This document shows, piece by piece, positions 1 to 64,000 of a stretch of 64,000 nucleotides of DNA; position 1 is the first letter of the stretch, and every line of letters starts with the position of its first letter. This stretch comes from Oscillospiraceae bacterium (GTDB taxonomy: Bacteria > Bacillota > Clostridia > Oscillospirales > Ruminococcaceae). Both the position numbers and the translations under genes were made by a program. The stretch lies in contig JAAVYW010000060.1 of NCBI GenBank assembly GCA_022791315.1, forward strand, positions 12,290 through 76,289, written 5' to 3'. The notes under the pieces are model-generated. The model was not told the origin of the DNA and made no database searches. It was given only the letters and a program-made list of their open reading frames with translations.

Positions 1-2
1 CC

Positions 3-542
3 GAGGAGATGGAGGAGCTCTCCTCCGCGGGCAAAATCGGGGTCAGCTGGGCCTCCTCTGGCGGTGAGGCCGCCGCCCTCCTGGGCGACAACTACCTGGC
101 CGCCGACGGCATCGAAAACGTCATCAAGGTGCTGGAGGATTTGGAGGACGACAAGTTCACCGACCTGGACTTTGTGGAGCTCAACGCCTGCTCCGGCGGC
201 TGCGTGGGGGGCGTGCTCACGGTGGAAAACCCCTATGTGGCAAAGGCGCGCCTAAAAAAGCTGCGGAAATATCTCCCCGTGGCTATGAACCACGCCGAGA
301 GCCTCATCCCCGAAATCCAGTGGGACAAAGAGCTGGAATACGCCTCTGTCCTCAGCCTGGACGACGACTTCCAGGCAGCCTTACATAAGATGAATGAGCT
401 GGAACGCATCGCCGGGGACCTCCCGGGCCTGGACTGCGGTTCCTGCGGCGCCCCCTCCTGCCGCGCCCTGGCCGAGGACGTGGTGCGGGGCCTTGCCAAG
501 GAGAGCGACTGCATCATGAAACTGCTGCGCAACGGGGAATAG
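3..542 (+). CDS. [FeFe]-hydrogenase-like protein, C-terminal part (N-terminus upstream of window)
   Basis: The frame is open to the window edge. The translation has an H-cluster-type NACSGGCVGG motif and a C-terminal CGSCGAPSC Fe-S motif. Confidence 0.6.
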   Translation, partial: EEMEELSSAGKIGVSWASSGGEAAALLGDNYLAADGIENVIKVLEDLEDDKFTDLDFVELNACSGGCVGGVLTVENPYVAKARLKKLRKYLPVAMNHAESLIPEIQWDKELEYASVLSLDDDFQAALHKMNELERIAGDLPGLDCGSCGAPSCRALAEDVVRGLAKESDCIMKLLRNGE

Positions 543-573
543 CAGCCCGGCATAGAAAAGGAGGAAACAACCC

Positions 574-903
574 ATGACAATCCGAGAGATGAGCGAGAAA
601 CTGTCCCTGGAAATTGCCTGCGAGGGGGACGACCTGGAGCGGGAGGTCACAAAGGTCTATTGCTGCGACCTGTTGAGCATCGTAATGGGCCGTGCCCCGG
701 CCGACAGCGCCTGGGTCACGGTGATGGGGAACATCAACGCAGTGGCAGTGGCGGTGCTGTGCGATGTCTCCTGCATCGTGGTGGCCGAACATATGGAGTG
801 CGACGCCCAGATGCTGCAAAAGGCCGAAACCCAGGGCGTAACGGTGTTAAAGAGCCAGCAGCCCATCTATGAGACCGCCGCCGCCATCGGCCAGCTGTTA
901 TGA
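574..903 (+). CDS. DRTGG domain-containing protein
   Basis: 109-aa ORF with AAGGAGGA SD upstream. Its sequence type and its position between hydrogenase-like and PHP genes are typical of DRTGG proteins. Confidence 0.55.
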   Translation: MTIREMSEKLSLEIACEGDDLEREVTKVYCCDLLSIVMGRAPADSAWVTVMGNINAVAVAVLCDVSCIVVAEHMECDAQMLQKAETQGVTVLKSQQPIYETAAAIGQLL

Positions 904-1619
904 CCGCCTACTACGACTTACATATGCACTCCTGCCTCTCCCCCTGCGGCGACGACGACATGACCCCCGGCAACATTGCAGGCATGGCCTATCTCAACGG
1001 CCTCAACGTGGTGGCCCTTTCCGACCACAACACCTGCAAAAACGTCCCTGCCCTCGTCGAGGCTGCCCGGCAGTATGAAAACCTGCTCATCGTCCCCGCC
1101 ATGGAGCTCACCACGGCGGAGGAAATCCATGTCCTCTGCCTCTTCCGCTCCCTGGAAGGCGCCCTGGCGTTCGACGCCTACGTGGAGCAGCACCTAATGC
1201 AGGTGGAAAACGACGTGGAGATTTTCGGCCACCAGGTCATCATGGACGGGGAGGATAACCCCACCGGCGAGTTCCCCTACCTGCTCATCAATGCCACCGA
1301 CATCTCCATGGAAGAGGTCTTCCCCCTGGTATCCTCCTTTGGCGGCCTTGCCGTCCCCGCCCATATTGATAAGCAGGCCAACAGCTATCTCTCCCAGTAC
1401 GGGTTCATCCCCCCCGACGCCCCCTTCCCCTGCTACGAGATGGCCGACCTCTCCCACCGGGAAGAACTCACAGCCGCCAATCCCGTGCTGGCGGGCAAAT
1501 TTTTCCTCAGCGATTCCGACGCCCACTATCTCCACCATATCCGGGAGCAGCTCTATTCCCTCAACCTGCCCTCCCTCACCCTGGAGAGCTTCTTCGCCGC
1601 CCTGCCTGTGTCAGAGTAG
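900..1619 (+). CDS. PHP (polymerase/histidinol-phosphatase) domain protein
   Basis: N-terminal YDLHMHSCLSPCGDD metal-binding motif. ATGA start/stop overlap with the upstream gene. Confidence 0.65.
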   Translation: MTAYYDLHMHSCLSPCGDDDMTPGNIAGMAYLNGLNVVALSDHNTCKNVPALVEAARQYENLLIVPAMELTTAEEIHVLCLFRSLEGALAFDAYVEQHLMQVENDVEIFGHQVIMDGEDNPTGEFPYLLINATDISMEEVFPLVSSFGGLAVPAHIDKQANSYLSQYGFIPPDAPFPCYEMADLSHREELTAANPVLAGKFFLSDSDAHYLHHIREQLYSLNLPSLTLESFFAALPVSE

Positions 1620-1774
1620 CCGTAAAAGCGTAAAAAGTAAACACCATCTTGAAAGCGCGTACGGGGAACCCTCTCTCCCTGTGCGCCTTTTTGCCCCCTT
1701 TTCCCCAATAAATCCTTTATTCCATTTGTTTTATAGATAAAATCACGAACTATCCCAAGAAAGAAGGGTATACC

Positions 1775-2959
1775 ATGAAAAAGCAGCTTCTTGCCGCCAT
1801 CGCCGGGATGCTCTGCCTCTGCCTGGTCTACAGCGGCTGCTCCTCCGGCTCTGGCTCCGCCTCCTATGACAACAGCGCCAGCGCCCCCTCTGCCAGCCAG
1901 GACACCAGCTCCTCCCCCAGCTATAGCATGTCTGAGGACGGGGGCGTCTCTGGCTGGGACGAGAAGGCGGAATGGGGGGAAGACATCGCCTGGGATGACG
2001 ACGCGGTAGAACCCACCCCCGGGGAAAGCGGCAGCAATTCCGCCGGAGACTTGGACCGCCGGAAAATCATCCGCAACGCCTATCTCTCCATCGAGACCAA
2101 GGAGTTCGACCAGTCCATTGCCCTCTTAGAGCAAAAGGTGGAGGAATACGGCGGCTTCGTGGAGTCCTCTTCCGTGGAGGGCAATACTTATTCCAGCAGC
2201 TCCCGCCGCAATGCCAGCTACCAGCTGCGCATTCCCGCCGGCAATTTCAGCGCCTTTTTAAATGATACCGGCGGCATTGGCAATGTCTATAACAAGACCG
2301 TGGAGAGCAACGAAATCACCGACCAGTATTTTGACACCCAGGCCCGCCTGGAATCCCTGCGGATGCAGGAGGAGCGCCTGCTGGAAATCCTCTCCAAAGC
2401 CGAGGAACTCACCGCGGTCATCGAGCTGGAGCAGGCCCTCTCCGATGTGCGCTATCAAATCGAAAACCTCACCACCACCCTGCGCAAGTACGACGGCCTG
2501 GTGCAGTATTCCACTGTCCACATCAACCTGGCGGAGGTCTACGAAATCACCCCCGTGGTGGAGATGCCCACCACCCTGGGCGAGCGCATCAGCCAGCAGT
2601 TCGCCGCCAGCACCGAGCGGGTGCGCCACAGCCTGGAAAACCTGCTGGTAGCTGTTATCGGCGGCCTGCCCCTGATTCTCTGGTTCCTGCTGTGGGTGGC
2701 TATCCTGGGCGGCATCATTACCCTCATCGTCTGGCTCTGCACCCGCTCCGCCAAGAAGGCCGCAGCCAAGCGCCCCCAGCCCTATGGCGGCTATCCAAGG
2801 CCTGGGGTTCCCCCTGCCCCCGGCGCAGCCCCCCACTACACCCCCGGCGGCTACGGCGCCCCGGCGCCCGGGGTTCCCACCCCCGGCGCGCCTGAGCCCA
2901 GCCCCCAGGAAACCCCCGACTCCGAAGAGCCAGAAACGCCGGAGGAAAAAGAAGACTAA
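1775..2959 (+). CDS. DUF4349-type lipoprotein with C-terminal TM helix and Pro-rich tail
   Basis: Lipobox-like signal (LVYSGCSS), a DRRKIIRNAYLSIET core typical of DUF4349, a coiled-coil segment, a TM segment, then a PG/PE-rich tail. Confidence 0.6.
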   Translation: MKKQLLAAIAGMLCLCLVYSGCSSGSGSASYDNSASAPSASQDTSSSPSYSMSEDGGVSGWDEKAEWGEDIAWDDDAVEPTPGESGSNSAGDLDRRKIIRNAYLSIETKEFDQSIALLEQKVEEYGGFVESSSVEGNTYSSSSRRNASYQLRIPAGNFSAFLNDTGGIGNVYNKTVESNEITDQYFDTQARLESLRMQEERLLEILSKAEELTAVIELEQALSDVRYQIENLTTTLRKYDGLVQYSTVHINLAEVYEITPVVEMPTTLGERISQQFAASTERVRHSLENLLVAVIGGLPLILWFLLWVAILGGIITLIVWLCTRSAKKAAAKRPQPYGGYPRPGVPPAPGAAPHYTPGGYGAPAPGVPTPGAPEPSPQETPDSEEPETPEEKED

Positions 2960-2971
2960 CCCCGCAGTGCC

Positions 2972-3008
2972 AAAGGGCCCGCCGCAGTGCAGCGGGCCCT
3001 TTGTACTT
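2972..3008 (+). terminator. Intrinsic terminator after the DUF4349 gene
   Basis: Stem AAAGGGCCCGC / GCGGGCCCTTT followed by a T-rich tract. Confidence 0.6.
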
Positions 3009-3025
3009 TCTGGAAAGGAGCCCCC

Positions 3026-4263
3026 ATGTCGCTCTCAAAATCCATTGATTTCCTGTTGGAAAACGGCGGGGACGTGCTGAAATACCGCCCCCACAGGGAG
3101 ATATTGCAGGACATCTCAAAGCCGCAGGAACAGGCCCTGCTGGAAAAAGTGCTGGAGACCCCTGCCTACAAGCTGCTTGAGCGCTATGTAAAGCCAAACG
3201 GGTATATCGGCATCGGCATGCACTCCTGGGATAAATTCAAGGAAACCCCGCTCCAAGACGGGGAGGCGGCGGCACGGCTCCTCTCCAACTATGCCATTCC
3301 CAAAAGCAGCCCTATTATCAAAAATTTCATTTCTTCCCTAAGAAACGACGAAATTCTTGAAAATGAATTCTCCTAAGAGGCCGCCCGTTTCCGTAACCGG
3401 CACCTGGGCCTTGCCAACGGCGGAGGCCTGATGGTGCTGGTGTATACCTGCCAGGCCCTGCTGGGCTATGGAGACGATGAAGAGGTCCTCCCCCTCCTAC
3501 CGTGCCTTTGAGAGCCTCCTGGGCATCACCTCCCTAGAGGACATCACCAGCTTCCACCCCCGCAGCAAGAAGAAATACAACTACCCCTATCTGGAGCAGG
3601 ACACCTATTTTCCCTGCCAATATAGTCAAAGCACTCCAAAACAGATACTTGTTTTGGAGTGAGCGGGCAGAGCGCGCGCTTTTGACTACGTAATGCGAAA
3701 CAGAGCCGCAAAAGCGGTTCTCTGCGGCCTCAAAGGCTGCAGACTTGAAAAGCACCGCTTTTCAAGTCTTTCGATTATACCACCTGGAAACCCTGGCCCA
3801 CACAAAGTCCTGGCGCAGCGAGGCGACGGTCTCTGCCTTTGCCCAGGCTGTCAACCACCATAGCCGGGTTGTGAAAGAGGGCAGCAACCTGCATGTGAAA
3901 ATTGGGGGCAGCTATTCTGTGCCGCTGTGGGCCTATCGCTATCCCTTCAAACCCTTTGAGCCCGCCAAGCCCGCCGGCACCGCCCTGCGCAAAACCCTGA
4001 CCCATCTGGCCATGGTCGGGGGCAGCCAAATTGACGTGGTGCGCCAATCCGCCGACGCAGTGCAGGAGGCCATCGCGCAGGACGGCGTCCTGCGGGTGAG
4101 GTTTGAGAGCCCCCACCACAAGCGCGTCTTCAAAAAGGCCCTGGAATTCCCCACCCCCTACAGCGAAATCGCCCTGGAACCCTCCCACAAAACCGATACC
4201 GCCCTCTGGTGCGAACTCACCTTCTGGGCCGTGCAGCTCCTGTCCATTCTGGGCGAAACCTGA
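3026..4263 (+). pseudogene. Decayed gene for a hypothetical protein of about 400 aa (in-frame stop, frameshift, hairpin-element insertion)
   Basis: Three ORF pieces lie in three frames (3026-3376, 3468-3662, 3745-4263). The protein-like sequence continues in frame after the TAA at 3374. The frame switches near a C-run at about 3490. The segment of about 150 nt at 3625-3777 is non-protein-like. Confidence 0.6.
3625..3777. repeat. Hairpin-string insertion inside the pseudogene (MITE-like)
   Basis: Consecutive palindromes: CTCCAAAACA..TGTTTTGGAG, AGCGCGCGCT, AGAGCCGC..GCGGTTCT, CTGCGGCC..GGCTGCAG and AGACTTGAAAAG..CTTTTCAAGTCT. The element is bracketed by TATA on both sides. Confidence 0.45.
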
Positions 4264-4402
4264 GCGCCCCTCTTGGCTTCTAGCCATATCCAAAACAAAT
4301 CCTTCTCCCTCTGCCGCCCAGCCCTGTGTATCCCCCGCACGCCAACGCCAGTTCCCCCATCCCCTGGCCTGACTCAATCCATCCGCAAAAGGAGGCATCC
4401 CC

Positions 4403-5215
4403 ATGTCCCACCTTCTGGAACCCTTTTTCCGGCAAAACGGCATCGAGTTTTCCGCCGCCCTGCCCTATGAAGATTCGCTCAAAGTCTTCCCCTGTGCCGC
4501 ATCCCGCCGCATCCCCGCGGGGAGCAAGACGGTTTTCCCCCTGCTGCTTCCCTACCGGGTGGCGGCTTTTTCCCGCCGCAACCTCTCCCTCTACGCCTGT
4601 GTGCGGGATTACCACCAGGTGGCGGCGGAGTTCCTGGGTGGCCTTTGCCGGGAGCTGGAAGCGCAGTATAACCACCCCTTCGCCGCCTTTTCCGACAGTT
4701 CCCCCTTTGACGAGGTATCCCTGGCCCACCGTGGCGCCCTGGGGGTGAAGGGGGAAAACGGTTTAATCATCAATGAGAAATACGGTTCCTATGTCTTTTT
4801 AGCCGAGCTTGTCACCCCCCTCCCCCTGCCGGAATACCCTGCCTACCATCCCGCCAGCTGCCCCGGCTGCGGGGCCTGCCGCCAGTCCTGCCCCGGCGGC
4901 GCACTGACGCCCCAGGGCTTTCTCCCCCAGCAGTGCGCCAGCTTTGTCTCCCAAAAAAAGGGTGCCCTCACCCCCCAGGAGCAGGCCCTCATCCGCCGCA
5001 GCGGCCTGGTCTGGGGCTGTGACCTCTGCCAAGAGTCCTGCCCTCTCAATCAAAACGCCGCCCTCTCCCAGTTCCCCCCCTTCCTCAAAAATCCCCTGGA
5101 ACGCTTCACGCCCCAGGACGCCCCCCGGCTGTGTAAGGAGTATGCCTTCGGGTTCCGCGGCCCGGCCGTCATCTTGCGAAATTACGAAATCCTTAATTGC
5201 GATTCTGATTTTTGA
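4403..5215 (+). CDS. QueG-like (DUF1730) 4Fe-4S epoxyqueuosine-reductase family protein
   Basis: CPGCGACRQSCP and CDLCQESCP ferredoxin motifs. The N-terminal region is of the DUF1730/QueG type. Confidence 0.55.
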   Translation: MSHLLEPFFRQNGIEFSAALPYEDSLKVFPCAASRRIPAGSKTVFPLLLPYRVAAFSRRNLSLYACVRDYHQVAAEFLGGLCRELEAQYNHPFAAFSDSSPFDEVSLAHRGALGVKGENGLIINEKYGSYVFLAELVTPLPLPEYPAYHPASCPGCGACRQSCPGGALTPQGFLPQQCASFVSQKKGALTPQEQALIRRSGLVWGCDLCQESCPLNQNAALSQFPPFLKNPLERFTPQDAPRLCKEYAFGFRGPAVILRNYEILNCDSDF

Positions 5216-5364
5216 GGATAATCTGGCTTTCTCCTGACCCTGCTGCGTACGCTCGACAAAATATCCCTAGGGATAGTGACAATGCGGGCGAAAAAGAGAA
5301 GAGTAGACAAAAAACGAGGATTGTGCCTGCCAACTGGCGGCACCAAAAGGAGGCGCGATAACCC

Positions 5365-7485
5365 ATGCTGGAACAAACACAGATGGAGCAGGAGCAGGTT
5401 CATCTTGCCCAGACCCAGGCAGAAATCGACAAACAGCTCTCCGCCTACGGGGAAGAGGCCGAGCTGTTGCGGCAGACCACCCGGGAGCAGCGCAAGTACA
5501 TCTGGGATAACCGGATTGACCTGGATTCCAAGGAGAGCTATTTTGAGGAAGCCGTGGCCGCCAAGTACACCGAATCCTTTGGCGAGACTTTTAATGAGTG
5601 GGTGCGCCTCAAACGGATGAAACAGAGCCCCTATTTTGCCCGTATCGATTTTGCCGAGCCGGGCGACCCGGCCGAGCAGGTCTATATCGGCTCCGGCTCC
5701 CTGGTGGACGACCGGAGCTTTGATGTCTATATCTATGACTGGCGTTCCCCCATCGCAGGCATGTACTATGATTTCGAGCTGGGCAGCGCCTCTTACCAGT
5801 GCGAGGCCGGGGAAATCAGCGGGGAAATCACCCTAAAACGGCAGTACCGCATAGAGCACGGCGTAATGAAGGAGGCATTTGACAGCTCTGTCACAGTGTT
5901 AGACGAGATTTTGCAGAGCATCCTCTCTGCCGACGCCCAGGAAAAGATGCGCCCCATTGTCACCACCATCCAGCGGGAGCAGAACACCCTCATCCGGGAG
6001 GAGGACTCTGAAATCCTCGTCATCCAGGGGGCAGCAGGCTCTGGCAAAACCTCTGTGGCGCTCCACCGGGTGGCCTACCTGCTCTATCGCCGCCGCAATA
6101 AGCTCAATGAGAGCAACATCCTCATCCTCTCCCCCAATGATTATTTCAGCGAGTACATCTCCGGCGTCCTGCCCGAGCTGGGGGAGAAAAATGTGCGCCA
6201 GCTCACCATGCCCCAGCTGATTTCCGCCGCCACCCCCCGCCAGGAGCAGGAGGAGCTCCCCGCCTATCTGGAGCAGGCCTATACGATTGGATACACCCCC
6301 GCCCAGCTGGAGGAAACCCGGCAAAAAACCTCTGCCCCTTTCACCCGTTTTTTGGAGGAACGCATTGCCCGCCTGACCCAGGAAGGCCCCTCCTTTACCG
6401 ACTTGACAGACGGCGAAGGCACTGTCATCCTCTCCGGGCAGGAGATGCAGGAGATTTTTTGCAGCTGCGTCCCCTCTTTCACCATGGTGCAGCGCCTGGA
6501 AAAAGTCTCCACCTACTTTGTCTCCCGTGCGGAAACCTATAAACAGCGCCGTCTCAGCGTCCTGCGCCAGCGCCTTCTGGCTAAAAACGGGGACAACTTC
6601 TACTTAGACAGCGCCGACCTGGACCGGGATGTGCGCCTGGCTTGGATGCAGCAGTACCATCAGCTCCGGGAAACCTTCTTTTCCTCTATCGCGCTGGACG
6701 AAGCAGCCCTCTATCAAGAGCTCCTCTCCGATTTCTGGGAGCCCAAGACCGGCGAAGCCTTTGCAAAGGCCTATGCCTCCGGCCGCCTCTCCTATCCCGA
6801 CGCCGCGGCCTTTGCCTATCTACGCCTGCTGCTGGGCCTCTGCAAGCCGGACGGGGACATCCTCCACGTGGTGGTGGACGAAGCCCAGGACTACAATTTC
6901 CTCCACTACCGGATGTTGGGCCGCTGGTTTTATAATGCCCGTTTCACCATCCTGGGGGACCCCTCCCAAATCCTCTCCCCCGCCCTCTTTGACAGCCGGG
7001 AGGGCTTCCAGTACATGCTGGACGCCTTCTCCCCCCGCCGCAGCGGCCTGAAAGCCCTGGAAAAACGCTACCGCTCCACCTGGGAAATCAACACCTTTGC
7101 CGATCGGATTTTAGGCCTCCAAGGGGAAAAAGTAGAGCGCCACGGCCCCACTCCCCAGGTGATAACGGTGTGGGATACGGCGGATTACGTCAAGCAGGCC
7201 TTCTCCCAGGCAGACGAGCAGGGCTGTGCCGTCATTGTAAAAACAGGCCGCCAGGCCACTGCCCTCCACCAGCAGCTGCGGGGCATTCCCGGCATCACCT
7301 GCATAGACGGCACTGCCCCCGTCTCCCTGGGCAAGCGCGTGATCCTTCCCGCCTACCTGGCGAAAGGCCTGGAATTTGACCAAGTAATCGTACTCACCCA
7401 AGGCTTTACTTCTCAGGACAATAACCTATTCTATGTCTGCTGCACCCGCGCCCTGCACCAGCTCACCATAGTCACCGAGGAATAA
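5365..7485 (+). CDS. helD: HelD-type UvrD-like helicase (RNA polymerase recycling ATPase)
   Basis: 706 aa with an N-terminal coiled coil, YFARIDF and IYDWRSPIA motifs, Walker A GAAGSGKTS, and a C-terminal UvrD_C-like end. Confidence 0.7.
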   Translation: MLEQTQMEQEQVHLAQTQAEIDKQLSAYGEEAELLRQTTREQRKYIWDNRIDLDSKESYFEEAVAAKYTESFGETFNEWVRLKRMKQSPYFARIDFAEPGDPAEQVYIGSGSLVDDRSFDVYIYDWRSPIAGMYYDFELGSASYQCEAGEISGEITLKRQYRIEHGVMKEAFDSSVTVLDEILQSILSADAQEKMRPIVTTIQREQNTLIREEDSEILVIQGAAGSGKTSVALHRVAYLLYRRRNKLNESNILILSPNDYFSEYISGVLPELGEKNVRQLTMPQLISAATPRQEQEELPAYLEQAYTIGYTPAQLEETRQKTSAPFTRFLEERIARLTQEGPSFTDLTDGEGTVILSGQEMQEIFCSCVPSFTMVQRLEKVSTYFVSRAETYKQRRLSVLRQRLLAKNGDNFYLDSADLDRDVRLAWMQQYHQLRETFFSSIALDEAALYQELLSDFWEPKTGEAFAKAYASGRLSYPDAAAFAYLRLLLGLCKPDGDILHVVVDEAQDYNFLHYRMLGRWFYNARFTILGDPSQILSPALFDSREGFQYMLDAFSPRRSGLKALEKRYRSTWEINTFADRILGLQGEKVERHGPTPQVITVWDTADYVKQAFSQADEQGCAVIVKTGRQATALHQQLRGIPGITCIDGTAPVSLGKRVILPAYLAKGLEFDQVIVLTQGFTSQDNNLFYVCCTRALHQLTIVTEE

Positions 7486-7500
7486 GCCCAATAACGTCCC

Positions 7501-7533
7501 AAAAGGCTCCCTTTTTAAAAAGGGAGCCTTTTT
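7501..7533. terminator. Bidirectional terminator after helD
   Basis: Perfect palindrome AAAAGGCTCCCTTTTT/AAAAAGGGAGCCTTTT. Confidence 0.75.
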
Positions 7534-7601
7534 ATAGTATAGTCTCTAAGTTTAATTCCCATTTATAATAATAATTATATATATTTTATAAACTTTTTTA
7601 A

Positions 7602-7635
7602 AAATACCTCCTACCCTGTGGGATAGGAGGTATTT
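7602..7635 (+). promoter_or_regulatory. Terminator-like hairpin that contains the SD of the XRE gene
   Basis: 11-bp stem AAATACCTCCT / AGGAGGTATTT. The 3' arm holds AGGAGG and runs into TTTTT just before the ATG at 7638. Confidence 0.5.
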
Positions 7636-7637
7636 TT

Positions 7638-8183
7638 ATGACAGTACTAATTACAACCAGAAAAAACATTGTCGCATTACGCAAAGCAAAAGGCCTGTCC
7701 CAAGAACAGCTGGCAGAGTATTCCAATATCAGTTCCCCGCTCCTGCATCATCTTGAAACTGGCTGTCAAAACACTACAATTGACACACTCCGCCGTATAG
7801 CAATTGCCCTGGGTGTCTCTCCGTTGGCCCTCGGCATCCTGTCACTTTCCGACAGTGAAATCCGGTCCGTCATTCAAAAGCCATCGTATACGCCGCCAGA
7901 GGTACGGTCCTTTCAAATCGGGGAAAATATTGCCCTGCTCCGGAAAGCCAAAGGATTCTCCCAGAGAAAGCTAGCGGAACTATCCCATGTGAGCGTTGCC
8001 CGCCTGCGGGACATCGAACACGGCTGCGCAAATGTTTCGCTAGCGCTTTTAGGGCGCATCGCCAAAGGCCTGGAAATCTCGCTGCCGGCCCTCGGCTCTC
8101 TGGGCCTATCTGACGAACAAGTATTGAGCCTGGTTTACCAGGCCAGAGCTGTGCTTGAAAATGGGGCCGCTCAAACAGTTTAA
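7638..8183 (+). CDS. XRE-family regulator with two tandem HTH domains
   Basis: Two internally repeated HTH_3-like units (LRKAKGLSQEQLAE... and LRKAKGFSQRKLAE...), each followed by an LG.L.LSD.E segment. Confidence 0.7.
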   Translation: MTVLITTRKNIVALRKAKGLSQEQLAEYSNISSPLLHHLETGCQNTTIDTLRRIAIALGVSPLALGILSLSDSEIRSVIQKPSYTPPEVRSFQIGENIALLRKAKGFSQRKLAELSHVSVARLRDIEHGCANVSLALLGRIAKGLEISLPALGSLGLSDEQVLSLVYQARAVLENGAAQTV

Positions 8184-8198
8184 CGCACAAACTCCAGA

Positions 8199-8227
8199 TT
8201 GACAAAAAACGACATTTCCTGTAAAAT
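8199..8227 (+). promoter_or_regulatory. SigA-type promoter, family A copy 1 mRNA
   Basis: TTGACA-17 nt-TAAAAT. Confidence 0.6.
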
Positions 8228-8309
8228 AAAGCTGTCCCCTTTTTGGGGGACAAGGCACTGCAAAAACGGTAGGCGGTTGGTCGATAACCTCCGAAAGGAG
8301 GTGAGACTT

Positions 8310-8396
8310 ATGCGGATTACTTTCCATATTGGGCCTTTCAAGGTTACAATCACGATTAGTAAACCGGCAGACAAAAACCGCCACTCGGCCAAGTGA
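8310..8396 (+). CDS. 28-aa peptide MRITFHIGPFKVTITISKPADKNRHSAK (family A, copy 1)
   Basis: GGAGG SD 8 nt upstream, itself paired in a CCTCC-GAAA-GGAGG hairpin. The stop codon lies inside the terminator stem. The peptide is identical in copy 2 despite 2 synonymous changes. Confidence 0.45.
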   Translation: MRITFHIGPFKVTITISKPADKNRHSAK

Positions 8397-8405
8397 CGGT
8401 TTTTA
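8372..8405. terminator. Bidirectional terminator shared by the family A copy 1 RNAs
   Basis: AAAAACCGCCAC-loop-GTGACGGTTTTT, with an A-run upstream and a T-run downstream. Confidence 0.65.
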
Positions 8406-8457
8406 AGATAAATTAAAAATCCACTACCAGGCCAACCGCTTATCGCAGTGCCTTTTC
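8372..8457 (-). ncRNA. Predicted convergent small RNA of about 85 nt (family A, copy 1)
   Basis: Bounded by the minus-strand TTGACA-17-TATAAT promoter and the shared terminator. Only an 11-codon ORF without SD is present. Confidence 0.45.
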
Positions 8458-8463
8458 ATCCTT

Positions 8464-8492
8464 ATTATACCCATATTCGCTTCATATGTCAA
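8464..8492 (-). promoter_or_regulatory. SigA-type promoter for the copy 1 small RNA
   Basis: On the minus strand, a perfect TTGACA-17 nt-TATAAT. Confidence 0.65.
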
Positions 8493-8513
8493 TCCCAAAT
8501 ACTATATCGGGAA

Positions 8514-8542
8514 TTGACAAATCCTGACGAAACAGGTAAAAT
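8514..8542 (+). promoter_or_regulatory. SigA-type promoter, family A copy 2 mRNA
   Basis: TTGACA-17 nt-TAAAAT. The spacer is unrelated to copy 1. Confidence 0.6.
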
Positions 8543-8606
8543 AAAGGCAAGGCACTGCAAAAACGGTAGGCGGTTGGTCGATATCCTCCGAAAGGAGGTG
8601 AGACTT

Positions 8607-8693
8607 ATGCGGATTACTTTCCATATTGGGCCTTTCAAGGTCACAATCACGATTAGTAAACCGGCAGACAAAAACCGCCACTCGGCTAAGTGA
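8607..8693 (+). CDS. 28-aa peptide, identical to copy 1 (family A, copy 2)
   Basis: Same SD-masking hairpin and terminator-embedded stop as copy 1. The only differences are GTT/GTC and GCC/GCT, both synonymous. Confidence 0.45.
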   Translation: MRITFHIGPFKVTITISKPADKNRHSAK

Positions 8694-8703
8694 CGGTTTT
8701 TTG
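8669..8703. terminator. Bidirectional terminator, family A copy 2
   Basis: AAAAACCGCCAC-loop-GTGACGGTTTTTT. Confidence 0.65.
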
Positions 8704-8753
8704 AAATAATAAAAACGTAACTTAAGGCCAACCGCTTATCGCAGTGCCTTTTC
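8669..8753 (-). ncRNA. Predicted convergent small RNA (family A, copy 2)
   Basis: Bounded by the minus-strand promoter at 8760-8788 and the shared terminator. Confidence 0.45.
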
Positions 8754-8759
8754 ATTTTT

Positions 8760-8788
8760 ATTATACCCACACCCGCCTGGTTTGTCAA
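8760..8788 (-). promoter_or_regulatory. SigA-type promoter for the copy 2 small RNA
   Basis: On the minus strand, TTGACA-17 nt-TATAAT. The spacer is unrelated to copy 1. Confidence 0.65.
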
Positions 8789-8882
8789 GCGATAAAATTA
8801 GCCTCACAGCATCAAAAGGCCGGCCTCTTGCGAGACCGGCCTTCAACGCCAACTAGTTCAGCTTCTTCGATAAGAAGTTATC

Positions 8883-10256
8883 TTATTTGGAAGCCTTCTT
8901 GGAAGCAACCAGACCAGCAGCAGCCAGGGACACAACAGCCATAGCTACAGCCAGAGAAATAGCATTGGAGGAACCAGTGCCGGGGTTGTCCTCAATGGGG
9001 TTACCATCTTCGTCAACCAGTTTGTCGTCGTCCTCTACGGGCTCGTCAATCAGGTCATCGTCTTCGATGGGCTCGTCGGTGTCGCCAACAGCCTCGAGGT
9101 CAAGAGCACCCTCAGTAATCAGATATCTGGTCATGGGGCCTTCGAACACTACGTCACCATAGGTGTAGTTGTCAGTGTCCTTAACTTCAACCTCTTCAAG
9201 GGTCATGTCGTCATCATGCATAAGATATACATGAAGATCATCTTTGTTCCAGTCATACTCTACAGAGAAAGTACCAACAACATCCGGGCGATGAGTCACA
9301 AAGTTGAACACCTGATACTCGAAATCGACATCAGTCAGTTGATCTTCCCAGGGACCCTGGTCGCCGTTATAAGCAACATTGATGTGCTTGCCATTGTTCA
9401 GAGCAGTAAATGCTTTCTTATTCAGAGTCAGAGTAGTGTAACCATCAAAATAGGTGGAAGCATTCTCCTCATTGTAAGAAGTCATCTTGCCATTGTCCAT
9501 TACGAAGGTAGCAGTCTCAGAGTTGCCCAGGTTTCTAGCCAAGAAACGAACGATAGAAGAAGGAAGCACAGGGTTACCGCCCAAATCTACATCAAAGTTC
9601 GTCTCATCGTAATTTCTCATAGCATCGAAGTTATTCACAACCTCATCATACAGGTCATCGATGTCCTCGTTGCTATAACCAGCAGAAATGGTTCCCGAAT
9701 CTTTTACAGTTTTCCCCTTCAGGCCGCTTCTGTTGGCAACATCCTTCTTGTCAACACCGTAGTTAATTACCACACCCTTATAATCAGTGGCATCAAGGTT
9801 CGTGGCTTTCAGGGTGAATTTAACATCAAAGGACAAATAAGTTTTGCTACCCGCAGTGTACCATCTAAAGGTTTCCTTGTCGATTTCATCCTTGGTAACC
9901 TCAGCAGGACCCTTTACAGAAATCTTCGGAACAAAATTCCAGTGGTTGTAGGTGATAACATTGCCCTTTGCGTCCTTCTCATTGGCAACAGCAACTACAT
10001 GGTATCTGTAGTTCATAGATTTTCCTGCAGGAATCTCCCATTCCTGGTCGGCTCCATCCAGCTCCAGAACATCAATACCAGTCGTACCAACGGCCTTATC
10101 CAAGGTAACATAGTTATCTGCTCCGATTTTCATTGTTGACAGACTGGCATGAGTTGCATTAGTATCTTTAATCTCATCTTTCATGGCAGCGAAAGATGTC
10201 GCAGCAATGCCCATAGTCATAGCCGCAGCCAGTACTAAAGAAAGTACTTTTTTCAT
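8883..10256 (-). CDS. Secreted cell-wall-anchored surface protein (NPGTG sorting signal)
   Basis: Signal peptide MKKVLSLVLAAAMTMGIAATSFA, acidic D/E-rich stalk, then NPGTG, a hydrophobic segment and a KKASK tail. GC and codon usage are clearly lower than in the neighbours. Confidence 0.65.
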   Translation of the reverse strand: MKKVLSLVLAAAMTMGIAATSFAAMKDEIKDTNATHASLSTMKIGADNYVTLDKAVGTTGIDVLELDGADQEWEIPAGKSMNYRYHVVAVANEKDAKGNVITYNHWNFVPKISVKGPAEVTKDEIDKETFRWYTAGSKTYLSFDVKFTLKATNLDATDYKGVVINYGVDKKDVANRSGLKGKTVKDSGTISAGYSNEDIDDLYDEVVNNFDAMRNYDETNFDVDLGGNPVLPSSIVRFLARNLGNSETATFVMDNGKMTSYNEENASTYFDGYTTLTLNKKAFTALNNGKHINVAYNGDQGPWEDQLTDVDFEYQVFNFVTHRPDVVGTFSVEYDWNKDDLHVYLMHDDDMTLEEVEVKDTDNYTYGDVVFEGPMTRYLITEGALDLEAVGDTDEPIEDDDLIDEPVEDDDKLVDEDGNPIEDNPGTGSSNAISLAVAMAVVSLAAAGLVASKKASK

Positions 10257-10334
10257 TTTACATTCCTCCTATAAAATTTCTTTGGTTCAAGAGAGCGGGG
10301 CGTTGGCGAAACCCCATCCCTCAAGTGCAAACTT

Positions 10335-10363
10335 ACTATAACACATCCTTCCCGGAAAATCAA
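10335..10363 (-). promoter_or_regulatory. Promoter of the surface protein gene
   Basis: On the minus strand, TTGATT-17 nt-TATAGT, about 80 nt upstream of AGGAGGA-ATG. Confidence 0.5.
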
Positions 10364-10640
10364 GCCTTTTTTGCAAATTTTTGTTTCTTTTTTGTAACTT
10401 ATTTTCCGCAGTTGTTACTTTTTTGCACTTTCATCCCCTAAACGTCCCAGCTCCGGTAATTATTGGAGTGTCTTAGTTTTTATTTTAGAAAATTTTTATT
10501 CATGATTGTGACTGGTTTGTTACTAATCGCTTTGGCTCCTCGCTAATGTAGGCCCAGGCCTTCTCCTCTCTCTATTTTTCCATTCCCCCTTTACCTCCCC
10601 CCTCTTTTCCCCTATAATAAAACTGTATTGGAGGGATAAG

Positions 10641-11141
10641 ATGAAAATCCAAAGCATCCGCAAACTGGCCCTATCGCTTCTTTTAGCCCTTTTCTTCCTC
10701 TCCCCCCACGCACCCCAGTGGCAGGAGCAGCGGCAAGCTGCCCAGGAGGTTTCCCTGCTCCTGGCCTCCCACCGGGCCGGCCTGGGCCTCCCCCCTCTTT
10801 CCGGCGACCTTTCCCTGCGGCAAGCCGCATTCCTGCGGGCCCAAGAGCTGGCCCAAACCGGCTCCCTCTCCCACAGCCGCCCTAACGGCAGCTCCTTCAA
10901 CACAGCCTTGGCAGAATCCGGCGCCTCATTCACCTTTGCCGGGGAAAACCTGGGATACTATAGGGACAGCGCCCCCTCCGCCCAGTCCGGCGCCCTTTGG
11001 ATGTCCGGCTGGCTCGCCAGCCCCGGCCATGCCCGCAACCTCTCCGACCCCCATTTCACCCGTTCCGAAACCGTCATCCTCCGCCGTAGCATCGGCGGAA
11101 CCTATGAATACTTCGCCGTCCAGCTCTTTGCCGGTGATTAG
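10641..11141 (+). CDS. CAP/SCP (YkwD-like) domain secreted protein
   Basis: Signal peptide plus HR..GL.PL, AQ..A.....L.H and GEN...SPGHARN motifs. Confidence 0.7.
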   Translation: MKIQSIRKLALSLLLALFFLSPHAPQWQEQRQAAQEVSLLLASHRAGLGLPPLSGDLSLRQAAFLRAQELAQTGSLSHSRPNGSSFNTALAESGASFTFAGENLGYYRDSAPSAQSGALWMSGWLASPGHARNLSDPHFTRSETVILRRSIGGTYEYFAVQLFAGD

Positions 11142-11162
11142 CACACAGAAAGGAGCATCCCC

Positions 11163-12107
11163 ATGTCCTTTGACCGCATTGCCACCCTCACCCTAAACCC
11201 CGCCATTGACCTGTCCCTCCACACCGATACGCTGCGCCATGAGTCCCTGAACCGGGTCTTGTCCGAACGGGAAGAAGCTGGCGGCAAGGGCGTCAATGTC
11301 TCCCGCCTGCTCTCCCGCCTGGATGTACCCAACCACGCCGTTGCCCTTTGCGGGCTGGAAAACCTCCCTTACTATCAATCCCTGCTCCCAGACGAGGTGG
11401 ACTTCCGCCCCATCCCCTTCCCCGGCAAAATCCGGGAAAACATCACCCTCACCAGCGAGGACGGCACGCTTATCAAACTCGACCGCTCCGGCACCTTTTC
11501 CCCCGGAGACGCCCTCCCCCGGTTAGAGGCACTGCTCCTCTCCCTCTTCTCCGGCATATCCTCCGGCCTGCTTCTAGTCTGTGGCAGCCTGCCCAACGGC
11601 TTGGCTGCCCAGGAAGTCTGTGCCCTCCTCTCCCGCATCGCGTCGCTCCACCCGGTGCACCTGGGGCTCGATACCCTGGCCTTTTCCCTCCCACAGCTCC
11701 AAGAGCTCCGTCCCCTCTTCCTCAAACCCAATGAATATGAGCTTGCCAAGCTGCTGGGGATAGAAGGAGGAACCCGGGAGCTTTCTGCGCTCGCCAAGGC
11801 AGCTCGGCGCCTGCCCGCCGCATTTGTCCTGGTGAGCCTGGGAGAACGCGGCCTGCTGGGTGTAAAAGGCGAGGAGGCCTGGCTTGTCCCCGGCCTGGCT
11901 GTCCCCGTCCGCTCCACCGTCGCCGCAGGGGACTCCACTGCGGCGGGCTTCTCCCTGGCCCTGCAGCGGGATATGCCCTTCCCCCAAGCACTGCGCCTTG
12001 CCGCAGCCTGCGGCACTGCCGCTGTCACCAAGCCCGGCAGCGGCATGGGCGGGCCAGAGGAGATAAAAGAGTATTTTTCAAAGCTAACCGTAGAGGCAGT
12101 CCGATAA
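11163..12107 (+). CDS. PfkB-family 1-phosphofructokinase/hexose kinase
   Basis: N-terminal TLTLNPAIDL and GGKGVNVSR motifs. C-terminal GAGDS-like VAAGDS motif. Confidence 0.7.
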   Translation: MSFDRIATLTLNPAIDLSLHTDTLRHESLNRVLSEREEAGGKGVNVSRLLSRLDVPNHAVALCGLENLPYYQSLLPDEVDFRPIPFPGKIRENITLTSEDGTLIKLDRSGTFSPGDALPRLEALLLSLFSGISSGLLLVCGSLPNGLAAQEVCALLSRIASLHPVHLGLDTLAFSLPQLQELRPLFLKPNEYELAKLLGIEGGTRELSALAKAARRLPAAFVLVSLGERGLLGVKGEEAWLVPGLAVPVRSTVAAGDSTAAGFSLALQRDMPFPQALRLAAACGTAAVTKPGSGMGGPEEIKEYFSKLTVEAVR

Positions 12108-12111
12108 AAGC

Positions 12112-12153
12112 AAAATGAGGAGGGGAATCACCTGTTCCCTCTCCTCATTTTTT
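12112..12153 (+). terminator. Intrinsic terminator after the pfkB-family gene
   Basis: ATGAGGAGGGGAA-loop-TTCCCTCTCCTCAT followed by TTTTTT. Confidence 0.7.
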
Positions 12154-12154
12154 G

Positions 12155-12183
12155 TTGCTTTCTGCCGATTCCTATGTTATATT
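12155..12183 (+). promoter_or_regulatory. Promoter, family B copy 1 mRNA
   Basis: TTGCTT-17 nt-TATATT. Confidence 0.5.
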
Positions 12184-12291
12184 AAAAATAGGAAAGATTT
12201 TTCTTTCAGCGCTGTCCATAACGGTAGCGGTTGGCCCTCTTCTCAGGGGGCAGCTTCTGCCCCCTAATCCTCTGGAAAGGGGGGCTGCCTT

Positions 12292-12372
12292 GTGACTATC
12301 TCCGAAGTTTTACAACTTTGTCTAGTCATCATCGCCATCTGCAATTTGTTTTTGCAGAATAAGAAGAAGTAA
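12292..12372 (+). CDS. 26-aa hydrophobic Lys-tailed peptide VTISEVLQLCLVIIAICNLFLQNKKK (type I toxin-like)
   Basis: GTG start 7-8 nt after a GGGGGG SD-like run. One TM-length hydrophobic stretch plus a KKK tail. The TAA lies inside the terminator stem. It resembles the 'holin-like toxin' class of small Firmicutes peptides. Confidence 0.5.
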   Translation: MTISEVLQLCLVIIAICNLFLQNKKK

Positions 12373-12448
12373 CCGCCCCTCTCCAAAAGTGCGGTTACTT
12401 CTCTAACAAGCACTTAGGGTCAACCGTCTATCGGCAGCGCCCTTTCTA
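12358..12448 (-). ncRNA. Predicted convergent small RNA of about 90 nt (family B, copy 1)
   Basis: Bounded by the minus-strand TTGACA-17-TAAACT promoter and the shared stem-loop. Confidence 0.4.
12366..12401. terminator. Shared stem-loop at the 3' ends of the family B copy 1 RNAs
   Basis: GAAGTAACCGC-loop-GCGGTTACTTC. The U-tract is weak on the plus strand and better (TTCTTCTTATT) on the minus strand. Confidence 0.5.
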
Positions 12449-12454
12449 TTTATT

Positions 12455-12483
12455 AGTTTACCCTCTTCCCCTCAGAATGTCAA
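12455..12483 (-). promoter_or_regulatory. Promoter for the family B copy 1 small RNA
   Basis: On the minus strand, TTGACA-17 nt-TAAACT. Confidence 0.55.
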
Positions 12484-12493
12484 GCTAATTTTG

Positions 12494-12522
12494 TTGCTTT
12501 CTGTCGATTCCTATGCTATATT
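12494..12522 (+). promoter_or_regulatory. Promoter, family B copy 2 mRNA
   Basis: TTGCTT-17 nt-TATATT. Confidence 0.5.
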
Positions 12523-12630
12523 AAGAACAGGAAAGATTTTTCTTTCAGCGCTGTCCATAACGGTAGCGGTTGGCCCTCTTTTCAGGGGGCGGCTTCTGCC
12601 CCCTAATCCTCTGGAAAGGGGGGCTGCCTT

Positions 12631-12711
12631 GTGACTATCTCCGAAGTTTTACAACTTTGTCTAGTCATCATCGCCATCTGCAATTTATTTTTGCAGAGTA
12701 AAAAGAAGTAA
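12631..12711 (+). CDS. 26-aa peptide VTISEVLQLCLVIIAICNLFLQSKKK (family B, copy 2)
   Basis: Same layout as copy 1. There are 3 nucleotide differences in the ORF, 2 of them synonymous (TTG/TTA, AAG/AAA) and one N23S. Confidence 0.5.
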   Translation: MTISEVLQLCLVIIAICNLFLQSKKK

Positions 12712-12792
12712 CCGCCCCTACCCAAAAGTGCGGTTACTTCCTTAAAGTAAAAGCATCTTAAGGGCCAACCGTCTATCGGCAGCGCCCTTTCT
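12698..12792 (-). ncRNA. Predicted convergent small RNA (family B, copy 2)
   Basis: Bounded by the minus-strand TTGACA-17-TATACT promoter and the shared stem-loop. Confidence 0.4.
12704..12740. terminator. Shared stem-loop, family B copy 2
   Basis: GAAGTAACCGC-loop-GCGGTTACTTC. Confidence 0.5.
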
Positions 12793-12798
12793 ATTTTT

Positions 12799-12827
12799 AG
12801 TATACCCGTTTCCCGCTAAAATGTCAA
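12799..12827 (-). promoter_or_regulatory. Promoter for the family B copy 2 small RNA
   Basis: On the minus strand, TTGACA-17 nt-TATACT. Confidence 0.55.
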
Positions 12828-12934
12828 CCACCCAACTCAAACTCCAGAGAAGAAAGGGCATCCGGCAAAGCCGGATGCCCTTTTCCTATCATCCCCCAAA
12901 ATCAGGGAGAATCACAATCGCCTTATGGAATCTC

Positions 12935-14080
12935 TTAGTCCAGCACACCAGCCATCAGGCCCTGTACCATGGGAGCAGCAGGCTCCATCGTGGTAGTCAT
13001 ATCGACAAAGCGGTGCTCGGCAGAGGACTTGTTAAAGCTGGTGAGCACTTCGATGACATGCAGGGTCACATCGCTGCTGGCGCGGCGGGCACGGCCGGTC
13101 TCGATGGCCTTTGCCATGTCAGCCAGACCCAGGGCACGGCTGTTATCAGGATAGTCAAACAGCAGCGGGATTTCCTGGAACTTGGGAGGCTCGGGCTTAA
13201 TCAGGGCCGGGTCACCCTTCAAGGGCTTGGGACCTGCGGCGCGGTAGAGGCGCACAGGGCCGCCAAAGGTGTTGGGGTCAGGCACCGAGAGGGTTCCCTT
13301 GGAGCCATAGATTTCAATACGGGGCACCTCAGCCACATAGGCGTCAAAGGTGGTGAAGATGGTACCGATTACACCGCTTCTGAACTGCATCAGGCCGGTG
13401 ATATAGGTGGGCACATCCACATCAATGATGTCGCCGTAGTGGGGGGCGCTGGTGATGGTGCGCTGCGGGAAGGTGATTTTGGACATACCAGCCACAGACT
13501 TCACCGGGCCCAGCAGGTTAATCAGCGCAGTGATGTAATAGGGGCCCATATCCAGCATGGGGCCGCCGCCGAACTTGTAGTAGAACTCGGGGTCGGGATG
13601 CCAGGTCTCATGCCCGCGGCAGACCATGTAAGCGGAAGCGCCCACCACATCGCCGATAAAGCCGTCGTCAATGAGCTTCTTGGAAGTCTGGATACCAGCG
13701 CCCAGGAAGGTATCGGGAGCGCCACCGATGAGCAGGTTGTGCTCCTTGGCATATTTCACCAGTTCCAGGCCCTCTTCAAAAGTGGCGCCCAGGGGCTTTT
13801 CAGAGTAGACGTTTTTGCCGGCCTTCAGCGCGCCCATCGTCACATCAAAGTGCTCATAGGGGCGGGTCAGGTTCAGCACCAGGTCCACCTCGGGGTCGGC
13901 AAACAGCTCGTGCATGTCCTCATACAGCTTGGGGATATTGTATTCCTCCACTGCCTTTTCGGCACGCTCACGAATCAGGTCGCAGACGCCGATGACTTCA
14001 ATCTCCTGGAACATGTTGGTAATGTTCTTGAGATAAATGCCGCTGATAGCGCCAACGCCCACAATACCAATTCTCATCAT
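12935..14080 (-). CDS. Gfo/Idh/MocA family oxidoreductase
   Basis: N-terminal Rossmann motif MRIGIVGVGAISG, and an EKP motif (VYSEKPL). Confidence 0.8.
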   Translation of the reverse strand: MMRIGIVGVGAISGIYLKNITNMFQEIEVIGVCDLIRERAEKAVEEYNIPKLYEDMHELFADPEVDLVLNLTRPYEHFDVTMGALKAGKNVYSEKPLGATFEEGLELVKYAKEHNLLIGGAPDTFLGAGIQTSKKLIDDGFIGDVVGASAYMVCRGHETWHPDPEFYYKFGGGPMLDMGPYYITALINLLGPVKSVAGMSKITFPQRTITSAPHYGDIIDVDVPTYITGLMQFRSGVIGTIFTTFDAYVAEVPRIEIYGSKGTLSVPDPNTFGGPVRLYRAAGPKPLKGDPALIKPEPPKFQEIPLLFDYPDNSRALGLADMAKAIETGRARRASSDVTLHVIEVLTSFNKSSAEHRFVDMTTTMEPAAPMVQGLMAGVLD

Positions 14081-14313
14081 GGGAAATCCTCTCCTTACCT
14101 TGTTTTCATATCATCACCCCGGCCTTTCGGCCAAGGGGATACTCCTAATAATTTTTCATGTTCTATACCCCCGCCCCTTCAGGGCAAAAGTCAGCTGCGC
14201 TGACCTTGACAAGCCGCCGGCTTATCCCTGGCCAGTCCGGCCGCTGGCACCATCTTTTGGAGCTTGGCAGGTCGCTTGTGCCAGGCCCTCCTTCCCCTGG
14301 CGAGGTGATCGCG

Positions 14314-15036
14314 TTAATACATCTGTGCCGTGTTCTCAAAGCGCTCGGTGGTGAGGCCGTGGGCGCGGGCATATTCCCGGCCCTCTGCAGCCCAAACCAT
14401 ACCCCGCTCCATCAGCACAGCGGCGTTAGGGGAGTTGTCAAACACATCGTCGTGGTGGCCCAGGGAGGTATAGAACACCCGCCCGTTGCCCCAGAACTTT
14501 GTCCAGGCCACCGGCATATCCACCGGTCGGTTGGAAATGTGATAATAGGGCACAATGGGGAACCGGGTGGTGGCCAGCACCTCAATCGAGGGGTCAATGT
14601 GGAGATAGTAGTGCTCACTCTTTACCGGGAAATCAGTGAGCCCCTCCACCAGGGGCGAAGAACCGTGGCGGACGTTCACCGTATACTCAATGCCGTCTCC
14701 GCCGGGATGGCTCACCCACTGTCCGCCGGTAATAAACTGCCACTCTGTGCTCTGGCGGAAGGCGTCGCACATGCCGCCGTGGCAGCCGGCCAGGCCCACG
14801 CCCGCCCCCACTGCCTTGGCAATGCTCTGCACCACTTCCCTGGGAATCTCCCCCATGGTCCAGCAGGCCACCAGCAGCTCAAACTGCATCAGATAATCCA
14901 CCTCCGCCATGGGCGCTAAGTCATGGATGATGGTGGCCTCATAGCCGTGCTTCTCCATCATCCCGGCAAACCGAACCGAGGTCAGCTCCGGCTGATGCCC
15001 GTCCCATCCGCCTGCAAATATCAAAACTTTTTTCAT
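14314..15036 (-). CDS. ThuA domain-containing protein
   Basis: 240 aa starting MKKVLIFAGGWDGHQP, glutamine-amidotransferase-like ThuA fold type. It lies between two Gfo/Idh/MocA genes. Confidence 0.7.
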   Translation of the reverse strand: MKKVLIFAGGWDGHQPELTSVRFAGMMEKHGYEATIIHDLAPMAEVDYLMQFELLVACWTMGEIPREVVQSIAKAVGAGVGLAGCHGGMCDAFRQSTEWQFITGGQWVSHPGGDGIEYTVNVRHGSSPLVEGLTDFPVKSEHYYLHIDPSIEVLATTRFPIVPYYHISNRPVDMPVAWTKFWGNGRVFYTSLGHHDDVFDNSPNAAVLMERGMVWAAEGREYARAHGLTTERFENTAQMY

Positions 15037-15078
15037 CTCAAGAACCCTTCTTTTTATGAGGGAAAGACGGTATCTGTA

Positions 15079-16134
15079 TTACAGATAGCACTCCAGCCCA
15101 TGCCCCAGCGCAGCGGATTCAAAGGTCTTGTCAATCACCTTCATCACCCGCAGCGACTGCTCAGGCTTCACAATCAGTTCTGCGCCGTTGTCAATGACAT
15201 CCAGGATATTTTTATAATAGTCCGCCCAGTCGGTCTCCACCTTGGGCAGCTCCAGCTCGGCAGTGGTCTGCTTGGGCCGGGGGGCCATAGTGCGGGTGGG
15301 GCCTGCTTCCGTGTAGACAATCTCGTCGTCCCAGGCCATCTCCTCGTCGGTGTTGAGCTTCACCATCTTGCCGTTGCAGGCCCAGTCCTCTACCACGGCA
15401 GTGCCGTCGTTGCAGGTCACATGCCAGCGGGGCAGGTTGATAAAGCAGTTGGTGGCAATCTCAATGAGATAGGAGACTCCGTTTTCAAACCGCATGAACA
15501 GCTTGAAGTTGTCGTCCACCCCATCGGAGAAAATGTTGAACAGGTGGGCGTCCACCGAAACCACCTTGGAATCAATCAGGTTCATAGCCTGGTCCAGCAG
15601 ATGGATACCCCAGTCATACACCATGCCGCCGCCGTTCACCTTGTGGCCTCTCCAGCCGTGCATGGCCCTCCGGGAGCCCAGCACCCGGCTCTCAATATAA
15701 TAGGGCGTTCCAATGGTGCCCTCTTCCAGAATTTTTTTCACAATGCAGTAGTCCTTATCCCAGCGCCGGTTCTGGTGCACGGCAAAGAGCTTGCCGGTCT
15801 CATCCCGCACCTTGATAATCTCCTCCAGCTCCCCGGCATTGAGGGTCACAGGCTTTTCGCAGATGACGTTTTTCCCCGCCCGCAGCGCTGCAATCGAGAG
15901 CTCCTTGTGGAAATTGTTGGGCACTGCAATCGTAACCAAGTCCACATCCTTGTCATCCCACAGCTCCTGCAGGGAGGCATACACATGCAGCCCCTTCTCC
16001 TTCGCAGACTGGCAGGCCTCTTCCCGGATGTCGTAAATCCCCTTCACATCCAGCCCGTCCACCCGCTCGGTGACATTTTGCCAGTGCCAGGTGCCCATAC
16101 CGCCAAAACCGATAATCGCGTGTTGATGCGCCAT
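15079..16134 (-). CDS. Gfo/Idh/MocA family oxidoreductase
   Basis: Start moved to MAHQHAIIGFGGMG (GGAGAGGA SD). CEKP motif present. Confidence 0.8.
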   Translation of the reverse strand: MAHQHAIIGFGGMGTWHWQNVTERVDGLDVKGIYDIREEACQSAKEKGLHVYASLQELWDDKDVDLVTIAVPNNFHKELSIAALRAGKNVICEKPVTLNAGELEEIIKVRDETGKLFAVHQNRRWDKDYCIVKKILEEGTIGTPYYIESRVLGSRRAMHGWRGHKVNGGGMVYDWGIHLLDQAMNLIDSKVVSVDAHLFNIFSDGVDDNFKLFMRFENGVSYLIEIATNCFINLPRWHVTCNDGTAVVEDWACNGKMVKLNTDEEMAWDDEIVYTEAGPTRTMAPRPKQTTAELELPKVETDWADYYKNILDVIDNGAELIVKPEQSLRVMKVIDKTFESAALGHGLECYL

Positions 16135-16346
16135 AGGTATCCTCTCCTCTCCCGCCACGCCCAAAAAGCGCGGCGCGCTGCCCATGCCCCATAGGCATCT
16201 AAAAAGCAGCTTATCACATTTAACTATATCTTAGCACAAAAGCAAGCGGTAGCCTGTGCATTTTTTTGATTTTTTCTGGACAAATATTGCTGTATTGATT
16301 ATAATATACACAGAAAACTCACCGGTTTTTTGACGGAGGCAGCGGA

Positions 16347-17135
16347 ATGTTTTTTTATGAATCCAGGCACGACCCTATTTCCATTTATCACGGGCACTTA
16401 ATCTCCTTTCCCCAGCATCTCCACCAGCACATTGAAATCCTCTGTATCCTGGACGGGGAGATGAAGGTGACGAATGACGAGGTGACGAACTACCTCCACC
16501 GGGGGGATATGAGCATCTCCTTCCCCAACACCCTCCACAGCTACGAGGCCACCGGCCCCTGCCACGACCTGATGTGCATCTTTGACGATTCCCTCGTCCC
16601 CTATTTTAAGGATAAGCTCACGAAATACCGCAGCGTCAGCCCCTTTATCCTGGATTCCCCTGCGGCAGTGGAGATTCTCCGCTATCTGGGCAAGGCCAAG
16701 GAGCTCTTGGACCAGCGCCGCAGTGTGGACCTGGTGGCAGGCTATATCAATCTCGTCATGGCCCTGGTGCTGGAGCAGCTCACCTTGGTCCGGCGGGAAG
16801 GGGGCAGCAAGTACTCCGAATGGTTTGTGGAGGTCCTCACCTATATCTCCCACCACTACACCGAAAAAATCACCCTGGCCGACCTGGCCGAGCGCATCTC
16901 CATCAGCCCCTACTACCTCTCCCGCAAATTCACCGAGCACATGAAATGCAATCTAAACGAATACGTCAACCAAATCCGCGTCAGCAGCGCCGTCACAGCG
17001 CTGAAGGGCACAGACAAGACCATCACCGAAATCTGCTACGAGTGCGGCTTTGACAACATCCGCTCCTTCAACCGGGCCTTTAAGGCGATTACCGGGGAAA
17101 CCCCTACCCAATACCGGAAACGGGAGGACGAGTGA
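16347..17135 (+). CDS. AraC-family transcriptional regulator (cupin + HTH)
   Basis: C-terminal double HTH (LADLAERISISPYYLSRKF...ITEICYECGFDNIRSFNRAFK). Divergent from the sugar operon. Confidence 0.8.
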   Translation: MFFYESRHDPISIYHGHLISFPQHLHQHIEILCILDGEMKVTNDEVTNYLHRGDMSISFPNTLHSYEATGPCHDLMCIFDDSLVPYFKDKLTKYRSVSPFILDSPAAVEILRYLGKAKELLDQRRSVDLVAGYINLVMALVLEQLTLVRREGGSKYSEWFVEVLTYISHHYTEKITLADLAERISISPYYLSRKFTEHMKCNLNEYVNQIRVSSAVTALKGTDKTITEICYECGFDNIRSFNRAFKAITGETPTQYRKREDE

Positions 17136-17181
17136 CAAAGAGCCCTGCCGGAACTGCGCTCCCACCCCCGGAAAGAAACCC

Positions 17182-17210
17182 TTGACATCTCCCGCTTCCC
17201 ATGCTATACT
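17182..17210 (+). promoter_or_regulatory. Promoter of the ABC-F gene leader
   Basis: TTGACA-17 nt-TATACT, about 230 nt upstream of the start codon. Confidence 0.55.
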
Positions 17211-17387
17211 ATCCCCATCTCAAACAGAAATGGGTGAAAAGATGCGTCTGTAAAATCTAGTTTTTCCGCTGTAAACAACAAAAGCCGCCTTGCAATTGGG
17301 CAGGGCAAGCCTTTTGTGGCGTGAAGACGGATTTTGCGGCCATCAGGGAGCAGTGTATCTGTGCGCTTTCCTGTCCTTTTGTCCTGC

Positions 17388-17419
17388 AAGCCGTCCTCTG
17401 CCAAGGGGGCGGCTTTTCT
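17388..17419 (+). promoter_or_regulatory. Terminator-like hairpin directly upstream of the ABC-F SD (candidate attenuator)
   Basis: AAGCCGTCC...GGGGCGGCTT followed by TTTC. AAAGGAGG and the ATG follow within 25 nt. Confidence 0.4.
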
Positions 17420-17443
17420 GATGCCAAAAGGAGGGGACGTATC

Positions 17444-18973
17444 ATGCTGCAAGTAAAGAACCTCACGTTAATCCACAAAAAGGACCTCACCACCCTTATC
17501 GAGGGCCTCACCTTCACCCTGGCCCCCGGCGACCGTGCCGCCATTATCGGGGAAGAGGGCAACGGGAAATCCACCCTGCTCAAGCTCCTCTTTGACCGGG
17601 AATCCGTAGACCCCTATGTGGAGTGGACAGGCGAAATCCAGGACAAGGGCCTGCGCAAAGGCTACCTGGCCCAGGAGCTCACCCCCGGGGAACTCTCCCT
17701 GCCGGTGTGGGAGTTCTGCCAGAGGAATCCCGCCTGGGCAGAGGCCAACCCCAAGGAGCAGGAGCGGGCCGCCCGCCAGGTAGGCCTAACCAGCGCCCTG
17801 TTCTGGGACGAGCGCCCCCTGGGCACCCTCTCCGGCGGCGAGCGGGTCAAGCTGCGCCTTGCCCTGTTGCTCCTAGACAGCCCCGATGTCCTGCTCTTAG
17901 ACGAGCCCTCCAACGACCTGGATGTCCCCACCTTAGAATGGCTGGAGGGCTTTCTCCTCCGCTGTCCCGCCCCGGTGCTCTATATCTCCCACGACGAGAC
18001 GCTCCTCTCCCACACCGCCAACCTCATCCTCCACCTGGAACGTCTCCGCCGCCGCACACTCCCCCGCTGCACCGTGGCCCGCAGCGACTATTCCTCCTAT
18101 GTGTCCCAGCGCCAGGCCGGCTTTGCCCGCCAGGAACAGCAGGCCCGCAAAGAGCAGGCCGAGTTCAACGCCAAGATGGCCACCTACCGCAAAATCCGGG
18201 ACAAGGTAGACCATCAGCAGAGCACCATCTCCCGCGCGGAACGGGATGGCCCCGGCCGTCTCTTAAAAAAGAAAATGCACTCCGTGCTCTCCATGGGCCG
18301 CCGTTTTGAGCGGGAAAAGGAGAATCTGACCGAGATGCCCGAATGGGAGGAAGCCATCCTCACCTCCTTTGACCCCGCCCGCTCTGCCATCCCCTCAGGC
18401 AAAGAAATCCTGCGCCTGGACCTCCCCCAGCTCACCGCCGGCAACCGTCTTTTGGCGGAACACCTGCGCCTATGGGTGACAGGCCCGGAACGCATCGGCA
18501 TCGTCGGCGCAAACGGTGCCGGCAAATCCACCCTGCTCAAACGCGTGGCAGAGGAACTGCTGTCCCGCCGCGACATCCGCGCGGCCTACATGCCCCAGGA
18601 CTACGGCGACTCCCTCCTGGGGGACAAAACCCCTGTAGACCTTCTGGCCCCCTCCGGCCAGAAAGAGGACATCACCCGCGCCCGCACCCTCTTAGGCTCC
18701 ATGAAATACAAAGCCGAGGAAATGGACCACCCTGCCGCAGCCCTTTCCGGCGGCCAACGGGCCAAGCTCCTCTTTCTCGCCATGGCCTGGGGCGGGAGCA
18801 ACGTCCTTCTTCTGGACGAACCCACCCGCAACTTCTCCCCCCTCTCCGCCCCTGTTATCCGCCAAGCTCTGGCCACCTTTCCCGGCACCATCATCAGTGT
18901 CTCCCACGACCGCACCTACTTGGAACAGGTCTGCACCCGTGTGCTGGAACTCACTCCCCAGGGCCTGCTCTAG
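17444..18973 (+). CDS. ABC-F family ATPase (two ABC domains, no TM; ARE/ribosome-protection-like)
   Basis: Start moved to MLQVKNL (AAAGGAGG SD). Two Walker A motifs (GEEGNGKST, GANGAGKST), two LSGG signatures, and a basic helical interdomain linker. Confidence 0.8.
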   Translation: MLQVKNLTLIHKKDLTTLIEGLTFTLAPGDRAAIIGEEGNGKSTLLKLLFDRESVDPYVEWTGEIQDKGLRKGYLAQELTPGELSLPVWEFCQRNPAWAEANPKEQERAARQVGLTSALFWDERPLGTLSGGERVKLRLALLLLDSPDVLLLDEPSNDLDVPTLEWLEGFLLRCPAPVLYISHDETLLSHTANLILHLERLRRRTLPRCTVARSDYSSYVSQRQAGFARQEQQARKEQAEFNAKMATYRKIRDKVDHQQSTISRAERDGPGRLLKKKMHSVLSMGRRFEREKENLTEMPEWEEAILTSFDPARSAIPSGKEILRLDLPQLTAGNRLLAEHLRLWVTGPERIGIVGANGAGKSTLLKRVAEELLSRRDIRAAYMPQDYGDSLLGDKTPVDLLAPSGQKEDITRARTLLGSMKYKAEEMDHPAAALSGGQRAKLLFLAMAWGGSNVLLLDEPTRNFSPLSAPVIRQALATFPGTIISVSHDRTYLEQVCTRVLELTPQGLL

Positions 18974-19016
18974 CGCTTTTGGCTTCCCCTCTCCCGGCGT
19001 CACTCCCAGCTTGGTT

Positions 19017-19222
19017 CTATCGCGCCGTAGGCAAAGTAAAGTTTCCGTTCACCCTTTTCAAAGGGTGGTGAAGACCAACTACGTTGGTCTGGCAAGAATC
19101 GCCTTGCGATTCTTGAAAGTCAAGCCGCAGGCTTGACTTTGTCGAGGGGCAAAGCCCCCGTCGCTCACCACAGTGAGCGAAATTCCCTTCTCCCAGGCGG
19201 CGTATTGATAACAAACCAAGGC
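19017..19222 (+). repeat. Mosaic hairpin element, copy 1 (conserved arms, 6 internal hairpins)
   Basis: The arms match 59031-59167. The core holds six abutting stem-loops with 5-11 bp stems. Confidence 0.7.
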
Positions 19223-19289
19223 TACCTCCCAGCCAACACGCCGCCTTCCACCCAGTTCCCCCTATCGCCATCACATCGCAACCTCTCGC

Positions 19290-19451
19290 CGCCTTTGCCA
19301 ACGGCAAACAGGCCCAGGCTTCATCTCGGCCTAGTCTTGTCGGTTCCCGCACCGACAAGCGGCTTCCTTGCCTTGCCGCAGGGAAGCGAAAGGCCCATAG
19401 GGGCAAGCCCCTATGTATAATCTGTATAGGAGCAAAGCTCCTATACAGATT
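19290..19451. repeat. Array of unrelated near-perfect palindromes
   Basis: TTTGCC-AAC-GGCAAA; CTTGTCGGT..ACCGACAAG; GCTTCC..GGAAGC; CATAGGGGC-AA-GCCCCTATG; and AATCTGTATAGGAGC-AAA-GCTCCTATACAGATT (15 bp). Confidence 0.7.
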
Positions 19452-19745
19452 TGGCAGTATCGGTAGGGGTCACTCGGGTGTCGGCGGACGCTCCGGTTGT
19501 TAGCGTTCTCCCCCTTTAGCAGTGACAAGGCCAGGTGAAGCGGGCTCGGTGCGGCCCCGATGTTAGTTCGCCTCGGCTCATTCGGGGGCAGACATGCTTT
19601 CACTAAGCCTCTCTATCCCCCCGCCCCCGCCCTTTTGGGGAAAGGGGGCCGCTTTTCCCGGGCTCCCTTTCCCTCTGTAAAGTTAGAATGCTGGCGCCGG
19701 CAAGTACCTAGAAAGATTTCGCTCTAGCCCCCATCCGGGCAAACC

Positions 19746-19787
19746 AAAAGGCCCTCTCCCGTGCTGCCGCACGGGAGAGGGCTTTTT
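19746..19787. terminator. Bidirectional terminator after the M23 peptidase gene
   Basis: AAAAGGCCCTCTCCCGTG-loop-CACGGGAGAGGGCTTTTT. Confidence 0.75.
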
Positions 19788-19791
19788 CCTT

Positions 19792-20616
19792 CTATTCTTT
19801 TCCCATCGTCGTCATGGGGTCTACAAAACCGCCGTCCTTTTTCATGGCAAAGTGCAGGTGGGTTTCCAGCGCCACCTCGGCGGTGATTTTTTCCGCCACC
19901 GAACCGATGGTCTGCCCAATCTCCACTGTGTCCCCCGCCTTTACGGCCAGCTCATCGTTGAGGCCGCAGTAAATGCTGGTTACACCGTCGGGATGGAGGA
20001 TTTCCACTGTGTTCCCCCACATGCCGTCCTTGTAGATTTTCGAGACCTTCCCGCCTCCGGCCGCCTTCACGGGTGTGGCGGCGTCGGCCTTGATGTCGAT
20101 GCCGTCATGGGTGCGCCAGTCTCCCATAGTGGGGTTTTTCACCAGCTCGCCGCCACTGAATGTCCCGATAATGTCACCGGATACCGGCAGCATATAGAGC
20201 ACGTTTTGCGAGGAGACGGATTGCGCCGGCTCTCCTGCACTCTCTGTAGAAACGGAAGAGGAATCCGAGGACTGCGCAGAGGAAGAGGCAGTCGAGGAGG
20301 AATCCTGCGTATCCGCCTTTGAAGTAACGGGCACATTGTCTGATTTTGTGTCTGCTTCCTGTAAACTTGGGGATGACCATTGGCTCTCCGCCTCCCGATT
20401 CAAATCCAGAATTTCCTGCGGGGTAAGGGTGTCCGCATTAGAGGTCAGCGGTTCCAGGGATTTGCTCTCAGGCGCCTCCTCCAAATCCTTCACCGTGGAG
20501 TTCACGGCAATCCACGCCGTCACGCCCGTTCCCACCAGGCACAGGGCCAGCGCCGCGTAAAAACCCTTCCCGCCAAATCCCCGGCCCCCATTTTCTTTTG
20601 TATTCATTGTTCCCAT
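19792..20616 (-). CDS. M23 (LytM) family metallopeptidase with N-terminal TM anchor (SpoIIQ-like architecture)
   Basis: Start moved to MGTMNTKE (AAGGAG SD). TM segment FYAALALCLVGTGVTAWIAV, S/T-rich linker, and a C-terminal M23 domain (HDGIDI ... LHFAM). Confidence 0.7.
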   Translation of the reverse strand: MGTMNTKENGGRGFGGKGFYAALALCLVGTGVTAWIAVNSTVKDLEEAPESKSLEPLTSNADTLTPQEILDLNREAESQWSSPSLQEADTKSDNVPVTSKADTQDSSSTASSSAQSSDSSSVSTESAGEPAQSVSSQNVLYMLPVSGDIIGTFSGGELVKNPTMGDWRTHDGIDIKADAATPVKAAGGGKVSKIYKDGMWGNTVEILHPDGVTSIYCGLNDELAVKAGDTVEIGQTIGSVAEKITAEVALETHLHFAMKKDGGFVDPMTTMGKE

Positions 20617-20865
20617 GGCCTTTGCACTCCTTATGAAAAATTTTGAGCCCATCCGTTGCCCGGGCGCGCGCAAAGCGGCCCGTCCGCAACCGCAGGGGCC
20701 ACAGCACAGAGCCGTCAGACACACTGTCCGGCCGTCTGCGGATGAGCTCTTGGCTTGGTTTCCTGCCTGCTATCCCTATTGTGAACCGGAAACCGCATTT
20801 TATGCAAAAGTGCCTGTGCAAAGCGATGTCCTCTTAAAACCAAAATCAATTTTTTCCGCATACTG

Positions 20866-20906
20866 CAAAAAACAGGCAGGCCGCGTTCTCCCGCAGCCCG
20901 CCTGTT
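20866..20906 (-). terminator. Intrinsic terminator after the sigma-4-like gene
   Basis: On the minus strand, AACAGGCGGGC-loop-GCCTGCCTGTT followed by TTTTTT. Confidence 0.6.
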
Positions 20907-20920
20907 TCCAGTTTCCCCTC

Positions 20921-21235
20921 TCAATCCATAAAATATCCCAGCACTTCCCCCAAGCTCCGCTTGGCCGCCGCCAGCCCCCGCTGCACCGAGGACTTGTTCA
21001 CCTGCAATTCCCTGGCAATACAGGGGATACTCTTCCCCTCAAAAAAATAGAGGGTGATGTACTCCCGCTGCCTGGGGGTGAGCACCCCCTCTAAAATGCG
21101 CGGCAGCCGCTTGCGGGCCAGCTGCAGCCCGCTGAGGTAGCTCTCCTGCTCCTCCGGGTCCTCCCACTCTCCACCGGTGCAGAGCCCGTTGCGCAGCGCA
21201 AAGTGCTCCAGCTGTTCCAGGCTGAGCTGCGTCAC
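20921..21235 (-). CDS. Small sigma-70 region-4-like HTH protein (about 104 aa)
   Basis: GTG start with AGGAGGAGG SD. C-terminus LTPRQREYITLYFFEGKSIPCIARELQVNKSSVQRGL. The longer G/E-rich N-terminus in the ORF track overlaps the upstream gene out of frame. Confidence 0.55.
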   Translation of the reverse strand: MTQLSLEQLEHFALRNGLCTGGEWEDPEEQESYLSGLQLARKRLPRILEGVLTPRQREYITLYFFEGKSIPCIARELQVNKSSVQRGLAAAKRSLGEVLGYFMD

Positions 21236-21498
21236 GATACCGCCTCCTCCTGCTGCACAAGGCCGCTCACCCGGCAGCCCGTGGGCTTGCTCCCCCTGTT
21301 TTCCACGCCTAAGTAGTCCGCCATCATTGCCAGCGCCCCTCTCATCTCCCGTATCTCCTGCTGCAAAATCCGGTTCCTGGCCTCCAGCTTGTCCCGTTCC
21401 ACCCCCGGTAAAAGGGCCGCCATTTGCTGTTCCAGCTCCCCGCTCCGCTCCTTTAGCTTCTCCATCGTCTCCCGATAGCTCTCCATCATCTTCTCCAT
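21232..21498 (-). CDS. 88-aa coiled-coil protein, function unknown
   Basis: Heptad-like charged sequence (MEKMMESYRETMEKLKERSGELEQQ...). GTGA start/stop overlap with the downstream HTH gene. Confidence 0.5.
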   Translation of the reverse strand: MEKMMESYRETMEKLKERSGELEQQMAALLPGVERDKLEARNRILQQEIREMRGALAMMADYLGVENRGSKPTGCRVSGLVQQEEAVS

Positions 21499-21749
21499 CC
21501 GGTGCCCTCCTCATCCTATAAAACATATGTTCTTTTCTATGTCTTTATCTTACCACGTTTTTCTCCCTATGTCAAGTATTATTTTAGAGTAAACTCTATA
21601 TTTGTTAGAACTTAAAGCAACAGTAGAAAAATTTCTTGCCAGCATGGGAAAGCCGTGGTATCGTAAGGAGGGAATGGCAGATACTAGGTATCGGGCCGCA
21701 AGGCCAAACCGAGACCATCCCTCAGCTGGAGGGATAGAAGGGGGCTGCT

Positions 21750-22424
21750 ATGGACTTCATTACATTAGAAAAGGTGAGCAAAACCTATTACGCAGGCACC
21801 ACGCCGGTAGAGGCGCTGTCAGAGGTGAACTTCACGGTATCCCAGGGGGATTTTGTGTCCATCATCGGGCGTTCCGGGTCGGGAAAATCCACGCTGATGA
21901 ACATCATCGGCTGCCTCGACCAGCCCACTAGCGGGCGCTATTGTTTTGCCGGCGAAGATGTAACAGCGTTTTCCGACGAACGCCTTTCCCGGCTCCGGGG
22001 CCGGGAAATCGGCTTTGTCTTCCAGGGCTTCCACCTGGTTCCCACCCTCACAGCCCAGGAAAACGTAGAGCTGCCGCTGCTCTACCGGGGCGTCCGGGAA
22101 AAGCAGCGGCAGGAAATGGCAAAAAAGGCGTTGGCAAAAGTGGGGCTCTCCGGGCGGCGGGACCATCGGCCCCAGGAGCTGTCTGGCGGGCAGCAGCAGC
22201 GGGTGGCAATCGCCCGGGCCATTGCTATGGAGCCCCGCCTTCTCCTGGCTGACGAGCCCACCGGCAACCTGGATGAGCGCTCGGGCCAGGGGATTTTGCA
22301 GATTTTGCGGGAGCTGCACGACAGCGGCAAAACTATCCTGCTCATCACCCACGACAGCACCGTGGCAAAAGCTGCCGCCCGCCAAGTCCTCATCTCCGAC
22401 GGCGTGCTGACCCAGGTGGGATAA
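21750..22424 (+). CDS. ABC transporter ATP-binding protein (MacB/LolD-type), no adjacent permease
   Basis: Walker A GRSGSGKST, signature LSGGQQQR, Walker B LLLADEPT. Confidence 0.8.
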   Translation: MDFITLEKVSKTYYAGTTPVEALSEVNFTVSQGDFVSIIGRSGSGKSTLMNIIGCLDQPTSGRYCFAGEDVTAFSDERLSRLRGREIGFVFQGFHLVPTLTAQENVELPLLYRGVREKQRQEMAKKALAKVGLSGRRDHRPQELSGGQQQRVAIARAIAMEPRLLLADEPTGNLDERSGQGILQILRELHDSGKTILLITHDSTVAKAAARQVLISDGVLTQVG

Positions 22425-22497
22425 CCGGGATAAAATCCCTCCCTGCCAACGCCGCAAAACGGGCAAAATTTGCGTCCTCAGAGAAAGGAGCCGTCCC

Positions 22498-23268
22498 ATG
22501 CAGAAAATACTCAGCGCCATGCGCAAGGCGATTACCGACTATCAAATGATTGTGCCAGGGGACCGGGTTGCCGTGGGCATCTCCGGTGGGAAGGACTCGC
22601 TGGTGCTCTTCGAGGGGCTGTGCAGGCTGCGGGCATTTCTGGACATCCCCTTCTCCCTAGTGGGCATCACCCTGGACATGGGCTTTTCCCCCCGCCCAGA
22701 CTATGGCCCTATCCACTCCCTGGCAGAATCCCACGGCGTGCCCTATCTGGTGAAGGACACCGGCATCGGCCCCATCATCTTTGAGGTGCGCCAGGAGGCA
22801 AACCCCTGTAGCCTCTGCGCCCGGATGCGCCGGGGTGCGCTGCACGACGCAGCCAAGGAGCAGGGCTGCAACAAAATCGCCCTGGGCCACCACATGGACG
22901 ATGCCGTAGAGACCTTTTTCATGAACCTCTTTCACGAGGGCCGCATCGGCTGCTTCTCTCCCGTGAGCTACCTCTCCCGCAAAGAGCTCACCCTCATCCG
23001 CCCCCTCCTCTATTTGGAGGAATCCCAGGTCTCCGGCTGCGCGGCGCAGCAGCATCTCCCCGTGGCCAAGAGCCGCTGCCCGGCCGACGGTGTCACGGCC
23101 CGCCAGGCTGCCAAGGAATTCGTCTCCTCCCGCTGCCGGGAGGACAAGGGCTTCCGCCGCCGCATCTTCGGCGCAATCCAGCGGGGCCAAGTCTCGGGCT
23201 TCCAGCCCCCCGCCCAGCCGGGACCCCACAAAGGGGCAAGCGCCCACAAAGGGGCGCGGGAGAAATGA
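22498..23268 (+). CDS. TtcA-family PP-loop tRNA thiolation ATPase
   Basis: SGGKDS PP-loop, CSLCARMRRG motif, and HH.DD motif. Confidence 0.7.
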   Translation: MQKILSAMRKAITDYQMIVPGDRVAVGISGGKDSLVLFEGLCRLRAFLDIPFSLVGITLDMGFSPRPDYGPIHSLAESHGVPYLVKDTGIGPIIFEVRQEANPCSLCARMRRGALHDAAKEQGCNKIALGHHMDDAVETFFMNLFHEGRIGCFSPVSYLSRKELTLIRPLLYLEESQVSGCAAQQHLPVAKSRCPADGVTARQAAKEFVSSRCREDKGFRRRIFGAIQRGQVSGFQPPAQPGPHKGASAHKGAREK

Positions 23269-23618
23269 AAGCGAAAAAATACATAACCCTCGCCTGCTTA
23301 GGCCTTGTCCTGCTGCTCCTCATCGCCCTGCTGCGGTGCTGCGCCCTGTTTTTCGGGTATCATGAGGAGGAAACCTATACCTCCCCCGCAGGCACAAACA
23401 CCATTGTTGTCAAGTACGACATGCTGTGCCGCCCCGATGTGTTCCAAAAGGGCCTGTTGTGGGACAAAAAAATCTGGAGCTACCCTGGCTCCGGCTTTAT
23501 GGAAACCGTCCACTTCGGCGTAGAGTGGCTCTCAGAGACTGAAATCCTCCTCACCTACGAGGACATCCGCCACGACGAATTCAACGAAGCCTACCGCATC
23601 ACCCTCCCCGCCTCCTAG
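23265..23618 (+). CDS. Membrane-anchored hypothetical protein
   Basis: ATGA overlap with the upstream gene. One N-terminal TM segment. No recognised motif. Confidence 0.45.
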   Translation: MKAKKYITLACLGLVLLLLIALLRCCALFFGYHEEETYTSPAGTNTIVVKYDMLCRPDVFQKGLLWDKKIWSYPGSGFMETVHFGVEWLSETEILLTYEDIRHDEFNEAYRITLPAS

Positions 23619-23652
23619 AAAACCGGCCCCGGAAAACACCGGGGCCGGTTTT

Positions 23653-24300
23653 CTAATCCAGATAATCCAAGGCCTCCAGCGGCCAGCAAATGAGCTGGGC
23701 AGCGCCGTTTTCCAGCAGCTCCTCCCGCTCCCGGAACCCCCAGAGCACCCCAATCGCCAGGCAGCCCGCGTTATTGGCCGTGCGCATATCCACCCCGGAA
23801 TCCCCCAGATAGAGGCACTCCCCAGGGGAAATCCCCAAATCCGCCAGGTGGGGCAGCATCCCAGCGGGGTCGGGCTTTTTGGGCATCCCCTGCCCCATCC
23901 CCTGCACAAAGGCAAACCGCTGCCCGGGAAAGAGCGCCTCCACAATCCGCGCGGCAAATCCATGGTCCTTGTTGCTGAAGACAGCCGCCCCCACCTCCCG
24001 CTTTTCCAGCTCCTCCAGCAGCTCCAGGATACCGGGATAGGGGGCCGTGGTGTCCAGGCACCGGATTTCGTATTCCCGCGCAAAGAGGTCATGTACCTCC
24101 CGGATTTCCTCTTCCGATGTCCCCTGGGGCAAAATACGCCGGATGAGCTTGGGGATGCCTCCCCCCACAAAATAGCGGTAGAGCTCCCTGGGATGGGTGG
24201 GGAACCCCCGCTTCTCCAAGGCAAAGTTGGCGCTGTCCGCCAGGTCGCCCAGGGAGTTCACCAGAGTGCCGTCCAAATCAAATACGCATAGCCGCTTCAT
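23653..24300 (-). CDS. HAD-family hydrolase (phosphoglycolate phosphatase-like)
   Basis: Start moved to MKRLCVFDLDGTLVNS (DxDGT motif). C-terminal GDSGVD motif. Confidence 0.75.
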   Translation of the reverse strand: MKRLCVFDLDGTLVNSLGDLADSANFALEKRGFPTHPRELYRYFVGGGIPKLIRRILPQGTSEEEIREVHDLFAREYEIRCLDTTAPYPGILELLEELEKREVGAAVFSNKDHGFAARIVEALFPGQRFAFVQGMGQGMPKKPDPAGMLPHLADLGISPGECLYLGDSGVDMRTANNAGCLAIGVLWGFREREELLENGAAQLICWPLEALDYLD

Positions 24301-24467
24301 CACAATCCCCCTCGCCCCCGCTGCCGCAAGGGCTTCCCTTCTCAAATTTCCCCTATTATACCCCTTTTCCCCCAATTTGGCAATCCGCCTGGCCGGATTC
24401 TCACTCTGTGTCCTGTCCCTTCCCCTAAAATTATGGTAGGTTAAAAGCCGAAAGGAGGATTTTCATC

Positions 24468-24974
24468 ATGGATATGGCAAAGACCGGCGCCCTCCTCAAG
24501 GAACTGCGCCGGGAAAAGGCCCTCACCCAGGAACAGCTGGCCGAGCAGCTGGGCGTCTCCGGCCGCACGGTTTCCCGCTGGGAAACCGGCCGTACCCTGC
24601 CCGACTTTGACTTGCTCATCCAGCTGGCCGACTATTATGCAGTGGAACTCAAAGAAATCCTAACCGGCGAAAGGAGCCAAAAGCCTATGGCCCAAGACAC
24701 CAAAGGCACCTTAAAAGACATCGCAGACTACAACAACAGGGAAAAACAGCGTCTAGCCAAGCGCATGTGCAGCTTTTTCATCGCAGGCGCCCTCTCTTTC
24801 CTGGCCTATCTCGCTCTAAACCTTCTGGGCCCCTCCGAGACCTTTATCAACGGCGCCCTCTCCGGCTTCTGCCTGGGCCTCTCCTTCGGTGTGATGCTGC
24901 TGGGCATCCTCTACACCAGCGGCTGCATGGCCAAATTCCGCGCCGCCAAGCAGCGCCTTTTGCACCGGAGATAG
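24468..24974 (+). CDS. XRE-family HTH regulator with C-terminal TM segments
   Basis: The HTH is LTQEQLAEQLGVSGRTVSRWETG. Two predicted TM helices lie in the C-terminal half. Confidence 0.7.
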   Translation: MDMAKTGALLKELRREKALTQEQLAEQLGVSGRTVSRWETGRTLPDFDLLIQLADYYAVELKEILTGERSQKPMAQDTKGTLKDIADYNNREKQRLAKRMCSFFIAGALSFLAYLALNLLGPSETFINGALSGFCLGLSFGVMLLGILYTSGCMAKFRAAKQRLLHRR

Positions 24975-25027
24975 TCAAGTCCCCCTGGACGTCTGGGATG
25001 TCCAGGGGGATTCCCGCTTCCGGCACA

Positions 25028-26836
25028 TCAAAGTGCCGCTTCCGCCGTGTTCTGCCGGTACCACTGCTCCTGTGTCTTGTACATCCGGGCATATTCGCCC
25101 CCCGCTGCCAGCAGCTCCTCATGGGTGCCGCTCTGGCAGATTCTCCCCTCCTTCATCACCACAATCCGGTCGGCCAGCTTGGCGGAGCCCAGCCGGTGGG
25201 TGACAATCACCGCAGTCTTCCCCTGGGCCATCTTGGCAAAGCGGTGAAACACCTTGGTCTCCTCGTCCGGGTCGATGGCCGCCGTGGGCTCATCCAGCAC
25301 AATCAGGGAATGGGGCCGCCGGAACCCCCGGGCAATGGCTACCCGCTGCCACTCCCCGCCGGATAAATCCACCCCGTCAAATTCCCGGGAGAGCATAGTG
25401 TCCATGCCCTGGGGGAAATCCCGGTCCGCCGGGTCCACATCTGCCAGGCGGCAGGCCGGGGCCAGGCTCTCGTCGTCCCGCTTCCCGCCCGGCAGGCTGA
25501 TGCCGATATTCTCCCGCAGCGTCATCTGGTACCGCTGGAATTTCTGGAACACCCCCGAAATCCGGGAAAACACCGTGCCCATGGAAAGGGTGCTCACGTC
25601 CGCCCCGCCAAAGCGCACCGTGCCCTCCTGCGGGGAATAGAGCCCGGTGAGCAGCCGCACCAGGGTGGATTTCCCCGAGCCGTTCTCCCCCACGATTGCC
25701 AGCGTCTCCCCGTCTGCGATTCTCAGGCTCACCCTGTCCACCGCCCGTTTCTCCCCGTGGGGATAGGAAAAGCTCACGTTGTCCAGCACCACGTCAAAGT
25801 GTTCCGGCACTTCCCCCTGCTGTCCGCCCCGTTCCGGCATATCCAGGAACTTCACGAAATTGTGTACCGTGCCCAGGCTCTGGGTAATCTGCCCGACGTG
25901 CCTGCACACCACTTCCCGCATGATGCCAAAGAGCATCCCAATAGAGCCAAACACTGCCGCAAAAGCCCCCACCGTAATCTCGCCCTTTAACAGCGCGTCC
26001 AGCAGCAACAGGAGGATACCTACATACCCCAGCGCCGCCAGCAGGTTCATGCCCATTTCCAGCAGCCCGGTTTTCACCTGGGCCGACCATTCCTTTTTCT
26101 GGAGCTTCGCCAGCGTATCCCGGAACAGCTTCCAGAAATGGCCGAACGCCCCCAGAAGCCTGGTTTCCTTGAAAAACTCCCGCCCCCCGATGCACAGGGC
26201 ATAGTGGTCCGTCTCCCTCCGCAGCGGCGCGGCCTCGTCCTCCACCTTGGCAAACACCTTGGTCTTCACCATCTGCGAAAGCGCCACCGGTACAAACACC
26301 AGCACAATACTCGCCGCCAGAATGGGCTTGAGGGTGAAGAGATACCACCCCATGGCAAAGAAGTACACCCCGTAAAAGCACACCGCCATAATCAGCATCC
26401 CGACGAAAAAGACAGCGTTGTCCTTCCCCTTCAGGGCCTTCTCCATGGCATCCAGCTTTTCCGTGTCCTCAAAGTCCGCCGGGGCCAGCCGGGAGGCCTT
26501 GTCATGGAATATTTTTTGCAGCTTCCCGGCCACCTTTTCAAAATACACATTCATAAGATAGTTGTCAATCCCGTTCATGGCCTCCCGCAGGATGCCCGCT
26601 GCCCCCACCAGCAGCAGCCCCCACAGCGCATAGGGCAGCCCCGCCTCCCCCTGGGCCAGCGCCGTCACCCGGTCAAAGCAAATCTGGTTCACTGGCACCG
26701 AAACCATCTGCGCCAGAGAATGGAGCCCCGCCAGCAAAATCATCCATACCGACAGCACCGGCGCTTGCCGAAATACCAAGGGTGTCAGCCGTCCCACCAT
26801 GGGCAGCATCCGGATTTGCTCTTTTTTCTCCCTCAT
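25028..26836 (-). CDS. ABC exporter, fused permease/ATPase (heterodimer partner B)
   Basis: Six-TM N-terminal half. Walker A GENGSGKST, signature LSGGEWQR. Confidence 0.85.
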   Translation of the reverse strand: MREKKEQIRMLPMVGRLTPLVFRQAPVLSVWMILLAGLHSLAQMVSVPVNQICFDRVTALAQGEAGLPYALWGLLLVGAAGILREAMNGIDNYLMNVYFEKVAGKLQKIFHDKASRLAPADFEDTEKLDAMEKALKGKDNAVFFVGMLIMAVCFYGVYFFAMGWYLFTLKPILAASIVLVFVPVALSQMVKTKVFAKVEDEAAPLRRETDHYALCIGGREFFKETRLLGAFGHFWKLFRDTLAKLQKKEWSAQVKTGLLEMGMNLLAALGYVGILLLLLDALLKGEITVGAFAAVFGSIGMLFGIMREVVCRHVGQITQSLGTVHNFVKFLDMPERGGQQGEVPEHFDVVLDNVSFSYPHGEKRAVDRVSLRIADGETLAIVGENGSGKSTLVRLLTGLYSPQEGTVRFGGADVSTLSMGTVFSRISGVFQKFQRYQMTLRENIGISLPGGKRDDESLAPACRLADVDPADRDFPQGMDTMLSREFDGVDLSGGEWQRVAIARGFRRPHSLIVLDEPTAAIDPDEETKVFHRFAKMAQGKTAVIVTHRLGSAKLADRIVVMKEGRICQSGTHEELLAAGGEYARMYKTQEQWYRQNTAEAAL

Positions 26837-28611
26837 TGATACCAGCTCCTTTGGCTCTCAAACATCCGGGCATAGATGCCCCCCAGCGCAATCAGTTCAT
26901 TATGACTCCCCAGCTCTGCCGCTCTCCCCTCATCCAGCACCACAATGGTGTCTGCCAGCCGGGCAGCCCCCAGCCGGTGGGTGATAAAAATGGTGGTGTG
27001 CCCCTTGCTCATCTCCCCAAAGGTCTCATACACCCGGCTCTCTGCCATGGGGTCCAGCGCCGCTGTGGGCTCATCCAAAATCCGCACCGGCGCGGGGCTC
27101 TGCAAAGCCCGGGCAATGGCTGCCCGCTGCCATTCCCCACCGGAGAGGTCCACGCCCCCTTCCCTGGCCTTTCCCAGGTCGGTGGCAATCCCCCTTGGCA
27201 GCGCGGCAATCCGCTCCGCCAGCCCCGCCTGCTCTGCTGCGGGCAGGGCGTCCCGGTCCATGTGGGCCGCATCCCCCAGCCGGATATTCTCCTCCAGCGA
27301 AATCTGATACCGGGCAAAGTCCTGATACACCACCGAGAACATGGCCTTGCGCTTTGGCAGCGGGATTTCCCGCAGTTCTTTCCCGTTCAGCCGGATGCTC
27401 CCCTCATAGTCAAACATCCCCGTGAGCAGCTTTGTCACCGTGGTCTTTCCCGCCCCGTTCACCCCCACAAAGGCATAGTGCAGCCCCGGCGTGACTGAGA
27501 GGCAAAAGCCCTTTAAAATATAGTGCTCGCTGCCGGGATACCGGAAAGACACATGGTCAAATTCCAGCAGACGAAGCTCCTCTCCCCCTGCCGGAAGGGC
27601 CAGCGCATCCTCCTGCCGCTCCAGCGCCAGGAATTTGTTCACATCCTTCAAAAATTCCCGCCCGTTTGCCATCTCCTTGGCGTAGTAGGCCAGCCCCCAG
27701 GAGAGCAGACTGTATAAGCTCCCCAGCGCTGTCAGCAGCCCGATAAAGGCCCCCGCCGTCATGCTTCCCCTGGCCACCGGTGCCAGCAGCAGCCCGCAGA
27801 TCAGCGTGGTAAACGCCACCGCCGCCAAAGACCCGGATTTCATCCGGATAAAGTATTTCATATCAACCTTCAGCTGGGTTTTCCGGGCCTGCTCAAATTT
27901 CTCATACCATTCCCGGTTTATTTCTCCCCCGTATCCAAAGAGGGCCCGCTCCTCCACGCTCTCCCGCCCAGAGAGTACCTTGGCCAGATAGTCGGCCCGG
28001 CGCCGGTGGCGCTCGGCCTCCACCTGTCCCTGGTAGGTGGCTTTTCCCCCCTTCAGGGCCAAAAACAGCAGCGGCACAAAGCACGCCAGCATCACCGCCC
28101 CGATCCACCAGGCCTGGGCAAAAACAATCCCCATCACCGACACAATCTGGAAGACAATGCCCGCCAGTTGTACCAGGCTGTCAAACCCAATCCGCATCCG
28201 CTCCGGCAGCTTATCCGCCGTGCGGGTGATCAGATCCCATGTATCATTGTCCTCCACGTACCAATATTTCAGTGCCGCCCGCTGTTCCAGCGCCCAGCCC
28301 CTGCAAGCCCTGTCCACCCGCAGCCGGATGCGATCCGTCAGCAGCTGCCCCAGCGTCCCCGAGAGGTTGTCATAGAGCATCAGCACCAGCAGTACCAGCA
28401 GGCTCGGTATTAACGCCTCTGCCCCCACCCGCCCCGCAAACAGGGCCAGCGCCATATCCACAAAGGCCGCCGTAGTCAAAGCCTGCACCGCCGGCAGCAC
28501 AGACGATAGGATTGTTACACCTACCTTCGCCAACACCGGCGCCGGGCAAATCCGCAATGGCCCCGAAAAATAGTCATAAAGCCTGCAATTCCGCTCTCGC
28601 ATCCCCATCAC
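26833..28611 (-). CDS. ABC exporter, fused permease/ATPase (heterodimer partner A)
   Basis: 4-nt overlap with the partner gene. Walker A GVNGAGKTT, signature LSGGEWQR. Confidence 0.85.
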   Translation of the reverse strand: MMGMRERNCRLYDYFSGPLRICPAPVLAKVGVTILSSVLPAVQALTTAAFVDMALALFAGRVGAEALIPSLLVLLVLMLYDNLSGTLGQLLTDRIRLRVDRACRGWALEQRAALKYWYVEDNDTWDLITRTADKLPERMRIGFDSLVQLAGIVFQIVSVMGIVFAQAWWIGAVMLACFVPLLFLALKGGKATYQGQVEAERHRRRADYLAKVLSGRESVEERALFGYGGEINREWYEKFEQARKTQLKVDMKYFIRMKSGSLAAVAFTTLICGLLLAPVARGSMTAGAFIGLLTALGSLYSLLSWGLAYYAKEMANGREFLKDVNKFLALERQEDALALPAGGEELRLLEFDHVSFRYPGSEHYILKGFCLSVTPGLHYAFVGVNGAGKTTVTKLLTGMFDYEGSIRLNGKELREIPLPKRKAMFSVVYQDFARYQISLEENIRLGDAAHMDRDALPAAEQAGLAERIAALPRGIATDLGKAREGGVDLSGGEWQRAAIARALQSPAPVRILDEPTAALDPMAESRVYETFGEMSKGHTTIFITHRLGAARLADTIVVLDEGRAAELGSHNELIALGGIYARMFESQRSWYQ

Positions 28612-28852
28612 TCCTCTCGCGTTTCCAATATAATAACATTGCTCCGTTACATTGTCAAGCCCCTAATTCAACTCTGTTACGCCCATCGCCAGGCAAACAG
28701 GCCTTCCATCTCCTAGAACTCTTTTTCTTTTATGTAAATTTATTTTACTATATATCCATAAAAATGTCAACAAAATAAAAATTCGTTTGGTAATTTTGGA
28801 TTTCGGGTCTCTTCCGCAGGCGCACCCACGCCGGGTAAAAGCCCGGCCAAAC

Positions 28853-28878
28853 AAAAAAAGAGAGCCCAAAGGCTCTCT
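28853..28878 (-). terminator. Intrinsic terminator about 250 nt downstream of tRNA-Val
   Basis: On the minus strand, AGAGAGCC-TTTG-GGCTCTCT followed by TTTTTTT. Confidence 0.65.
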
Positions 28879-29127
28879 CAGCTTGTCAAAAAAACCATTC
28901 CCACGCCCGCAGGTGAGCGTCTCATTGTAATTCCCCGCAGCGGGCAAATTTTCCGACAACACACACATCGGAAGTTTTCTTCTATTCTGCAAGTGTGGCC
29001 CTCCTCCGCGGGCTGCGCGCAGCAAAGCGAAGGGACAACGGCCCGGAGCGAACCTCTTAGACTATAGGCTCTCTTTCAAAATCCGGGCAAAAAAATGCCG
29101 CCCCCACTATTGCAGGAACAGCACCCC

Positions 29128-29203
29128 TGGTGGACAATAACGGACTCGAACCGCTGACCCTTCGCACGTCAAGCGAATGCTCTACCAGCTGAGCTAATTG
29201 TCC
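29128..29203 (-). tRNA. tRNA-Val (anticodon GAC), CCA encoded
   Basis: Hand-folded cloverleaf: acceptor GGACAAT/ATTGTCC, D stem GCTC/GAGC, anticodon stem TTCGC/GCGAA with loop TTGACGT, T arm AGCGG-TTCGAGT-CCGTT, 76 nt. Confidence 0.9.
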
Positions 29204-29233
29204 ATATTTAGTTTTCTCAAAGGGACAAGAGGT

Positions 29234-29262
29234 ATTATACACGATTCTTTTTCATTTTTCAA
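29234..29262 (-). promoter_or_regulatory. Promoter of tRNA-Val
   Basis: On the minus strand, TTGAAA-17 nt-TATAAT, about 30 nt upstream of the tRNA 5' end. Confidence 0.6.
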
Positions 29263-29557
29263 GATTTTCTTCACAAAAAATTCAAAAAAATCCCTCTGGG
29301 AATGAAGAGATTTTCTCCCCTTTCTTTGTGCAACCTGCCCAAAACCTCGGCAAAATGTCCCAAAAGACCGGATACCATTTTGGGCGTAGCTATGATATAA
29401 TATGCGCAGGGCAAGATAGCTTTGCTATCTTGTGCCCGCTGTCAGCGGGCTGTGCATGTTACACCACAACCGATGAATTGGCCTATGGCTATGATTCTGA
29501 TATAGTAAGAATATGCAAAAGCCAGGACAAGCATTCCATCAAAAGGAGGGCAAGCGC

Positions 29558-30058
29558 ATGGTTATCCTGGGCATCGACCCCGGCTATGCCATTGTGGGCT
29601 ACGGCTGCATCGACTATCGGGGCGGGGCCTATCGGGTGCTGGGCTACGGGGCCATCACCACCCCTGCCGGCCAGCCCTTCCCTGCCCGGCTCCAGACGAT
29701 TTACCGGGACATGGATTTCCTCATGAAAAAGTATTCCCCCCAGGTGATGTCCATTGAGGAGCTGTTTTTCACCAACAACCAGAAAACCGGCATTGCCGTG
29801 GCCCAGGCCCGGGGGGTCATCCTCCTCAGCGCCATGGAAAACGAAGTGGAGGTGGCGGAATACACCCCCCTCCAGGTCAAGCAGTCCGTGGTGGGCTATG
29901 GCCGGGCTGAGAAAAAGCAGGTGATGGAAATGACCCGCAGCCTCCTCAAGCTCCGGGAAGTCCCCAAGCCCGACGATACCGCCGACGCCCTGGCCCTCAC
30001 CATCTGCCACGCCCACGCCTCCGGCTCCCAGCTCCGGAGCATCCGGGCCGGCCTCTAA
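29558..30058 (+). CDS. ruvC: Crossover junction endodeoxyribonuclease RuvC
   Basis: Start moved to MVILGIDPGYAIVGYG (AAGGAGG SD). Followed by ruvA and ruvB. Confidence 0.85.
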   Translation: MVILGIDPGYAIVGYGCIDYRGGAYRVLGYGAITTPAGQPFPARLQTIYRDMDFLMKKYSPQVMSIEELFFTNNQKTGIAVAQARGVILLSAMENEVEVAEYTPLQVKQSVVGYGRAEKKQVMEMTRSLLKLREVPKPDDTADALALTICHAHASGSQLRSIRAGL

Positions 30059-30286
30059 CTGTTTCTTTCGGGGGAAAACCGTACCCAGGCCCCCTCTTCA
30101 AGGGAGCCCCCGCCCGCAGGCGCCTTCATAGCCTGCGAAGCAGGCATTCTTTCTCCAAGTGTGCAAATGGGCCAATGCCCCATATGTGCAGTGTCAACTC
30201 CGCTGGCACGGGAGAAATGAAGCGCCAACAAAAGGCCGTAGGCCTAGCGGGGCTTTCGGCCTTGCCCAAAGAAAGGAGCCACACGC

Positions 30287-30892
30287 ATGATTTACAGTAT
30301 AACAGGAAAACTGATGGTAAAGGGCATGGATATGGCGGTGGTGGAGTGCTCCGGCGTGGGCTTCAAGTGCTTCACCAGCCTCACCACCCTCGGCCGCCTC
30401 CCCGCCATAGGCGATACCGTAACCCTCTACACCTATTTAAATGTCAGGGAGGATGCCCTGGACCTCTACGGCTTCTCCGGCCAGGACGAGCTGGCCTGCT
30501 TTAGGCTGCTGCTGTCGGTGAGCGGAGTGGGGCCCAAGGCGGCGCTGGGCCTGCTCTCCACCATGTCGCCGGAGAAATTCGCCCTCTGCGTGGCCTCCTC
30601 CGACATTAAGTTCATCACCACCGCCCCCGGCATCGGCCGCAAGACCGCCGAGCGCATCGTGTTGGAGTTAAAGGACAAAGTGAGCAGCCAGGAAATTGCG
30701 GGAGGGTTCTCCCCCGCTGCCTCGCCCCTCCCCGCCGCCGGGGCAGGCAACCTAGGGGAGGCAGTCAGCGCCCTTTTGGTGCTGGGCTATTCCCAGTCCG
30801 AGGCCGCCCAGGCCCTAAAGGGCTGCGGCGAAGAGGAGAGCGTGGAGGATTTAATCCGCCAGGCCTTAAAAAAGCTGGCAAAGCAGAAGTAA
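30287..30892 (+). CDS. ruvA: Holliday junction branch migration complex subunit RuvA
   Basis: MIYSITGKL... the N-terminal OB domain, HhH motifs and the C-terminal domain are all recognisable. Confidence 0.9.
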   Translation: MIYSITGKLMVKGMDMAVVECSGVGFKCFTSLTTLGRLPAIGDTVTLYTYLNVREDALDLYGFSGQDELACFRLLLSVSGVGPKAALGLLSTMSPEKFALCVASSDIKFITTAPGIGRKTAERIVLELKDKVSSQEIAGGFSPAASPLPAAGAGNLGEAVSALLVLGYSQSEAAQALKGCGEEESVEDLIRQALKKLAKQK

Positions 30893-30926
30893 CACACCGC
30901 CGACCTGACGCAAAGGGGGAAAGGCC

Positions 30927-31967
<1,041 letters not shown>

Positions 31968-32032
31968 TTTTCCCCGGGATTCACCTGTTTTCCCGGGAAA
32001 ACATAACATAATAGAGAAATGAGGCCCCCAAA

Positions 32033-32425
32033 ATGACCTATGCCAGCCTGGAACAGCGCATGGCAGCCGCCTATCCCGCCATGCTGCCGCCCTTCCGTCC
32101 CAAGGAGGATGCCCCCGTCTCCCTGGGCCTGTGCATCCCCCACGGCCTAAAGCCCTACCTCTCCCACTTTGACGCCATGCCCGGGCCTCTAAGGGAGTTC
32201 ATCCTGTCCCGCACCAAGCAGTGCGACGGCTGCCGCTACTGTGTCCAGACCGACAGGCAGGGGACCCGCCCGCTGGCCCGCGTCCCTGTCCGGCACCAGG
32301 GGAAGGGGCAGTTTCTGTGCCCCCTCTTCCCCGGCTACGGCTACAGCTGGACGGATTTGGACGATGCCCTGGCCGACAACCTGATTGCCTTTTTAACATT
32401 TATGGACAGCCATGCACCAGCATAA
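32033..32425 (+). CDS. Hypothetical Cys-containing protein
   Basis: 130-aa ORF with normal codon usage and a CDGCRYC motif. No family recognised. Confidence 0.45.
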   Translation: MTYASLEQRMAAAYPAMLPPFRPKEDAPVSLGLCIPHGLKPYLSHFDAMPGPLREFILSRTKQCDGCRYCVQTDRQGTRPLARVPVRHQGKGQFLCPLFPGYGYSWTDLDDALADNLIAFLTFMDSHAPA

Positions 32426-32438
32426 GGAGGCCTGCACA

Positions 32439-32870
32439 ATGGAGATTCTCAAAACCACGCCGGAAGACCCCCGTGCCCTGGCGCTCTTTTCCCGGCACGA
32501 CGATTTCATGATTGATTTCCTGGGCCCCGACCAAAAATACTACACCCGCTACACCAGCCAAGAGGCCATTGAGGCTGTCTGGCTGGCCCTGGAAGACGGC
32601 CAGCCCATGGGCTGCATCGCCTTCCGCAAAAAGGACGATACCACCGGCGAGGTCAAGCGCCTCTTTGTGCAGGGGGGCTTCCGGGGAAAGGGCGTCTCAA
32701 AGCCCCTTCTGGCCGCCCTGCGGGCCCACGCCCTGGCCGCAGGCTGCCGCAAGCTGTTTTTAGACACCCGCATCACCCTGGAGCCCGCCGCCTCCCTCTA
32801 CCAGCGGATGGGCTTCCGGATTACCTATCAGCAGGGCCTCTATGTACAGATGGAACTGACACTATTATAA
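32439..32870 (+). CDS. GNAT family N-acetyltransferase
   Basis: Start moved to MEILKTT (AAGGAGG SD). Acetyl-CoA motif FRGKGVSKPLL. Confidence 0.75.
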   Translation: MEILKTTPEDPRALALFSRHDDFMIDFLGPDQKYYTRYTSQEAIEAVWLALEDGQPMGCIAFRKKDDTTGEVKRLFVQGGFRGKGVSKPLLAALRAHALAAGCRKLFLDTRITLEPAASLYQRMGFRITYQQGLYVQMELTLL

Positions 32871-32903
32871 TTTAAATGCGTGAAGGAGAAGGGAAGGATT
32901 CAT

Positions 32904-34256
32904 ATGGGTAGATTATTTGGAACAGACGGGGTGCGAGGCGTAGCAGGCACCGAGCTCTCCTGCGAGCTGGCAATGGAGCTGGGCCGTGCGGCGGCCTTTG
33001 TGCTCACCAAGCACGTGAGCCACCGCCCCAAGGTCATCATCGGCAAGGACACCCGCATCTCCTCCGATATGTTGGAGGGGGCGCTGCTGGCGGGCCTGTG
33101 CTCCGTGGGCGCGGACGTGGAAATCCTGGGCGTTGTCCCCACCCCCGCCGTGGCCTACCTGGTAAACCGCTACGACGCCGACATGGGCGTCATGATTTCC
33201 GCCTCCCACAACCCGGTGGAGTACAACGGCATCAAGCTCTTCAACCACGAGGGCTATAAGCTCTCCGACAGCATCGAGGATGAGATTGAGGCCATCATCC
33301 TGGGCGAGCACAAGCCCTATACCCTCACTGACGGCCTGGCCCTGGGCCGGGTCTCCCACAGCCAAAAGGCCGTGGAGGACTATGTTTCCCACCTGCTGGG
33401 CACTATCCCCGGCGACCTGTCCGGCCTGCGCGTGGCAGTGGACTGCGCCAACGGCAGCGCCAGCGCCACAGCAGGGCTCCTCTTTGAGAAGTGCGGTGCA
33501 GCCGTCACCTTCCTCCACAACACCCCCGACGGGGGCAATATCAACCTAAACTGCGGCTCCACCCACATGGATTCCCTCCGGGCCGAGCTGCAAAAGGGCG
33601 GCTACGACGCCGGCGTGGCCTACGACGGCGACGCCGACCGCTGCCTGATGCTGGACAGCCAGGGCAGCCTGGTGGACGGCGACCAGGTCCTGGCCATTGT
33701 GGGCCAGCATCTTCAGCAGCAGGGCAAGCTCCCCGGCGGCGCGCTGGTGGTCACCATCCTCTCCAATATGGGCCTCACCGCCTTTGCCAAGGAGCAGGGC
33801 ATGACTACCGTAGCCACCAAAGTGGGGGACCGGTACGTGCTGGAGGAGATGCGGGAGAATGGCTACGCCATCGGCGGCGAGCAGTCGGGCCACACCATCT
33901 TCCTCGAGCACGCCACCACCGGCGACGGGGAACTCACCTCCCTGCAAGTGCTCCACATTGTCAAAGAGAGCGGCAAATCCCTGGAAACCCTGGCAAACCA
34001 GATGAAAAAATACCCCCAGCAGTCCGTCAACATCAAGGCCGACGCCGCCCAAAAGCAGCTCTTTGAATCTGACCCCGAAATCCAGTCCCAGGTCCAAAAG
34101 GCCGAGGACTCCCTTCAGGGCGAGGGCCGCATCATTGTCCGTGTCTCCGGCACCGAACCCCTCATCCGCGTCCTGGCCGAGGGCAAGGACGAAACCAAAA
34201 CCAGAGAAACCGCCACAGCCCTGGCCTCTTGGATTGAGCAGCGAATTAAAAAATAA
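32904..34256 (+). CDS. glmM: Phosphoglucosamine mutase
   Basis: MGRLFGTDGVRG start, active-site SASHNP, GDGDADR. Confidence 0.9.
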   Translation: MGRLFGTDGVRGVAGTELSCELAMELGRAAAFVLTKHVSHRPKVIIGKDTRISSDMLEGALLAGLCSVGADVEILGVVPTPAVAYLVNRYDADMGVMISASHNPVEYNGIKLFNHEGYKLSDSIEDEIEAIILGEHKPYTLTDGLALGRVSHSQKAVEDYVSHLLGTIPGDLSGLRVAVDCANGSASATAGLLFEKCGAAVTFLHNTPDGGNINLNCGSTHMDSLRAELQKGGYDAGVAYDGDADRCLMLDSQGSLVDGDQVLAIVGQHLQQQGKLPGGALVVTILSNMGLTAFAKEQGMTTVATKVGDRYVLEEMRENGYAIGGEQSGHTIFLEHATTGDGELTSLQVLHIVKESGKSLETLANQMKKYPQQSVNIKADAAQKQLFESDPEIQSQVQKAEDSLQGEGRIIVRVSGTEPLIRVLAEGKDETKTRETATALASWIEQRIKK

Positions 34257-34401
34257 TCCCAGCGGCACCCAACTCGTCTCGCCGTCAGGCCCTAACCTTC
34301 CGGCGCGGCCCCCGGCCGCCGCTGGAAGCCCCACCGGCGCAGCCCGAACCGCTGCACGCCCCAGACACCCCCAGACCATCAACAGAAAGGACATCCCCAC
34401 C

Positions 34402-35328
34402 ATGAGAACCGCTTCCCACTGGCAAGACTACGAAATCCTGGACACCGGCGACGGCGAAAAGCTGGAGCGCTGGCAAACCGCCCGCCTGGTGCGCCCCGAC
34501 CCTCAAATCATCTGGCGCACCCCCCGTTCCCCCCAGTGGGCTGCGGCCGACGCCGCCTATCTCCGCTCCAGGGAGGGGGGCGGCCACTGGGAATTCCGCA
34601 AAAAACTGCCTGAGAGCTGGGTCATCCAGTACAAGGGCCTGTCCTTCCGCATCCGCCCCACCGGCTTCAAGCACACCGGCCTCTTCCCCGAGCAGGCGGT
34701 CAACTGGGATTTCCTGCAATCTGTCATCCGCAGTGCCTCCCGCCCGGTCAAGGTGCTGAACCTCTTCGCCTATACCGGCGGGGCAACCCTGGCCTGCGCC
34801 GCGGCAGGGGCCAGCGTCTGCCACGTGGACGCCTCCAAGGGCATGGTCTCCTGGGCGAGGGACAACGCCGCCCTCTCCGGCCTGGAAAACTCCCCCATCC
34901 GCTGGATTGTGGACGACTGCAAAAAGTTCGTGGAGCGGGAGCTGCGCCGGGGCAATTCCTACGACATCATCCTCATGGACCCCCCGTCCTATGGCCGCGG
35001 CCCCGGCGGCGAGGTCTGGAAGCTGGAGGAGCAGGTCTTCGACCTGGTGCAGCTGTGCGCCGGGGCCCTGTCCGATACCCCGCTCCTCTTCCTGCTCAAC
35101 TCCTATACCACCGGACTCTCCCCCTCTGTGATGTCCTATGTGCTGGAAACCACTGTGGGCCGCCGCTTCCCCGGCTCTGCCGCTGCCGACGAGCTTGGCC
35201 TGCCGGTGACCTCCTCCGGCCTTCCCCTCCCCTGCGGCAGCACCGCCGTCTATGCCTTCCGCCCTGAAACCCTGGCCGCCTTCCGGGCAGGCCAAGCCCT
35301 GCCGGGCCAAACCCCAGAAAGGGAGTGA
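34402..35328 (+). CDS. Class I SAM-dependent (RlmI/YwbD-like) methyltransferase
   Basis: Start moved to [26 protein letters not shown] motif and [11 protein letters not shown] motif. The upstream 113 codons of the track ORF look non-coding. Confidence 0.7.
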
Positions 35329-35333
35329 ACCAC

Positions 35334-36203
35334 ATGGAGCCCATCATCCACACCGAAAATTTGACCTTCTCCTACCCCGCCGAAGAGGGCAAGGAGGCCC
35401 CTCCCGTCCTGCGGGGGGTGAGCCTGGACATCCCCGCAGGCCAGTTCCTGGCTGTCCTGGGCCACAACGGCTCGGGCAAGTCCACCTTTGCCAAGCACCT
35501 CAACTCCATCCTCCTCCCCATGGGAGGCAAGGCCTATGTAGACGGCATTGACACCTGCGACGAGGAGCGGGTGTACGACATCCGCCAGCGCATTGGCATG
35601 GTATTCCAAAACCCTGACAACCAAATCGTCGCCACTGTCGTGGAGGAGGACGTGGCCTTTGGCTTAGAAAACCTAGGGCTCCCTCCGGCGGAAATCCGCC
35701 GGAGGGTCGATGAATCCCTCAAGGCCGTAGACATGTTCTCCTACCGGGAGCACGCCCCCCACCGCCTCTCCGGCGGCCAAAAGCAGCGGGTTGCCATTGC
35801 GGGCGTCATCGCCATGCGCCCCAAGGTCCTGGTGCTGGACGAGCCCACCGCCATGCTGGACCCCAGGGGCCGCAAGGAGGTGATGGCAACCCTGCAAAGC
35901 CTGAAAAAGGAGTACGGCATCACCATTGTCCTCATCACCCACTACATGGACGAGGCCGCCCAGGCCGACCGGGTAGTGGTGATGGACGACGGCCGCGTTT
36001 TGCTGGACGGCACCCCCTATGAGGTCTTCCAGCAGGTGGAAACCCTCAAATCCGTGGGCCTGGATGTCCCCCAGGCCACCGAGCTCCTCCACCTGCTGCA
36101 AAAAGGTGGCTGCCGCCTCCCCGGCCACGTGCTCCCCGGCCACGTGCTCACCGCCCAGGAGTGCGCCGATACCCTCCTGGCCTATTGGCGCTCCCTCGCC
36201 TGA
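35334..36203 (+). CDS. ecfA1: Energy-coupling factor transporter ATPase EcfA1
   Basis: Walker [10 protein letters not shown], signature LSGGQKQR. First gene of the ecfA-ecfA-ecfT order. Confidence 0.85.
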
Positions 36204-36306
36204 TTCCCCAAAAAATCCCTCTTTCCCCCTTGCACATTCCCGCCCCACAGAGTAAAATTGGACTGGCCCTCTGCGGCCCGGTCCCGGACAAATCGCTTGA
36301 AGAAGG

Positions 36307-37185
36307 ATGATTCCATTGCCATACGCCATCGAAACAGAACATCTCACCTATATCTACGGCCAGGGCACGCCCTTTGAGCTGCACGCGGTAGAGGATGTGT
36401 CCCTGCGCATCAACGAGGGCGCCTTTGTGGGTGTCATCGGCCACACCGGCTCGGGCAAATCCACCCTCATCCAGCACTTCAACGGCCTGCTAAAGCCCAC
36501 CTCCGGCCGCATCCTCATCGGCGGCCAGGACATGTGGGCCGAGCCCAAGAAAATCCGCTCCTTCCGCTTCCAGGTGGGCCTGGTATTCCAATACCCGGAA
36601 TACCAGCTCTTTGAGGAGACCGTCTATAAGGACATGGCCTACGGCCCCAAGAACATGGGCCTCAAAGAAGAGGAGATTGACAAGCGGGTGCGCCAGGCGG
36701 CCCAGTTCGTGGGCTTAAAAGAGGAGCTGCTGCAAAAATCCCCCTTTGAGCTCTCCGGCGGCCAAAAGCGCCGGGTTGCCATTGCGGGCGTCATTGCCAT
36801 GAACCCCAAGGTCCTGGTGCTGGATGAGCCCACCGCCGGCCTGGACCCCAAGGGCCGGGACCGCATCCTAGGCCAGCTGAAGGAGTACCACCAAGAGGAG
36901 AAAAACACCATGCTCTTAGTCTCCCACAGCATGGAAGACGTGGCAAAGTACGCCGACGAGGCCCTGGTGATGAACCGCTCCCGCCTCTACTGTCACGACA
37001 CCGTGGAAAACGTCTTTGCCCGTGCCGGGGATATGGAGTCCCTAGGCCTCTCCATCCCCCAGGTGACAAAGGTGTTCTCCCTGCTAAAAGCCCAGGGGAT
37101 GCCGGTAAGCGGCAGCATCTACACCGTGGAGCAGGGGGTCAGGGAACTGGAAAGGCTCTTTGGAAAGGAGGTACACCATGCTTAA
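36307..37185 (+). CDS. ecfA2: Energy-coupling factor transporter ATPase EcfA2
   Basis: Walker A GHTGSGKST, signature LSGGQKRR. Confidence 0.85.
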   Translation: MIPLPYAIETEHLTYIYGQGTPFELHAVEDVSLRINEGAFVGVIGHTGSGKSTLIQHFNGLLKPTSGRILIGGQDMWAEPKKIRSFRFQVGLVFQYPEYQLFEETVYKDMAYGPKNMGLKEEEIDKRVRQAAQFVGLKEELLQKSPFELSGGQKRRVAIAGVIAMNPKVLVLDEPTAGLDPKGRDRILGQLKEYHQEEKNTMLLVSHSMEDVAKYADEALVMNRSRLYCHDTVENVFARAGDMESLGLSIPQVTKVFSLLKAQGMPVSGSIYTVEQGVRELERLFGKEVHHA

Positions 37186-37990
37186 AGACATCACGCTGGG
37201 CCAGTTTTTCCCCGGCTTCTCCCCCGTCCACCGGCTGGACCCCCGCATCAAGCTCATCCTCACCGTCGCCTATGTGGTGATGCTGTTCTTAGCCAATAAC
37301 CTGGTGGGCCTGGCCTTTGGCATCCTCTTTTTCCTGGGCGCCTATTTCCTGGCCCGCATCCCCTTAAAAATGATGCTCAAGGGCCTCAAGCCCGTGCTAC
37401 CCATTATCCTGTTCACCTCTGTCCTCAACATGTTTTTCATCACCGGCGACCCCCTTTTCTCCTGGTGGGTCATCACCATCACCCGCCAAGGGGTCTACAC
37501 AGCGGTGATTATGTCCATCCGCATTGTGTGCCTCATTGCAGGCACCTCCCTCCTCACCTATACCACCTCCCCCATCTCCCTCACCGACGGCCTGGAACGG
37601 CTGATGGGCCCGCTGAAAAAGCTCCGCTTCCCCGTCCACGAGCTGGCTATGATGATGACCATTGCCCTGCGCTTTATCCCCACCCTCATTGAGGAGACGG
37701 ATAAAATCATGAACGCCCAAAAGGCCCGCGGCGCGGATATGGAGACCGGCTCCCTCATCGACCGGGTAAAGGCCCTGGTGCCGGTGCTCATCCCGCTGTT
37801 TATCTCCGCCTTCCGCCGGGCCGACGAGCTGGCCCTTGCCATGGAGTGCCGCTGCTATCGCGGCGGCGAGGGCCGCACCCGCATGAAGCAGCTCCACCTT
37901 GGCTCCCGCGACCTGATTTCCTGCGCCGTCATGGCCCTCTTCCTGGCTGGCGTCATCCTCTGCAATCTGCTTTTGCCCAGCCTGCTGTAA
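37178..37990 (+). CDS. ecfT: Energy-coupling factor transporter transmembrane protein EcfT
   Basis: Start moved to MLKDITLGQ (AAGGAGG SD). Multi-TM protein with the ARG motif region (QKARGAD). Confidence 0.85.
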   Translation: MLKDITLGQFFPGFSPVHRLDPRIKLILTVAYVVMLFLANNLVGLAFGILFFLGAYFLARIPLKMMLKGLKPVLPIILFTSVLNMFFITGDPLFSWWVITITRQGVYTAVIMSIRIVCLIAGTSLLTYTTSPISLTDGLERLMGPLKKLRFPVHELAMMMTIALRFIPTLIEETDKIMNAQKARGADMETGSLIDRVKALVPVLIPLFISAFRRADELALAMECRCYRGGEGRTRMKQLHLGSRDLISCAVMALFLAGVILCNLLLPSLL

Positions 37991-38199
37991 CCCCCCCTTT
38001 TTTCAGCCCCCTCCCCACCGACAAAGGCCAGATTCTCTGGCAAAGGCCGACTCCACCGGCCTTGAAAATTGCCTGTGGCGAGGATGGCCCTGCCCAAATC
38101 CGGCCGCCGGCTCCCGTGTCTTTGCGGGCCGCTTTGCAGGCGCGCCCGCCCCGAAGCCTCAAGCCCTCCCGGCTCGTTTTATGAAAGGCGGTGAATCCC

Positions 38200-38934
38200 A
38201 TGCGCAACCTCAAGCTCACCCTCAGCTTCCTCGGCACGGCCTATCACGGCTATCAGGTGCAGCAAAACGCCGTCACCGTGGCGGGCACGCTGCAAAGCGC
38301 CATTACCGCCGTCACCGGGGAGCGGGTGGAACTCAAGGGCTGTTCCCGCACCGATTCCGGCGTCCACGCCAGGGCCTATGTGTGCAGCTTCCGCACCGCC
38401 TCTCCCATCCCCTGCCAAAAGCTCCCCCTGGCCCTAAATAGCCATCTCCCCCCCGACATCGGCGTCCTCTCCTGTGAGGAGGCCCCGCCTGATTTTCACG
38501 CCCGCTATAGCGCCAAGGGCAAGGAATACCAGTACGACATCTACAATTCCCCCCTGCGCAACCCCTTTTATGAGGAGACCGCCTGGCGCTTCGCCCCCCG
38601 TCTGGACGAGGGCAAGCTGAACGCCTGGGCCGGGGAATTCCTGGGCCGCCAGGATTTTTCCGCCTTCCGGGCCGCAGGCGGTGCGGACATCGACCCGGTG
38701 CGCACCCTCACCCGCTTCACCGTCACCCGCCGGGAAAGCCTGGTGCGCTTCCAGGTGGAGGGGGACGGCTTCCTCTACCACATGGTGCGCATCCTGGTGG
38801 GCACGCTGCTGGATCTTCACCAGCACAAGCTCCCCGACGAGAGCCCCCGCCCCATCCTCCTCTCCCGCAACCGTGCCCGCGCCGGCTTCACTGCCCCCGC
38901 CAAGGGCCTTACCCTCAACCGGGTCTTCTATTGA
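38200..38934 (+). CDS. truA: tRNA pseudouridine(38-40) synthase TruA
   Basis: MRNLKLTLSFLGTAYHGYQ, catalytic RTDSGVHA. Confidence 0.85.
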   Translation: MRNLKLTLSFLGTAYHGYQVQQNAVTVAGTLQSAITAVTGERVELKGCSRTDSGVHARAYVCSFRTASPIPCQKLPLALNSHLPPDIGVLSCEEAPPDFHARYSAKGKEYQYDIYNSPLRNPFYEETAWRFAPRLDEGKLNAWAGEFLGRQDFSAFRAAGGADIDPVRTLTRFTVTRRESLVRFQVEGDGFLYHMVRILVGTLLDLHQHKLPDESPRPILLSRNRARAGFTAPAKGLTLNRVFY

Positions 38935-38972
38935 CCTCCACCCCAAGAGAAAGGAAGGTGAACCCCCCACCC

Positions 38973-40595
38973 ATGGCAAAGGTGACAAACCTCAACGACT
39001 ACCGCCGGCAGCGGGAAAAGCAGCGCCGGGCCGAGGAGCGGAAAAAGGGTATCCGCCGTTTTTTCGCCACCATGACAGGCCGCCTGTTCCTGGTAATCCT
39101 CCTGGCCGTGGGGGCCTTCCTCTTCTTCCAATACGCCGACCAGGCCGAGATTCAAACCTATATCAGCGAGAACATCACCGGGTCAAACCGGGGGCTTGGC
39201 TTCCCTGTCACCCTTAGCTCCAAAAACGCCAAGGGCCTGGAAACCCTCTCCGGCGCCCCCCTGGCCCTCACTGAGACCAACCTCCAGGCCTATAGCACCA
39301 GCGGCCGCCTTTTGCGGGATACCCAGCACGGCTATAAGTCCCCCACCCTCAAAGTGCGGGGGAAATACTATGTACTCTACGACCGGGGCTCTGTGGGCTT
39401 CCAAATGGGCACCCGCAGCAGTGTCTCCTTTGAGAAAAAGAGCACCGAGACCATCCTGTCCGGGGCCGTCTCCTCCGGCGGCAAGGTGGGCATTGCCACC
39501 GCCCGGGACAGTTTCGGCAGCAGCCTCACCGTCTACGGCCGGGGCGGCGAGGTGGCCTTCGGCTGGTACACCACCGAGGGCTATATCACCTGCCTGGATT
39601 TGGACGAGAGCCGCGGCCTGGTGGGCACCATCTCCACCGATGCCCAGGGCGCCTATCAGTCCACCATCTACTATTTCAATTTCCGCTCCTCCGACCCCAT
39701 CTTCAAGCTGGACCTCCCCGGCGAAATGGTCTATAGCTGCGTCCTCTCCGGCAATTCCCTGGAGGTTGTCACCGGCCAGAATTACTACCGCTTCTCCCGG
39801 GAGGGCCAGGTGGAGCAGCAGTTCCCCTACGGGGGCATGAAGCTGGTCTCCTTCGCCATGGGCGAGAGTTGTACCGCCCTGGTGCTGGCCGATTCCCTGG
39901 GGGATTACCGCCAGGAGCTCTGCGTCTTCCGCTCCCCCGAGGAGCCCACCCGCTCGGCCTATGAGGTGCGCCAGGTCTCAAAGCTCAAGGTCAGCGGCGA
40001 CCGGGTGCTGCTGATGGAGGGGGGCATGGTCCTGGCCCTGGACGGCAACACCGGCGAGCTTCTCAGCTCCGTCGCCATCGACGAAAGCGACCGGGATATG
40101 GCCCTCCACGGCAACAGCCTCTATATCCTCTCCTCCTCTTCCATTTCCCAGCACGACCTGGGCGAGCGGGTGGAGGAGTCCTACGGCAGCCAAAAGCCCG
40201 ATCGCAAAACCGGCAATTTCTGGGATGATACCGTGAACTTCTTCCGCTCCCTCTTCTTCGTGGAGGAAAAGCCCGCCAATCCCCAGAAGGACCAATCCAA
40301 AGACCCCGTCGAGCCCAGTACCCCCACCCTCCAACAGCCCACCACCCCAGAGAATACAACCCCAGGCCCCGATTCTCCGGCAGACGGCGCCCCTCCAGAA
40401 GAGGATACACCGCCTGAAAACACCCCGGAGGATTCTACGGAGGGCTCCGCGCCGGAGGATCCCCCGCCCGCCTCCTCCGACGACGCCCCCATCCCCCCGC
40501 TGGAATCCTCCCCCCAGGAGGAGCCCTCAGACGATGCGCCCACCGAAGAACCCCTTGACGAGCCCATCGACGAGCCCCTGGAAGAACCCCTCTAA
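38973..40595 (+). CDS. DUF5711-like membrane-anchored protein with acidic Pro-rich tail
   Basis: Start moved to MAKVTNLNDYRR. Basic N-terminus, one TM segment, a long beta-rich domain, and a P/E/D low-complexity C-terminus. Confidence 0.55.
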   Translation: MAKVTNLNDYRRQREKQRRAEERKKGIRRFFATMTGRLFLVILLAVGAFLFFQYADQAEIQTYISENITGSNRGLGFPVTLSSKNAKGLETLSGAPLALTETNLQAYSTSGRLLRDTQHGYKSPTLKVRGKYYVLYDRGSVGFQMGTRSSVSFEKKSTETILSGAVSSGGKVGIATARDSFGSSLTVYGRGGEVAFGWYTTEGYITCLDLDESRGLVGTISTDAQGAYQSTIYYFNFRSSDPIFKLDLPGEMVYSCVLSGNSLEVVTGQNYYRFSREGQVEQQFPYGGMKLVSFAMGESCTALVLADSLGDYRQELCVFRSPEEPTRSAYEVRQVSKLKVSGDRVLLMEGGMVLALDGNTGELLSSVAIDESDRDMALHGNSLYILSSSSISQHDLGERVEESYGSQKPDRKTGNFWDDTVNFFRSLFFVEEKPANPQKDQSKDPVEPSTPTLQQPTTPENTTPGPDSPADGAPPEEDTPPENTPEDSTEGSAPEDPPPASSDDAPIPPLESSPQEEPSDDAPTEEPLDEPIDEPLEEPL

Positions 40596-40717
40596 CCCCC
40601 CTTCGCGGGGATTCGACCCGGAACCTGTGCTATCATCGAAAGTGCGCGCAGGCGGGGAGAGGCCTGCCTATTGGAGCCTATCCATCCCCGCAGCCTGTTT
40701 ACATTTTGGAGGTGCCT

Positions 40718-41431
40718 ATGAAGTACATACCCTGGATTTTGGATTTGATTTGTGTCGCGGTGCTGGCTGTCAACATCCTCTCCTATTACCGCAAGGGCTT
40801 TGTCAAAGTAATCGTGTCCTTTGTGGGGTTTGTGGCGGCGCTGGTGTGCGGCGTCATCGCCTCCCGCTTCCTGGCCGAGCTGGTGTTCCACCGTTTTATC
40901 CGGGAGCACCTGATGGACGCCCTGATGAACTACCACCTGGAGAGCGATGTCACCAAGTCCCTGGCGGAAAACCTCACCCATTCCCTCCAAAGCCTGCCCG
41001 ATTGGGTGTCCGGCCTCCTCTCCCTGTTCTCCATTGACTTGAACCAGGCTGTGGAGCTCATCGACGGCCTAGTCAACCCCGACACCGCCGCCATCGCCCA
41101 GACGCTGACGGAAAACCTCCTCCAGCCCGTGTTCCTCTCCTTCCTGGGTATGGTGTTCTTCCTCTTTGTGTTTGTCATCCTGCTCTTTGTCTTCCGCCGC
41201 CTGGCCGACCTGGCGGGCGGCCTCACCGGCCATATCCCCCTGGTAAGCGGGCTCAACCAAATCCTGGGCGGCGCGCTGGGGGGCCTCAGCGGGCTGCTGT
41301 GGGTGTTCCTGCTCGCCATCTTCGCCTCCCTCTTTCTCCTCATCACCGCCGACAGCGTCTCCTGGCTCAACCGCGGCCTCATCGAGCAGAGCAAGCTCTT
41401 CTCCCTGGCCTTCCACCAAGTGCCGTTTTAA
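40718..41431 (+). CDS. CvpA family membrane protein
   Basis: Start moved to MKYIPWILD (GGAGG SD). Four to five TM segments of the CvpA type. Confidence 0.65.
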   Translation: MKYIPWILDLICVAVLAVNILSYYRKGFVKVIVSFVGFVAALVCGVIASRFLAELVFHRFIREHLMDALMNYHLESDVTKSLAENLTHSLQSLPDWVSGLLSLFSIDLNQAVELIDGLVNPDTAAIAQTLTENLLQPVFLSFLGMVFFLFVFVILLFVFRRLADLAGGLTGHIPLVSGLNQILGGALGGLSGLLWVFLLAIFASLFLLITADSVSWLNRGLIEQSKLFSLAFHQVPF

Positions 41432-41558
41432 GTTCAGGTGTTCATAAAATATTGAAGAACCGTTCACAGGCAGTTTTTCTCTTTCCCCTATTGTTAATTT
41501 AGCGTATCCCTGTCTGCCTAAAAACACACACTTTAAAAAAGAAAGTTTGGTATAAATT

Positions 41559-43892
41559 ATGAGTGCCATGTATTGTACGCGATGCAAAAAGAGATTGGCC
41601 GTGGTGTTCACCTCCCGGCTGGAAAACGGTAAAATGGTCAACGAGGGCCTTTGCCTGCGCTGCGCCAAGGAGATGGGCCTCCAGCCGGTGGACCAGATTA
41701 TGGAAAAACTGGGCCTGGGAGACGAAGAGCTGGACGAGCTGGACCAATACAACGACCAGCTGATGGAACTGCTGGAGTCAAACGACCACGGGGAGGATTT
41801 CCAGCCCGGCGGCTCCCACACCGTGCCGCCCATCTTTTCCGGCATCGCAGGGCTGATGAAATTGCAGGAGGACTCCTCCGGCCTGCCGGAAAAACCCTCC
41901 TCCCAAAAGGAGCCGGGCAGCGAGCGCAAGCGCCGCCTGAAAAAGCCCCCGGAGGAAGACCCCGACCGCAAGATGCTGGGCGCCTATTGCACCAACCTCA
42001 CCGCCCGGGCCGCCGAAGGCAAGCTGGACAACATCATTGGCCGGGATAAGGAGATTTACCGCACCATCCAAATCCTCTCCCGCCGCACCAAGAACAACCC
42101 CTGCCTCATCGGCGAACCCGGCGTGGGCAAAACCGCCATCGCCGAGGGCCTTGCCCAGCGCATCTCCAAGGGGGAGGTGCCCTATAAGCTCTTGGACAAG
42201 GAGATTTACCTCCTGGACTTAACCGCCCTGGTGGCAGGCACCCAGTTCCGCGGCCAGTTTGAGAGCCGGGTCAAGGGCCTGATTGCCGAGGTAAAAAAGG
42301 CGGGCAACGTCATCCTCTTCATTGACGAGGTACACAACCTGGTGGGCGCAGGGGACGCCGAGGGCTCTATGAATGTGGCAAACATCCTCAAGCCCTCCCT
42401 CTCCCGGGGGGAAATCCAGGTCATTGGCGCCACCACCTTTAACGAGTACCGCAAACACATCGAAAAAGATGCCGCGCTGGAGCGCCGTTTCCAGCCCGTA
42501 ACCATCAACGAGCCCAGCATAGAAGACACGGTCCAGGTGCTTCTGGGTATCCGCCATTACTACGAGGCCTATCACGAGGTGCGCCTGCCGGATACTGTCA
42601 TCCGTGCCGCCGCCACCCTCTCCGAGCGGTATATCACCGACCGTTTCCTCCCCGATAAGGCCATTGACCTCATCGACGAAGCCGCCGCCGCCCGCGCCTT
42701 AGAGAGCCCTGCCCATTCCCGGTGTTCCAAGCTGCGGGGCGAGCTCCATATCACCACCCGCGCCCTGGAATTGGCGGAGCAGGACATCGCCTATGTGGAC
42801 TATGAGCAGGTGGCAAAGCTGCGCGCCCAGGAAATCGTCCTGCGGGAGCAGCTCAAGGAGGCCGAGGCCCAGGCCTCGGACATTCAGGTGACAGAGGACG
42901 ATTTGGCCAAAGTCATCGAGCTGTGGACCGGTATCCCCGTCTCCAAAATCCGGGAGAGCGATCTGCAAAAGGTAGCCAACCTGGAAGGCACCCTGCGCAA
43001 GCGCATTGTGGGCCAGGACGAAGCCGTGGAGCTGGTGTCCGCTGCCATCCGCCGCAGCCGGGTGCAGGTGAGCGCCCGCAAGCGCCCCGCCTCCTTTATC
43101 TTTGTGGGCCCCACCGGCGTGGGGAAAACCGAGCTGGTAAAGGCCCTCTCCACCGAGCTCTTTGACAGCGTGGAGCCTCTCATCCGCTTGGACATGTCCG
43201 AGTTCATGGAAAAGCACTCGGTATCCCGCATTGTGGGTTCCCCTCCCGGCTATGTGGGCTATGACGAAGCGGGCCAGCTGACAGAGAAAGTCCGCCGCCG
43301 CCCCTATTCCGTGGTGCTCTTTGACGAAATCGAAAAGGCCCACCCCGACGTGATGAACATCCTCCTCCAAATCCTGGACGAGGGCAAAATCACCGACGCC
43401 CATGGCCGCACCGTGAATTTCCAAAACACCGTGGTGGTGATGACCTCCAATGCCGGCTCCCAGTTCAAGGACACCGGCGTGGGCTTTGCTCGGGACCAGG
43501 CCGCCTCCACTGCCGACCGGGCCCGCAAGGCCCTGTCGGAATTCCTCCGCCCGGAATTCCTCGCCCGGGTAGACGAGGTCGTGGTCTTCCGTCCCCTCGC
43601 CAAGGAGGATTACCAGCGCATCGCCGGCCTCCTCTTGGACGACCTGAAATCCCCCCTGGCCGAAAAGGGTATCACCTTCACCTATGACGAAGCCGCCCTG
43701 GCCTGCATCGCCGAAGAGGCCTTTGGCAAAGAGAGCGGCGCCCGCGACCTCATCCGCGTCATCCGCAAAGAGGTGGAAGACCCTGTGGCTCGCATCCTGG
43801 TAGAGCAAAACCAGTGCCCCCCCGCCCTGCTCCATCTGGGCTGCCTGGACGGCCATCTCCTGGTCAGCTGCCCTGTGGGCGTGATGGTATAA
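41559..43892 (+). CDS. ClpC/ClpA-class double-AAA+ unfoldase with N-terminal CxxC..CxxC zinc-ribbon instead of a Clp_N domain
   Basis: Two Walker A motifs ([16 protein letters not shown]), a UVR-like [12 protein letters not shown] segment, a VGF ClpP-loop tripeptide, and an N-terminus CTRCKK...CLRCAKE. Confidence 0.8.
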
Positions 43893-43924
43893 TACGAAAG
43901 GCATTGGCCCCTTTGGCGGCCTGC

Positions 43925-43968
43925 CAGCATCCGCTGGGAAATTCCTGTTTCCGGCGGATGCTGTTTAT
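43925..43968 (+). terminator. Intrinsic terminator after the Clp ATPase gene
   Basis: CAGCATCCGCTGG-loop-CCGGCGGATGCTG followed by TTTAT. Confidence 0.6.
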
Positions 43969-43994
43969 CATGGGCTAAACGGAAATTGGAAGCT

Positions 43995-44423
43995 ATGCAG
44001 AGGGCTAGTATGCTTGATACGATACCAGGCAAAGAGGAGCTGGCAGCTTTCGTCGGGGATTCTCTCTATGATGTATGGAACCGGCTCTGTGCCTTAGTTG
44101 ACGAAACATATGATATGGACTGTCTGTGGGGGAAAGGCGGTAAAGCCTGGACCTATGAATATAAATACCGCCGGGGTGGCAAAACACTGTGCGCCTTATA
44201 TGCAAGAGAGAACTGCGTGGGTTTCCTGGTTATCTTAGGGAAAGCCGAACGGTTAAAATTTGAGGCAGATAGGGAGCATTACACGAAAGAAGTACAAGAA
44301 CGATACGACGAAGCGCAAACCTACCATGACGGGAAATGGATGATGTTTCAGCCAGTGGATACCTCACTGTTCCCCGATTTCATCAGGCTGTTGGGCATCA
44401 AAAGAAGGCCAAACAGAAAATAA
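43995..44423 (+). CDS. DUF3788 domain-containing protein
   Basis: About 142 aa. The KAWTYEYKYRRGGKTLCALY core is typical of DUF3788. Lower GC than neighbours. A TTG at 43986 is an alternative start. Confidence 0.6.
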   Translation: MQRASMLDTIPGKEELAAFVGDSLYDVWNRLCALVDETYDMDCLWGKGGKAWTYEYKYRRGGKTLCALYARENCVGFLVILGKAERLKFEADREHYTKEVQERYDEAQTYHDGKWMMFQPVDTSLFPDFIRLLGIKRRPNRK

Positions 44424-44605
44424 ACCTGTTTCACAGGCACCTTCTCCGAAAGTGTCCTAGTGAGTTGCACAACATAAAAGGGCAAGGCAAACCACCATGG
44501 TCTGTCTTGCCCTTTTCTTCTTCCCAGCGCGCACCCCTACACTTTCCTAAGGCAAAGCGGCCCTGCCTTCCAATATGGAAACCCCGCCCATAGGGAGCGC
44601 CCCCA

Positions 44606-44648
44606 TAAAAAGAAGAGCCCCGCGCCGTCTTTCCCAGCGCGGGGCTCT
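44606..44648 (-). terminator. Intrinsic terminator after htrA
   Basis: On the minus strand, GAGCCCCGCGC-loop-GCGCGGGGCTC followed by TTCTTTTT. Confidence 0.65.
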
Positions 44649-44661
44649 CCCCATCGAATCC

Positions 44662-46212
44662 CTATGCCCCCCGGTCCTCCACCAGCGGCACCGTGACTTC
44701 AAAATACTTTTCAATCCCGTTCTGCTGCCGGCGGTAGAGCCGTACCTTCACCTGGTCCCCAGGGTCAAATTCCTTTAGCAGCCCTGCCAATACCTCCGTG
44801 TCGGCCACTGCGGTCCCGTTCACCTCCACAATCACATCGCCCACAGCCACATTGCTGCCCACAAAACTGCTGTCCTCATCGATTCCCACCAGCATAATCC
44901 CGGTGGGGATGTTGTTATACTTCGCCAGCGTCTCGTCGATGGGCACCACCTGCACCCCCAGCTTCACCCGTCCGGTGACATAGCCGTATTGGATAAGCTC
45001 ATCAATGATGGGCTTGGCCTCCGAGATGGGGATGGCAAAGCCAATGCCCTCATAATCGGTCTCGGCAATCTTAGCGGAGTTGATGCCCACCACCTGTCCA
45101 AATTCATTCACCAGCGCGCCGCCGGAGTTGCCGGGGTTGATGGCCGCGTCGGTCTGGATGCTATTGATGGTGTAGCTGTCCCCCTTTAGCTGCCGGTTGA
45201 TGGCGGAGACAATCCCCTTTGTCATGGAATTTGCCAGGCTCAACCCATAGGGGTTGCCAAAGACATAAACCGTCTCCCCCTGCTTTAATTCCGAGGAATC
45301 CCCGAATTCCGCATAGGTGAGGTTAGAGGCGTTAATTTTAATCACCGCCAGGTCGGTCTTGCTGTCCGAACCCACGATTTCCGCCTCATATTCGTCCTCG
45401 TTGTCCAAAATCACCTTCACCCCATAGGCCCCTTCAATTACATGGGCATTGGTGATGATATACCCATCCTCCGACATGATAATGCCGGACCCCAGCCCCG
45501 AGGCCTGGAAGGGCAGCGCGCTGTTCCCGGAGGAACCAAACCCGTTTGTGGGCGCATAGGTCACAATCCCCACAATGCTGGGCCGCACCTTTTCTGCAAT
45601 CTCCACTGCGCTCAGTTCCCCTGTGGCGCTGGGCTCTGCCAGCGGCTTGCTGGAAGCGGGCTTGTTGTGCAAAATCAGCTGGGCGTTGTTCTCCGGCTCA
45701 CTGGGAATCCCTTCCCCCTCCCCGCCCAAACTGTCCAGGGGGCCGCTGTCCTGGATTTCGCCTCCCATCGCCATGGAGTACACGCCATACCCCGCAAACC
45801 CTATGACCCCCAGGGCGAAAATCCCGCACATCAGCGCGGCAAACACCTTGAGCCCCCGGTTTTTCTTTTTGGGCTTGCTGGCAGCGCCGTCTCCCGGCAC
45901 GCTGTATTCCTCAAAGTCCCAGCGGTACTCCTCCCCCTTTTTGGCGTCGGCCGGCTGCGCCGGTTTTTTATAGCCATAGCTTGGGGTGCTGTCCTGGGGA
46001 TACTGCCCATACTGGTTCTGGTTGTAGGAATAGCCTCCATAGGGTGCCTGGTATCCGGGGTCCTGCCCGTAACTGTAGCCGCCGTTTTGGGGTGTCCCCT
46101 CCGGGGGTGCTGCCCCCTGCTGGGGGGGATAGCCCCCCTCCGGGCTGTTCAGGTTGTCCTGCCGCTCCGGCCCCTCCTGCTGTCCTTCAAACTGACGGTA
46201 ATCACTCATCAC
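44662..46212 (-). CDS. htrA: HtrA/DegP-family serine protease with PDZ domain
   Basis: Q/Y/P-rich cytoplasmic N-terminus, TM segment, trypsin-like domain (catalytic-Ser motif GNSGGAL), and a C-terminal PDZ domain. Confidence 0.8.
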   Translation of the reverse strand: MMSDYRQFEGQQEGPERQDNLNSPEGGYPPQQGAAPPEGTPQNGGYSYGQDPGYQAPYGGYSYNQNQYGQYPQDSTPSYGYKKPAQPADAKKGEEYRWDFEEYSVPGDGAASKPKKKNRGLKVFAALMCGIFALGVIGFAGYGVYSMAMGGEIQDSGPLDSLGGEGEGIPSEPENNAQLILHNKPASSKPLAEPSATGELSAVEIAEKVRPSIVGIVTYAPTNGFGSSGNSALPFQASGLGSGIIMSEDGYIITNAHVIEGAYGVKVILDNEDEYEAEIVGSDSKTDLAVIKINASNLTYAEFGDSSELKQGETVYVFGNPYGLSLANSMTKGIVSAINRQLKGDSYTINSIQTDAAINPGNSGGALVNEFGQVVGINSAKIAETDYEGIGFAIPISEAKPIIDELIQYGYVTGRVKLGVQVVPIDETLAKYNNIPTGIMLVGIDEDSSFVGSNVAVGDVIVEVNGTAVADTEVLAGLLKEFDPGDQVKVRLYRRQQNGIEKYFEVTVPLVEDRGA

Positions 46213-46332
46213 AATTAACCTCCCTGCCGCCTATTCTCTCGGTTCCGGCCTCAGCCGCCGGCCCCGTCTTTTCCTTACAATACAGAGTATAGGCTGCAAA
46301 TATTAACTCCCATTGAACTGGCTATAAACCTT

Positions 46333-47793
46333 TCATTGCATATTTGAACTCTTTTTTAACCGGGTTTGGCTATTTTTAGGCTGCCGCAGGGTCACCAGGA
46401 ACTCGCAGTACTCGTTCTCCACGCTGCGCACCACAATCTCCCCCCCGTGCAGGTTAATCACCGAGCGCACAATGTGCAGCCCCAGCCCCACGCCGGTCTT
46501 GTCCAGGCTGCGGGAGGTGTCGCTCTTGTAAAACCGGTCAAAAATCCGGGGCAGCTCCTCCTTGGAAATCCCCTTGCCGCTGTTGCGCACCCCGATACAC
46601 ACCGAGTTCCCCGAGGGCTGGAAGGAGAATTCCAAATATCCCCCCTGCCCAGTGAACTTCACCGCATTCTCCACCAGGTTATACATGGCCTGGTAAATCA
46701 AATCCTGGTCCCCTTCAATGTACACCTTGTCGCAGTCCAGCCCCCGGATATCCAGGTTTTTTTCCTCAATGCGCTGCTCAAAGGTGAAGATGATGCTGCA
46801 AATCACATCATGGATGTCGATAGAGGCGGGGTTCAGCTCCACCTCGCCCGATTCAATCTTGGCAATCCCCAGCATGGCCCGCACCAGCCGGGAGAGCCGC
46901 TTCACCTCTGAGGAGACAATCCTCAGATAGGCCTCCTGCCTCTCCGGGGGAATGGTGCCGTCCAGTATCCCGTCGATAAACCCACCAATGGTCGTCATGG
47001 GGGTCTTGAGCTCGTGGGACACATTGGCAATAAAGCTGCGGCGCATGGATTCCATCACCGAGAGGGAATCCGCCATGTTGTTAAAGGCCAGGGAGAGCTG
47101 CCCAATCTCATCCAGCCTGTCCACCTTCACCCGCTGGGAAAAGTCCCCCTTGCCAAAGCTCTGGGCCACCCTTGCCATGGTGGTAAGGGGCCTTGTCATC
47201 CGTCTCGTCACAAAGTAGAGCACAATAAACGAGACTGCCATCACCGTCACCGAGGCCAGCAAAAAGAGCTTCAGCGTGTGCATGGAGGAGAGGGTGAGCG
47301 ATTTTGCGCTGGTGGAGGCAAAGACCACCCCCAGCAGCTGCCCGTCCTCCAAAATCACCGGGGAAGCCACTGTGAAATACTGCCCCTTGTAAATCCCCCC
47401 TAAGAACCCCAGGTCAGAAAAAGAGCCGGCCTCGGCCTTTTCCAAAATCCGGTCGGGGATGGTGTAGGAGCGGTGGCGGCAGGCGTGCCCCTCCGTGCAC
47501 AGCAGGGTCTTTCCCTGGGCATCTGTGAGGAAAAACTCCGCATCGCAGGCCCCGGCCAGGATGCTGTAGGAGGCGGTCACAATCTCCCGCTCAATATAGC
47601 TTTGCCCGTTTTCCCAGTAATTATTGAGGGTCAGCGCCGCCGCAATATCCGTGTTCCGCTTAAGGAACTCGTATTTCTCCGCCCGGAAATTGTTGGAGGT
47701 CAGCACCAAAAAAGTGCCGCCTACAAACACCAGCGTCGCCATAATGAGCCCGGCGCAGATGGCAAAGTATTTAGAAAAAAGTGTATTTCTCAT
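46333..47793 (-). CDS. Sensor histidine kinase (two TM, HAMP, HisKA, HATPase_c)
   Basis: H-box FIANVSHELKTPM, and N, G1 and G2 boxes (GVGLGLHIV). Confidence 0.8.
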   Translation of the reverse strand: MRNTLFSKYFAICAGLIMATLVFVGGTFLVLTSNNFRAEKYEFLKRNTDIAAALTLNNYWENGQSYIEREIVTASYSILAGACDAEFFLTDAQGKTLLCTEGHACRHRSYTIPDRILEKAEAGSFSDLGFLGGIYKGQYFTVASPVILEDGQLLGVVFASTSAKSLTLSSMHTLKLFLLASVTVMAVSFIVLYFVTRRMTRPLTTMARVAQSFGKGDFSQRVKVDRLDEIGQLSLAFNNMADSLSVMESMRRSFIANVSHELKTPMTTIGGFIDGILDGTIPPERQEAYLRIVSSEVKRLSRLVRAMLGIAKIESGEVELNPASIDIHDVICSIIFTFEQRIEEKNLDIRGLDCDKVYIEGDQDLIYQAMYNLVENAVKFTGQGGYLEFSFQPSGNSVCIGVRNSGKGISKEELPRIFDRFYKSDTSRSLDKTGVGLGLHIVRSVINLHGGEIVVRSVENEYCEFLVTLRQPKNSQTRLKKSSNMQ

Positions 47794-48482
47794 TCTTTCA
47801 CTTCAAATTTATAGCCCACGCCCCAAACCGTCTTGAGGCTCCACTGGTCCGAGACCCCCTCCAGCTTTTCCCGCAGCCGCTTCACATGCACGTCCACTGT
47901 CCGGGAATCGCCGTAGTACTCAAAGCCCCAAACCTCGTCCAGCAGCTGGTCGCGGGTATACACCCGGTTGGGGTTGCTGGCCAGGTGGAAGAGCAGCTCC
48001 AGCTCCTTGGGGGGCGTGTCCACCACCCGCCCGTCCACTTTTAGCTCATAGCGGGTCATGTTCACCGTCAGCTTGTCATAGCCCACCTCTTTTACCTCTT
48101 CCTCTGTCTTCGCCGGCGAGGTACGCCGCAGCACGGCCTTCACCCGGGCCACAATCTCCTTGGCGTCAAAGGGCTTCACCACGTAGTCGTCTGCCCCCAG
48201 CTCCAGGCCCAGCACCTTGTCAAAGGTCTCGCCCTTGGCGGTGAGCATGATAATGGGCACCTCCGATTTTTTCCGGATTTCCCTGCACACCTGCCACCCG
48301 TCCAGCTTGGGCATCATCACGTCCAGGATAATCAAATCCGGCCCCTCCGAGGCAAAACGGGAGAGGGCCTCCTCCCCGTCATAGGCCAGCGCCACGGTAT
48401 ACCCGTCCTTTTCCATGTAGAGCCGCAGCAGCTCGCAGATGTTCTTGTCGTCGTCCACTATCAGGATTTTATTTGCCGCCAT
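47790..48482 (-). CDS. OmpR-family response regulator
   Basis: Start moved to MAANKILIVDDD. C-terminal winged helix (VWGVGYKF). 4-nt overlap with the kinase gene. Confidence 0.85.
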   Translation of the reverse strand: MAANKILIVDDDKNICELLRLYMEKDGYTVALAYDGEEALSRFASEGPDLIILDVMMPKLDGWQVCREIRKKSEVPIIMLTAKGETFDKVLGLELGADDYVVKPFDAKEIVARVKAVLRRTSPAKTEEEVKEVGYDKLTVNMTRYELKVDGRVVDTPPKELELLFHLASNPNRVYTRDQLLDEVWGFEYYGDSRTVDVHVKRLREKLEGVSDQWSLKTVWGVGYKFEVKE

Positions 48483-48690
48483 CCTTCTCTCACCCTTTCT
48501 GTTTGGCCGTCCGGCCTGTGGGGAAATCCCTATATCCTCTCCTATTATACAAGAATTCCATGTCAGATTAAAAGAGTTTTTGTAACTTTTCTTGAACAAT
48601 CTTTGAACCTTTTGAAGCCGCCCCCTGGCCGCAGAGATCCCAAACCCCAAACCCGCTTCCCGGCCCAGCTGCCCCATGCTCCCGCTCCCC

Positions 48691-49470
48691 CTAGCGGCCC
48701 CCAGCTCGGCCGGCCAAAAGGCACACCAGCCCCCCGGCCTGTCCCCCTCGCTCCTGCAAATACTCCTCCAGGCAAATGCCCCGTTCGTGGATTTCCGTAG
48801 CCGCCTCCACCCCTACATAGCGGTAGTGCCAAACCTCTTCTGCCGTGCCGGTAATCCCGGTCTTGTCCCCGGGATACCGGAAGATAAAGCCGTACCGGTA
48901 GCTGTTCTCCTGGAGCCAAAGATACACGTCATAGGTTGCCCCGTTGATATCCACCGCAGCGCCCAGCTGGTGCTCGCTGCACCCCGGCACAGCCACCCAC
49001 CGCTGCGTCTCCTCCCTGGCCTCCTGCTCCGAATAGCCCTGTTCCAGGTATTGGGCCATCCTGTCCTCATAGATTTCCCGCTGCTCCTCCTGTGTCCGGT
49101 ATCCCGATACCACAATGGGCAGCTGGCCCAGGTTCCCCTCCCTGGCCGCCTCCAGCATCTCCGTCAGGGGCCCGTAAAGGCGGGCGTCCACCTGCTCGCC
49201 CCCCTCCACCGCCACCAGCTCCACCTCATGCCCCTCCGGCACAGGGTTCCACCGGTTCACCAGCGTGAGGGGCCAGCTGCTGTCGCTGCCCTCCTCTCTC
49301 CCCGCCCCCGTATAGGCTGCCGGCGGGATTTTGGCTTTCCCCGCAGCGGCCCCGGCGGGCCTCCCCTGCAGGCTCCCCAGCAGCCCCAGGGCCAGCAGCG
49401 TCGCCAGCACCGCCCCTGCCAAATACCATCCCCGTTCTCTCTGTCTTCTCCTACCCCGTATCCTCTTCAT
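48691..49470 (-). CDS. vanY: VanY-type (M15B) D-Ala-D-Ala carboxypeptidase, membrane-anchored
   Basis: N-terminal TM segment. SEHQLGAAVD and WHYRYVG zinc-peptidase motifs. Confidence 0.7.
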   Translation of the reverse strand: MKRIRGRRRQRERGWYLAGAVLATLLALGLLGSLQGRPAGAAAGKAKIPPAAYTGAGREEGSDSSWPLTLVNRWNPVPEGHEVELVAVEGGEQVDARLYGPLTEMLEAAREGNLGQLPIVVSGYRTQEEQREIYEDRMAQYLEQGYSEQEAREETQRWVAVPGCSEHQLGAAVDINGATYDVYLWLQENSYRYGFIFRYPGDKTGITGTAEEVWHYRYVGVEAATEIHERGICLEEYLQERGGQAGGLVCLLAGRAGGR

Positions 49471-49562
49471 CTTCCTGCTCCTTTCCCGTTTAAAAAACCA
49501 TAGCGTCCTTACCAGTACCCATCCTACCAGATAAGAGCGCCATGGTTTTGAAGGGAAACGCG

Positions 49563-49584
49563 CGAAATTCCTAAGAAAATCCTA
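49563..49584 (-). promoter_or_regulatory. Tandem 11-bp direct repeats upstream of vanY (candidate VanR box)
   Basis: On the minus strand, TTAGGATTTTC TTAGGAATTTC, about 95-115 nt upstream of the vanY ATG. This is a head-to-tail repeat at one helical turn, as for OmpR-family sites. Confidence 0.45.
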
Positions 49585-49602
49585 ATTTTTCATTTTGCAG
49601 GG

Positions 49603-50736
49603 CTACAGGGTTTCCTCCCCCGCCGGGAGCTCCACCGTGAAGGTGACAGCGCCCCCCTTGCTCTGGGCCCGGATGTCCCCGCCGTGCAGCAGGACAATCT
49701 CCTTGGCAATTGCCAGCCCAAGCCCTGTGCCGCCGGTGTCCGATAGCCTTGCCTCATCCAGCCGGTAAAACTTGTCAAACAGCGCCGCCAGCTTCTCGGC
49801 GGGGATTTCCCCCCCTCTGTTCTGGAAGGAGACCGCAACCTTCCCCTCCCGCTGCTGGGCAAAAATCCTGATTTCCGTCCCCGGCTCGCTGTATGCCGCC
49901 GCATTTTTCAGCAGGTTGCCAAACACCCTTGCCAGCTTGTCCGCGTCGGCGCAGAGGGTCAGCCCCTCGTCCGCCTCTATCTCAACGGTGTTCCCCCGCC
50001 GGGAGAGCACCGGCGACAGCTCGTCTACCAGCTGCACCAGCATAAAGCAGAGGTTGAGCGGCTCCTTTGCCAGTGTAATCTGCCGGGAATTGTAGCGCGT
50101 AATCTCAAAGAACTCCCGCACCATCCCCTCCAGCCGGTATGCCTTTTCCAGCGTGATGCGCAGGTATTTCTCCCGCTGTTCCTCCGGCATGTCCGGCGCC
50201 TCTTCCAGCAGGTTCAGGTATCCAATCACCGAGGTGAGCGGGGTGCGGATATCGTGGGCAAGGTACATCACCAGCTCATCCTTCCGCTTCTCTGCCAGCG
50301 CGGCCTCTGCCTTGCGCCGCCCCAGCTCCTGCTTCACCGCGTTCAGCTTACGCTCAAAGGGCAGCATCTCCGGGGAGAGCCGGATTTGTTCCCCCTCGTC
50401 CGCCAACAGAACCTCCACCCCCTGGTTCATCTCTGCGAAATACCGGCTCATCCAGCGGAACAGCCGCCAGAGCAGCAGGAGGAACACCAGCACCATCGCC
50501 GCCGCAAAGTAGACTTCCCGGTATCCGCGGAAATACTCGTGGTAAATCCGAAAAGCCCTCTCGTGGTAAAAGCCCAGCCCCTCCAGCAGCCCCACCACCA
50601 CGTCCCCCAGCCGCTGCTTCCACAAAAACTGATACAGCCCCACCACAATTGCAACCGAAAGCAGGGCGTTGCCGCACACCCGCCGCATAATTTTTGCCCG
50701 GAACGCCGCAAACTCATCTTTTTCACTGTGTTTCAA
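49603..50736 (-). CDS. vanS: VanS-type sensor histidine kinase
   Basis: VMYLAHDIRTPLTSVIGYLNLLEEAPDMP...EFFEITRYN closely parallels my recollection of Tn1546 VanS. Start uncertain: TTG at 50736 overlapping the vanR stop, or ATG at 50688. Confidence 0.75.
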   Translation of the reverse strand: MKHSEKDEFAAFRAKIMRRVCGNALLSVAIVVGLYQFLWKQRLGDVVVGLLEGLGFYHERAFRIYHEYFRGYREVYFAAAMVLVFLLLLWRLFRWMSRYFAEMNQGVEVLLADEGEQIRLSPEMLPFERKLNAVKQELGRRKAEAALAEKRKDELVMYLAHDIRTPLTSVIGYLNLLEEAPDMPEEQREKYLRITLEKAYRLEGMVREFFEITRYNSRQITLAKEPLNLCFMLVQLVDELSPVLSRRGNTVEIEADEGLTLCADADKLARVFGNLLKNAAAYSEPGTEIRIFAQQREGKVAVSFQNRGGEIPAEKLAALFDKFYRLDEARLSDTGGTGLGLAIAKEIVLLHGGDIRAQSKGGAVTFTVELPAGEETL

Positions 50737-51427
50737 TTTTGTACCCCACTCCCCATATGGTCCTGATATACTTGGGCTTGTCCAAAGTGTCCCCCAGCTT
50801 TTCCCGCAAATGCCGGATATGGGCGGTGATGGTGTTGTTGGCCTTGCTGTAGTACTCATCCTGCCAAATCCGGTGAAAAAGCTCCTCTGCCCCCACCACC
50901 TTCCCCCGGTTTTCCAGGAGAATCCGCAGGATGGAGAACTCCGTAGGCGTCAAGGTGACTTCCCTTCCCCCCGCCATACACCGGTGGGCCTCCACATCCA
51001 GCTCCAAATCGCTGTGCAGGAGCACCCCCTTCCCCTCCCCGGGCGAATGCGCCGGGTTATACCGCTTGTAGCGGCGCAGCTGGGATTTCACCCGCGCCAC
51101 CAGTTCCAGCGGCCGGAACGGCTTGGTGACATAGTCGTCCGCCCCCAGGGCCAGCCCGTTGATTTTGTCAGTCTCCCCGTCCTTGGCCGTGAGCATGATG
51201 ATGGGGTACGTGTGCCTCTCCCTGATTTTCTGGCACAGGCAAAACCCGTCTATGTCCGGCAGCATAATGTCCAGCAGCGCCAGATCCAGCTCCGTTGTCC
51301 GGATACACGCCAAGGCCTCCTGCGCAGAATAGAATTTAAACACCGTGTAGTTTTCATTCTGCAAATACACCTCAATCAAATCCGCAATCTCCGCCTCGTC
51401 GTCCACTACCAATATTCTGTCCGCCAT
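50723..51427 (-). CDS. vanR: VanR-type OmpR-family response regulator
   Basis: ILVVDDEAEIADLIEVYLQNENYTVFKF...HTYPIIMLTAK...ITAHIRHLREK parallels VanR. Confidence 0.8.
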   Translation of the reverse strand: MADRILVVDDEAEIADLIEVYLQNENYTVFKFYSAQEALACIRTTELDLALLDIMLPDIDGFCLCQKIRERHTYPIIMLTAKDGETDKINGLALGADDYVTKPFRPLELVARVKSQLRRYKRYNPAHSPGEGKGVLLHSDLELDVEAHRCMAGGREVTLTPTEFSILRILLENRGKVVGAEELFHRIWQDEYYSKANNTITAHIRHLREKLGDTLDKPKYIRTIWGVGYKIETQ

Positions 51428-51755
51428 CCCATTCTCCCCTTTCCCGGTCTTCCCTCCAGTATACCCTCCAATCCCCCCTCTTTCCTCAATTTCCCCATGA
51501 GAAAAAGTGAAGATTTTCTTAAGCCCCCTCCCATTCTATCAAAATCCCCGCAAATAGCAACCTCTGCCCCCCTTTCAGGCCGTTGGGACAATCTGAAATC
51601 TCTCCCTTGCAAAGCGCCCAAGGGCAGGAAAATCCAAACGGTTCATCGGTAACGCCGGATTGATAGGAGTCTGCAAATCCCACCTTGCCCTCTGCGCCGA
51701 TTGGGTGTATAATTGCTTTGAACATCACCGCAGACGAAAAAGGAGCATGAAATCT

Positions 51756-52850
51756 ATGAAACTAGGAATTGTGGGCCTGCCCAACGTGGGCAAGAGCACC
51801 CTCTTCAACGCCATCACCAATGCCGGCGCCCAGAGTGCCAACTACCCCTTCTGCACCATTGAGCCCAACGTGGGCATGGTCACCGTACCCGACACCCGGC
51901 TGGACGTGCTGGCAAAGATGTACGACCCCGACAAATACACCCCCGCCACCATCGAGTTTGTGGACATCGCAGGCCTTGTCAAGGGCGCCTCCAAGGGCGA
52001 GGGCCTGGGCAACAAATTCTTAGCCAATATCCGGGAGGTAGATGCCATTGTCCACGTGGTGCGCTGCTTTGAGGACGACAACATTGTCCACGTGGAGGGC
52101 AGCGTAAACCCCAAACGGGACACCGAAATCATCAACCTGGAACTCATCTTCTCCGACCTTGACATGGTGGAGCGCCGCATTGACCGCGCCGCCAAAGCCG
52201 CCAAGGGGGATAAAAAATTTGCCGCCGAGGCGGAATTTTTTAAGGAATTAAAGGCCCACCTGGAGGAGGGCAAATCCGCCCGCTCCTTCCCCTATACCGA
52301 GGAGCAGCTGGAAATGATGCACGATACCCCCCTCCTCTCCGGCAAGCCCATCATCTATGCCGCCAACCTGAGCGAGGATGACTTCTCCCGCGGCGTGGAG
52401 AGCAATCCCCACTACCAGCAGGTCAAGGCCATCGCCCAGGACGAGCACGCCGGCACCCTGCCCATCTGCGCCCGCATGGAAGAGGAAATTGCCGACATGT
52501 CCTTAGAAGACAAAAAGCTCTTCCTCTCCGATTTGGGCCTGGAGCAGTCCGGCCTGGACCGCCTTATCCAGGAGTGCTATTCCCTCTTGGGCCTCATCTC
52601 CTATCTCACCGCCGGCAAGCAGGAGGTGCGTGCCTGGACCATCACCAAGGGCACCAAGGCCCCCCAGGCCGCTGGCAAAATCCACACCGACTTTGAAAAG
52701 GGCTTCATCCGCGCCGAGGTAGTGGCCTATGACGACCTCGTCTCCTGCGGCACCATGGCCGCCGCCAAGGAAAAGGGCCTAGTGCGCCTGGAGGGCAAGG
52801 ACTACGTCATGCAGGACGGCGACATCGTCCTCTTCCGCTTTAACGTCTGA
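51756..52850 (+). CDS. ychF: Redox-regulated ATPase YchF
   Basis: Start moved to MKLGIVGLPNVGKSTLFN. C-terminal TGS/YchF domain (DFEKGFIRAEV). Confidence 0.9.
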   Translation: MKLGIVGLPNVGKSTLFNAITNAGAQSANYPFCTIEPNVGMVTVPDTRLDVLAKMYDPDKYTPATIEFVDIAGLVKGASKGEGLGNKFLANIREVDAIVHVVRCFEDDNIVHVEGSVNPKRDTEIINLELIFSDLDMVERRIDRAAKAAKGDKKFAAEAEFFKELKAHLEEGKSARSFPYTEEQLEMMHDTPLLSGKPIIYAANLSEDDFSRGVESNPHYQQVKAIAQDEHAGTLPICARMEEEIADMSLEDKKLFLSDLGLEQSGLDRLIQECYSLLGLISYLTAGKQEVRAWTITKGTKAPQAAGKIHTDFEKGFIRAEVVAYDDLVSCGTMAAAKEKGLVRLEGKDYVMQDGDIVLFRFNV

Positions 52851-52976
52851 GCACCGGGAACACGGGAAAGGCCCGGCCCATAAGGCCCCCTTTCCCGCCT
52901 TCTCTTTTTAGAAAAGCACTGCCGGCCAAAAACGTAGAAAGCGCTTTGAACAGAACCAAGCGCTATAAAATCCGAT

Positions 52977-53365
52977 TTGGAGGGGCTCATTGTGAAAATA
53001 ATAGGGCTGCAAGACAGGCCCCCCATCTTGGTGCAGCAGTTATTAGAGGTATGGGAAAAATCAGGAGAGGCAACACACCTGTTCCTGTCAGACTGGGAAG
53101 GATTCAGCACAATGTCCCACAGGCGTTCACTGCTGTTGCACATCTCATCATGGCAGAAAATGAAGATGGGCGCCCGGTTGCTTTCATGGGAAAAGGGCTT
53201 GGGAAATGCCTGATGCAGTACGGTATCGAGCACTACAAGATTCAAGAATTAACCGTAAACGAACAAAATCCACAGGCCAAACGTTTTTGGCTTCCAAGCC
53301 TACAAAAAAGCGAGTACGACCAGCAGGGCCGTCCCTATCCCCTCGTATCTATGCGCCGTCCCTAA
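52977..53365 (+). pseudogene. Decayed GNAT acetyltransferase gene
   Basis: GNAT-like pieces are split between two frames (ORFs 52977-53213 and 52946-53365). The acetyl-CoA-binding segment is truncated (VAFMGKGLGKCL). Confidence 0.5.
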
Positions 53366-53444
53366 CCTGCGATTCCGATATTTTGGCGCATCACTTCAAA
53401 AAGCGGCATTGGCAGCGCCAATCTAAAAAGAAGTTCCCAGCCCC

Positions 53445-53473
53445 TTGACAATTATTAGGTACAGTAATATAAT
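53445..53473 (+). promoter_or_regulatory. Promoter of the EamA-like gene
   Basis: Perfect TTGACA-17 nt-TATAAT. Confidence 0.65.
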
Positions 53474-53504
53474 GAAGGTAAACAGAAGAAGAGGGGATTT
53501 CAAC

Positions 53505-53939
53505 ATGCAGCAGCTTCAAAGTATTTCCTGGATTATCTACGCCGTTCTCTCGGCAATTTTCGCGGCGCTCACCTCCATTTTAGCCAAGGTGGGCATCACG
53601 GGCCTCAACTCCAACTTAGCCACCGCCATCCGCACCGCCGTGGTGCTCCTGATGTCCTGGGGCATGGTGTTCGTGGTGGGTGCCCAGGGGGAAATCAAAA
53701 ACATCACCGGCAAGTCCTGGCTGTTCTTGGTGCTCTCCGGCCTTGCCACCGGCGCCTCCTGGCTTTGCTATTACAAGGCCATCCAGCTGGGTGATGTGTC
53801 CAAGGTAGTGCCCATTGACAAATTCAGTATCGTCCTCACCCTGGCTATGGCCTTCCTCTTCCTCCACGAACCCGTCACCCCCAAGGCCCTCATCGGCGCG
53901 GCGCTCATCACTGCCGGGACATTCGTGATGATTCTCTAA
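53505..53939 (+). CDS. EamA-like (DMT superfamily) small transporter
   Basis: Start moved to MQQLQSISW. Four to five TM segments with an EamA-type pattern. Confidence 0.65.
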   Translation: MQQLQSISWIIYAVLSAIFAALTSILAKVGITGLNSNLATAIRTAVVLLMSWGMVFVVGAQGEIKNITGKSWLFLVLSGLATGASWLCYYKAIQLGDVSKVVPIDKFSIVLTLAMAFLFLHEPVTPKALIGAALITAGTFVMIL

Positions 53940-54047
53940 AAATCAAAATGGCAGCAGCCCAGGAACCCTCCCGGCTGCCGCCATTTTCTGCCAAAATCCC
54001 CGCGTTTCCCCTCCCGGCCCAGGCTGAATGGAATAAAGCAATCCCCA

Positions 54048-54437
54048 ATGAAAGAGAGGCAAGGCTTTGTGGATATATACAAATTTTGGAAAGCTCTTTT
54101 AGGCCAAAATCCAGAGAATATCAGGGCCTACTTTGACAAGGACGCCTACATCAATTGGCACTGCACCAATGAGCATTTTAACGTAGAGGAATTCCTCCTT
54201 GCAAACTGTGAATACCCCGGCACCTGGGACGGTGAAGTAGAAAGAGTCGAAAAAACAAACGATTTATTTATTACAGTAACCCATGTATATCCCAGAGATA
54301 AAACGCTGTCCTTTCATGTAACCTCTTTTATCCAGGTTATTAACGATAAAATTGTAGCAGTCGATGAGTATTGGGCGGATGATGGCATTGCACCGAATTG
54401 GAGGCTGGATAAACAGATTGGAACGCCCATCCGCTAA
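54048..54437 (+). CDS. NTF2-like (SnoaL-type) protein
   Basis: 129 aa, alpha+beta cone-type sequence. Low GC. Confidence 0.5.
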   Translation: MKERQGFVDIYKFWKALLGQNPENIRAYFDKDAYINWHCTNEHFNVEEFLLANCEYPGTWDGEVERVEKTNDLFITVTHVYPRDKTLSFHVTSFIQVINDKIVAVDEYWADDGIAPNWRLDKQIGTPIR

Positions 54438-54518
54438 CTTCCCCGCCCGCCAACAAGCCCAAAAAGGCAGCCGCCCTGTCAAAGCGGCTGCCTTTTCCTG
54501 TCTGTGCCCTTCTTCTCC

Positions 54519-55364
54519 CTATTCTGCAAAGAGGTCAATGGCCCGCTTCCGGTCGCTCCCCTCTTTCAAGAGCGCCTTCAGCTGCCCCGCATCCCCCTCC
54601 GCAATAGCCTCCCGCACCTTCTGTAGGTTCTCTATGATGGTGTCAATCTCATCCAGCAAGGGGCCCTGGTTGCACAAAAAGAGTTCGGCCCACATCACTT
54701 CGTTGAGCCTTGCCACCCGCGTCAAGTCCTTGTAACTCCCGGCGCTGTATCCGTTGTGCCGGTCCGCCTCCGGGCTCTTGATGTAGGCGTTTGACACCAC
54801 ATGGGCCAGCTGAGAGGTAAAGGCAATCATCTTGTCGTGGTTTTCCGCGGTAGTCACCACCACTTTCCCAAATTCCAGCAGCCGGAAAACCCCCTTGAGC
54901 CCCTCCAGCAGGGCCTCGTCTGAGGCCTCAGTGGGCGTGAGAATCATGCTGGCCCCAGTAAAGAGGGAGGAGAGGGTATAGTCATACCCCGAGAACTCCC
55001 TTCCCGCCATGGGATGCCCCCCCACAAACCGCAGCCCCCTATCCGCACAAAACGGCCCCAGCTCGCGGCACACCAGCTGCTTCACCCCGCATAAATCCAT
55101 CACCAGGGTATTGGCCTGCATTGCATGGGCGTGTTGTTTCACAAATTCCACTGTCTGCCTGGGATAGAGGGCAACCATGATAAAATCCGCCTCCAGCACG
55201 GCCTCCACCCCCGCCCGGTCGATGGCCCCATCCCGCAGCGCCTTCTCCTCCACGCCCTTATCCAGGTCATACCCCGCCACCACGCAGTCCGCCATGCACC
55301 GCTTCACCGTCTTGGCCATGGACCCGCCAATGAGCCCCAGCCCCACAATCCCAACCATCTTCAT
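54519..55364 (-). CDS. tyrA: Prephenate dehydrogenase
   Basis: Start moved to MKMVGIVGLGLIGGS (Rossmann motif). GGHPMAG motif. Confidence 0.8.
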   Translation of the reverse strand: MKMVGIVGLGLIGGSMAKTVKRCMADCVVAGYDLDKGVEEKALRDGAIDRAGVEAVLEADFIMVALYPRQTVEFVKQHAHAMQANTLVMDLCGVKQLVCRELGPFCADRGLRFVGGHPMAGREFSGYDYTLSSLFTGASMILTPTEASDEALLEGLKGVFRLLEFGKVVVTTAENHDKMIAFTSQLAHVVSNAYIKSPEADRHNGYSAGSYKDLTRVARLNEVMWAELFLCNQGPLLDEIDTIIENLQKVREAIAEGDAGQLKALLKEGSDRKRAIDLFAE

Positions 55365-55540
55365 GCTCGCCTCTTTCCCTTTGGGTTCCATCTCCATCTA
55401 AACCTCCAATTCCAGGCCATTCTCCCCCACAGGCCTATCGCGCCATAGGAAAAATTTCCGGGCCAGCAAAGGCAAAGCCTGGGGCCGCCCTCCACGCAGC
55501 CCCTCCTCTGCCAGAACCTTTGCCAATGGCAAACAGGCCC

Positions 55541-55945
55541 TCACTCCCCCCTATAGCTCTTCATATGCTCCAAAATATGCCCAATGTTCCCCTCCCCCGC
55601 AAACTTTTCCAGGGAAAAGAAATCCTCGTCCATCCCCAGCCATTCCAGCGGGTTCTCCTCCCCCGCCACAGCAACCTCTTCCCGCAGCGTGCCCGCATAC
55701 ACCTCCAGCCGGCAGCCCTCGTCGTAATAGGTAAAATCCATCATATGGGCCAGGGTAATCTGCTCCCTGGTAATCCCCGTCTCCTCCCAGAGCTCCCGGT
55801 AGGCGGCTTCCAGCCCGTCCTCCCCCGGTTCCAGCTTTCCCCCCACCAGGTTATACTTTCCCCTGTATGGGTCCTTCCTCCGGTGGCAAAAGAGCAGCTT
55901 GCTCTCATCCGGCGTAAACACGGCAATCAAATTGACCTTCCTCAT
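55541..55945 (-). CDS. NUDIX hydrolase
   Basis: Nudix box GGKLEPGEDGLEAAYRELWEETG. Confidence 0.8.
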   Translation of the reverse strand: MRKVNLIAVFTPDESKLLFCHRRKDPYRGKYNLVGGKLEPGEDGLEAAYRELWEETGITREQITLAHMMDFTYYDEGCRLEVYAGTLREEVAVAGEENPLEWLGMDEDFFSLEKFAGEGNIGHILEHMKSYRGE

Positions 55946-56063
55946 CTGTCTTTCCTCCCCCTTGTCCCGTTTTAACCGGAAAAGGGGACGGGCCGCAGCT
56001 GCCGCAAGGGCAACTTGTCCGGCCCGCCCCTCTCAGGCACCCCGCCTGTCTCCCCGTCCGCCG

Positions 56064-56213
56064 CTATTCCTCCGGCTTCCCCTCCACATCGCAGGGGAAC
56101 TCCACATAGTCTGTGCCCAGCTTCTCATAGATTTTGTCAATAAACCGCATCACCCCATAGGCTGCGGCCGCCAGCAACATCAGACCCATTACGAGCTTCA
56201 GCAAAACTTTCAT
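56064..56213 (-). CDS. Small (49-aa) single-TM membrane protein
   Basis: MKVLLKLVMGLMLLAAAAYGVM... The start was chosen at the ATG after an AAAGGAA SD-like site. Confidence 0.4.
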   Translation of the reverse strand: MKVLLKLVMGLMLLAAAAYGVMRFIDKIYEKLGTDYVEFPCDVEGKPEE

Positions 56214-56253
56214 CTTCACCAGTTCCTTTCTCTCCGGCATCGATAGCCCAAAC

Positions 56254-56820
56254 TCAAAACTCCACCAGCTCCATCTCCCCCAGTTCCGGGGCCTTCTCCA
56301 GCCATCCCCCCTGGGGAATTGTGGGATAGAGCGTGCCAAAAAAGGGCTTGTCCCCTCCCAGGCAGGAGGTCACAAGATTCCCCCAAATTGTCCTCCCCGC
56401 CTCCAACGGCCGGGCAAACACCTGCCCCAACCTCTCCTGCCCCAAGCAGTATTTCACGCCCCAGTAAATCCCCTGCAAGTCCTCCCCGGCAAAAGGGGTT
56501 ATCTCCGGCGCTTCCACAGGCGCATCCCCCAGCCAGGCCAGGGCCCGCCCAGTGCTGTCCGCCGTGATGCGCAGCACAGGGGCGCGGCCCCCTTCCCCCA
56601 GCGCCAGGGTAAGGCAGCTGGATTCCGGCACAGAGCCCGCAGCCAAGGGCTTCACCTCAAAGGAGATGAGCTGCACATGCAGCCCCTCCGGGCAAAGGCA
56701 CAGCCTCCCCTGGGCAAAGGGCTTGTAGTCCCGCCGCTCAAAGGGAAAACAGGTGAGCTTGGCCGCATACACCGTCTCCCAATCACAGCTCCTCGCCACC
56801 GTAATCTGATAGTTCCCCAC
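56254..56820 (-). CDS. Hypothetical protein (possibly CBM9-like fold)
   Basis: 188-aa ORF with normal codon usage, first gene of the minus-strand operon ending with tyrA. Confidence 0.45.
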   Translation of the reverse strand: MGNYQITVARSCDWETVYAAKLTCFPFERRDYKPFAQGRLCLCPEGLHVQLISFEVKPLAAGSVPESSCLTLALGEGGRAPVLRITADSTGRALAWLGDAPVEAPEITPFAGEDLQGIYWGVKYCLGQERLGQVFARPLEAGRTIWGNLVTSCLGGDKPFFGTLYPTIPQGGWLEKAPELGEMELVEF

Positions 56821-57168
56821 GCCATCTCACCCTCCTCTTTCTTCCCCTTTATTATACCACTTTTCCCTCGTTTTTCCAAGCCTCATCACAAAGTTTTCCT
56901 TCCCGCTATCGAAAAATCAGGGCAAATCCCCCGAAATTTTGTCACAAATGATAATGATTTTCTTTGTGCAATATGCAGAAAATTATGGTATAATAAGGAC
57001 AATATACGCGGCGCGGGTTTGGCGCATTTGCGCCAAGTGTCTATTCTATCACAGCCTAAAAAGCGGCTGCCCCCGCCAGAACCAAAGCCGTCCGTGGCCT
57101 TGTGTTATGGCATCATAGGCACAAACCTGATAAAGAGCCCAAACCCAAAATAAAGGAGAAACGAGACC

Positions 57169-58989
57169 TTGATTCGCAACGATTTGAGAAACATAGCGAT
57201 TATCGCCCACGTTGACCACGGCAAGACCACCCTGCTCAACGAGATGCTGCGCCAGGGCGGCGCCTTCCGCCAGAACCAGGTGGTAGAGGACCGGGTCATG
57301 GATTCCAACGACCTGGAACGGGAGCGGGGCATCACCATCCTGGCTAAAAACACCTCCATCCACTATGGCGATGTCAAAATCAACGTCATCGACACCCCCG
57401 GCCACGCCGATTTTGGCGGCGAAGTGGAGCGGGTGCTCAAGATGGTGAGCGGTGTTTTGCTGCTGGTAGACGCCGCAGAAGGCCCCATGCCCCAGACCCG
57501 TTTTGTCCTGCAAAAGGCCCTGGAGCTTGGCCACCGCATCATCATCGTGGTGAATAAAATCGACCGTCCCGACGCCCGCTCCCTGGAAGTGGTAGACGAA
57601 GTCCTGGAGCTGCTCCTAGACTTAGACGCCAGCGACGAGCAGCTGGAGAGCCCCATGCTCTTCTGCTCCGGGCGGGACGGCACCGCCACCCTCACCCCCC
57701 AGCAGCAGGGCACGGACCTGCGCCCCCTGTTAGACACCATTGTGGACTATATCCCCCCCGAGCAGGGGGACGAGGCAGGCCCCATGCAGGTGCTCATCTC
57801 CTCCATCGACTATAACGACTACGTGGGCCGCATCGCTATTGGCCGGGTAGAGCGGGGGGTTGTCAAGGCCAATTCCACCGTAGCTGTCACCGACTACCAC
57901 GATAAAGAGGTGGCCTTCCAAGCCAAGCTGGCCAATCTGTACCAAATTGACGGCCTAACCCGCCAGCCGGTGGAGTCCGCCACAGTGGGGGACATTGTCT
58001 GTTTCTCCGGTATCTCTGACATCACCATCGGCAACACCATCTGCGCCCCCGACTGTGTGGAGGCCATCCCCTTTGTCAAGATTTCCGACCCCACTGTGGA
58101 GATGACCTTTGCCGTCAACGACTCCCCCTTTGCCGGCAAGGAGGGCAAGTTTGTCACCTCCCGCCAGCTGCGGGAGCGCCTATACAAGGAGCTGTTAAAG
58201 GACGTCTCCCTGCGGGTGGAAGACGGGGAGAACACCGACAGCTTCAAAGTCAGCGGCCGGGGCGAGATGCACCTGTCCATCCTCATTGAAACCATGCGCC
58301 GGGAGGGCTATGAGTTCTCCGTCAGCACCCCCCGCGTCCTCACCAAGACCGTGGACGGCAAACTCCACGAACCCATGGAGCAGCTCGTCATCGATGTCCC
58401 CGAGAGCTTTGTGGGCTCTGTCATGGAAAAGCTGGGCTCCCGCAAAGGGGAACTGCTGTCCATGGCCCCCATCGGCAGCCGGATGCGCATTGAATTCCTC
58501 ATCCCCGAACGCGGCCTCTTCGGCTACCGCAGCGAGTTCCTCACCGATACCAAGGGCGAGGGCATCCTCAACTCCATCTTCGCCGGCTTCGAGCCCTATA
58601 AAGGCGAGATTCCCAAACGCGCCACCGGCTCCCTCGTCTCCTTTGAAACCGGGGACTCTGTCACCTATGGCCTGTTCAATGCCCAGGAACGGGGCACCCT
58701 GTTCATCGGCCCCGGCGTCCCGGTCTATGAGGGCATGATTGTGGGCTCCTCCCCCAAGGCAGAGGACATCATCGTCAATGTCTGCAAAAAAAAGCACGCC
58801 ACCAACATGCGCGCCTCCGGCAGCGACGAGGCCCTCCGCCTCGTCCCCCCCAAGAACCTGAGCTTGGAGGAAGCCCTGGAATTCATCACAGACGACGAAC
58901 TGGTGGAAATCACCCCCCAAACCATCCGCCTGCGCAAACGCATCCTGGACAAGGCCGCCCGCCTAAGAGCCCAAAGCCAGAAAAAGTAA
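57169..58989 (+). CDS. typA: Translational GTPase TypA/BipA
   Basis: TTG start with [38 protein letters not shown]. Confidence 0.9.
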
Positions 58990-58995
58990 CCCCTC

Positions 58996-59026
58996 AGGGC
59001 TGTTTTCACAACAGCCCTCTCTTTTT
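58996..59026 (+). terminator. Intrinsic terminator after typA
   Basis: AGGGCTGTT-loop-AACAGCCCT followed by CTCTTTTT. Confidence 0.7.
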
Positions 59027-59030
59027 CCCT

Positions 59031-59167
59031 CTATCACGCCGTAGGCAAATGAAAGTTTCCGTCCAACCTTTCCAAAGGGTGGCAGGTCCAGGACAGCGTC
59101 CTGGTCGCTCATCGCAATGAGCGAAATGCCCCTTCTCCCAGGCGGCGTATCGATACCAAACTAAGGC
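59031..59167 (+). repeat. Mosaic hairpin element, copy 2 (same arms as 19017-19222, shorter core)
   Basis: The 5' arm CTATCACGCCGTAGGCAAATGAAAGTTTCCGTCCAACCTTTCCAAAGGGTGG and the 3' arm TCGCTCATCGCAATGAGCGAAATGCCCCTTCTCCCAGGCGGCGTATCGATACCAAACTAAGGC align to copy 1. Confidence 0.7.
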
Positions 59168-59200
59168 GTGCACCCAGCCCACCGAAAGGAGCCCTCCCCC

Positions 59201-60184
59201 ATGCCCACCACCGTCCAAATCGGCCCCCTCACCCTCCCCCGTGGCGCGGCCCTGGCTCCCATGGCCGGGGTGGCTGATTCCCCCTTCCGCCAGCTCTGCC
59301 GGGAATTTGGCGCGATTTTCACCGTATCCGAGATGGTCAGCTCCAAGGGCCTCTGCTACAGTGACCGTAAAACCCCCAGCCTCATGGCCTTCTCCGAAGC
59401 CGAGCGCCCCTTTGCCGTCCAGCTCTTCGGCAATGAGCCCGCCACCATGGCCCAGGCGGCGAAACTGGCAGCCCAAACCGGCGCGGATTTTATCGACCTC
59501 AACATGGGCTGCCCTGCCCCCAAAATCACAAACGGCGGCGGTGGCAGCGCCCTGATGAAATCCCCCCGCCTGGCAGGGGAAATTGTCCGCGCCGTCAAAG
59601 AGGCCGTCTCCCTCCCTGTCACCGTAAAATTCCGCAAGGGCTGGGACGATTCCTCGGAAAACGCCGTGGAATTCGCCTGCATCTGCGCCGAAAACGGCGC
59701 CGACGCCCTCACTGTCCACGGCCGCACCCGCCAGCAGATGTACGCCGGCCAGGCCGACTACGCCTGTATCCGCGCCGTGCGGGCGTCTGTCCCCATCCCT
59801 GTCATCGCCAACGGCGACGTCGCCAGCGGCCCCGATGCCCTGCGGATTTTGGAGGAGACCGGCTGCCCCCTGCTGATGGTGGGCCGGGGTGCCCTGGGCG
59901 CCCCCTGGGTCTTCGCCCAAATCGCCGCCTATCTGGAGGACGGCACCCTCCTCCCCCCGCCCCCTCTGGAAGAGCGCCTCTCCCTCCTCCTGCGCCAGGT
60001 GACAATGATGTGCGCCGAAAAAGGGGAACACGCCGCCCTCCGGGAGGCCCGCAAACACGCCGCCTGGTATCTCAAGGGCCTCCGGGGCGCAGCATCCTAC
60101 CGCCGGGAATCCTCCTCCCTCTCCACCCTGGACGACTTAAAGCGCCTGAGCGAGCGGATTTTAAAAGAGAATCCAGCTGAATGA
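59201..60184 (+). CDS. dusB: tRNA-dihydrouridine synthase (DusB-like)
   Basis: Start moved to MPTTVQIGPL (AAAGGAG SD). LAPMAGV.D..FR, DLNMGCP, VTVKFR. Confidence 0.85.
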   Translation: MPTTVQIGPLTLPRGAALAPMAGVADSPFRQLCREFGAIFTVSEMVSSKGLCYSDRKTPSLMAFSEAERPFAVQLFGNEPATMAQAAKLAAQTGADFIDLNMGCPAPKITNGGGGSALMKSPRLAGEIVRAVKEAVSLPVTVKFRKGWDDSSENAVEFACICAENGADALTVHGRTRQQMYAGQADYACIRAVRASVPIPVIANGDVASGPDALRILEETGCPLLMVGRGALGAPWVFAQIAAYLEDGTLLPPPPLEERLSLLLRQVTMMCAEKGEHAALREARKHAAWYLKGLRGAASYRRESSSLSTLDDLKRLSERILKENPAE

Positions 60185-60319
60185 GCCTCACCTTTCCCTG
60201 AGATTGATGAAAAATATTGACTTCACTACTCTTTCCCAGTATCCTGATATAGGAATTAGGTCTGTCAAACAGTCAGTCTTTTGAGAATTGACTGTTTCTA
60301 TCTTGAGGAGGGCATCATC

Positions 60320-61054
60320 ATGTCAGGCTCAAAGTGCAGAGAACAATCTGGAACCCCCGCTATGAATCGATGGGAACAGTCCATTTTTGATATGTACCTA
60401 CAGTATCATCTTGGCAAGAGCGAGGCCTGTCAACGGTGCCGGCAAGCAAGTACAGGCCTTTCCCGACCCATATCGATATGGCATGTAGGCACTTCCTATG
60501 AGGAAAGCCCCTATAAGATTCTGTTCGTCGGCAAAGCGGCTAGAGGCAGTATCGTGGAAGCGCCCTTCTATATGGATACGGTGGAAGACGCCACCGTTAT
60601 TGCAGCAGATTTGTACTACAATAGCGGCTGGGCCTTTTGGGGGTACACCAGAGCTATCGCCAACGCAGTCTATGGGGAAGAGAACGCTTGGGAGCAAATT
60701 GCTCTTACCAACATGGTTAAATGCAATCGTTCCGATACCGTTGACACCACAATACAGGACGCCAAAATCAGCTGCGCCGAATATCTCCGGCGGGAAATTG
60801 CATTGCTGTGCCCCCGGCATATCGTGTTTTACACCAACGCAGGCTATGATGAAGCAATCCAAAGGGCATTTGACCGGATAGAAGATTCCCAATACCAAGA
60901 CTTCCCCTGCGGCAAAAAGGCCATGCACCTTTGGGCCTTTACCGGCGTTATTGGTGAAAGCCGGATAAAGGCAATCCGCACCGGGCACCCTGAGCGGATG
61001 AAAAAGGGGGATTTTACCAGCCGGATTATTGATTTTATTCTTGGAAAACAATAG
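60320..61054 (+). CDS. Hypothetical protein, uracil-DNA-glycosylase-superfamily-like
   Basis: Start moved to MSGSKC (GAGGAGGG SD). ILFVGKAARG and TGHPERM are loosely reminiscent of UDG family 4/5 motifs A and B. Low GC. Confidence 0.4.
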   Translation: MSGSKCREQSGTPAMNRWEQSIFDMYLQYHLGKSEACQRCRQASTGLSRPISIWHVGTSYEESPYKILFVGKAARGSIVEAPFYMDTVEDATVIAADLYYNSGWAFWGYTRAIANAVYGEENAWEQIALTNMVKCNRSDTVDTTIQDAKISCAEYLRREIALLCPRHIVFYTNAGYDEAIQRAFDRIEDSQYQDFPCGKKAMHLWAFTGVIGESRIKAIRTGHPERMKKGDFTSRIIDFILGKQ

Positions 61055-61183
61055 CGGAATCCAGAGAATCCCAAAATAAAAAGACGTCAAAAAATGTTCC
61101 AGCTGCCCGCTGTGATTCTCCGGAGCAATATCAATGAAAATGGGAAAGCCCCCTCGCTGTATTCCGGCGAGGGGGCTTTTCTC

Positions 61184-62296
61184 TTATTCCCCAAAATACT
61201 CTGCCATTTCCCTCATCCGCCTGCTCTGCTCCACCTGGAAAGGGCAGCGCCGGTCGCAGTGGCCGCAGTCCCGGCAGGCCGAGGCCTTCGTCCCCAGCTT
61301 CCGGTAGTGGTTTTTCGCCATCTCATCCCCAGCCCTTGCCAAATCATAGTACTTGTTCACCAGCCCGATGTCAATGCCCGCAGGACAGGGGTGGCAGTGG
61401 CTGCAATATACACAGTGCCCCTCAATATCCTTGGGCGTAAGCTCCCGGATAAAGGCGTAATCCCTCTCCTCCTGCGCGGCATCGGGAAACGTGAGCAGCT
61501 CGTTTAGGTCGTCCAGCCCCCGCACACCGGGCACAACAGTGAGCACGCCGGGGCAGTCCAGCGCGTATTGGATACACTGGTTCCTGGTCATTGCCCGGCC
61601 AAAGGGGGACTCCCTGGCATCCAGCAGCTTGCCCGCGTGGAAGGGCTTCATCACCGAAATACCCACCCCCTCCTCCTGGCAGCGGCGCAGCAGCGCCGCC
61701 CGCTCCCCGGCGCTTCCCATACCCAGGTCGTCCGAGTACTCAAAATCATAGGCAGCATTGACGCTGAACATCATCATGTCAATAAACCCGGTATCCAATA
61801 TCCGGTTCGCCGCCTGGGGCGTGTGGGAGGAAAATCCAATATGGCGCACCACACCCTGCCGCTTTAACTCCTGCACCAGGTTCACAATGCCGCCCTGCTC
61901 CAGCTTTTCAAAGTCCTCCACCTTATCAATGCAGTGGAGAAACCCCATGTCAATATAGTCCACGCCCAGGGTTTCCATCTCCCAGTCAAAGGTGCGTTTG
62001 ATGCGCTCGGCGTCGGTTGTCCATCCGTAGTTCCCCTCCTCGTCATACACCGCGCCAAAGTGCAGCTGGAAGAAAATCTTCCTCCTGGCCACCGCCCGGA
62101 TTGCCCGGCCAAAGGGCGCATACACATTGGCCGCCCCGCCGCACAGGTCAAAGTAATTCACCCCGTTCACAATGGCCCTCCGCACGGTATGCTCTATTTC
62201 CTCGTCGGGCGCCCTCTGGATGCCCCCCATCCCCAGGCCCAGCACACTGAATTTCTCATTTTTCTCCCCGTGGGGAAGCTGCCGGTATTCCATCAT
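61184..62296 (-). CDS. Aldo/keto reductase with C-terminal 4Fe-4S domain
   Basis: Start moved to MMEYRQLP. AKR core, then CVYCSHCHPCP and CRDCGHCDRRCP. Confidence 0.75.
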   Translation of the reverse strand: MMEYRQLPHGEKNEKFSVLGLGMGGIQRAPDEEIEHTVRRAIVNGVNYFDLCGGAANVYAPFGRAIRAVARRKIFFQLHFGAVYDEEGNYGWTTDAERIKRTFDWEMETLGVDYIDMGFLHCIDKVEDFEKLEQGGIVNLVQELKRQGVVRHIGFSSHTPQAANRILDTGFIDMMMFSVNAAYDFEYSDDLGMGSAGERAALLRRCQEEGVGISVMKPFHAGKLLDARESPFGRAMTRNQCIQYALDCPGVLTVVPGVRGLDDLNELLTFPDAAQEERDYAFIRELTPKDIEGHCVYCSHCHPCPAGIDIGLVNKYYDLARAGDEMAKNHYRKLGTKASACRDCGHCDRRCPFQVEQSRRMREMAEYFGE

Positions 62297-62399
62297 CTTC
62301 CATCTGTCCTTTCCTGTTGGGATGGTTCCATTATAATTCCTCCGCCCCAAAATAGCAAATACCCCGTTTGCATCCCCGGCAATACCCAAAACACATACC

Positions 62400-62864
62400 C
62401 TATCCCAAATACTTCGCCAAAAGCAGGCAGGGATTGGCCTCGTCCCACAGCGTGGGGAATACCTCCAAGGGCCGGAACCCCATGGCATAGTAAAACTCCC
62501 TGGTCTTGGCATACCCCACGTCCTCCCTGGAACTGTCCAGCGTCTTCACCGTGAGGAATTCCATCCCCTTCCCCCGGGCAAAGGCCTCGCATTGCCCCAC
62601 CAGCAGCCGTCCCACGCCCTTCCGGTGGTATTCCGGCCTCACCCCCATCACGCACACCTCCCCTGCATAGGGGCTGTGTTCCAAAAACGCCGCAAACCCA
62701 ATGGCCTTTTCCCCCGCAAAGGCCGCCCAGAGGGGCAGCTTCTTCACTTTCTCCACATAGTCCAGCAGCGATTCCTCAATCCCAAACCACTCCGGCAGCG
62801 CCCGTAGGATGCCCTCACACAGCGCCGCCTTTTCCACCCCATCCTGAATCTCCCTAATTTCCAT
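62400..62864 (-). CDS. GNAT family N-acetyltransferase
   Basis: Acetyl-CoA motif HRKGVGRLLV. Confidence 0.75.
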   Translation of the reverse strand: MEIREIQDGVEKAALCEGILRALPEWFGIEESLLDYVEKVKKLPLWAAFAGEKAIGFAAFLEHSPYAGEVCVMGVRPEYHRKGVGRLLVGQCEAFARGKGMEFLTVKTLDSSREDVGYAKTREFYYAMGFRPLEVFPTLWDEANPCLLLAKYLG

Positions 62865-62877
62865 CGTTTTCCCTCCT

Positions 62878-62912
62878 CAAAAACGGCAGGCCCCACCAGC
62901 GTAGGGCCTGCC
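62878..62912 (-). terminator. Terminator hairpin ending 2 nt before the SD of the GNAT gene
   Basis: On the minus strand, GGCAGGCCC-loop-GGGCCTGCC followed by GTTTTT, then GAGGAGGG and the ATG. Confidence 0.55.
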
Positions 62913-62921
62913 TCAGACTGT

Positions 62922-63167
62922 CGAAAAACCTAATTTTCGGAAAAGTCCCCTATTTTAAAATCATAAAAATCAGGACATGCGCCTGATTTTTATCCGGCGT
63001 GTCGAATCTTCGACACGCTTAACTCGCGCCACAGTGCGCGAAACCGGGGGTATCCATGCCGGTTCTGTAGGAACCGGCATGGTATCTAGGGGGTACCCGG
63101 TACCCTCTAGAAGCGCGTCGAACAAGTTCGACGTGCTTCGGCAGGACCCACGCTGGTGGGTCCTGCC
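62922..63167. repeat. Array of at least 8 abutting palindromes
   Basis: Stems of 6-12 bp, for example ATAAAAATCAGG/CCTGATTTTTAT, GCGTGTCGAA/TTCGACACGC, CCATGCCGGTTC/GAACCGGCATGG, CTAGGGGGTACC/GGTACCCTCTAG, GCGCGTCGAAC/GTTCGACGTGC and GGCAGGACCCA/TGGGTCCTGCC. Confidence 0.7.
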
Positions 63168-63177
63168 TGCATCGATA

Positions 63178-63978
63178 TTATTTCTTTTCCGCCCACACCG
63201 TGGCCCGCCAGGTATCCTCCCGCAGGGGTGTGGGGATGGCCTCCGCCGTGAAGTTGTGGTAGCCGTGGGTCATCGTAAGCCCCGCTTCCTCCAGCCACTC
63301 CTGCACTTCCTCCCAAGCGGGGAGGTATTGGCAGCCGGTCTCCACATGGCAGATCATCTCTTCCCCATTGTTTGCGGTGAGCTCCCAGTGCTCCGCCCAC
63401 ACAAACAGCCGCGTCACCGGGTCGTAGCAGCCGCCGTAGCTGGCCGTGCGCCCCCTGGTGCCGTAGTCGTCGCTCCCCTCAAAGTAGTACATGGGCTCCA
63501 GCGAGGGGAACACCTTCTCGTTGTCCTTATGTAACTCAAAATCCAGATACAAGTGCCCGCCGGGGCGCAGGGCCTTTGCCGCCCGGCGGAGAAAAGCCCG
63601 CTGGGCTCCCTTGTAATCCTCCTCGCCCTCGATGTTCATGAGCACATTTCCGGCCATCACCACCACATCATAGCCGCTGCCCCAGTCCTCTTCGCCGCCC
63701 TCCATCTGGTAGCAGCGGAGGTTGGGCAGCCCCTTCATCCGGGCATAGCAGCGTTCCAGCATGTAGGGGTCCCGGTCAAAGCCCGTGACATCATGCCCCG
63801 CCTTTGCCAGGGGCACTGCAATCCGCCCGCCCCCGCAGGCCATCTCCAAAATCCGCTGGGGCTTTCCCCCGCACTGCTCCTTCAGCACAGAGAGCAAAAA
63901 CTCCACATCATTCGTCTGGTTTTCAAACTGCTCGTACACACTGGCATACCAGTGCCTCATAATAAAATCCCGGTTCAA
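63178..63978 (-). CDS. Class I SAM-dependent methyltransferase
   Basis: SAM motif ILEMACGGGRIAVPLA and acidic loop GFDRD. Confidence 0.8.
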   Translation of the reverse strand: MNRDFIMRHWYASVYEQFENQTNDVEFLLSVLKEQCGGKPQRILEMACGGGRIAVPLAKAGHDVTGFDRDPYMLERCYARMKGLPNLRCYQMEGGEEDWGSGYDVVVMAGNVLMNIEGEEDYKGAQRAFLRRAAKALRPGGHLYLDFELHKDNEKVFPSLEPMYYFEGSDDYGTRGRTASYGGCYDPVTRLFVWAEHWELTANNGEEMICHVETGCQYLPAWEEVQEWLEEAGLTMTHGYHNFTAEAIPTPLREDTWRATVWAEKK

Positions 63979-64000
63979 ATTGTTGTCCTCCTAAAAACCC

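Follow-up and report, generated by a model that had tools for sequence, protein, structure and literature searches.

The hairpin-rich loci of the window, the whole 64,000-nucleotide stretch of DNA that was analyzed, are probably MITE/BOX-like modular elements of an uncultured mouse-gut bacterium, and they are probably mobile. The explanation favored here, with moderate confidence, describes them as small, noncoding, nonautonomous interspersed repeats that are mobilized in trans and whose interiors are altered by hairpin-templated replication errors. In each element, imperfect terminal inverted repeats would close a scaffold around a row of short perfect hairpins. The features of family A, family D, and a single-copy array at 62.9 kb are given in Table 1.

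Table 1. Coordinates and composition of the hairpin-rich elements in the window
Feature	Position	Strand	Composition
Family A, proximal unit	19017..19237	+	Left end module CTATCGCGCCGTAGGCAAAGTAAAGTTTCCG; right end module GAGCGAAAT.CCCTTCTCCCAGGCGGCGTATTGATAA
Proximal-unit hairpins	H1 19050-19067, H2 19072-19090, H3 19093-19115, H4 19116-19140, H5 19146-19158, H6 19161-19180		
Family A, middle modules	19238..19464	+	CCTTTGCCAACGGCAAACAGGCCC at 19292-19315
Middle-module hairpins	19336-19359, about 19361-19386, 19396-19415, 19419-19451		
Family A, 3' module	19465..19615	+	Core CAGGGGTCACTCGG...CAGTGACAAGGCCAGGTGAAGCGGGCTCGGTGCGGCCCCG; highest copy number; perfect hairpins are not its building units
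Family A, short copy (B)	59031..59182	+	Left end, H1, one different central hairpin CCAGGACAGCGTCCTGG, H6, right end
Family A, deletion derivative (C), partial	55435..55545	+	Left end joined to CCTTTGCCAATGGCAAACAGGCCC module
Family D, insertion in decayed gene	3623..3776	+	Two units with inverted-repeat closure and 2 to 3 hairpins each
Family D, unit 1	3623-3690		TAGTCAAAGC..GCTTTTGACTA
Family D, unit 2	About 3693-3777		TAATGCGAAAC..GTCTTTCGATTA
Direct repeat flanking family D	Left 3620..3622, right 3777-3779		ATA, 3 bp, from DNA alignment with contig L055
62.9-kb element	62885..63167	.	41-nt inverted-repeat arms (62885-62925 and 63127-63167), each itself a hairpin
Hairpins of the 62.9-kb element	62963-62993, 62997-63018, 63026-63043, 63054-63082, 63087-63113, 63114-63135		

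Hairpin Clusters in the Window

With hairpins counted at a stem of at least 8 and a loop of 2 to 7, the window contains 38 distinct perfect hairpins, whereas 30 dinucleotide shuffles gave 7.4 ± 2.8. Clusters of at least 3 hairpins per 150 nt are found at three places (19050-19180, 19336-19451, and 62963-63082), compared to none in the shuffled control. The flagged loci, which together make up ~1.2 kb, hold 16 of the 38 hairpins, and their single-strand DNA folds have z-scores of −3.9 (59 kb), −8.2 (19 kb), −10.6 (3.6 kb), and −14.0 (62.9 kb). The original prediction, which had proposed this type of scan, was correct in describing dense strings of near-perfect, closely abutting hairpins at these four loci. 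Its premise that the palindromes are individually unique is contradicted by contig word depths far above those of the flanks at 19, 59, and 3.6 kb. The palindromes are amplified tens of times within repeat families, and the argument against amplification that was built on uniqueness therefore fails as well. Nor are the loci mutually unrelated, since the stretch from 19017 to 19237 aligns end to end with that from 59031 to 59182 except for three extra hairpins (H2 to H4).

The region from 28829 to 29025, formerly regarded as a weaker member, is single copy and ordinary, with two terminator-like hairpins, and has been dropped from the phenomenon. Many other hairpins of the window are isolated and resemble terminators at gene ends (e.g., 7501-7532, 12853-12883, and 23616-23655). 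Most hairpins within the strings are not followed by a T run, and the build of an intrinsic terminator, a GC-rich hairpin with a T run at a gene end, is seen for single hairpins (58996-59018 and, read on the minus strand, 62888-62915).

Modular Structure and Copy Number of Family A

The three members of family A in the window (19017-19615, 59031-59182, and 55435-55545) all lie on the same strand and show conserved end modules with variable internal hairpin cassettes. The terminal inverted repeats, TATC..CGCCG at both ends with a 3- to 4-nt indel, are short and imperfect. The left end contains a GTAG motif (CGCCGTAGG). The boundaries of the family are fuzzy, with further modules at the left and right in some copies. 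The left flanks differ between copies (GGTT, CCCT, AGGC, and GGGT) and share no common 4- to 5-nt target.

The locus at 19 kb begins at 19017, as originally predicted, but extends to about 19615 instead of ending at 19451. Its proximal unit folds into a closing stem (GCGCCG/CGGCGT) and a row of hairpins, is collinear with contigs L050, L052, and L053, and reaches a word depth of 140 to 860, compared to 17 in the flanks (run X1). The middle modules, with depths of 190 to 1,119 compared to 17, are collinear in contigs L050 to L054, where single hairpins are present, absent, or flipped, and the 24-mer at 19292-19315 is found again at 55517-55540. The depth of the 3' module rises to 1,864 compared to 17; eight copies of this module were aligned, and it occurs in tandem in L051 and L053. 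Analysis of these 8 copies with RNAalifold on both strands gave no consistent structure, and the module is not claimed as an RNA gene.

The short copy B sits between the TypA terminator (58996-59018) and the start of Dus (59201). Its word depth is 550 to 1,200 compared to 30 (run X3), public contigs break within it, and one strain (run X17) has an additional module at 59182. Copy C, a third and partial member that the earlier list of loci had overlooked, is located directly downstream of a NUDIX gene (55541-55945, minus strand). Other copies in the genome share the junction of its left end with the 24-mer (joint 19048>19288). The cassettes enclosed by the left end on one side and by H6 with the right end on the other number from 1 (in B) to 4 or more (4 in A), and one slot can hold different hairpins in different copies.

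Summed contig word depth exceeds that of the flanks 10- to 100-fold over 19017-19600, 17- to 37-fold over 59028-59162, and 3- to 14-fold over 3667-3779. These ratios are alike in most independent mouse-gut runs, with much higher values in run X12. Family A is present in tens of copies and family D in about 5 to 15. As these numbers derive from metagenome contig depth, related species sharing the samples could add to them. Copies beside unrelated genes (contigs L050 to L054 and L057 to L059) align module by module with the 19-kb locus at about 85 to 90% identity. Among these contigs, L053 and L059 have very low coverage and may be chimeric; L059 (coverage of 0.48) is a head-to-head inverted duplication, and L057, which may be a chimeric assembly, is taken together with L059 as weak support only. 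L058 carries four further unrelated hairpins. The collinear copies, 150 to 600 nt long, occupy many unrelated loci and show sharp left boundaries and heterogeneous flanks. Element units range from 86 to 600 nt and contain only spurious open reading frames without Pfam matches, and public assemblies repeatedly end inside them.

Insertion of Family D into a Gene

The 154-nt family D element splits a gene whose counterparts in the related contigs L055 and L056 are uninterrupted. The host gene is decayed in the window and intact in L055, in agreement with the earlier description of an array inside a pseudogene. The empty site in the intact orthologue of L055 reads CTGCCA-GTA-CCATCTGG. The flanking 3-bp repeat could be due to chance (1/64), as this is the only resolved insertion and was compared with an orthologue of only about 82% identity; TA with a 155-nt element is an equally possible reading. 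Unit 2 runs one base past 3776 because the boundary between the element and the direct repeat is ambiguous. The terminal inverted repeats, TAGTC-AAAG and TAATCGAAAG, are about 10 nt long with one indel and, like those of family A, short and imperfect. The raised depth is confined to 3667-3779, and the interval 3623-3666 is single copy.

Single-Copy Array at 62.9 kb

The element at 62.9 kb ends at 63167, as had been stated, but begins at 62885 and not at 62922, with inverted arms that are 80% identical to each other. It lies between a methyltransferase gene and a GNAT gene, both on the minus strand. Its depth equals that of the flanks except for about 3-fold coverage at 62913-62962, and the hairpin array from 62963 to 63167 is single copy, which shows that hairpin strings can exist without amplification. 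The hairpins at 62997-63018 and 63114-63135 are related. The element is kept in 6 strains, in which all changes preserve the structure except one linker substitution and one loop substitution. With regard to empty sites for A, B, and the 62.9-kb element, all near-identical strains carry the elements, and no contig of a more distant relative spans the sites at 80% likeness.

Hairpin-Level Variation

Three exact loop inversions with identical stems of 10 to 15 bp (CTT/AAG, GCA/TGC, and AAA/TTT) are found between copies, and one (CAAG>CTTG) is found between strains at the single-copy site 63123-63126. Two-sided stem changes occur at 63146 (A>C) together with 63161 (T>G) and between the stems TCGCTCAC/GTGAGCGA and TCGCTCAT/ATGAGCGA, and the substitution 63106 T>C turns a quasi-palindrome into a perfect one. 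Copies as well as strains differ in which whole hairpins they carry. The elements contain at least 20 different stems, most of them perfect and with no constant tag. Some hairpins are paralogous (AGACCAAC.. and AGGCCAAC..; CATAGGGGC.. and TATAGGAGC..), and paralogy also exists among neighboring hairpins. Such patterns have been attributed to template-switch mutation (PMC8794818). Judged from the compared sequences, the combination of whole-hairpin indels, loop inversions, and two-sided stem changes would be the signature of template switching at the DNA level.

Origin of the Elements

In the proposed mechanism, the elements would spread as DNA with the help of a transposase encoded elsewhere in the genome and acting in trans, as for MITEs. 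After insertion, the interiors appear to change much faster than by point mutation. The hairpin itself may serve as the template here, through intrastrand or strand-switch replication errors and slippage. Such events could delete or add whole hairpins, duplicate neighboring ones, invert loops, and transfer a change between the two arms of a stem. Since most copies are located between genes in DNA that is transcribed, they probably serve as multihairpin RNA ends or attenuators too, which is probably a side effect and not the reason that the elements exist. Among the explanations offered earlier, a MITE/PATE-like family with an interior evolving by template switching fits best in its MITE-like and template-switching parts, and its link to PATE, IS200/IS605, or RAYT elements is unsupported. 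The statement that no Y1/RAYT transposase is present in the window was confirmed, as a scan of ~55 open reading frames revealed no transposase of any kind.

A tentative and rather unlikely variant regards the loci as "palindrome nurseries," in which this lineage would generate short perfect hairpins, carry copies of them into new slots, and flip or remove them far above the rate of point mutation. Their source could be a replication or repair background prone to template switching or a dedicated hairpin-handling enzyme.

It is unlikely that the elements are selected structured RNAs, kept because they are useful as 3'-end protectors, attenuators or terminators, or insulators, with pairing held by selection. 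Such a role would agree with their location in intergenic, transcribed DNA, with the shared orientation of seven of eight family A copies and a neighboring gene, and with stems that keep their pairing through two-sided changes. Starting in the ABC-F gene, RNA contigs continue into the 19-kb element at similar depth (31 and then 24) and end before 19602, and the arm hairpin of the 62.9-kb element (62888-62915, read on the minus strand) is followed by TTTTT immediately upstream of the GNAT gene. However, loops repeatedly flip to the exact reverse complement, so that neither loop sequence nor strand identity is conserved, and inversions of this frequency speak against sequence-specific RNA loops. 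Whole hairpins appear and vanish without being replaced, one element destroyed the coding sequence holding it, and two imperfect stems at 62.9 kb with G.T on the plus strand become A.C in the minus-strand transcript. The elements occur in RNA contigs without being overrepresented there, and their RNA-to-flank depth ratio of about 13-fold is lower than the DNA ratio, for which reason a highly expressed small RNA was rejected. Matches to Rfam families are likewise missing: with Rfam 15, the sole match of the window at the gathering threshold is a tRNA, and the region 18950-19800 gave nothing meaningful at an E value of ≤5.

A Y1 HUH transposase (RAYT or IS200/IS605 TnpA) that recognizes the hairpins and moves the elements in single-stranded form, as for elements of the REP/BIME or PATE type, is a very unlikely explanation. 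Hairpins are the dominant feature, the family A copies of the window share one strand, GTAG is present in the left end, and the clustering of REPs into mosaic BIMEs (PMC2817692, PMC3733652) would fit as well. Nevertheless, the elements show no single REP consensus of 20 to 40 nt and no constant GTAG/CGTC tag beside the hairpins, family A lacks a common target at its left flank, and a Y1 gene is absent from the window and from the neighborhoods of the retrieved copies. Inverted repeats close the elements, and a direct repeat flanks the resolved insertion. As is established for that family, insertion of the IS200/IS605 type yields neither of these two and takes place 3' of a fixed 4- to 5-nt target.

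Generation in place by repeated hairpin-mediated repair or fold-back at fragile sites, without transposition and with the likeness of loci arising through recombination or gene conversion, is given little credence. At most the single-copy array at 62.9 kb could owe its origin to repair at fragile sites; it has the same build as the other loci and contains nested inverted duplications in the form of related hairpins and inverted-copy arms. The unique interior of family D unit 1 and the four further unrelated hairpins of L058 also agree with generation in place. Arguments against it are the spread of collinear copies over many unrelated loci, with left boundaries that are sharp and flanks that vary, and the clean insertion within a gene at 3.6 kb, and multimodule copies of 85 to 90% identity are not producible in this way. 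Ordinary intrinsic terminators and chance palindromes, as seen in the single-copy region 28829-29025 and in the many isolated hairpins at gene ends, are an extremely improbable explanation and are refuted for the four main loci by the absence of clusters in the shuffles, fold z-scores as low as −14, high-copy depth, and homologous copies elsewhere.

Searches for Related Sequences

Genome contigs scanned for CTATCRCGCCRTAGGMAAA, a degenerate form of the left end, yielded 25 single matches in unrelated phyla. None of them carries the rest of the element, which identifies all 25 as chance matches, and the source species is seemingly not in the collection. Homologues of one gene of the window are annotated as Clostridia. 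In metagenome contigs, the right-end 21-mer gave 4 chance matches in coding regions. Two scans of viral contigs gave nothing, and BLAST searches gave no match for the 19-, 3.6-, and 62.9-kb elements in plasmids or for the 19-kb element in phages.

Relation to Known Repeats

By description, the elements resemble BOX, the modular boxA-(boxB)n-boxC repeats of Streptococcus pneumoniae and S. suis (PMC3049150). Both are noncoding and interspersed, measure from tens to about 600 bp, and have conserved, mutually pairing terminal modules around a variable number of independently folding internal modules, which are gained or lost between strains. Cotranscription with neighboring genes is a further shared trait. 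In contrast to the tandem copies of one boxB, the internal modules described here are many different perfect hairpins, only some of which are paralogous. Their loops are inverted between copies, and they come from a GC-rich bacterium of the mouse gut.

MITEs with TA or short target duplications include the Correia elements, RUP, and Nezha (PMC3049150, PMC3184786). The elements of the window share with them a small size, a noncoding nature, multiple copies, and extensive base pairing, and they may also share closure by terminal inverted repeats. One insertion shows a 2- to 3-bp direct repeat containing TA, and genes can be disrupted. They differ in the terminal repeats, which in families A and D are about 10 nt long and imperfect, and in the interiors, which are strings of unrelated hairpins compared to the single long stem of a MITE.

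REPs, BIMEs, and REPINs are also high-copy extragenic palindromes in mosaic arrays, mostly after genes, for which roles in termination and mRNA stability have been proposed (PMC2817692, PMC3733652). The REPs of a genome fall into one or a few sequence families that have GTAG/CGTC tags and imperfect stems, whereas the stems found here number in the dozens, differ from one another, are mostly perfect, and share no constant tag. Inverted-repeat closure and a flanking direct repeat set the present elements further apart, and no RAYT was seen in the window or the retrieved neighborhoods.

The variation itself resembles that described for template switching (PMC8794818) and for quasi-palindrome correction in bacteria, with loop inversion, simultaneous compensating changes, perfected palindromes, and new stems beside old ones. 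The published study deals with RNA genes and how they evolve, chiefly rRNA and microRNA, in contrast to the multicopy, selfish-looking DNA found here, where paralogous copies and strains alike differ by such events.

Significance

The elements represent an undescribed high-copy repeat family from an uncultured gut bacterium, with an unusual build of inverted-repeat-closed strings of diverse perfect hairpins. The repeats fragment the public assemblies of this species and also give rise to spurious "proteins" in protein databases. If the nursery reading were true, the loci would represent a hypervariable, genome-specific class of noncoding DNA, perhaps co-opted as multihairpin RNA ends, and a natural system for measuring template-switch mutagenesis in bacteria. 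The many paralogous copies form a dense natural record of hairpin-level mutations, which could be used to quantify bacterial template-switch mutagenesis and to test whether apparent compensatory stem evolution requires selection.

Hairpin Texture and the Family A Repeat

Counting perfect hairpins with stems of at least 8 bp and loops of 2 to 7 nt yields 38 distinct examples in the window, compared with 7.4 ± 2.8 in dinucleotide-preserving shuffles (n = 30). Sixteen of the 38 fall in the ~1.2 kb flagged by the original prediction. The proposed scan for palindrome clusters, run here on the window, finds three groups of at least three hairpins per 150 nt (19050-19180, 19336-19451, and 62963-63082) and none in the shuffles. 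Folding of single-stranded DNA against shuffles gives z-scores of -3.9 for 59028-59170, -8.2 for 19014-19226, -10.6 for 3620-3780, and -14.0 for 62880-63172. The hairpin excess, the clusters, and the fold scores show that the dense palindromic texture described for the main loci is real and exceeds chance. In all four loci, the predicted fold pairs the two ends as a closing stem, with independent hairpins in a row in the multiloop. The stretch at 28829-29025, listed as a weaker locus, is single copy and ordinary.

The palindrome loci had been regarded as mutually unrelated and the palindromes as individually unique; neither view holds. The segment 19017-19237 aligns end to end with 59031-59182, both belonging to family A. 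They have in common the left end CTATCRCGCCGTAGGCAAA..AAAGTTTCCGT, the hairpin CACCCTTT-TC-AAAGGGTG after it, and the right end GTCGCTCAY-CRCA-RTGAGCGAAAT.CCCTTCTCCCAGGCGGCGTATYGATA; TATC..CGCCG is common to both ends in inverted orientation. The 19-kb copy carries four central hairpins, compared with one different hairpin in the 59-kb copy. The left end of a third, partial copy at 55 kb is fused to the 24-mer CCTTTGCCAATGGCAAACAGGCCC, which is also present at 19292-19315.

Alignment with contigs L050-L054 and L057-L059 from public collections shows that 19017 to ~19615 is a single composite, collinear with other copies beside unrelated genes and with ~85 to 90% identity in the parts held in common; these genes encode MutS-like/RNHCP proteins, a FAD-binding oxidoreductase, a 2-hydroxyacid dehydrogenase, and a putative MurA (C-terminal sequence likeness). 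The 3' module forms tandem repeats in L051 and L053. No consistent fold of this module was found, and an Rfam search with all parts of the composite gave no match. L058 holds a diverged copy of family A in which the 3' module is replaced by four more perfect hairpins, unrelated and lying back to back (reverse strand, 520-653). In the strain of sequencing run X17, the 59-kb copy is longer by ~30 bases (ACGCCGCCTTTTCCTCCAGGCAAACAGGTC) at its right end (59173-59182); these bases resemble the next long-form module and so represent strain-level module polymorphism.

Copy Number and Spread

The bacterium occurs in mouse-gut metagenomes, and the metagenome-assembled genome GCA_948501285.1 carries one of the loci. 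Logan contigs from four DNA runs were mapped to 18700-19900. In run X1, word depth is 17 to 18 in the flanks and 140 to 1860 over 18987-19601; three supposedly unique hairpins at 19069-19150 reach 715 to 860. Contigs of this locus all end at 19082 and start again at 19544, and other copies are seen as joints missing sets of hairpins (19048>19288, 19070>19144, 19090>19148, and 19415>19465). The 59-kb copy lies at 17 to 37 times flank depth. In the 3.6-kb element, the first hairpin (3632-3661) is single copy, and 3667-3779 is found at 3 to 14 times flank depth with a sharp right edge at 3776/3779. The repeat-to-flank ratio is alike (about 35 to 60) for most combinations of run and locus, which suggests that the copies sit in the same genome, with a higher ratio in run X12.

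Pattern scans of genome, metagenome, and viral collections returned chance matches only. The copy-bearing contigs L050-L054 and L057-L059 were found by comparing translated open reading frames (ORFs) crossing the repeat with a protein collection, gene callers having placed spurious ORFs in these other copies. Public metagenome and Logan contigs of the species (L007-L010 and L038-L045) often end within elements, at ~59098, 62943, 63006, 19082, and 19544, and contigs of ~3.85 kb span exactly the 59-kb to the 62.9-kb element. The elements fragment assemblies and give rise to spurious called "proteins" (P0001-P0009).

Differences at the Level of Single Hairpins

Family A copies differ mainly by whole hairpins. 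Three hairpins at 19072-19140 are found in the window, L052, L053, and L057 and are missing from L050, L058, and the 59-kb copy. GGCCAGC-GYA-GCTGGCC occurs only in L052, L053, and L057; GGCCAAC-CTTC-GTTGGCC occurs in L050, L051, L053, L057, and L059 and is missing from the window; and the hairpin at 19419-19451 is missing from L051 and L054. One slot holds GGGGC-AAA-GCCCC, CCAAAGGC-AAA-GCCTTTGG, or CCAGGAC-AGC-GTCCTGG, the first two with the common core GGCAAAGCC. Paralogous hairpins occupy separate slots (AGACCAAC.. and AGGCCAAC..) or lie adjacent (CATAGGGGC.. beside TATAGGAGC..).

Exact loop inversions with an unchanged stem are found in CAAGAATCGC-CTT versus -AAG, AAAGTCAAGCC-GCA versus -TGC, and AATCTGTATAGGAGC-AAA versus -TTT, and a two-sided stem change separates TCGCTCAC..GTGAGCGA from TCGCTCAT..ATGAGCGA. 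At such divergence, independent point mutation cannot account for the change of a 3-base loop to its exact reverse complement beside an unchanged stem of 10 to 15 bp. Inversion or template switching at the hairpin leaves this footprint, with template switching the presumed mechanism; the same template-switch footprint has been described for RNA genes (PMC8794818). L059 (1-703, reverse strand) contains a ~100-nt head-to-head inverted duplication centered on the hairpin CAAGAATCGC-CTT-GCGATTCTTG. Fold-back synthesis would give exactly this; with the contig coverage at 0.48, however, the copy may be chimeric through sequencing or assembly.

The 62.9-kb array is single copy apart from 62913-62962 at ~3-fold depth. 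It is bounded by 41-nt inverted repeats (62885-62925 and 63127-63167), each arm itself a hairpin, and differs between strains by the same kinds of change as family A copies. The joint changes 63146 A>C and 63161 T>G alter both partners of a single base pair, 63124-25 AA>TT converts the loop CAAG to its reverse complement CTTG, and 63106 T>C turns an imperfect palindrome into a perfect one; the only other changes lie in one linker (63138) and one loop (A/C in hairpin 62963-62993; L001 and L005). As this array shows, the process that generates the hairpins can also operate locally. The short motif AAAAACCTAATTTTCGGAAAAGTCCCC at 62913-62962, present about three times in the metagenome, resembles AAAAAACTAGAAAAGTCCCC, which other copies of family A (L050, L051, and L053) carry 3' of the 3' module, and may represent a further module of these repeats.

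Insertion into a Decayed Gene

Intact homologues (365 to 373 aa) of the pseudogene at 2987-4263 are common in the protein collection, those few with a source name being annotated Clostridia, Clostridiales, or Eubacteriales. The closest, P0011 (77% amino acid identity), is continuous across the junction (...YFPCQY-HLETL...). The empty site in the relative L055 reads CTGCCA-GTA-CCATCTGG, and the filled site in the window reads CTGCCA-ATA-[3623-3776, 154 nt]-ATA-CCACCTGG. This comparison shows an insertion with a flanking 3-bp direct repeat; TA with 155 nt is an equally good reading. Relative to L055, the gene also has a 9-nt deletion, with a resulting stop near 3375, and near 3492 a frameshift from a deletion of 11 nt.

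The insert, assigned to family D, has the outer ends TAGTC-AAAG and TAATCGAAAG. Its two units hold two or three hairpins each, and versions of a single ~10-nt inverted repeat close both units (TAGTCAAAGC...GCTTTTGACTA and TAATGCGAAAC...GTCTTTCGATTA); the first unit has a unique interior, and the second unit is multicopy. The strain of run X14 has 17 extra bases at 3667-3670 with altered local small palindromes, a strain-level polymorphism inside the array. Elsewhere, an EamA-type transporter gene (52946-53939) seems to be split into ORFs 52946-53365 and 53445-53939, with a Pfam match in the second only, and may be a second pseudogene.

Gene Context and Transcription

Features of the window and modules of the 19-kb composite
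Feature	Position	Strand	Description
Pseudogene	2987-4263		Conserved 365-373-aa protein family, function unassigned, no Pfam domain; holds 154-nt insert
19-kb element	19017 to ~19615		3' of ABC-F gene; convergent with M23 peptidase gene
Proximal unit of 19-kb composite			Whole content of 59-kb copy
Middle section of 19-kb composite			24-mer and 4 hairpins
3' module of 19-kb composite			150 nt; not hairpin-built; highest copy number (~100x)
tRNA gene	29131-29203	minus	Sole Rfam match in window
55-kb element	55435-55545		Directly 3' of NUDIX gene
59-kb element	59031-59182		Between TypA terminator and Dus
62.9-kb element	62885-63167		Between methyltransferase gene and GNAT gene

A Pfam scan of about 55 window ORFs shows housekeeping functions (ABC ATPases, RuvABC, TypA, Dus, two-component systems, and others). 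As predicted, no transposase, Y1/RAYT, or integrase is found among them, nor in the neighborhoods examined. The window also holds two tandem-duplicate pairs with 95% identity (8251-8418 with 8548-8715 and 12150-12406 with 12489-12745), in whose units a terminator and a strong ribosome-binding site accompany a small ORF. One such ORF encodes 28 aa (MRITFHIGPFKVTITISKPADKNRHSAK), the other a hydrophobic, lysine-tailed peptide of 26 aa (MTISEVLQLCLVIIAICNLFLQNKKK). Complementary 5' and 3' segments (..CGGTAGGCGGTTGG.. / ..CCAACCGCTTATCG..) bracket each unit. The units look like type I toxin-antitoxin-style cassettes; an Rfam search gave no match.

In metatranscriptome X30, contigs extend from the ABC-F gene (depth 31) into the 19-kb element (depth 24, an exact-copy contig over 19111-19314), with no coverage from 19602 to about 19807. 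In these RNA contigs, the element thus extends the ABC-F gene at its 3' end, with DNA carry-over possible. The RNA excess over the flanks is ~13-fold, below the DNA excess, so nothing indicates a small RNA with high expression, and this candidate is rejected.

Relationship to Known Repeat Systems

The elements are best explained as families of nonautonomous, modular interspersed repeats, given the observed multicopy status, the collinearity at unrelated loci, one gene insertion, and the hairpin-level polymorphism with loop inversions. Transposition would occur in trans through some transposase, and the interiors would evolve through hairpin-templated events at the DNA level, with template switching as the putative mechanism. 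Three observations weaken the model of a purely functional RNA: the loop inversions, the insertion into coding sequence, and G.T pairs on the nontranscribed strand; any RNA-level effect would be a secondary role. On several features that were tested, the REP/RAYT or IS200/IS605 model does not hold: the elements have no common REP consensus or tag, their ends are inverted repeats, and the insertion has a flanking direct repeat. The PATE and IS200/IS605 link is therefore not supported for the originally suggested MITE/PATE-like elements with fold-back interiors, of which the MITE-like traits and the hairpin-level changes stand.

Like MITEs, the interspersed repeats are small, noncoding, and multicopy; they are probably also MITE-like in their closing inverted repeats, short and imperfect in families A and D, and in the short direct repeat at the one insertion. 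Like BOX elements (PMC3049150), they have conserved end modules around internal modules that fold independently and vary in number. No description of this repeat family was found, the literature giving only general repeat families, and nucleotide searches gave no match in plasmids (19-kb, 3.6-kb, and 62.9-kb elements) or phages (19-kb element only). In kind, the elements belong with the known bacterial interspersed repeats; unusual here are the diversity of perfect hairpins in a single scaffold and how densely differences of the template-switch type occur.

Follow-up and report, generated by a model that had tools for sequence, protein, structure and literature searches.

A tandem pair of type I toxin-antitoxin-like units encoding a short peptide predicted to form a beta-hairpin in an Oscillospiraceae genome

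Two compact units lie side by side at 8199-8492 and 8514-8788 of the window (the whole 64,000-nucleotide stretch of Oscillospiraceae DNA analysed here), where a first-pass annotation of the same DNA had placed them, and they share a single layout as it described. The units align at 89% identity and are nearly identical from the leader box to the -10 box of the sRNA promoter. Both contain the elements read in that annotation, namely a plus-strand promoter, a hairpin that buries the Shine-Dalgarno (SD) sequence, an ATG 8 nt later, a 28-codon open reading frame (ORF) whose TGA sits in a stem (the 3' arm of the central hairpin), and a perfect promoter on the opposite strand. On alignment the ORFs differ at only two codons (GTT/GTC and GCC/GCT), both synonymous. 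The promoter spacers had been called unrelated between copies; those on the minus strand are in fact partly similar. Promoter-like sites number 14 in the region, against 2.3 expected from shuffled sequences. The features are as follows.

8199..8227, plus strand: toxin-mRNA promoter of unit 1, TTGACA-17-TAAAAT, 11/12 consensus match
8234..8251, plus strand: 5'-terminal hairpin GTCCCC-TTTTT-GGGGGAC, in unit 1 only
8252..8282, plus strand: leader box of unit 1 (AAGGCACTGC..GGTAGGCGGTTGGTC), the 5' arm of helix P1 according to folds and family covariation
8288..8301, plus strand: SD-sequestering hairpin of unit 1, CCTCC-GAAA-GGAGG
8310..8396, plus strand: ORF 1, 28 codons and TGA, MRITFHIGPFKVTITISKPADKNRHSAK, with a coding signature and a beta-hairpin prediction
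8373..8404, both strands: central hairpin of unit 1, AAAAACCGCCAC-loop-GTGACGGTTTTT
8430..8454, plus strand: P1 3' arm of unit 1 (GGCCAACCGCTTATCGCAGTGCCTT), then TTTTC, the putative end of toxin mRNA 1
8371..8457, minus strand: predicted antitoxin sRNA 1, about 87 nt, with ends inferred from its promoter and terminator
8464..8492, minus strand: sRNA promoter of unit 1, TTGACA-17-TATAAT, 12/12
8514..8542, plus strand: toxin-mRNA promoter of unit 2, TTGACA-17-TAAAAT, 11/12
8549..8579, plus strand: leader box of unit 2, the P1 5' arm
8585..8598, plus strand: SD-sequestering hairpin of unit 2, CCTCC-GAAA-GGAGG
8607..8693, plus strand: ORF 2, encoding a peptide identical to that of ORF 1 (MRITFHIGPFKVTITISKPADKNRHSAK)
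8670..8702, both strands: central hairpin of unit 2, AAAAACCGCCAC-loop-GTGACGGTTTTT
8726..8750, plus strand: P1 3' arm of unit 2, then a U tract
8668..8753, minus strand: predicted antitoxin sRNA 2, about 86 nt (fold z = -4.4)
8760..8788, minus strand: sRNA promoter of unit 2, TTGACA-17-TATAAT, 12/12

The central hairpin is read from both strands. In unit 1, its minus strand is the sRNA terminator and contains a G.U pair, while its plus strand is an SL3-like stem-loop with a C.A mismatch, holding the last seven codons and the TGA and followed by U residues. The central-hairpin loops of the two units differ by one base, the synonymous GCC/GCT change. The P1 3' arm of unit 1 is complementary to the 5' hairpin of the sRNA.

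The search for related units that the first-pass annotation had proposed returned at least 118 homologous genome loci and at least 120 viral contigs, which excludes a chance origin of the units. The family is abundant in dominant gut Clostridia of humans and animals (Faecalibacterium, Gemmiger, Oscillospiraceae, Ruminococcaceae and Lachnospiraceae) and on contigs of their phages. Carriers among cultured strains include Anaerotruncus colihominis DSM 17241, Gemmiger formicilis and Vescimonas fastidiosa MM35. Units occur in many copies per genome, and their edges are inverted repeats. Searches of Pfam, NCBIfam, PHROGs, PADLOC and PDB sequences with the peptide gave no meaningful match, while a large protein database queried with a doubled and extended sequence gave only nine unnamed, mis-called longer ORFs. 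The window's own units returned only noise and no BsrG match from Rfam at E<=10, and the whole window contains one tRNA and nothing else at Rfam gathering scores. [quoted passage not shown] The family is thus unannotated, being without a Pfam, NCBIfam, Rfam or literature record, and the peptide appears from these searches to be new, with no known family matched.

Comparison across the family indicates that the ORF is coding and under amino-acid-level selection in a conserved amphipathic core, as had been suspected from the two window copies. The coding test used 128 complete loci picked by a pattern confined to the sRNA. The first-pass annotation had raised the prospect of homologues that lose the ORF and keep the RNA; 95 of these 128 loci retain an intact short ORF of the beta type, while the ORF is hydrophobic in about 9 and absent from about 21-24. 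Entropy at codon position 2 is close to 0 bits in the Thr and hydrophobic columns, versus 1.6-1.97 bits at position 3. ORF length varies from 20 to 31 residues, with the frame kept in all variants and indels in frame, and both the SD and the SD-to-start distance are conserved. When 86 distinct units were instead selected by the leader alone, 82 had a short ORF. A convergent promoter matching 11-12 of 12 positions was present in 68 of the 70 leader-selected units whose sRNA box has at most 3 mismatches, and the leader-selected intact units listed without such a box have this promoter too. Approximately 17-20% of sRNA copies have lost the ORF or carry a damaged one while the sRNA is retained; orphan sRNAs and damaged ORFs of this kind fit a toxin that is sometimes purged. 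The damaged ORF of locus L066 reads ATG-TGA.

The peptide is predicted to form an amphipathic, Thr-rich beta-hairpin of about 16 residues followed by a basic tail, according to an AlphaFold model of a 39-residue construct that includes 11 non-native N-terminal residues and draws on only 10 sequences. Its best 19-residue Kyte-Doolittle mean is 0.45, compared with 0.45-1.3 for beta-type peptides generally and 1.8-2.5 for helical toxins. Because the window peptide has no hydrophobic stretch of transmembrane length, the usual toxic mechanism cannot be assumed. The earlier description of a beta-like product, lacking a transmembrane-length run and unlike known type I toxins, therefore holds. The basic tail that it also mentioned is present, but its NRH..K residues appear to be shaped largely by the hairpin stem and not by selection on the peptide.

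An sRNA gene opposing the toxin mRNA is predicted from a convergent 12/12 promoter, a 5' hairpin and a terminator. Across the family, the sRNA promoter matches 12 of 12 positions in 139 of 176 copies and 11 of 12 in another 28, while random windows score at most 9; the toxin promoter is more variable and weaker. Of 81 distinct leaders, 68 have a paired SD, with stem sequences that differ, and folding also pairs the SD in the window units, where it constitutes a built-in translation block. The folded SD stem has 5 bp with P1 in place and approximately 11 bp with a free leader. RNAduplex comparisons in 89 units revealed no site at which the sRNA pairs consistently with the translation start. Pairing of the two RNAs at their 5' ends, as in par, was rejected: the sites are inconsistent, and the matches reflect the likeness of the two hairpins.

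The first-pass annotation had the toxin mRNA ending at the shared central terminator. Our data suggest instead that transcription probably reads through the central hairpin to the distal hairpin, since the leader and the distal segment (complement of the sRNA 5' hairpin) form a covarying helix, P1. If the mRNA does continue past the central hairpin, its overlap with the sRNA would be about 87 nt and not about 35. Folding the long-form mRNAs of the window gives z = -6.8 and -8.5 and places three stem-loops inside a closing P1. The mean energy of P1 duplexes is -46.9 kcal/mol with native partners and -38.7 kcal/mol (sd 0.28) with swapped ones. In counts that draw on related sequences, so that their p-value is no true probability, 84% of P1 cells are paired natively versus 68% after swapping, single positions show up to five pair types, and G.U wobbles (56) exceed A.C mismatches (14). 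This excess of G.U over A.C favours pairing in the mRNA sense. Part of the covariation could stem from gene conversion between the inverted repeats. In most family members, the 8 plus-strand nucleotides after the central hairpin hold a mean of 3.8 T, versus 5.4 after the distal hairpin. In the window, five U directly follow the central hairpin on the plus strand, and part or most of the window mRNA may end there and never form P1. An alternative pairing of the leader GGCGGUU with AACCGCC in the 5' arm of the central hairpin, as an anti-terminator, was set aside, the distal P1 being far better supported. The Rfam BsrG alignment draws this pair; both partners are invariant, so covariation cannot test it.

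The closest architectural parallel to these units is found by way of their siblings, which have a common leader, central hairpin and homologous sRNA hairpin and encode MVTYEGLF-type peptides. One sibling peptide scores 24.5 bits against Pfam Hol_Tox (PF16935; cutoff 23.3), and one sibling unit, L197, aligns to Rfam BsrG (RF01412) over the leader, SD hairpin and ORF with 36.3 bits (E=4e-7), below the gathering score of 55 bits. The window units, unlike L197, give no score against RF01412 at E<=10. Members of the TxpA family are proteins annotated as holin-like toxins (PMC2887945). The hydrophobic peptides in the same scaffold match TxpA/Hol_Tox (PF16935, which includes E. faecalis EF3263), whereas the window peptide and its beta-type relatives have neither a hydrophobic helix nor a PF16935 match. 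The units also resemble txpA/RatA in having an antisense RNA over the 3' end and in occurring in tandem or multiple copies (PMC2887945).

Similarity to bsrG/SR4 of the B. subtilis prophage SPbeta extends to the RNA structure. In the probed bsrG mRNA, P1 joins the 5' and 3' ends, the SD lies in SL1 and the stop codon in SL3; the SR4 terminator loop contacts L3, and SR4 binding extends the SD helix from 4 to 8 bp (PMC3834814). The units described here likewise have convergent genes with the predicted sRNA over the toxin-mRNA 3' end, an mRNA closed by a long 5'-3' helix (predicted by folding, with covariation in support), an SD in a stem-loop, a stop codon in a stem-loop complementary to the sRNA terminator, and an SD stem predicted to lengthen upon leader release. 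They differ in being more compact (an sRNA of about 87 nt versus 183 nt), in having a U tract directly after P1 without a separate terminator, and in encoding a 28-residue product of the beta-hairpin type in place of the 38-residue BsrG membrane helix.

More distant systems share fewer of these traits. The par locus (fst/RNA II, pAD1) has convergent promoters, a bidirectional terminator and an SD-sequestering stem-loop (PMC7472228); the present units resemble it in their convergent promoters, a hairpin common to both strands and an SD-sequestering stem-loop, and a loop-loop contact at the complementary hairpins is plausible. However, their repeats are inverted, unlike the direct DRa/DRb repeats of par, which create 5' complementarity over the translation start, so the 5' boxes of sRNA and mRNA have the same sense and the 5' ends are alike rather than complementary. 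The PXXXG motif and hydrophobic helix of Fst are absent from the window peptide, which has no Pfam or NCBIfam match. Type I systems of C. difficile (CD2517.1/RCd8 and related modules) are similarly found in Clostridia, are often carried by phages or prophages and code for short peptides that end in Lys-rich tails (PMC6563280). Their toxins differ in having a hydrophobic N-terminal helix and share no detected sequence similarity with the present peptide. SymE and RalR are folded nucleases, several-fold longer than 28 residues, and show no similarity to the window peptide; 16 residues of hairpin and a basic tail are too little for such an enzyme. What links them to the window peptide is that they, too, are not membrane helices: among described type I toxins, only these two, both cytosolic, fall outside that class (PMC8309996).

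The combination of these features makes it probable that both units are type I toxin-antitoxin-like modules in the bsrG/SR4-txpA/RatA architectural class, each with a product presumed to be a harmful beta-hairpin; the first-pass annotation had also read the architecture as type I-like, and the family-level evidence supports it. In the proposed mechanism, a toxin mRNA of about 210-225 nt would be transcribed from the near-consensus plus-strand promoter and would carry, in order, the leader box, the GNRA-capped SD hairpin, the 28-codon ORF, the central hairpin and a distal segment that would fold back on the leader to form the P1 helix of about 25 bp, next to a U tract. The opposing minus-strand sRNA of about 87 nt, in which an A/U linker joins a 5' hairpin to a terminator, would be fully complementary to the mRNA 3' end. 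By analogy with bsrG/SR4, the sRNA terminator loop would first form a kissing contact with the central-hairpin loop, after which the duplex would extend to the P1 3' arm. The GGUC/GGCC end of the freed leader would pair beside the SD, lengthening that stem from about 5 to about 11 bp and blocking translation. Again by analogy, the long mRNA/sRNA duplex would be a substrate for RNase III, which may lead to degradation of the mRNA. The product would be a cationic, Thr-rich, amphipathic beta-hairpin, presumed harmful once made.

Alternatively, the peptide may be a cellular small protein and not a toxin, perhaps one that binds a partner by beta-strand addition or sits at a membrane surface, with the sRNA keeping its level low. 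All characterised membrane type I toxins have a hydrophobic helix (PMC8309996) that this peptide lacks, and some candidates of the same logic, such as YhzE-2, proved non-toxic on testing (PMC2887945). However, the peptide fills the exact slot taken by TxpA/BsrG-type toxins in sibling loci, it is doubly repressed by an SD hairpin and an antisense RNA with a consensus promoter, and the sRNA persists in the 17-20% of copies whose ORF is lost or damaged, so a cellular role seems unlikely to us. We regard as similarly unlikely a par/Fst-like arrangement in which both RNAs end at the central hairpin and pair only through a terminator stem-loop of about 35 nt, the likeness of the leader and the sRNA 5' hairpin then being due to shared ancestry, a protein partner in common or protection of the 5' end. 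The five-U plus-strand tail at the window's central hairpin would suit such an arrangement, as would the stability of the minimal 35-bp mRNA/sRNA overlap (already -66 kcal/mol) and the precedent of par/Fst itself, with its convergent promoters, bidirectional terminator and SD-sequestering stem-loop (PMC7472228). Yet the repeats are inverted, leaving no direct repeats for 5' complementarity, the tail after the central hairpin is U-poor in most members (3.8 vs 5.4 T in 8 nt), and the leader and distal arm covary with a G.U to A.C ratio of 56:14, which same-sense likeness alone does not predict.

Two further explanations give the peptide no function at all. In one, the ORF would encode a mere regulatory leader peptide, and ribosomes translating into the hairpin would decide between termination and read-through; the position of the stop and last seven codons inside a hairpin with U residues after it is what such a device would look like. 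This attenuator reading was rejected in the absence of any same-strand downstream gene, here or in homologues, and a spacer ORF would have no need of a conserved amphipathic core under amino-acid-level selection; we consider it very improbable. In the other, still less credible, the units would be non-coding structured RNAs or palindromic repeat elements with an accidental ORF, consistent with the very highly structured RNA (z = -6.8 to -8.5) and with inverted-repeat-bounded units present in many copies per genome. The three-base periodicity (position 2 invariant, position 3 saturated), the frame-preserving indels and the conserved SD and spacing to the start codon argue against it.

If the units are type I toxin-antitoxin-like modules, beta-type peptides could represent a new class of type I toxin that acts by a non-helical mode and replaces the TxpA/BsrG-type helical toxins in a conserved scaffold, a proposal that we make tentatively and with somewhat more doubt than conviction. 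Candidate modes include oligomeric beta pores, membrane assemblies and beta-strand addition to an essential protein. With the exception of the nucleases SymE and RalR, all characterised type I toxins are membrane alpha-helices (PMC8309996). This family provides a counter-example that can be tested: its scaffold, which elsewhere carries classic toxins, here encodes a very short peptide of predicted beta-hairpin form; the peptide is new, while the bsrG-type scaffold of leader, SD hairpin, central hairpin and sRNA is known. If the proposal is correct, a type I RNA chassis can exchange one toxin cargo for another. The units would also provide a compact natural RNA switch of the bsrG type, with covariation dense enough for direct mutant design, and their near-perfect consensus sRNA promoters and small RNA switch could serve as parts for Clostridia engineering. 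Recognition of the family could explain assembly breaks and aid the annotation of gut genomes.

The low-GC patch and the neighbouring double-HTH XRE regulator in the first-pass annotation are both real, but the regulator is incidental: it was rejected as a functional partner, not being a conserved neighbour (one weak match among about 160 loci). The 5'-terminal hairpin of unit 1 (8234..8251) is likely an mRNA 5' stabiliser. It is terminator-like when read on the minus strand, and in many homologues its place is taken by an unrelated hairpin.

The two units at 8199-8492 and 8514-8788 lie in tandem and belong to a family that is widespread, unannotated and, in its predicted RNA plan, bsrG/SR4-like. 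The first-pass annotation had called their architecture type I toxin-antitoxin-like, a reading that is supported and sharpened by a coding ORF, a consensus sRNA promoter and a predicted bsrG-like fold. The units are 89% identical in pairwise alignment, with almost no differences between the leader and the -10 box of the minus strand, and a reading of 7900-9100 together with an ORF listing bears out the two-unit layout described earlier:

Both units, plus strand: toxin-mRNA promoter, TTGACA-17-TAAAAT
Both units, plus strand: SD hairpin, CCTCC-GAAA-GGAGG, covering the SD
Both units, plus strand: ATG, 8 nt 3' of the SD
8310-8396 and 8607-8693, plus strand: 28-codon ORF encoding MRITFHIGPFKVTITISKPADKNRHSAK
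Both units, plus strand: TGA stop, within the 3' arm of the central hairpin
8430-8454 and 8726-8750, plus strand: 3' arm of helix P1, complement of the sRNA 5' hairpin, predicted to pair with the leader
Both units, minus strand, convergent: sRNA promoter, perfect TTGACA-17-TATAAT
Upstream of the units: double-HTH XRE gene
8883-10256, minus strand, downstream of the units: convergent ORF of 457 residues

A promoter scan of the region returned 14 promoter-like sites versus 2.3 expected, and no further copy of the unit occurs elsewhere in the window. As had been noted, the ORF copies differ at two sites only, both synonymous, which alignment confirmed. One of these (GCC/GCT, 8391 versus 8688) sits in the central hairpin loop, the predicted first sRNA contact site, so that each sRNA is perfect on its own mRNA and has one mismatch or wobble on the other. 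Unit 1, not unit 2, also carries an 18-nt insertion (8234-8251) forming a GTCCCC-TTTTT-GGGGGAC hairpin right after the toxin promoter, a position occupied by an unrelated hairpin in many homologues. On the minus strand this hairpin scores as a terminator and could stop antisense read-through before it reaches the XRE gene; read on the plus strand, it would form a cap at the 5' end of the mRNA.

Conservation across the family argues that the ORF is a real gene. Among 128 copies selected by their sRNA (those cut by contig ends left out), 95 preserve an ORF of this type intact behind an SD, about nine have a short hydrophobic ORF in its place and some 21-24 have none; frameshifts with the RNA retained, which would have pointed to a pure RNA element, are thus not the pattern of the family as a whole. 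The peptides are 20-31 residues long, every indel is in frame, and their alignment gives the consensus (MP)-I-T-L-T-F-H-I, a turn of 2-3 residues, [FYW]-T-V-T-I-[RK]-V and K-S-x-N-R-H-[SP]-[AG]-[KR]. In the Thr and hydrophobic columns, entropy is approximately 0 bits at codon position 2 and 1.6-1.97 bits at position 3; in one Thr column the first two positions have 0 bits and the third, at 1.83 bits, is free to vary. This coding signature shows protein-level selection on the peptide core. The tail behaves differently: the N-R-H codons (AAC CGC CAC) supply the central hairpin with its 5' arm and for that reason vary at none of their three positions, and alternation of H-S-x-K with H-P-x-R tracks a U-A to C-G exchange at one stem pair (58 versus 34 sequences). 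Read in the plus sense, the central hairpin has a C.A mismatch at the A of TGA; read in the minus sense, it has a G.U pair there. The basic tail, dictated for the most part by the hairpin stem, is therefore mainly a side effect of RNA structure.

About 17-20% of sRNA copies are orphans or face damaged ORFs. Damage includes an ATG-TGA nonsense change (locus L066), SD loss (L046) and 5'-truncated toxin remnants (L028, L049), while stand-alone sRNA genes, as at 4240-4362 of L001 (Vescimonas fastidiosa pMM35_01) and in L009, L022, L028, L042, L049 and L057, retain promoter, 5' hairpin and terminator, with the toxin half absent or reduced to a 3' remnant. This minority looks like the loss of a harmful gene.

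The mRNA leader (AAGGCACTGC..GGCGGTTGGTC) and the sRNA 5' end (AAGGCACTGCGATAAGCGGTTGGCC) are of the same sense and hence alike, not complementary, unlike the 5' ends of par/Fst; par-like 5' pairing of sRNA and mRNA was rejected, with no consistent pairing across 89 units. The likeness would be explained if the toxin mRNA runs beyond the central hairpin and its distal arm pairs with the leader. Long-form mRNAs fold (z-scores -6.8 and -8.5) into a helix of about 25 bp, P1, enclosing the SD hairpin, an ORF hairpin and the stop-bearing central hairpin. Over 147 distinct leader/arm pairs, the P1 duplex averages -46.9 kcal/mol in native combinations versus -38.7 (sd 0.28) when partners are swapped. 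By position, 84% of P1 cells are paired versus 68% (swapped maximum 71% in 200 trials), with up to five pair types at single positions (e.g., GC 30, AT 25, GT 14, TA 9, CG 4). Gene conversion could also keep leader and arm matched by sequence identity, yet there are 56 G.U wobbles against 14 A.C mismatches (counts over related sequences, kinship ignored), an excess predicted by plus-sense RNA pairing and not by such identity. The tail past the distal arm of P1 is consistently U-rich across the family. Past the central hairpin, most members have a plus-sense tail poor in U, but the window has five U at this place, so a short mRNA ending there may coexist here with the long form.

The predicted minus-strand sRNA (about 87 nt; fold z = -4.4) begins with a 5' hairpin and ends in a strong terminator, and the A/U-rich linker between them is not the same in the two window copies. 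The outer stem of its 5' hairpin covaries (native -12.47 kcal/mol versus -11.33, sd 0.09, partner-swapped). Over 176 copies its promoter shows the full 12/12 consensus match in 139 and falls one short (11/12) in 28, against a maximum of 9 in random windows, whereas the toxin promoter is far more variable, at 6 to 12 of 12; a strong antitoxin promoter beside a variable toxin promoter is usual in type I systems. Reciprocally, when 86 distinct viral units were chosen by leader alone, 82 contained a short ORF; an sRNA box (at most three mismatches) was present in 70, and 68 of these had a convergent 11-12/12 promoter. Intact units lacking the box, mostly TxpA-like, had such a promoter too, with a more diverged sRNA hairpin.

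The same plan is known from bsrG/SR4, which has been probed experimentally, whereas here it is predicted from folds and covariation. In bsrG mRNA, P1 pairs nt 1-35 with nt 232-262, SL1 contains the SD and SL3 the stop codon; the SR4 terminator loop makes its initial contact with loop 3, after which the helix extends to the P1 3' arm, freeing the 5' arm to single strand and lengthening the SD helix from 4 to 8 bp, and SR4 promotes toxin mRNA decay via RNase III (PMC3834814). In the window units the predicted SD stem has 5 bp with P1 formed and about 11 bp, ending a few bases short of the AUG, with the leader free, because GGUC at the leader end pairs with GACU just 5' of the start codon; most family leaders are predicted to form the same extension. 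This switch and the bsrG/SR4 plan together suggest two-fold control, by translation block and duplex-directed decay. Each window sRNA is predicted to pair with the other unit's mRNA almost as well as with its own, so the two copies should cross-regulate.

Sibling loci place hydrophobic peptides (e.g., MVTYEGLFAFCLVLIGLAALLSKQK, MVTYSDLIQIGILIVGILGLILQITKRK, MMTFSELFQFIIMITSVITLVYKVTKDHYDKK) inside the same scaffold of leader box (ACGG[CT]AGGCGGTT), SD hairpin and central hairpin, with an sRNA hairpin that is the same or diverged but homologous. One such peptide exceeds the Hol_Tox (PF16935) gathering score (24.5 versus 23.3 bits) and several others fall slightly under it; the TxpA family members are those annotated as holin-like toxins, and TxpA-like sequences are present in Clostridiales (Fozo et al., PMC2887945). 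The Rfam BsrG model aligns to the leader box, SD hairpin and ORF start of sibling L197:6726-6847 (E=4e-7), at 36 bits against a gathering score of 55. By these matches the scaffold is distantly related to the TxpA/BsrG group, and the window peptide is a different cargo within that scaffold.

That cargo is putatively a toxin with a beta-hairpin fold. Its beta-like character and lack of a transmembrane-length hydrophobic run, both suggested in the first-pass annotation, hold. The best 19-residue hydropathy is 0.45-1.3 for peptides of the window's type versus 1.8-2.5 for the hydrophobic siblings, Fst, TisB and IbsC, and hydrophobic moments at 170 degrees are 0.43-0.52 versus 0.05-0.16 for helical toxins. 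AlphaFold2 was given an alignment of 10 sequences and a construct of 39 residues, the first 11 of them non-native and read from an upstream in-frame TTG. It predicted two strands, one spanning peptide residues 1-7 and the other 10-16 (pLDDT ~82-85), flanking a Gly-Pro turn, with a disordered tail and a mean pLDDT of 67.7, which is a lead rather than proof. The peptides carry a net charge of +3 to +7. The type I toxins named in reviews are all alpha-helical membrane toxins, apart from the nucleases SymE and RalR (PMC8309996). The toxin type would, if true, be unprecedented, and a bsrG/SR4-like system with such a cargo is directly testable.

The units had no match in Rfam, nor the peptide in Pfam, NCBIfam, PHROGs, PADLOC or PDB sequences, and literature searches found no description of the gene-pair family. 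The proposed sequence search for relatives did return homologues in genomes and viral contigs: BLAST placed them at six sites in Vescimonas fastidiosa pMM35_01, none annotated, and in two human-faecal phage-labelled contigs. An sRNA-side-only pattern (CTGCGAYAAGCGGTT-N20-50-AACCGYCAC) matched at least 118 genome loci and 42 viral contigs, and an mRNA-leader-only pattern at least 120 viral contigs. Almost all of the genome loci listed for the sRNA pattern carry record titles from gut Clostridia, among them Oscillospiraceae, Ruminococcaceae, Lachnospiraceae, Faecalibacterium, Gemmiger and Anaerotruncus colihominis. A large protein database held nine relatives only, all unnamed over-extended ORF calls. 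Many members here lie on contigs classed as viral; type I systems of C. difficile are likewise reported to be often phage- or prophage-borne (PMC6563280). Typical units also occur on contigs binned to Bacteroidota (L008, L013 and L020, labelled Bacteroidaceae; L053, Barnesiella; L082, Alloprevotella), more likely mis-binned Clostridia or phage contigs than real transfer.

The unit pair lies, as described earlier, in a low-GC stretch beside the double-HTH XRE gene, and the flanks are ordinary chromosomal genes. The island (7400-10600; GC 0.37-0.45 versus ~0.6 around it) holds the XRE gene, both units and the convergent ORF, whose product matched nothing in Pfam or PADLOC; its C-terminal region is acidic and repeat-like, with a hydrophobic anchor at the very end. 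XRE was rejected as a conserved neighbour (one weak match in ~160 loci); the Vescimonas unit is flanked by jag and a TatD gene. In 12 of 164 loci the units form tandem arrays, some of them with mixed peptide subtypes: MRITLHIG-type units stand beside MPITLTFH-type at L004 1297-2265, L068 3182-3696 and L072 2617-3009, which suggests duplication then divergence, or recombination between units. In three loci with an identical XRE protein (L164-L166), public assemblies all break at or just past the tandem-unit start, probably a repeat-caused assembly artefact. Just upstream, 5365-7485 encodes a 706-residue UvrD-like helicase with weak, generic similarity to GajB-type defence models (best E=3e-14 over ~50 residues) and no partner genes seen. 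A tRNA at 29131-29203 on the minus strand is the sole Rfam family at gathering score in the whole window.

Follow-up and report, generated by a model that had tools for sequence, protein, structure and literature searches.

What are the two near-identical units that lie in tandem (12150-12488 and 12489-12827; 339 bp each, 93-95% identical) in the 64,000-nucleotide stretch of DNA from an Oscillospiraceae bacterium analysed here (the window), between the genes for a pfkB kinase and a GFO/IDH/MocA oxidoreductase in a region of sugar metabolism? Each unit carries a weak plus-strand promoter, a structured leader of ~100 nt, a 26-codon open reading frame (ORF) starting with GTG, a hairpin around the stop codon, and a strong convergent promoter. 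An earlier note had interpreted this arrangement as type I toxin-like. That core interpretation is borne out by selection on the ORF, by conservation of the antisense promoter and module, and by compensatory changes in the hairpins and in the C-run of the leader, and it is probable that the units are type I toxin-antitoxin-like cassettes of a family that falls outside Pfam, NCBIfam, PHROGs, Rfam, and the literature searched. Apart from C. difficile, the Clostridia have hardly been surveyed for type I systems, and the family would add more than 160 loci in abundant gut Oscillospiraceae and their prophages.

Anatomy of the tandem array

The elements listed for both units in the earlier note were each found in place, base for base. 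In copy 1, the toxin promoter (12155-12183, plus strand) has its -35 box, TTGCTT, at 12155-12160 and, after a 17-nt spacer, its -10 box, TATATT, at 12178-12183; a TG at 12175-12176 extends the -10 box, and the start of transcription is predicted near 12190. The leader then contains a predicted 5'-terminal hairpin, GGAAAGA-TTTT-TCTTTC (12191-12207), followed by motif X (12209-12241), which comprises the hairpin CGCTGTCC-ATAAC-GGTAGCG and a C-rich tail, GGTTGGCCCTCT (the X-tail), that is the first segment complementary to the Shine-Dalgarno sequence (anti-SD). Next is the hairpin AGGGGGCAG-CTT-CTGCCCCCT (12245-12265), made of G-run 1, a mimic of the SD, and the C-run, the other anti-SD. The SD itself, GGGGGG (12279-12284), lies 7 nt before the GTG and is followed by a CTGCC spacer (together 12279-12289), and the ORF (12292-12372) encodes the 26-aa peptide MTISEVLQLCLVIIAICNLFLQNKKK. 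The TAA stop lies inside a hairpin shared by both strands, GAAGTAACCGC...GCGGTTACTTC (12366-12401), which would be the intrinsic terminator of the antisense RNA. Beyond it are motif X' (12417-12454), read on the minus strand as the 5' hairpin of the antisense RNA (GGGCGCUGCCGAUAGACGGUUGACCC) and on the plus strand as a hairpin followed by TTTCTATTTATT, and the antisense promoter (12455-12483, minus strand; TTGACA at 12483-12478, 17-nt spacer, TAAACT at 12460-12455). The antisense, or antitoxin, RNA predicted from these elements is ~92 nt in length (12357-12448, minus strand).

Copy 2 has the same layout on the plus strand, with the toxin promoter at 12494-12522 (TTGCTT, 17-nt spacer, TATATT, TG extension), the motif X hairpin and X-tail at 12548-12580, the G-run 1/C-run hairpin AGGGGGCGG-CTT-CTGCCCCCT at 12584-12604, the SD GGGGGG and CTGCC at 12618-12628, and the ORF at 12631-12711 (GTG start, 26 aa, MTISEVLQLCLVIIAICNLFLQSKKK). 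The stop-codon hairpin that doubles as the antisense terminator (12705-12740) and motif X', with the antisense 5' hairpin and a plus-strand T-tract (12762-12798), are read on both strands, and the antisense promoter (12799-12827, minus strand; TTGACA, 17-nt spacer, TATACT) matches 11 of 12 consensus positions and would give an RNA of ~95 nt (12696-12792, minus strand). The three differences between the ORFs are as previously described, two of them synonymous (TTG/TTA and AAG/AAA) and one replacing N with S (AAT/AGT).

A consensus scan recovered both minus-strand promoters (4 sites compared with 1.1 expected); the plus promoter went unreported because its -35 box matches at only 3 of 6 positions. 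Just past the array, a GC-rich hairpin read from the sequence, GGGCATCCGGC-AAA-GCCGGATGCCC followed by TTTT (12856-12884, both strands), is likely a bidirectional terminator insulating the array from the convergent oxidoreductase gene. Across the family, a plus-strand terminator was found within 110 nt of the antisense -35 box in 27 of 73 loci versus 7 of 70 control windows.

Distribution of the cassette

Searches of species-representative genomes yielded 164 tblastn-confirmed loci, nearly all in Oscillospiraceae and several per genome, including further tandem arrays (L004, with four copies, L014, L079, L010, and L078). The ORF, promoters, and hairpins are all kept across these recurring cassettes, so that the conservation in homologous loci on which the earlier note had staked its reading is present. 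Cultured carriers among these genomes are Flintibacter muris DSM 110149 (L026), Colidextribacter sp. OB.20 (L017, L045, and L068), and Pseudoflavonifractor sp. 524-17 (L044). Another 19 loci are on viral contigs (IMG/VR), and for one member (P0004) a Phage_lysozyme2/CHAP endolysin is encoded two genes away in the majority of its contigs; this prophage copy runs against the lysis genes, with a promoter and a predicted antisense RNA of its own. No match was found amongst PLSDB plasmids, and INPHARED phages gave chance matches only (E = 7-10). Conservation ends exactly at the two -35 boxes, and no terminal repeats or target duplications were found beyond them.

A small hydrophobic peptide under selection

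The family peptides are 25-29 aa long and consist of a 17-residue hydrophobic core (residues 6-22 in copy 1, KD 2.35) and a Lys tail, with Cys10, Cys17, Gln8, Gln22, and Glu5 invariant. Of 115 matches, 111 retain an intact ORF, and 17 of 82 distinct ORF sequences start with GTG or TTG. Entropy by codon position is 0.47, 0.17, and 1.02 for positions 1, 2, and 3, respectively, and the ratio of synonymous to non-synonymous changes is 24990:10862 (2.3:1) in frame versus 4136:33268 and 2621:34703 (about 1:8-1:13) in the other two frames. These substitution patterns show that the ORF is under purifying selection at the level of translation, and the codon-position test and the intact ORFs together point to the translated small protein-coding gene that a type I system contains. 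In public protein sets, the cassette ORFs are present only in wrongly extended form and the real ones are missed by gene callers; a protein database search using the two window copies concatenated as the query found the shared core SEVLQLCLVIIGIC in 26 called proteins.

The peptide had also been described as fitting the holin-like and Fst/TxpA-like toxin classes, and the first of these suggestions did not survive comparison with the Hol_Tox model (PF16935; cutoff 23.3 bits), against which one window peptide scored 9.9 bits (E = 0.89) and the other copy had no match. The best of 12 family members reached E = 0.25, and the best divergent relative reached 17.1 bits (E = 0.0051), also below the cutoff of 23.3. 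Hol_Tox was the only recurrent sub-threshold match in Pfam. TxpA (59 aa) carries PF16935, and hhalign of the family profile (A2) against a TxpA profile (A6) built from only three sequences gave 11% probability over 15 columns (MSTSEVL/MSTYESL). The Pfam scans contained no match to an Fst toxin family, and the family peptide had no match in NCBIfam or PHROGs; hits to SLATT_6 and PetG were rejected as low-complexity transmembrane noise. The best Rfam score on the cassette was ctRNA_pT181 at the copy 2 antisense RNA (31 bits vs 56, below threshold), SR6 scored 18 bits vs 55 and off-target, and a scan of the whole window returned only a tRNA. No antitoxin or antisense family of Rfam, with RatA, SR4-6, RNAII, and SprA1as among those considered, scored above its gathering threshold. 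The failure of all curated toxin models and the limited length of the hydrophobic core, at only 17 residues, were counted against a type I reading.

The predicted antisense RNA and the shared hairpin

Of 90 units, 82 have TTGACA paired with TATAAT or TATACT, at a median distance of 114 nt from the stop codon. The antisense module lies 3' of all but one of 109 intact ORFs (108); the single nhmmer miss (L026) still has a TTGACA/TATAAT promoter. No intact toxin ORF lacking an antisense promoter was found among the family loci, and antisense modules lacking an intact toxin ORF occur in L047, L064, and L005. The fold of the antisense RNA is conserved as a structure: 97.9% of cells pair, compared with 27-54% in slid controls, and double-sided changes number 43 cells versus 15.6 in shuffles, none of 500 of which reached 43. 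The many G-U pairs in this fold are strand-specific to the minus transcript. Within the shared hairpin, pair 71/104 is AU in 52 sequences and GC in 20, matching TAA and TGA stops.

The U-tract of the antisense terminator is the complement of the Lys codons (12357-12365 in copy 1); on the plus strand, no U-tract accompanies the stop-codon hairpin. Because the terminator complements both the stop-codon hairpin and the Lys codons, the antisense RNA would have perfect complementarity to the 3' portion of the toxin mRNA. Promoter, structure, and overlapping layout are thus those of an antisense RNA gene whose product is predicted to pair with the toxin mRNA, as in type I systems. The near-consensus convergent promoter would produce an RNA of ~90 nt, with a 5' hairpin followed by the terminator, that would act as the antitoxin through mRNA decay and/or a stronger block of translation, the mode of action of RatA, SR4, and SR5 in Bacillus.

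Sequestration of the SD in the leader

While RNAalifold applied to a plain MAFFT alignment of the leaders gave almost no structure, and column-based counting in alignment A4 is unreliable because sub-families are shifted in register, helices can be scored per sequence with cognate and non-cognate controls instead of by alignment column. Homologous toxin promoters follow TTGnnn-17-TAnnnT, with the TG extension in 63 of 78, and would be expected to drive a weakly expressed mRNA with a leader of ~100 nt. Hairpins are present at the 5'-terminal position in homologues with differing sequence, and the SD with its CTGCC spacer is nearly invariant (A4). In the per-sequence helix search, with 6 bp as the minimum, the C-run pairs with the SD in 78 of 80 leaders and with the G-run in 70 of them. 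The two alternative partners of the C-run, namely the upstream G-run and the SD, had both been proposed earlier, and both are upheld by compensatory variants (seven variant classes); cognate pairings outperform non-cognate ones with p < 2e-4, a statistic inflated by kinship among the loci. The leader also contains a second anti-SD that was absent from the earlier reading, the X-tail, which forms a helix of 6 bp or more with the SD in 69 of 81 leaders.

In the predicted ensemble the SD is paired in 94% of structures, and the predicted folds of the copy 1 mRNA and of the antisense RNA have z-scores of -6.6 and -3.1, respectively. Sequence and fold models alike suggest an inert primary transcript with its SD sequestered by an anti-SD, as in known type I systems: GGGGGG would be held paired by the X-tail or the C-run, and the upstream G-run, mimicking the SD, could occupy the C-run. 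A state with a free SD was sought in the short and long mRNAs, in the long mRNA after masking of its 3' part, and in three forms truncated at the 5' end, and none was found, the mean unpaired probability of the SD being 0.05-0.30 over all modelled mRNA forms. Of the SD switch described in the earlier note, the lock stands as a conserved C-run:SD pairing, and the switch is unsupported, since the SD is freed in no modelled form. The long-range lock of the SD by the loop of the stop-codon hairpin is likewise unsupported, that complementarity being unconserved and pairing of the SD with the 3' region having a probability of ~0.00 in the ensemble. The cassette nevertheless offers RNA parts that can be tested, including two anti-SD segments with an SD mimic, a U-tract that is the Lys tail read backwards, and a stop codon whose changes are matched by its partner in the hairpin.

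Motifs X and X' and a possible fold-back

Leader motif X and the 5' end of the antisense RNA share a co-evolving motif, an inverted repeat that the earlier reading had missed. An HMM of the antisense 5' end matches the plus strand at 12513-12577, in the motif X region of copy 2. Variation is linked between X and X' at individual columns, the duplex energy is -47.5 kcal/mol for cognate versus -39.4 kcal/mol for non-cognate pairs (a contrast likewise inflated by kinship among the loci), and X:X' forms in the modelled long transcript of 71 of 78 loci. On the plus strand, a T-tract lies beyond X' (6.6 T per 10 nt over 69 loci), making the X' hairpin and T-tract a putative true terminator of the toxin mRNA. 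Since this T-tract is present and the stop-codon hairpin lacks one on that strand, the toxin mRNA probably ends 3' of X'. Motif X at its 5' end could then pair with X' at its 3' end over ~25 bp, and the antisense RNA, which begins with the sequence of X, would be a competitor for the X' site.

A more elaborate model, possible in our view and one we lean against, follows from these motifs. Here the toxin mRNA would read across the antitoxin gene and end at the complement of the antitoxin 5' hairpin, and the X:X' pairing would close the molecule in a fold-back of ~25 bp similar to those of hok and AapA; competition by the antitoxin RNA, its 5' domain being a copy of the leader motif, would release the C-rich tail of the leader to lock the SD. 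Such a design is undescribed for Gram-positive type I systems. The same model holds that the promoter-plus-X scaffold is reused with an unrelated, non-hydrophobic peptide, MRITFHIG...NRHSAK, in family A (8199-8788), which would make it a portable antisense control cassette and not a single toxin family. Because the SD is freed in no modelled form, a fold-back that releases the SD is without thermodynamic support. If both the fold-back and the leader-mimicking antitoxin are true, the fold-back strategy would extend to Gram-positive bacteria and the family would provide a compact, modular RNA device for controlling the expression of a small peptide.

Contact in trans between the antisense 5' domain and the leader was not significant in unrestricted RNAduplex (-35.5 kcal/mol versus -32.5 kcal/mol for shuffles, z = -0.8), which allowed unrealistically long loops, and a specific contact of this kind is therefore unsupported. 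The palindrome CAGCGCTG was considered as a self-kissing site and rejected, as it is non-palindromic in divergent members.

Alternative explanations

In the type I interpretation, the peptide would insert into the membrane and be harmful when over-made. An identical anatomy would be expected if the peptide were a small membrane protein that serves some regulatory or accessory function, has its synthesis tuned by a cis-antisense RNA, and causes neither killing nor stasis, and there is precedent in the tandem YhzE-2 with an antisense RNA, which is non-toxic even in its native host (PMC2887945). The invariant Cys, Gln, and Glu residues (Cys10, Cys17, Gln8, Gln22, and Glu5) also suggest a specific interaction over generic membrane damage. 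We nevertheless judge a harmless product rather improbable, given the layered repression typical of toxins (a weak promoter facing a consensus one, a double anti-SD, and GTG or TTG starts), the existence of antisense-only remnants with no intact ORF free of an antisense promoter, and the multi-copy, tandem, and prophage-borne occurrence, which are likewise typical of toxins.

Prophage carriage could also reflect a phage function, such as holin- or antiholin-like control of lysis timing or superinfection exclusion within prophage lysis modules, as opposed to addiction or defence. The IMG/VR loci, the member close to an endolysin, and the sub-threshold match to holin-like toxins fit this idea, which we regard as quite unlikely: the window array sits between sugar-metabolism genes, the prophage copy is oriented against the lysis genes with its own promoter and antisense RNA, and most of the 164 genomic loci occur several per genome and in arrays, with no PHROG match. 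The least credible explanation, and a very improbable one, takes the unit for repetitive non-coding or mobile DNA (a MITE-like element, or an invertible segment with X and X' as its boundaries) in which the ORF is incidental. Co-evolving inverted repeats of 25-30 bp do flank the ORF, and the unit is multi-copy and tandem, with assemblies breaking at it; however, the substitution pattern is that of a protein-coding gene and the ORF is almost always intact, conservation stops at the -35 boxes, beyond which neither terminal repeats nor target duplications occur, the orientation of the ORF relative to the promoters is constant in the fetched loci, and no recombinase is associated.

Comparison with known systems

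BsrG is 38 aa long, and the window peptides differ from both BsrG and TxpA in having 26 aa and two invariant Cys. The TxpA/RatA, BsrG/SR4, and BsrE/SR5 pairs are similar to the cassette in their small hydrophobic toxin with a basic C-terminus (PMC6562991, PMC8594479), and the B. subtilis Hol_Tox-type systems further share with it a convergent antitoxin RNA overlapping the 3' end of the toxin mRNA, a ribosome binding site (RBS) held in GC pairs, and a prophage or prophage-like location (PMC6562991, PMC8594479). More generally, antisense RNAs overlapping the mRNA 3' end are described in Gram-positives (PMC8594479), RBS sequestration and GUG starts in type I systems (PMC6562991), and tandem type I loci have precedent (PMC2887945). 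The N-terminal resemblance to TxpA (MST-x-E-x-L) is not significant as homology. Unlike the B. subtilis systems, the cassette has two anti-SD segments with an SD mimic and a motif common to the leader and the antisense 5' end, and tandem arrays are common.

The par locus of Enterococcus faecalis (Fst/RNA II) consists of two convergent small transcripts with one shared bidirectional hairpin, 5' repeats, and an antisense RNA of ~65-90 nt (see also PMC8594479). Convergent RNAs sharing a hairpin and a repeat motif near both 5' ends are predicted for the cassette as well. In par, however, the repeats are direct, giving complementary RNAs that pair over the RBS; direct DNA repeats and complementary RNA 5' ends were not found here, and because the X/X' repeats are inverted, the leader and antisense RNA carry the same sequence. 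In SprA1/SprA1as of S. aureus, the antisense RNA also overlaps the toxin 3' end, and in both systems a conserved 5' domain outside the overlap could act elsewhere (PMC8594479). The 5' domain of SprA1as is complementary to the RBS, whereas the corresponding match here (AGCCCCC with GGGGGCU) is short and not significant in the duplex test.

In hok/Sok and AapA/IsoA of Gram-negative bacteria, the antisense RNA lies at the 5' side or over the ORF, and the 5'-3' pairing itself sequesters the SD. The pairing predicted here uses motif X instead of the SD, and the mRNA 3' end is predicted from sequence; the ingredients of a 5'-3' lock are visible as complementarity and co-variation of X and X' and as X' followed by a T-tract, and the mRNA would have to reach X'. 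A 2019 review of B. subtilis contrasts the processing of Gram-negative mRNAs with RBS sequestration in that species (PMC6562991). Lys-rich toxins are known from Clostridia and their prophages (PMC6563280), and compared with the C. difficile toxins (30-56 aa) the family has no detected sequence similarity, an RNA scaffold of its own, and a range restricted to Oscillospiraceae-type genomes. With the C. difficile CD toxins and RCd antisense RNAs, it has in common the class Clostridia, a hydrophobic N-terminal part followed by a Lys-rich C-terminus, richness in prophages, and a convergent antisense RNA (PMC6563280).

Architecture of the family B units

Comparative data support the type I toxin-like reading proposed in an earlier note for family B, a tandem pair of units in which a plus-strand ORF for a predicted toxin faces a convergent antisense RNA gene on the minus strand; toxicity of the peptide is itself a prediction. 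The units (12150-12488 and 12489-12827) have a period of 339 bp, share 93-95% identity, and lie between convergent pfkB and GFO/IDH/MocA genes. Reading the sequence from 11700 to 13300 together with the ORF list located each element that had been described: in unit 1, a plus-strand promoter (TTGCTT at 12155-12160, a 17-nt spacer, and TATATT at 12178-12183, with TG at -15/-14), a leader hairpin (12245-12265), the Shine-Dalgarno (SD) sequence GGGGGG (12279-12284), the ORF (12292-12372, GTG start at 12292), and a hairpin enclosing its TAA stop codon (12366-12401); in unit 2, the plus-strand ORF occupies 12631-12711. Both minus-strand promoters were recovered by a consensus promoter scan. As previously noted, two of the three differences between the ORF copies are synonymous, the remaining one being an N to S replacement. 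The mRNA-sized segment folds far beyond its shuffles (z = -6.6), and the antisense segment also folds beyond shuffled sequences (z = -3.1).

Coding evidence and distribution of the peptide

Among 82 distinct sequences, the entropy at codon positions 1/2/3 is 0.47/0.17/1.02, and pairwise comparison of codons gives 24990 synonymous against 10862 non-synonymous differences in frame; in the alternative frames the counts are 4136:33268 and 2621:34703. All start codons fall at one fixed position (65 ATG, 16 GTG, 1 TTG). This pattern of variation indicates that the family B ORF is translated. The predicted peptide has a hydrophobic core (residues 6-22, KD 2.35) and a net charge of +2. The 12-member peptide alignment shows no variation at E5, Q8, C10, C17, and Q22, and the 82 sequences show almost none; in the latter G15 is also nearly invariant, with Ala at this position in both window copies.

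A protein-database query consisting of the two 26-aa window copies concatenated recovered 26 called proteins, each with the core MSTSEVLQLCLVIIGIC(S/G/N)LF(I/L)Q..KKK, almost all of which are mis-calls. Two types were seen (P0001-P0026, P0126-P0135): N-terminal extensions translated from the conserved leader (e.g., ...LPVNGGGLAPISGGNFLPPDLAKGGLL-M...), and C-terminal extensions (KKEVTA...) in which the hairpin is read in another frame, the latter possibly representing frameshifted copies or A-run slips. In public protein sets, family B genes are present only as mis-called ORFs. Species-representative genomes contain 164 confirmed loci (the best 80 of which were retained), nearly all in Oscillospiraceae (Oscillibacter, Lawsonibacter, Flintibacter, Colidextribacter, Pseudoflavonifractor, and Intestinimonas), with several copies per genome and further tandem arrays (L004 with four copies, L014, L079, L010, and L078). 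At L010:2898 and L079:2857, a canonical unit stands beside one that has diverged strongly (VTYSDMFTYSLVIIGIIGLFIAANKKK or MTLTEVLQLLLLIVNLCGVFVQISKK). Searching 1.8 billion cluster representatives with a profile gave 103 clusters, divergent members (e.g., MVTYSELFQYSLVIIGIIGLFIAANKKK) among them.

Viral contigs in IMG/VR carry 19 loci; PLSDB plasmids gave zero matches, and INPHARED phages chance-level matches only (E = 7-10). The called protein P0004 (contigs L083-L088) lies in a prophage-like gene string, where a 444-aa Phage_lysozyme2/CHAP endolysin is encoded two genes away on the opposite strand; L086 carries this peptide in another context (DUF5131, an Mfd-like protein with UvrB_inter, CarD_TRCF_RID, and DEAD domains, and RNase E/G). 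Two public short-read contigs with the window's pfkB gene (L081 and L082) end ~110 nt past the pfkB stop, where the repeated cassette starts; the breaking of assemblies by this multi-copy unit helps explain its under-representation in databases.

The antisense gene

A perfect TTGACA with TATAAT or TATACT is present in 82/90 units, its -35 element at a fixed distance from the stop codon (median 114 nt); the predicted toxin promoter is the weaker of the two, having TTGnnn and, in 63/78, a TG-extended -10. The antisense module lies downstream of 108 of the 109 intact ORFs, the exception (L026) retains the promoter, and no intact toxin ORF in this set was found without one. Conversely, modules comprising the shared hairpin, the downstream motif X', and a consensus promoter occur without an intact toxin ORF at L047:2190-2303, L064:2180-2301, and L005:2780-2902, the last keeping only the remnant ...LFIQAEKK.

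RNAalifold analysis of 73 antisense sequences predicts a 5' hairpin and a terminator hairpin, the latter followed by a near-invariant CTTCTTTTT that is the reverse complement of the Lys codons. In this fold 97.9% of cells pair, compared with 27-54% in slid-register controls, and both sides have changed in 43 cells versus 15.6 in shuffles (0/500 as high). One pair in the antisense alignment (71/104; window 12371 with 12396) is A-U in 52 sequences and G-C in 20; it joins the middle base of the stop codon (TAA or TGA) to the opposite hairpin arm, and the two positions co-vary. Since the stop base co-varies within the hairpin and the Lys codons form the antisense terminator U-tract, the peptide C-terminus and the RNA terminator are jointly constrained. 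G-U pairs abound in the antisense 5' hairpin; on the plus strand they would be A-C mismatches, a pattern that points specifically to the minus-strand transcript. Comparative evidence thus indicates that the antisense gene is real.

Sequestration of the Shine-Dalgarno sequence

Aligned leaders contain, in order, a sequence-variable 5' hairpin, motif X (hairpin GCGCTGCC-ATAA-CGGTAGGCG, tail GGTTRGCCCC), a second hairpin (ACAGGGGGCAGC-TTCT-TGCCCCCTGA), the SD segment (GAAAGGGGGGCTGCC), and directly thereafter the start codon. Helices were searched sequence by sequence because sub-family register shifts defeat column-based counting. The two alternative pairings previously proposed for the leader C-run, with an upstream G-run or with the SD itself, are both supported by compensatory variant classes (GCCCCCT:GGGGGGC, GCCTCCT:AGGAGGC, G(C/T)CCTCC:GGAGGGC, TGCCCCCTCC:GGAGGGGGTG, TGTTCCCTCC:GGAGGGGATG, GTCCCCT:GGGGGAC, and GGCCCC:GGGGCC). 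Helices of at least 6 contiguous bp join the C-run to the SD in 78/80 leaders and to the upstream G-run in 70/80. Cognate pairings exceed non-cognate ones (permutation p < 2e-4, a figure inflated by relatedness among loci), and at L010:2898 the SD and C-run are altered together (GGAGG with CCTCC). The X-tail is a further anti-SD: in 69/81 leaders it forms a helix of 6 bp or more with the SD (e.g., TAGTCCCCC:GGGGGGCTG), and this pairing also accounts for the conserved CTG after the SD.

The SD is 94% paired in the predicted full mRNA ensemble; when long, masked, and 5'-truncated forms were modelled, the probability that it is unpaired averaged 0.05-0.30. Of the SD switch that had been proposed, the lock is shown in the modelling, with the SD paired in every modelled form; the ON state did not emerge, as none of these forms frees the SD. 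Conservation does not extend to the long-range lock suggested for the stop-codon hairpin loop, for which pairing is about 0.

An inverted repeat and the toxin mRNA 3' end

A feature absent from the earlier note is that the first ~45 nt of the antisense RNA (AGAAAGGGCGCUGCCGGUAGACGGUUAGCCCC) bear the same motif as leader X; in the DNA X and this copy, X', form inverted repeats on either side of the ORF. An HMM built from the antisense 5' module also picks up the plus-strand sense leaders (E = 7e-4 and 4e-3). X:X' duplexes average -47.5 kcal/mol for cognate versus -39.4 for non-cognate arms, the cognate partner has a median rank of 7 of 75, and at variable columns X and X' share a base more often than in shuffled pairings (e.g., 0.77 vs 0.45, 0.89 vs 0.58). 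These similarities point to co-evolution of the arms within loci, for which gene conversion between X and X' is an alternative explanation. Specific trans contact of the antisense 5' domain with the ribosome-binding site (RBS) was not supported in the duplex test.

The stop-codon hairpin has no U-tract after it on the plus strand, and the X' plus-strand hairpin averages -11 kcal/mol, with 6.6 T in the next 10 nt in all 69 loci; from these features we infer a toxin mRNA 3' end beyond X', which in copy 1 would give a transcript of ~262 nt. A further terminator lies just past the array in 27/73 cases versus 7/70 control windows. Like the toxin mRNAs of TxpA/RatA or BsrG/SR4, an mRNA ending past X' would overlap the entire antisense RNA. 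In the modelled long transcript X:X' forms in 71/78 loci (median 26 expected bp), and the antisense RNA may compete with X for X'.

The same HMM also recognises another tandem pair, at 8199-8788 (E = 3e-8 and 2.5e-6 on the antisense side, 2.4e-4 on the sense side). This pair, 'family A', has units of ~297 bp on the same scaffold: a TTGACA-17-TAAAAT promoter, a motif X leader, an SD locked in CCTCC-GAAA-GGAGG, a hairpin over the ORF 3' end, motif X', and a convergent TTGACA-17-TATAAT promoter. Both X and X' contain GCACTGC, versus GCGCTGC in family B. Its cargo, encoded at 8311-8396 and 8609-8693 with ATG starts, is an unrelated, non-hydrophobic 28-aa peptide (MRITFHIGPFKVTITISKPADKNRHSAK; GRAVY -0.43, net charge +5), conserved elsewhere as MRITFHIGxxTVTIxI...NRHSAK. 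Between the two arrays, a 457-aa minus-strand ORF (8883-10256) with no Pfam match encodes a signal peptide, an acidic repeat region at the C-terminus, and a membrane anchor. The window also contains other direct-repeat families (D2, D4/D7, and D8), at 22179-22285, 35766-35872, and 36751-36857; 25142-25375 with 26923-27156; and 19185-19237 with 59130-59182.

Comparison with known systems

Membership in the holin-like toxins (Hol_Tox, which include TxpA), suggested in the earlier note, did not hold: the window peptide scores 9.9 bits and the best divergent relative 17.1 bits against a cutoff of 23.3, and the best E among family members is 0.25. Alignment of the family with TxpA by hhalign gave 11% probability and matched only MSTSEVL with MSTYESL. 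NCBIfam and PHROGs returned zero matches to the peptide, and Rfam none above threshold. The literature searched contained neither the peptide sequence motif nor a link between type I systems and the carrier genera.

Several traits have precedents. Type I loci are typically duplicated in tandem (PMC2887945), RBS sequestration and GUG starts are known safeguards (PMC6562991), and Lys-rich toxins are known from C. difficile prophages (PMC6563280). Family B follows the layout known from Gram-positive systems, with an antisense RNA overlapping the mRNA 3' end (PMC8594479). The X:X' pairing, predicted from sequence, is akin to the long-distance contacts between 5' and 3' ends in hok and AapA (PMC6733600), a strategy that reviews ascribe to Gram-negative systems (PMC6562991). 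On comparative grounds, family B is a new family of a known kind of system, with a new predicted toxin peptide and a new antisense RNA, on a scaffold that is unusual for its apparently co-evolving inverted repeat.
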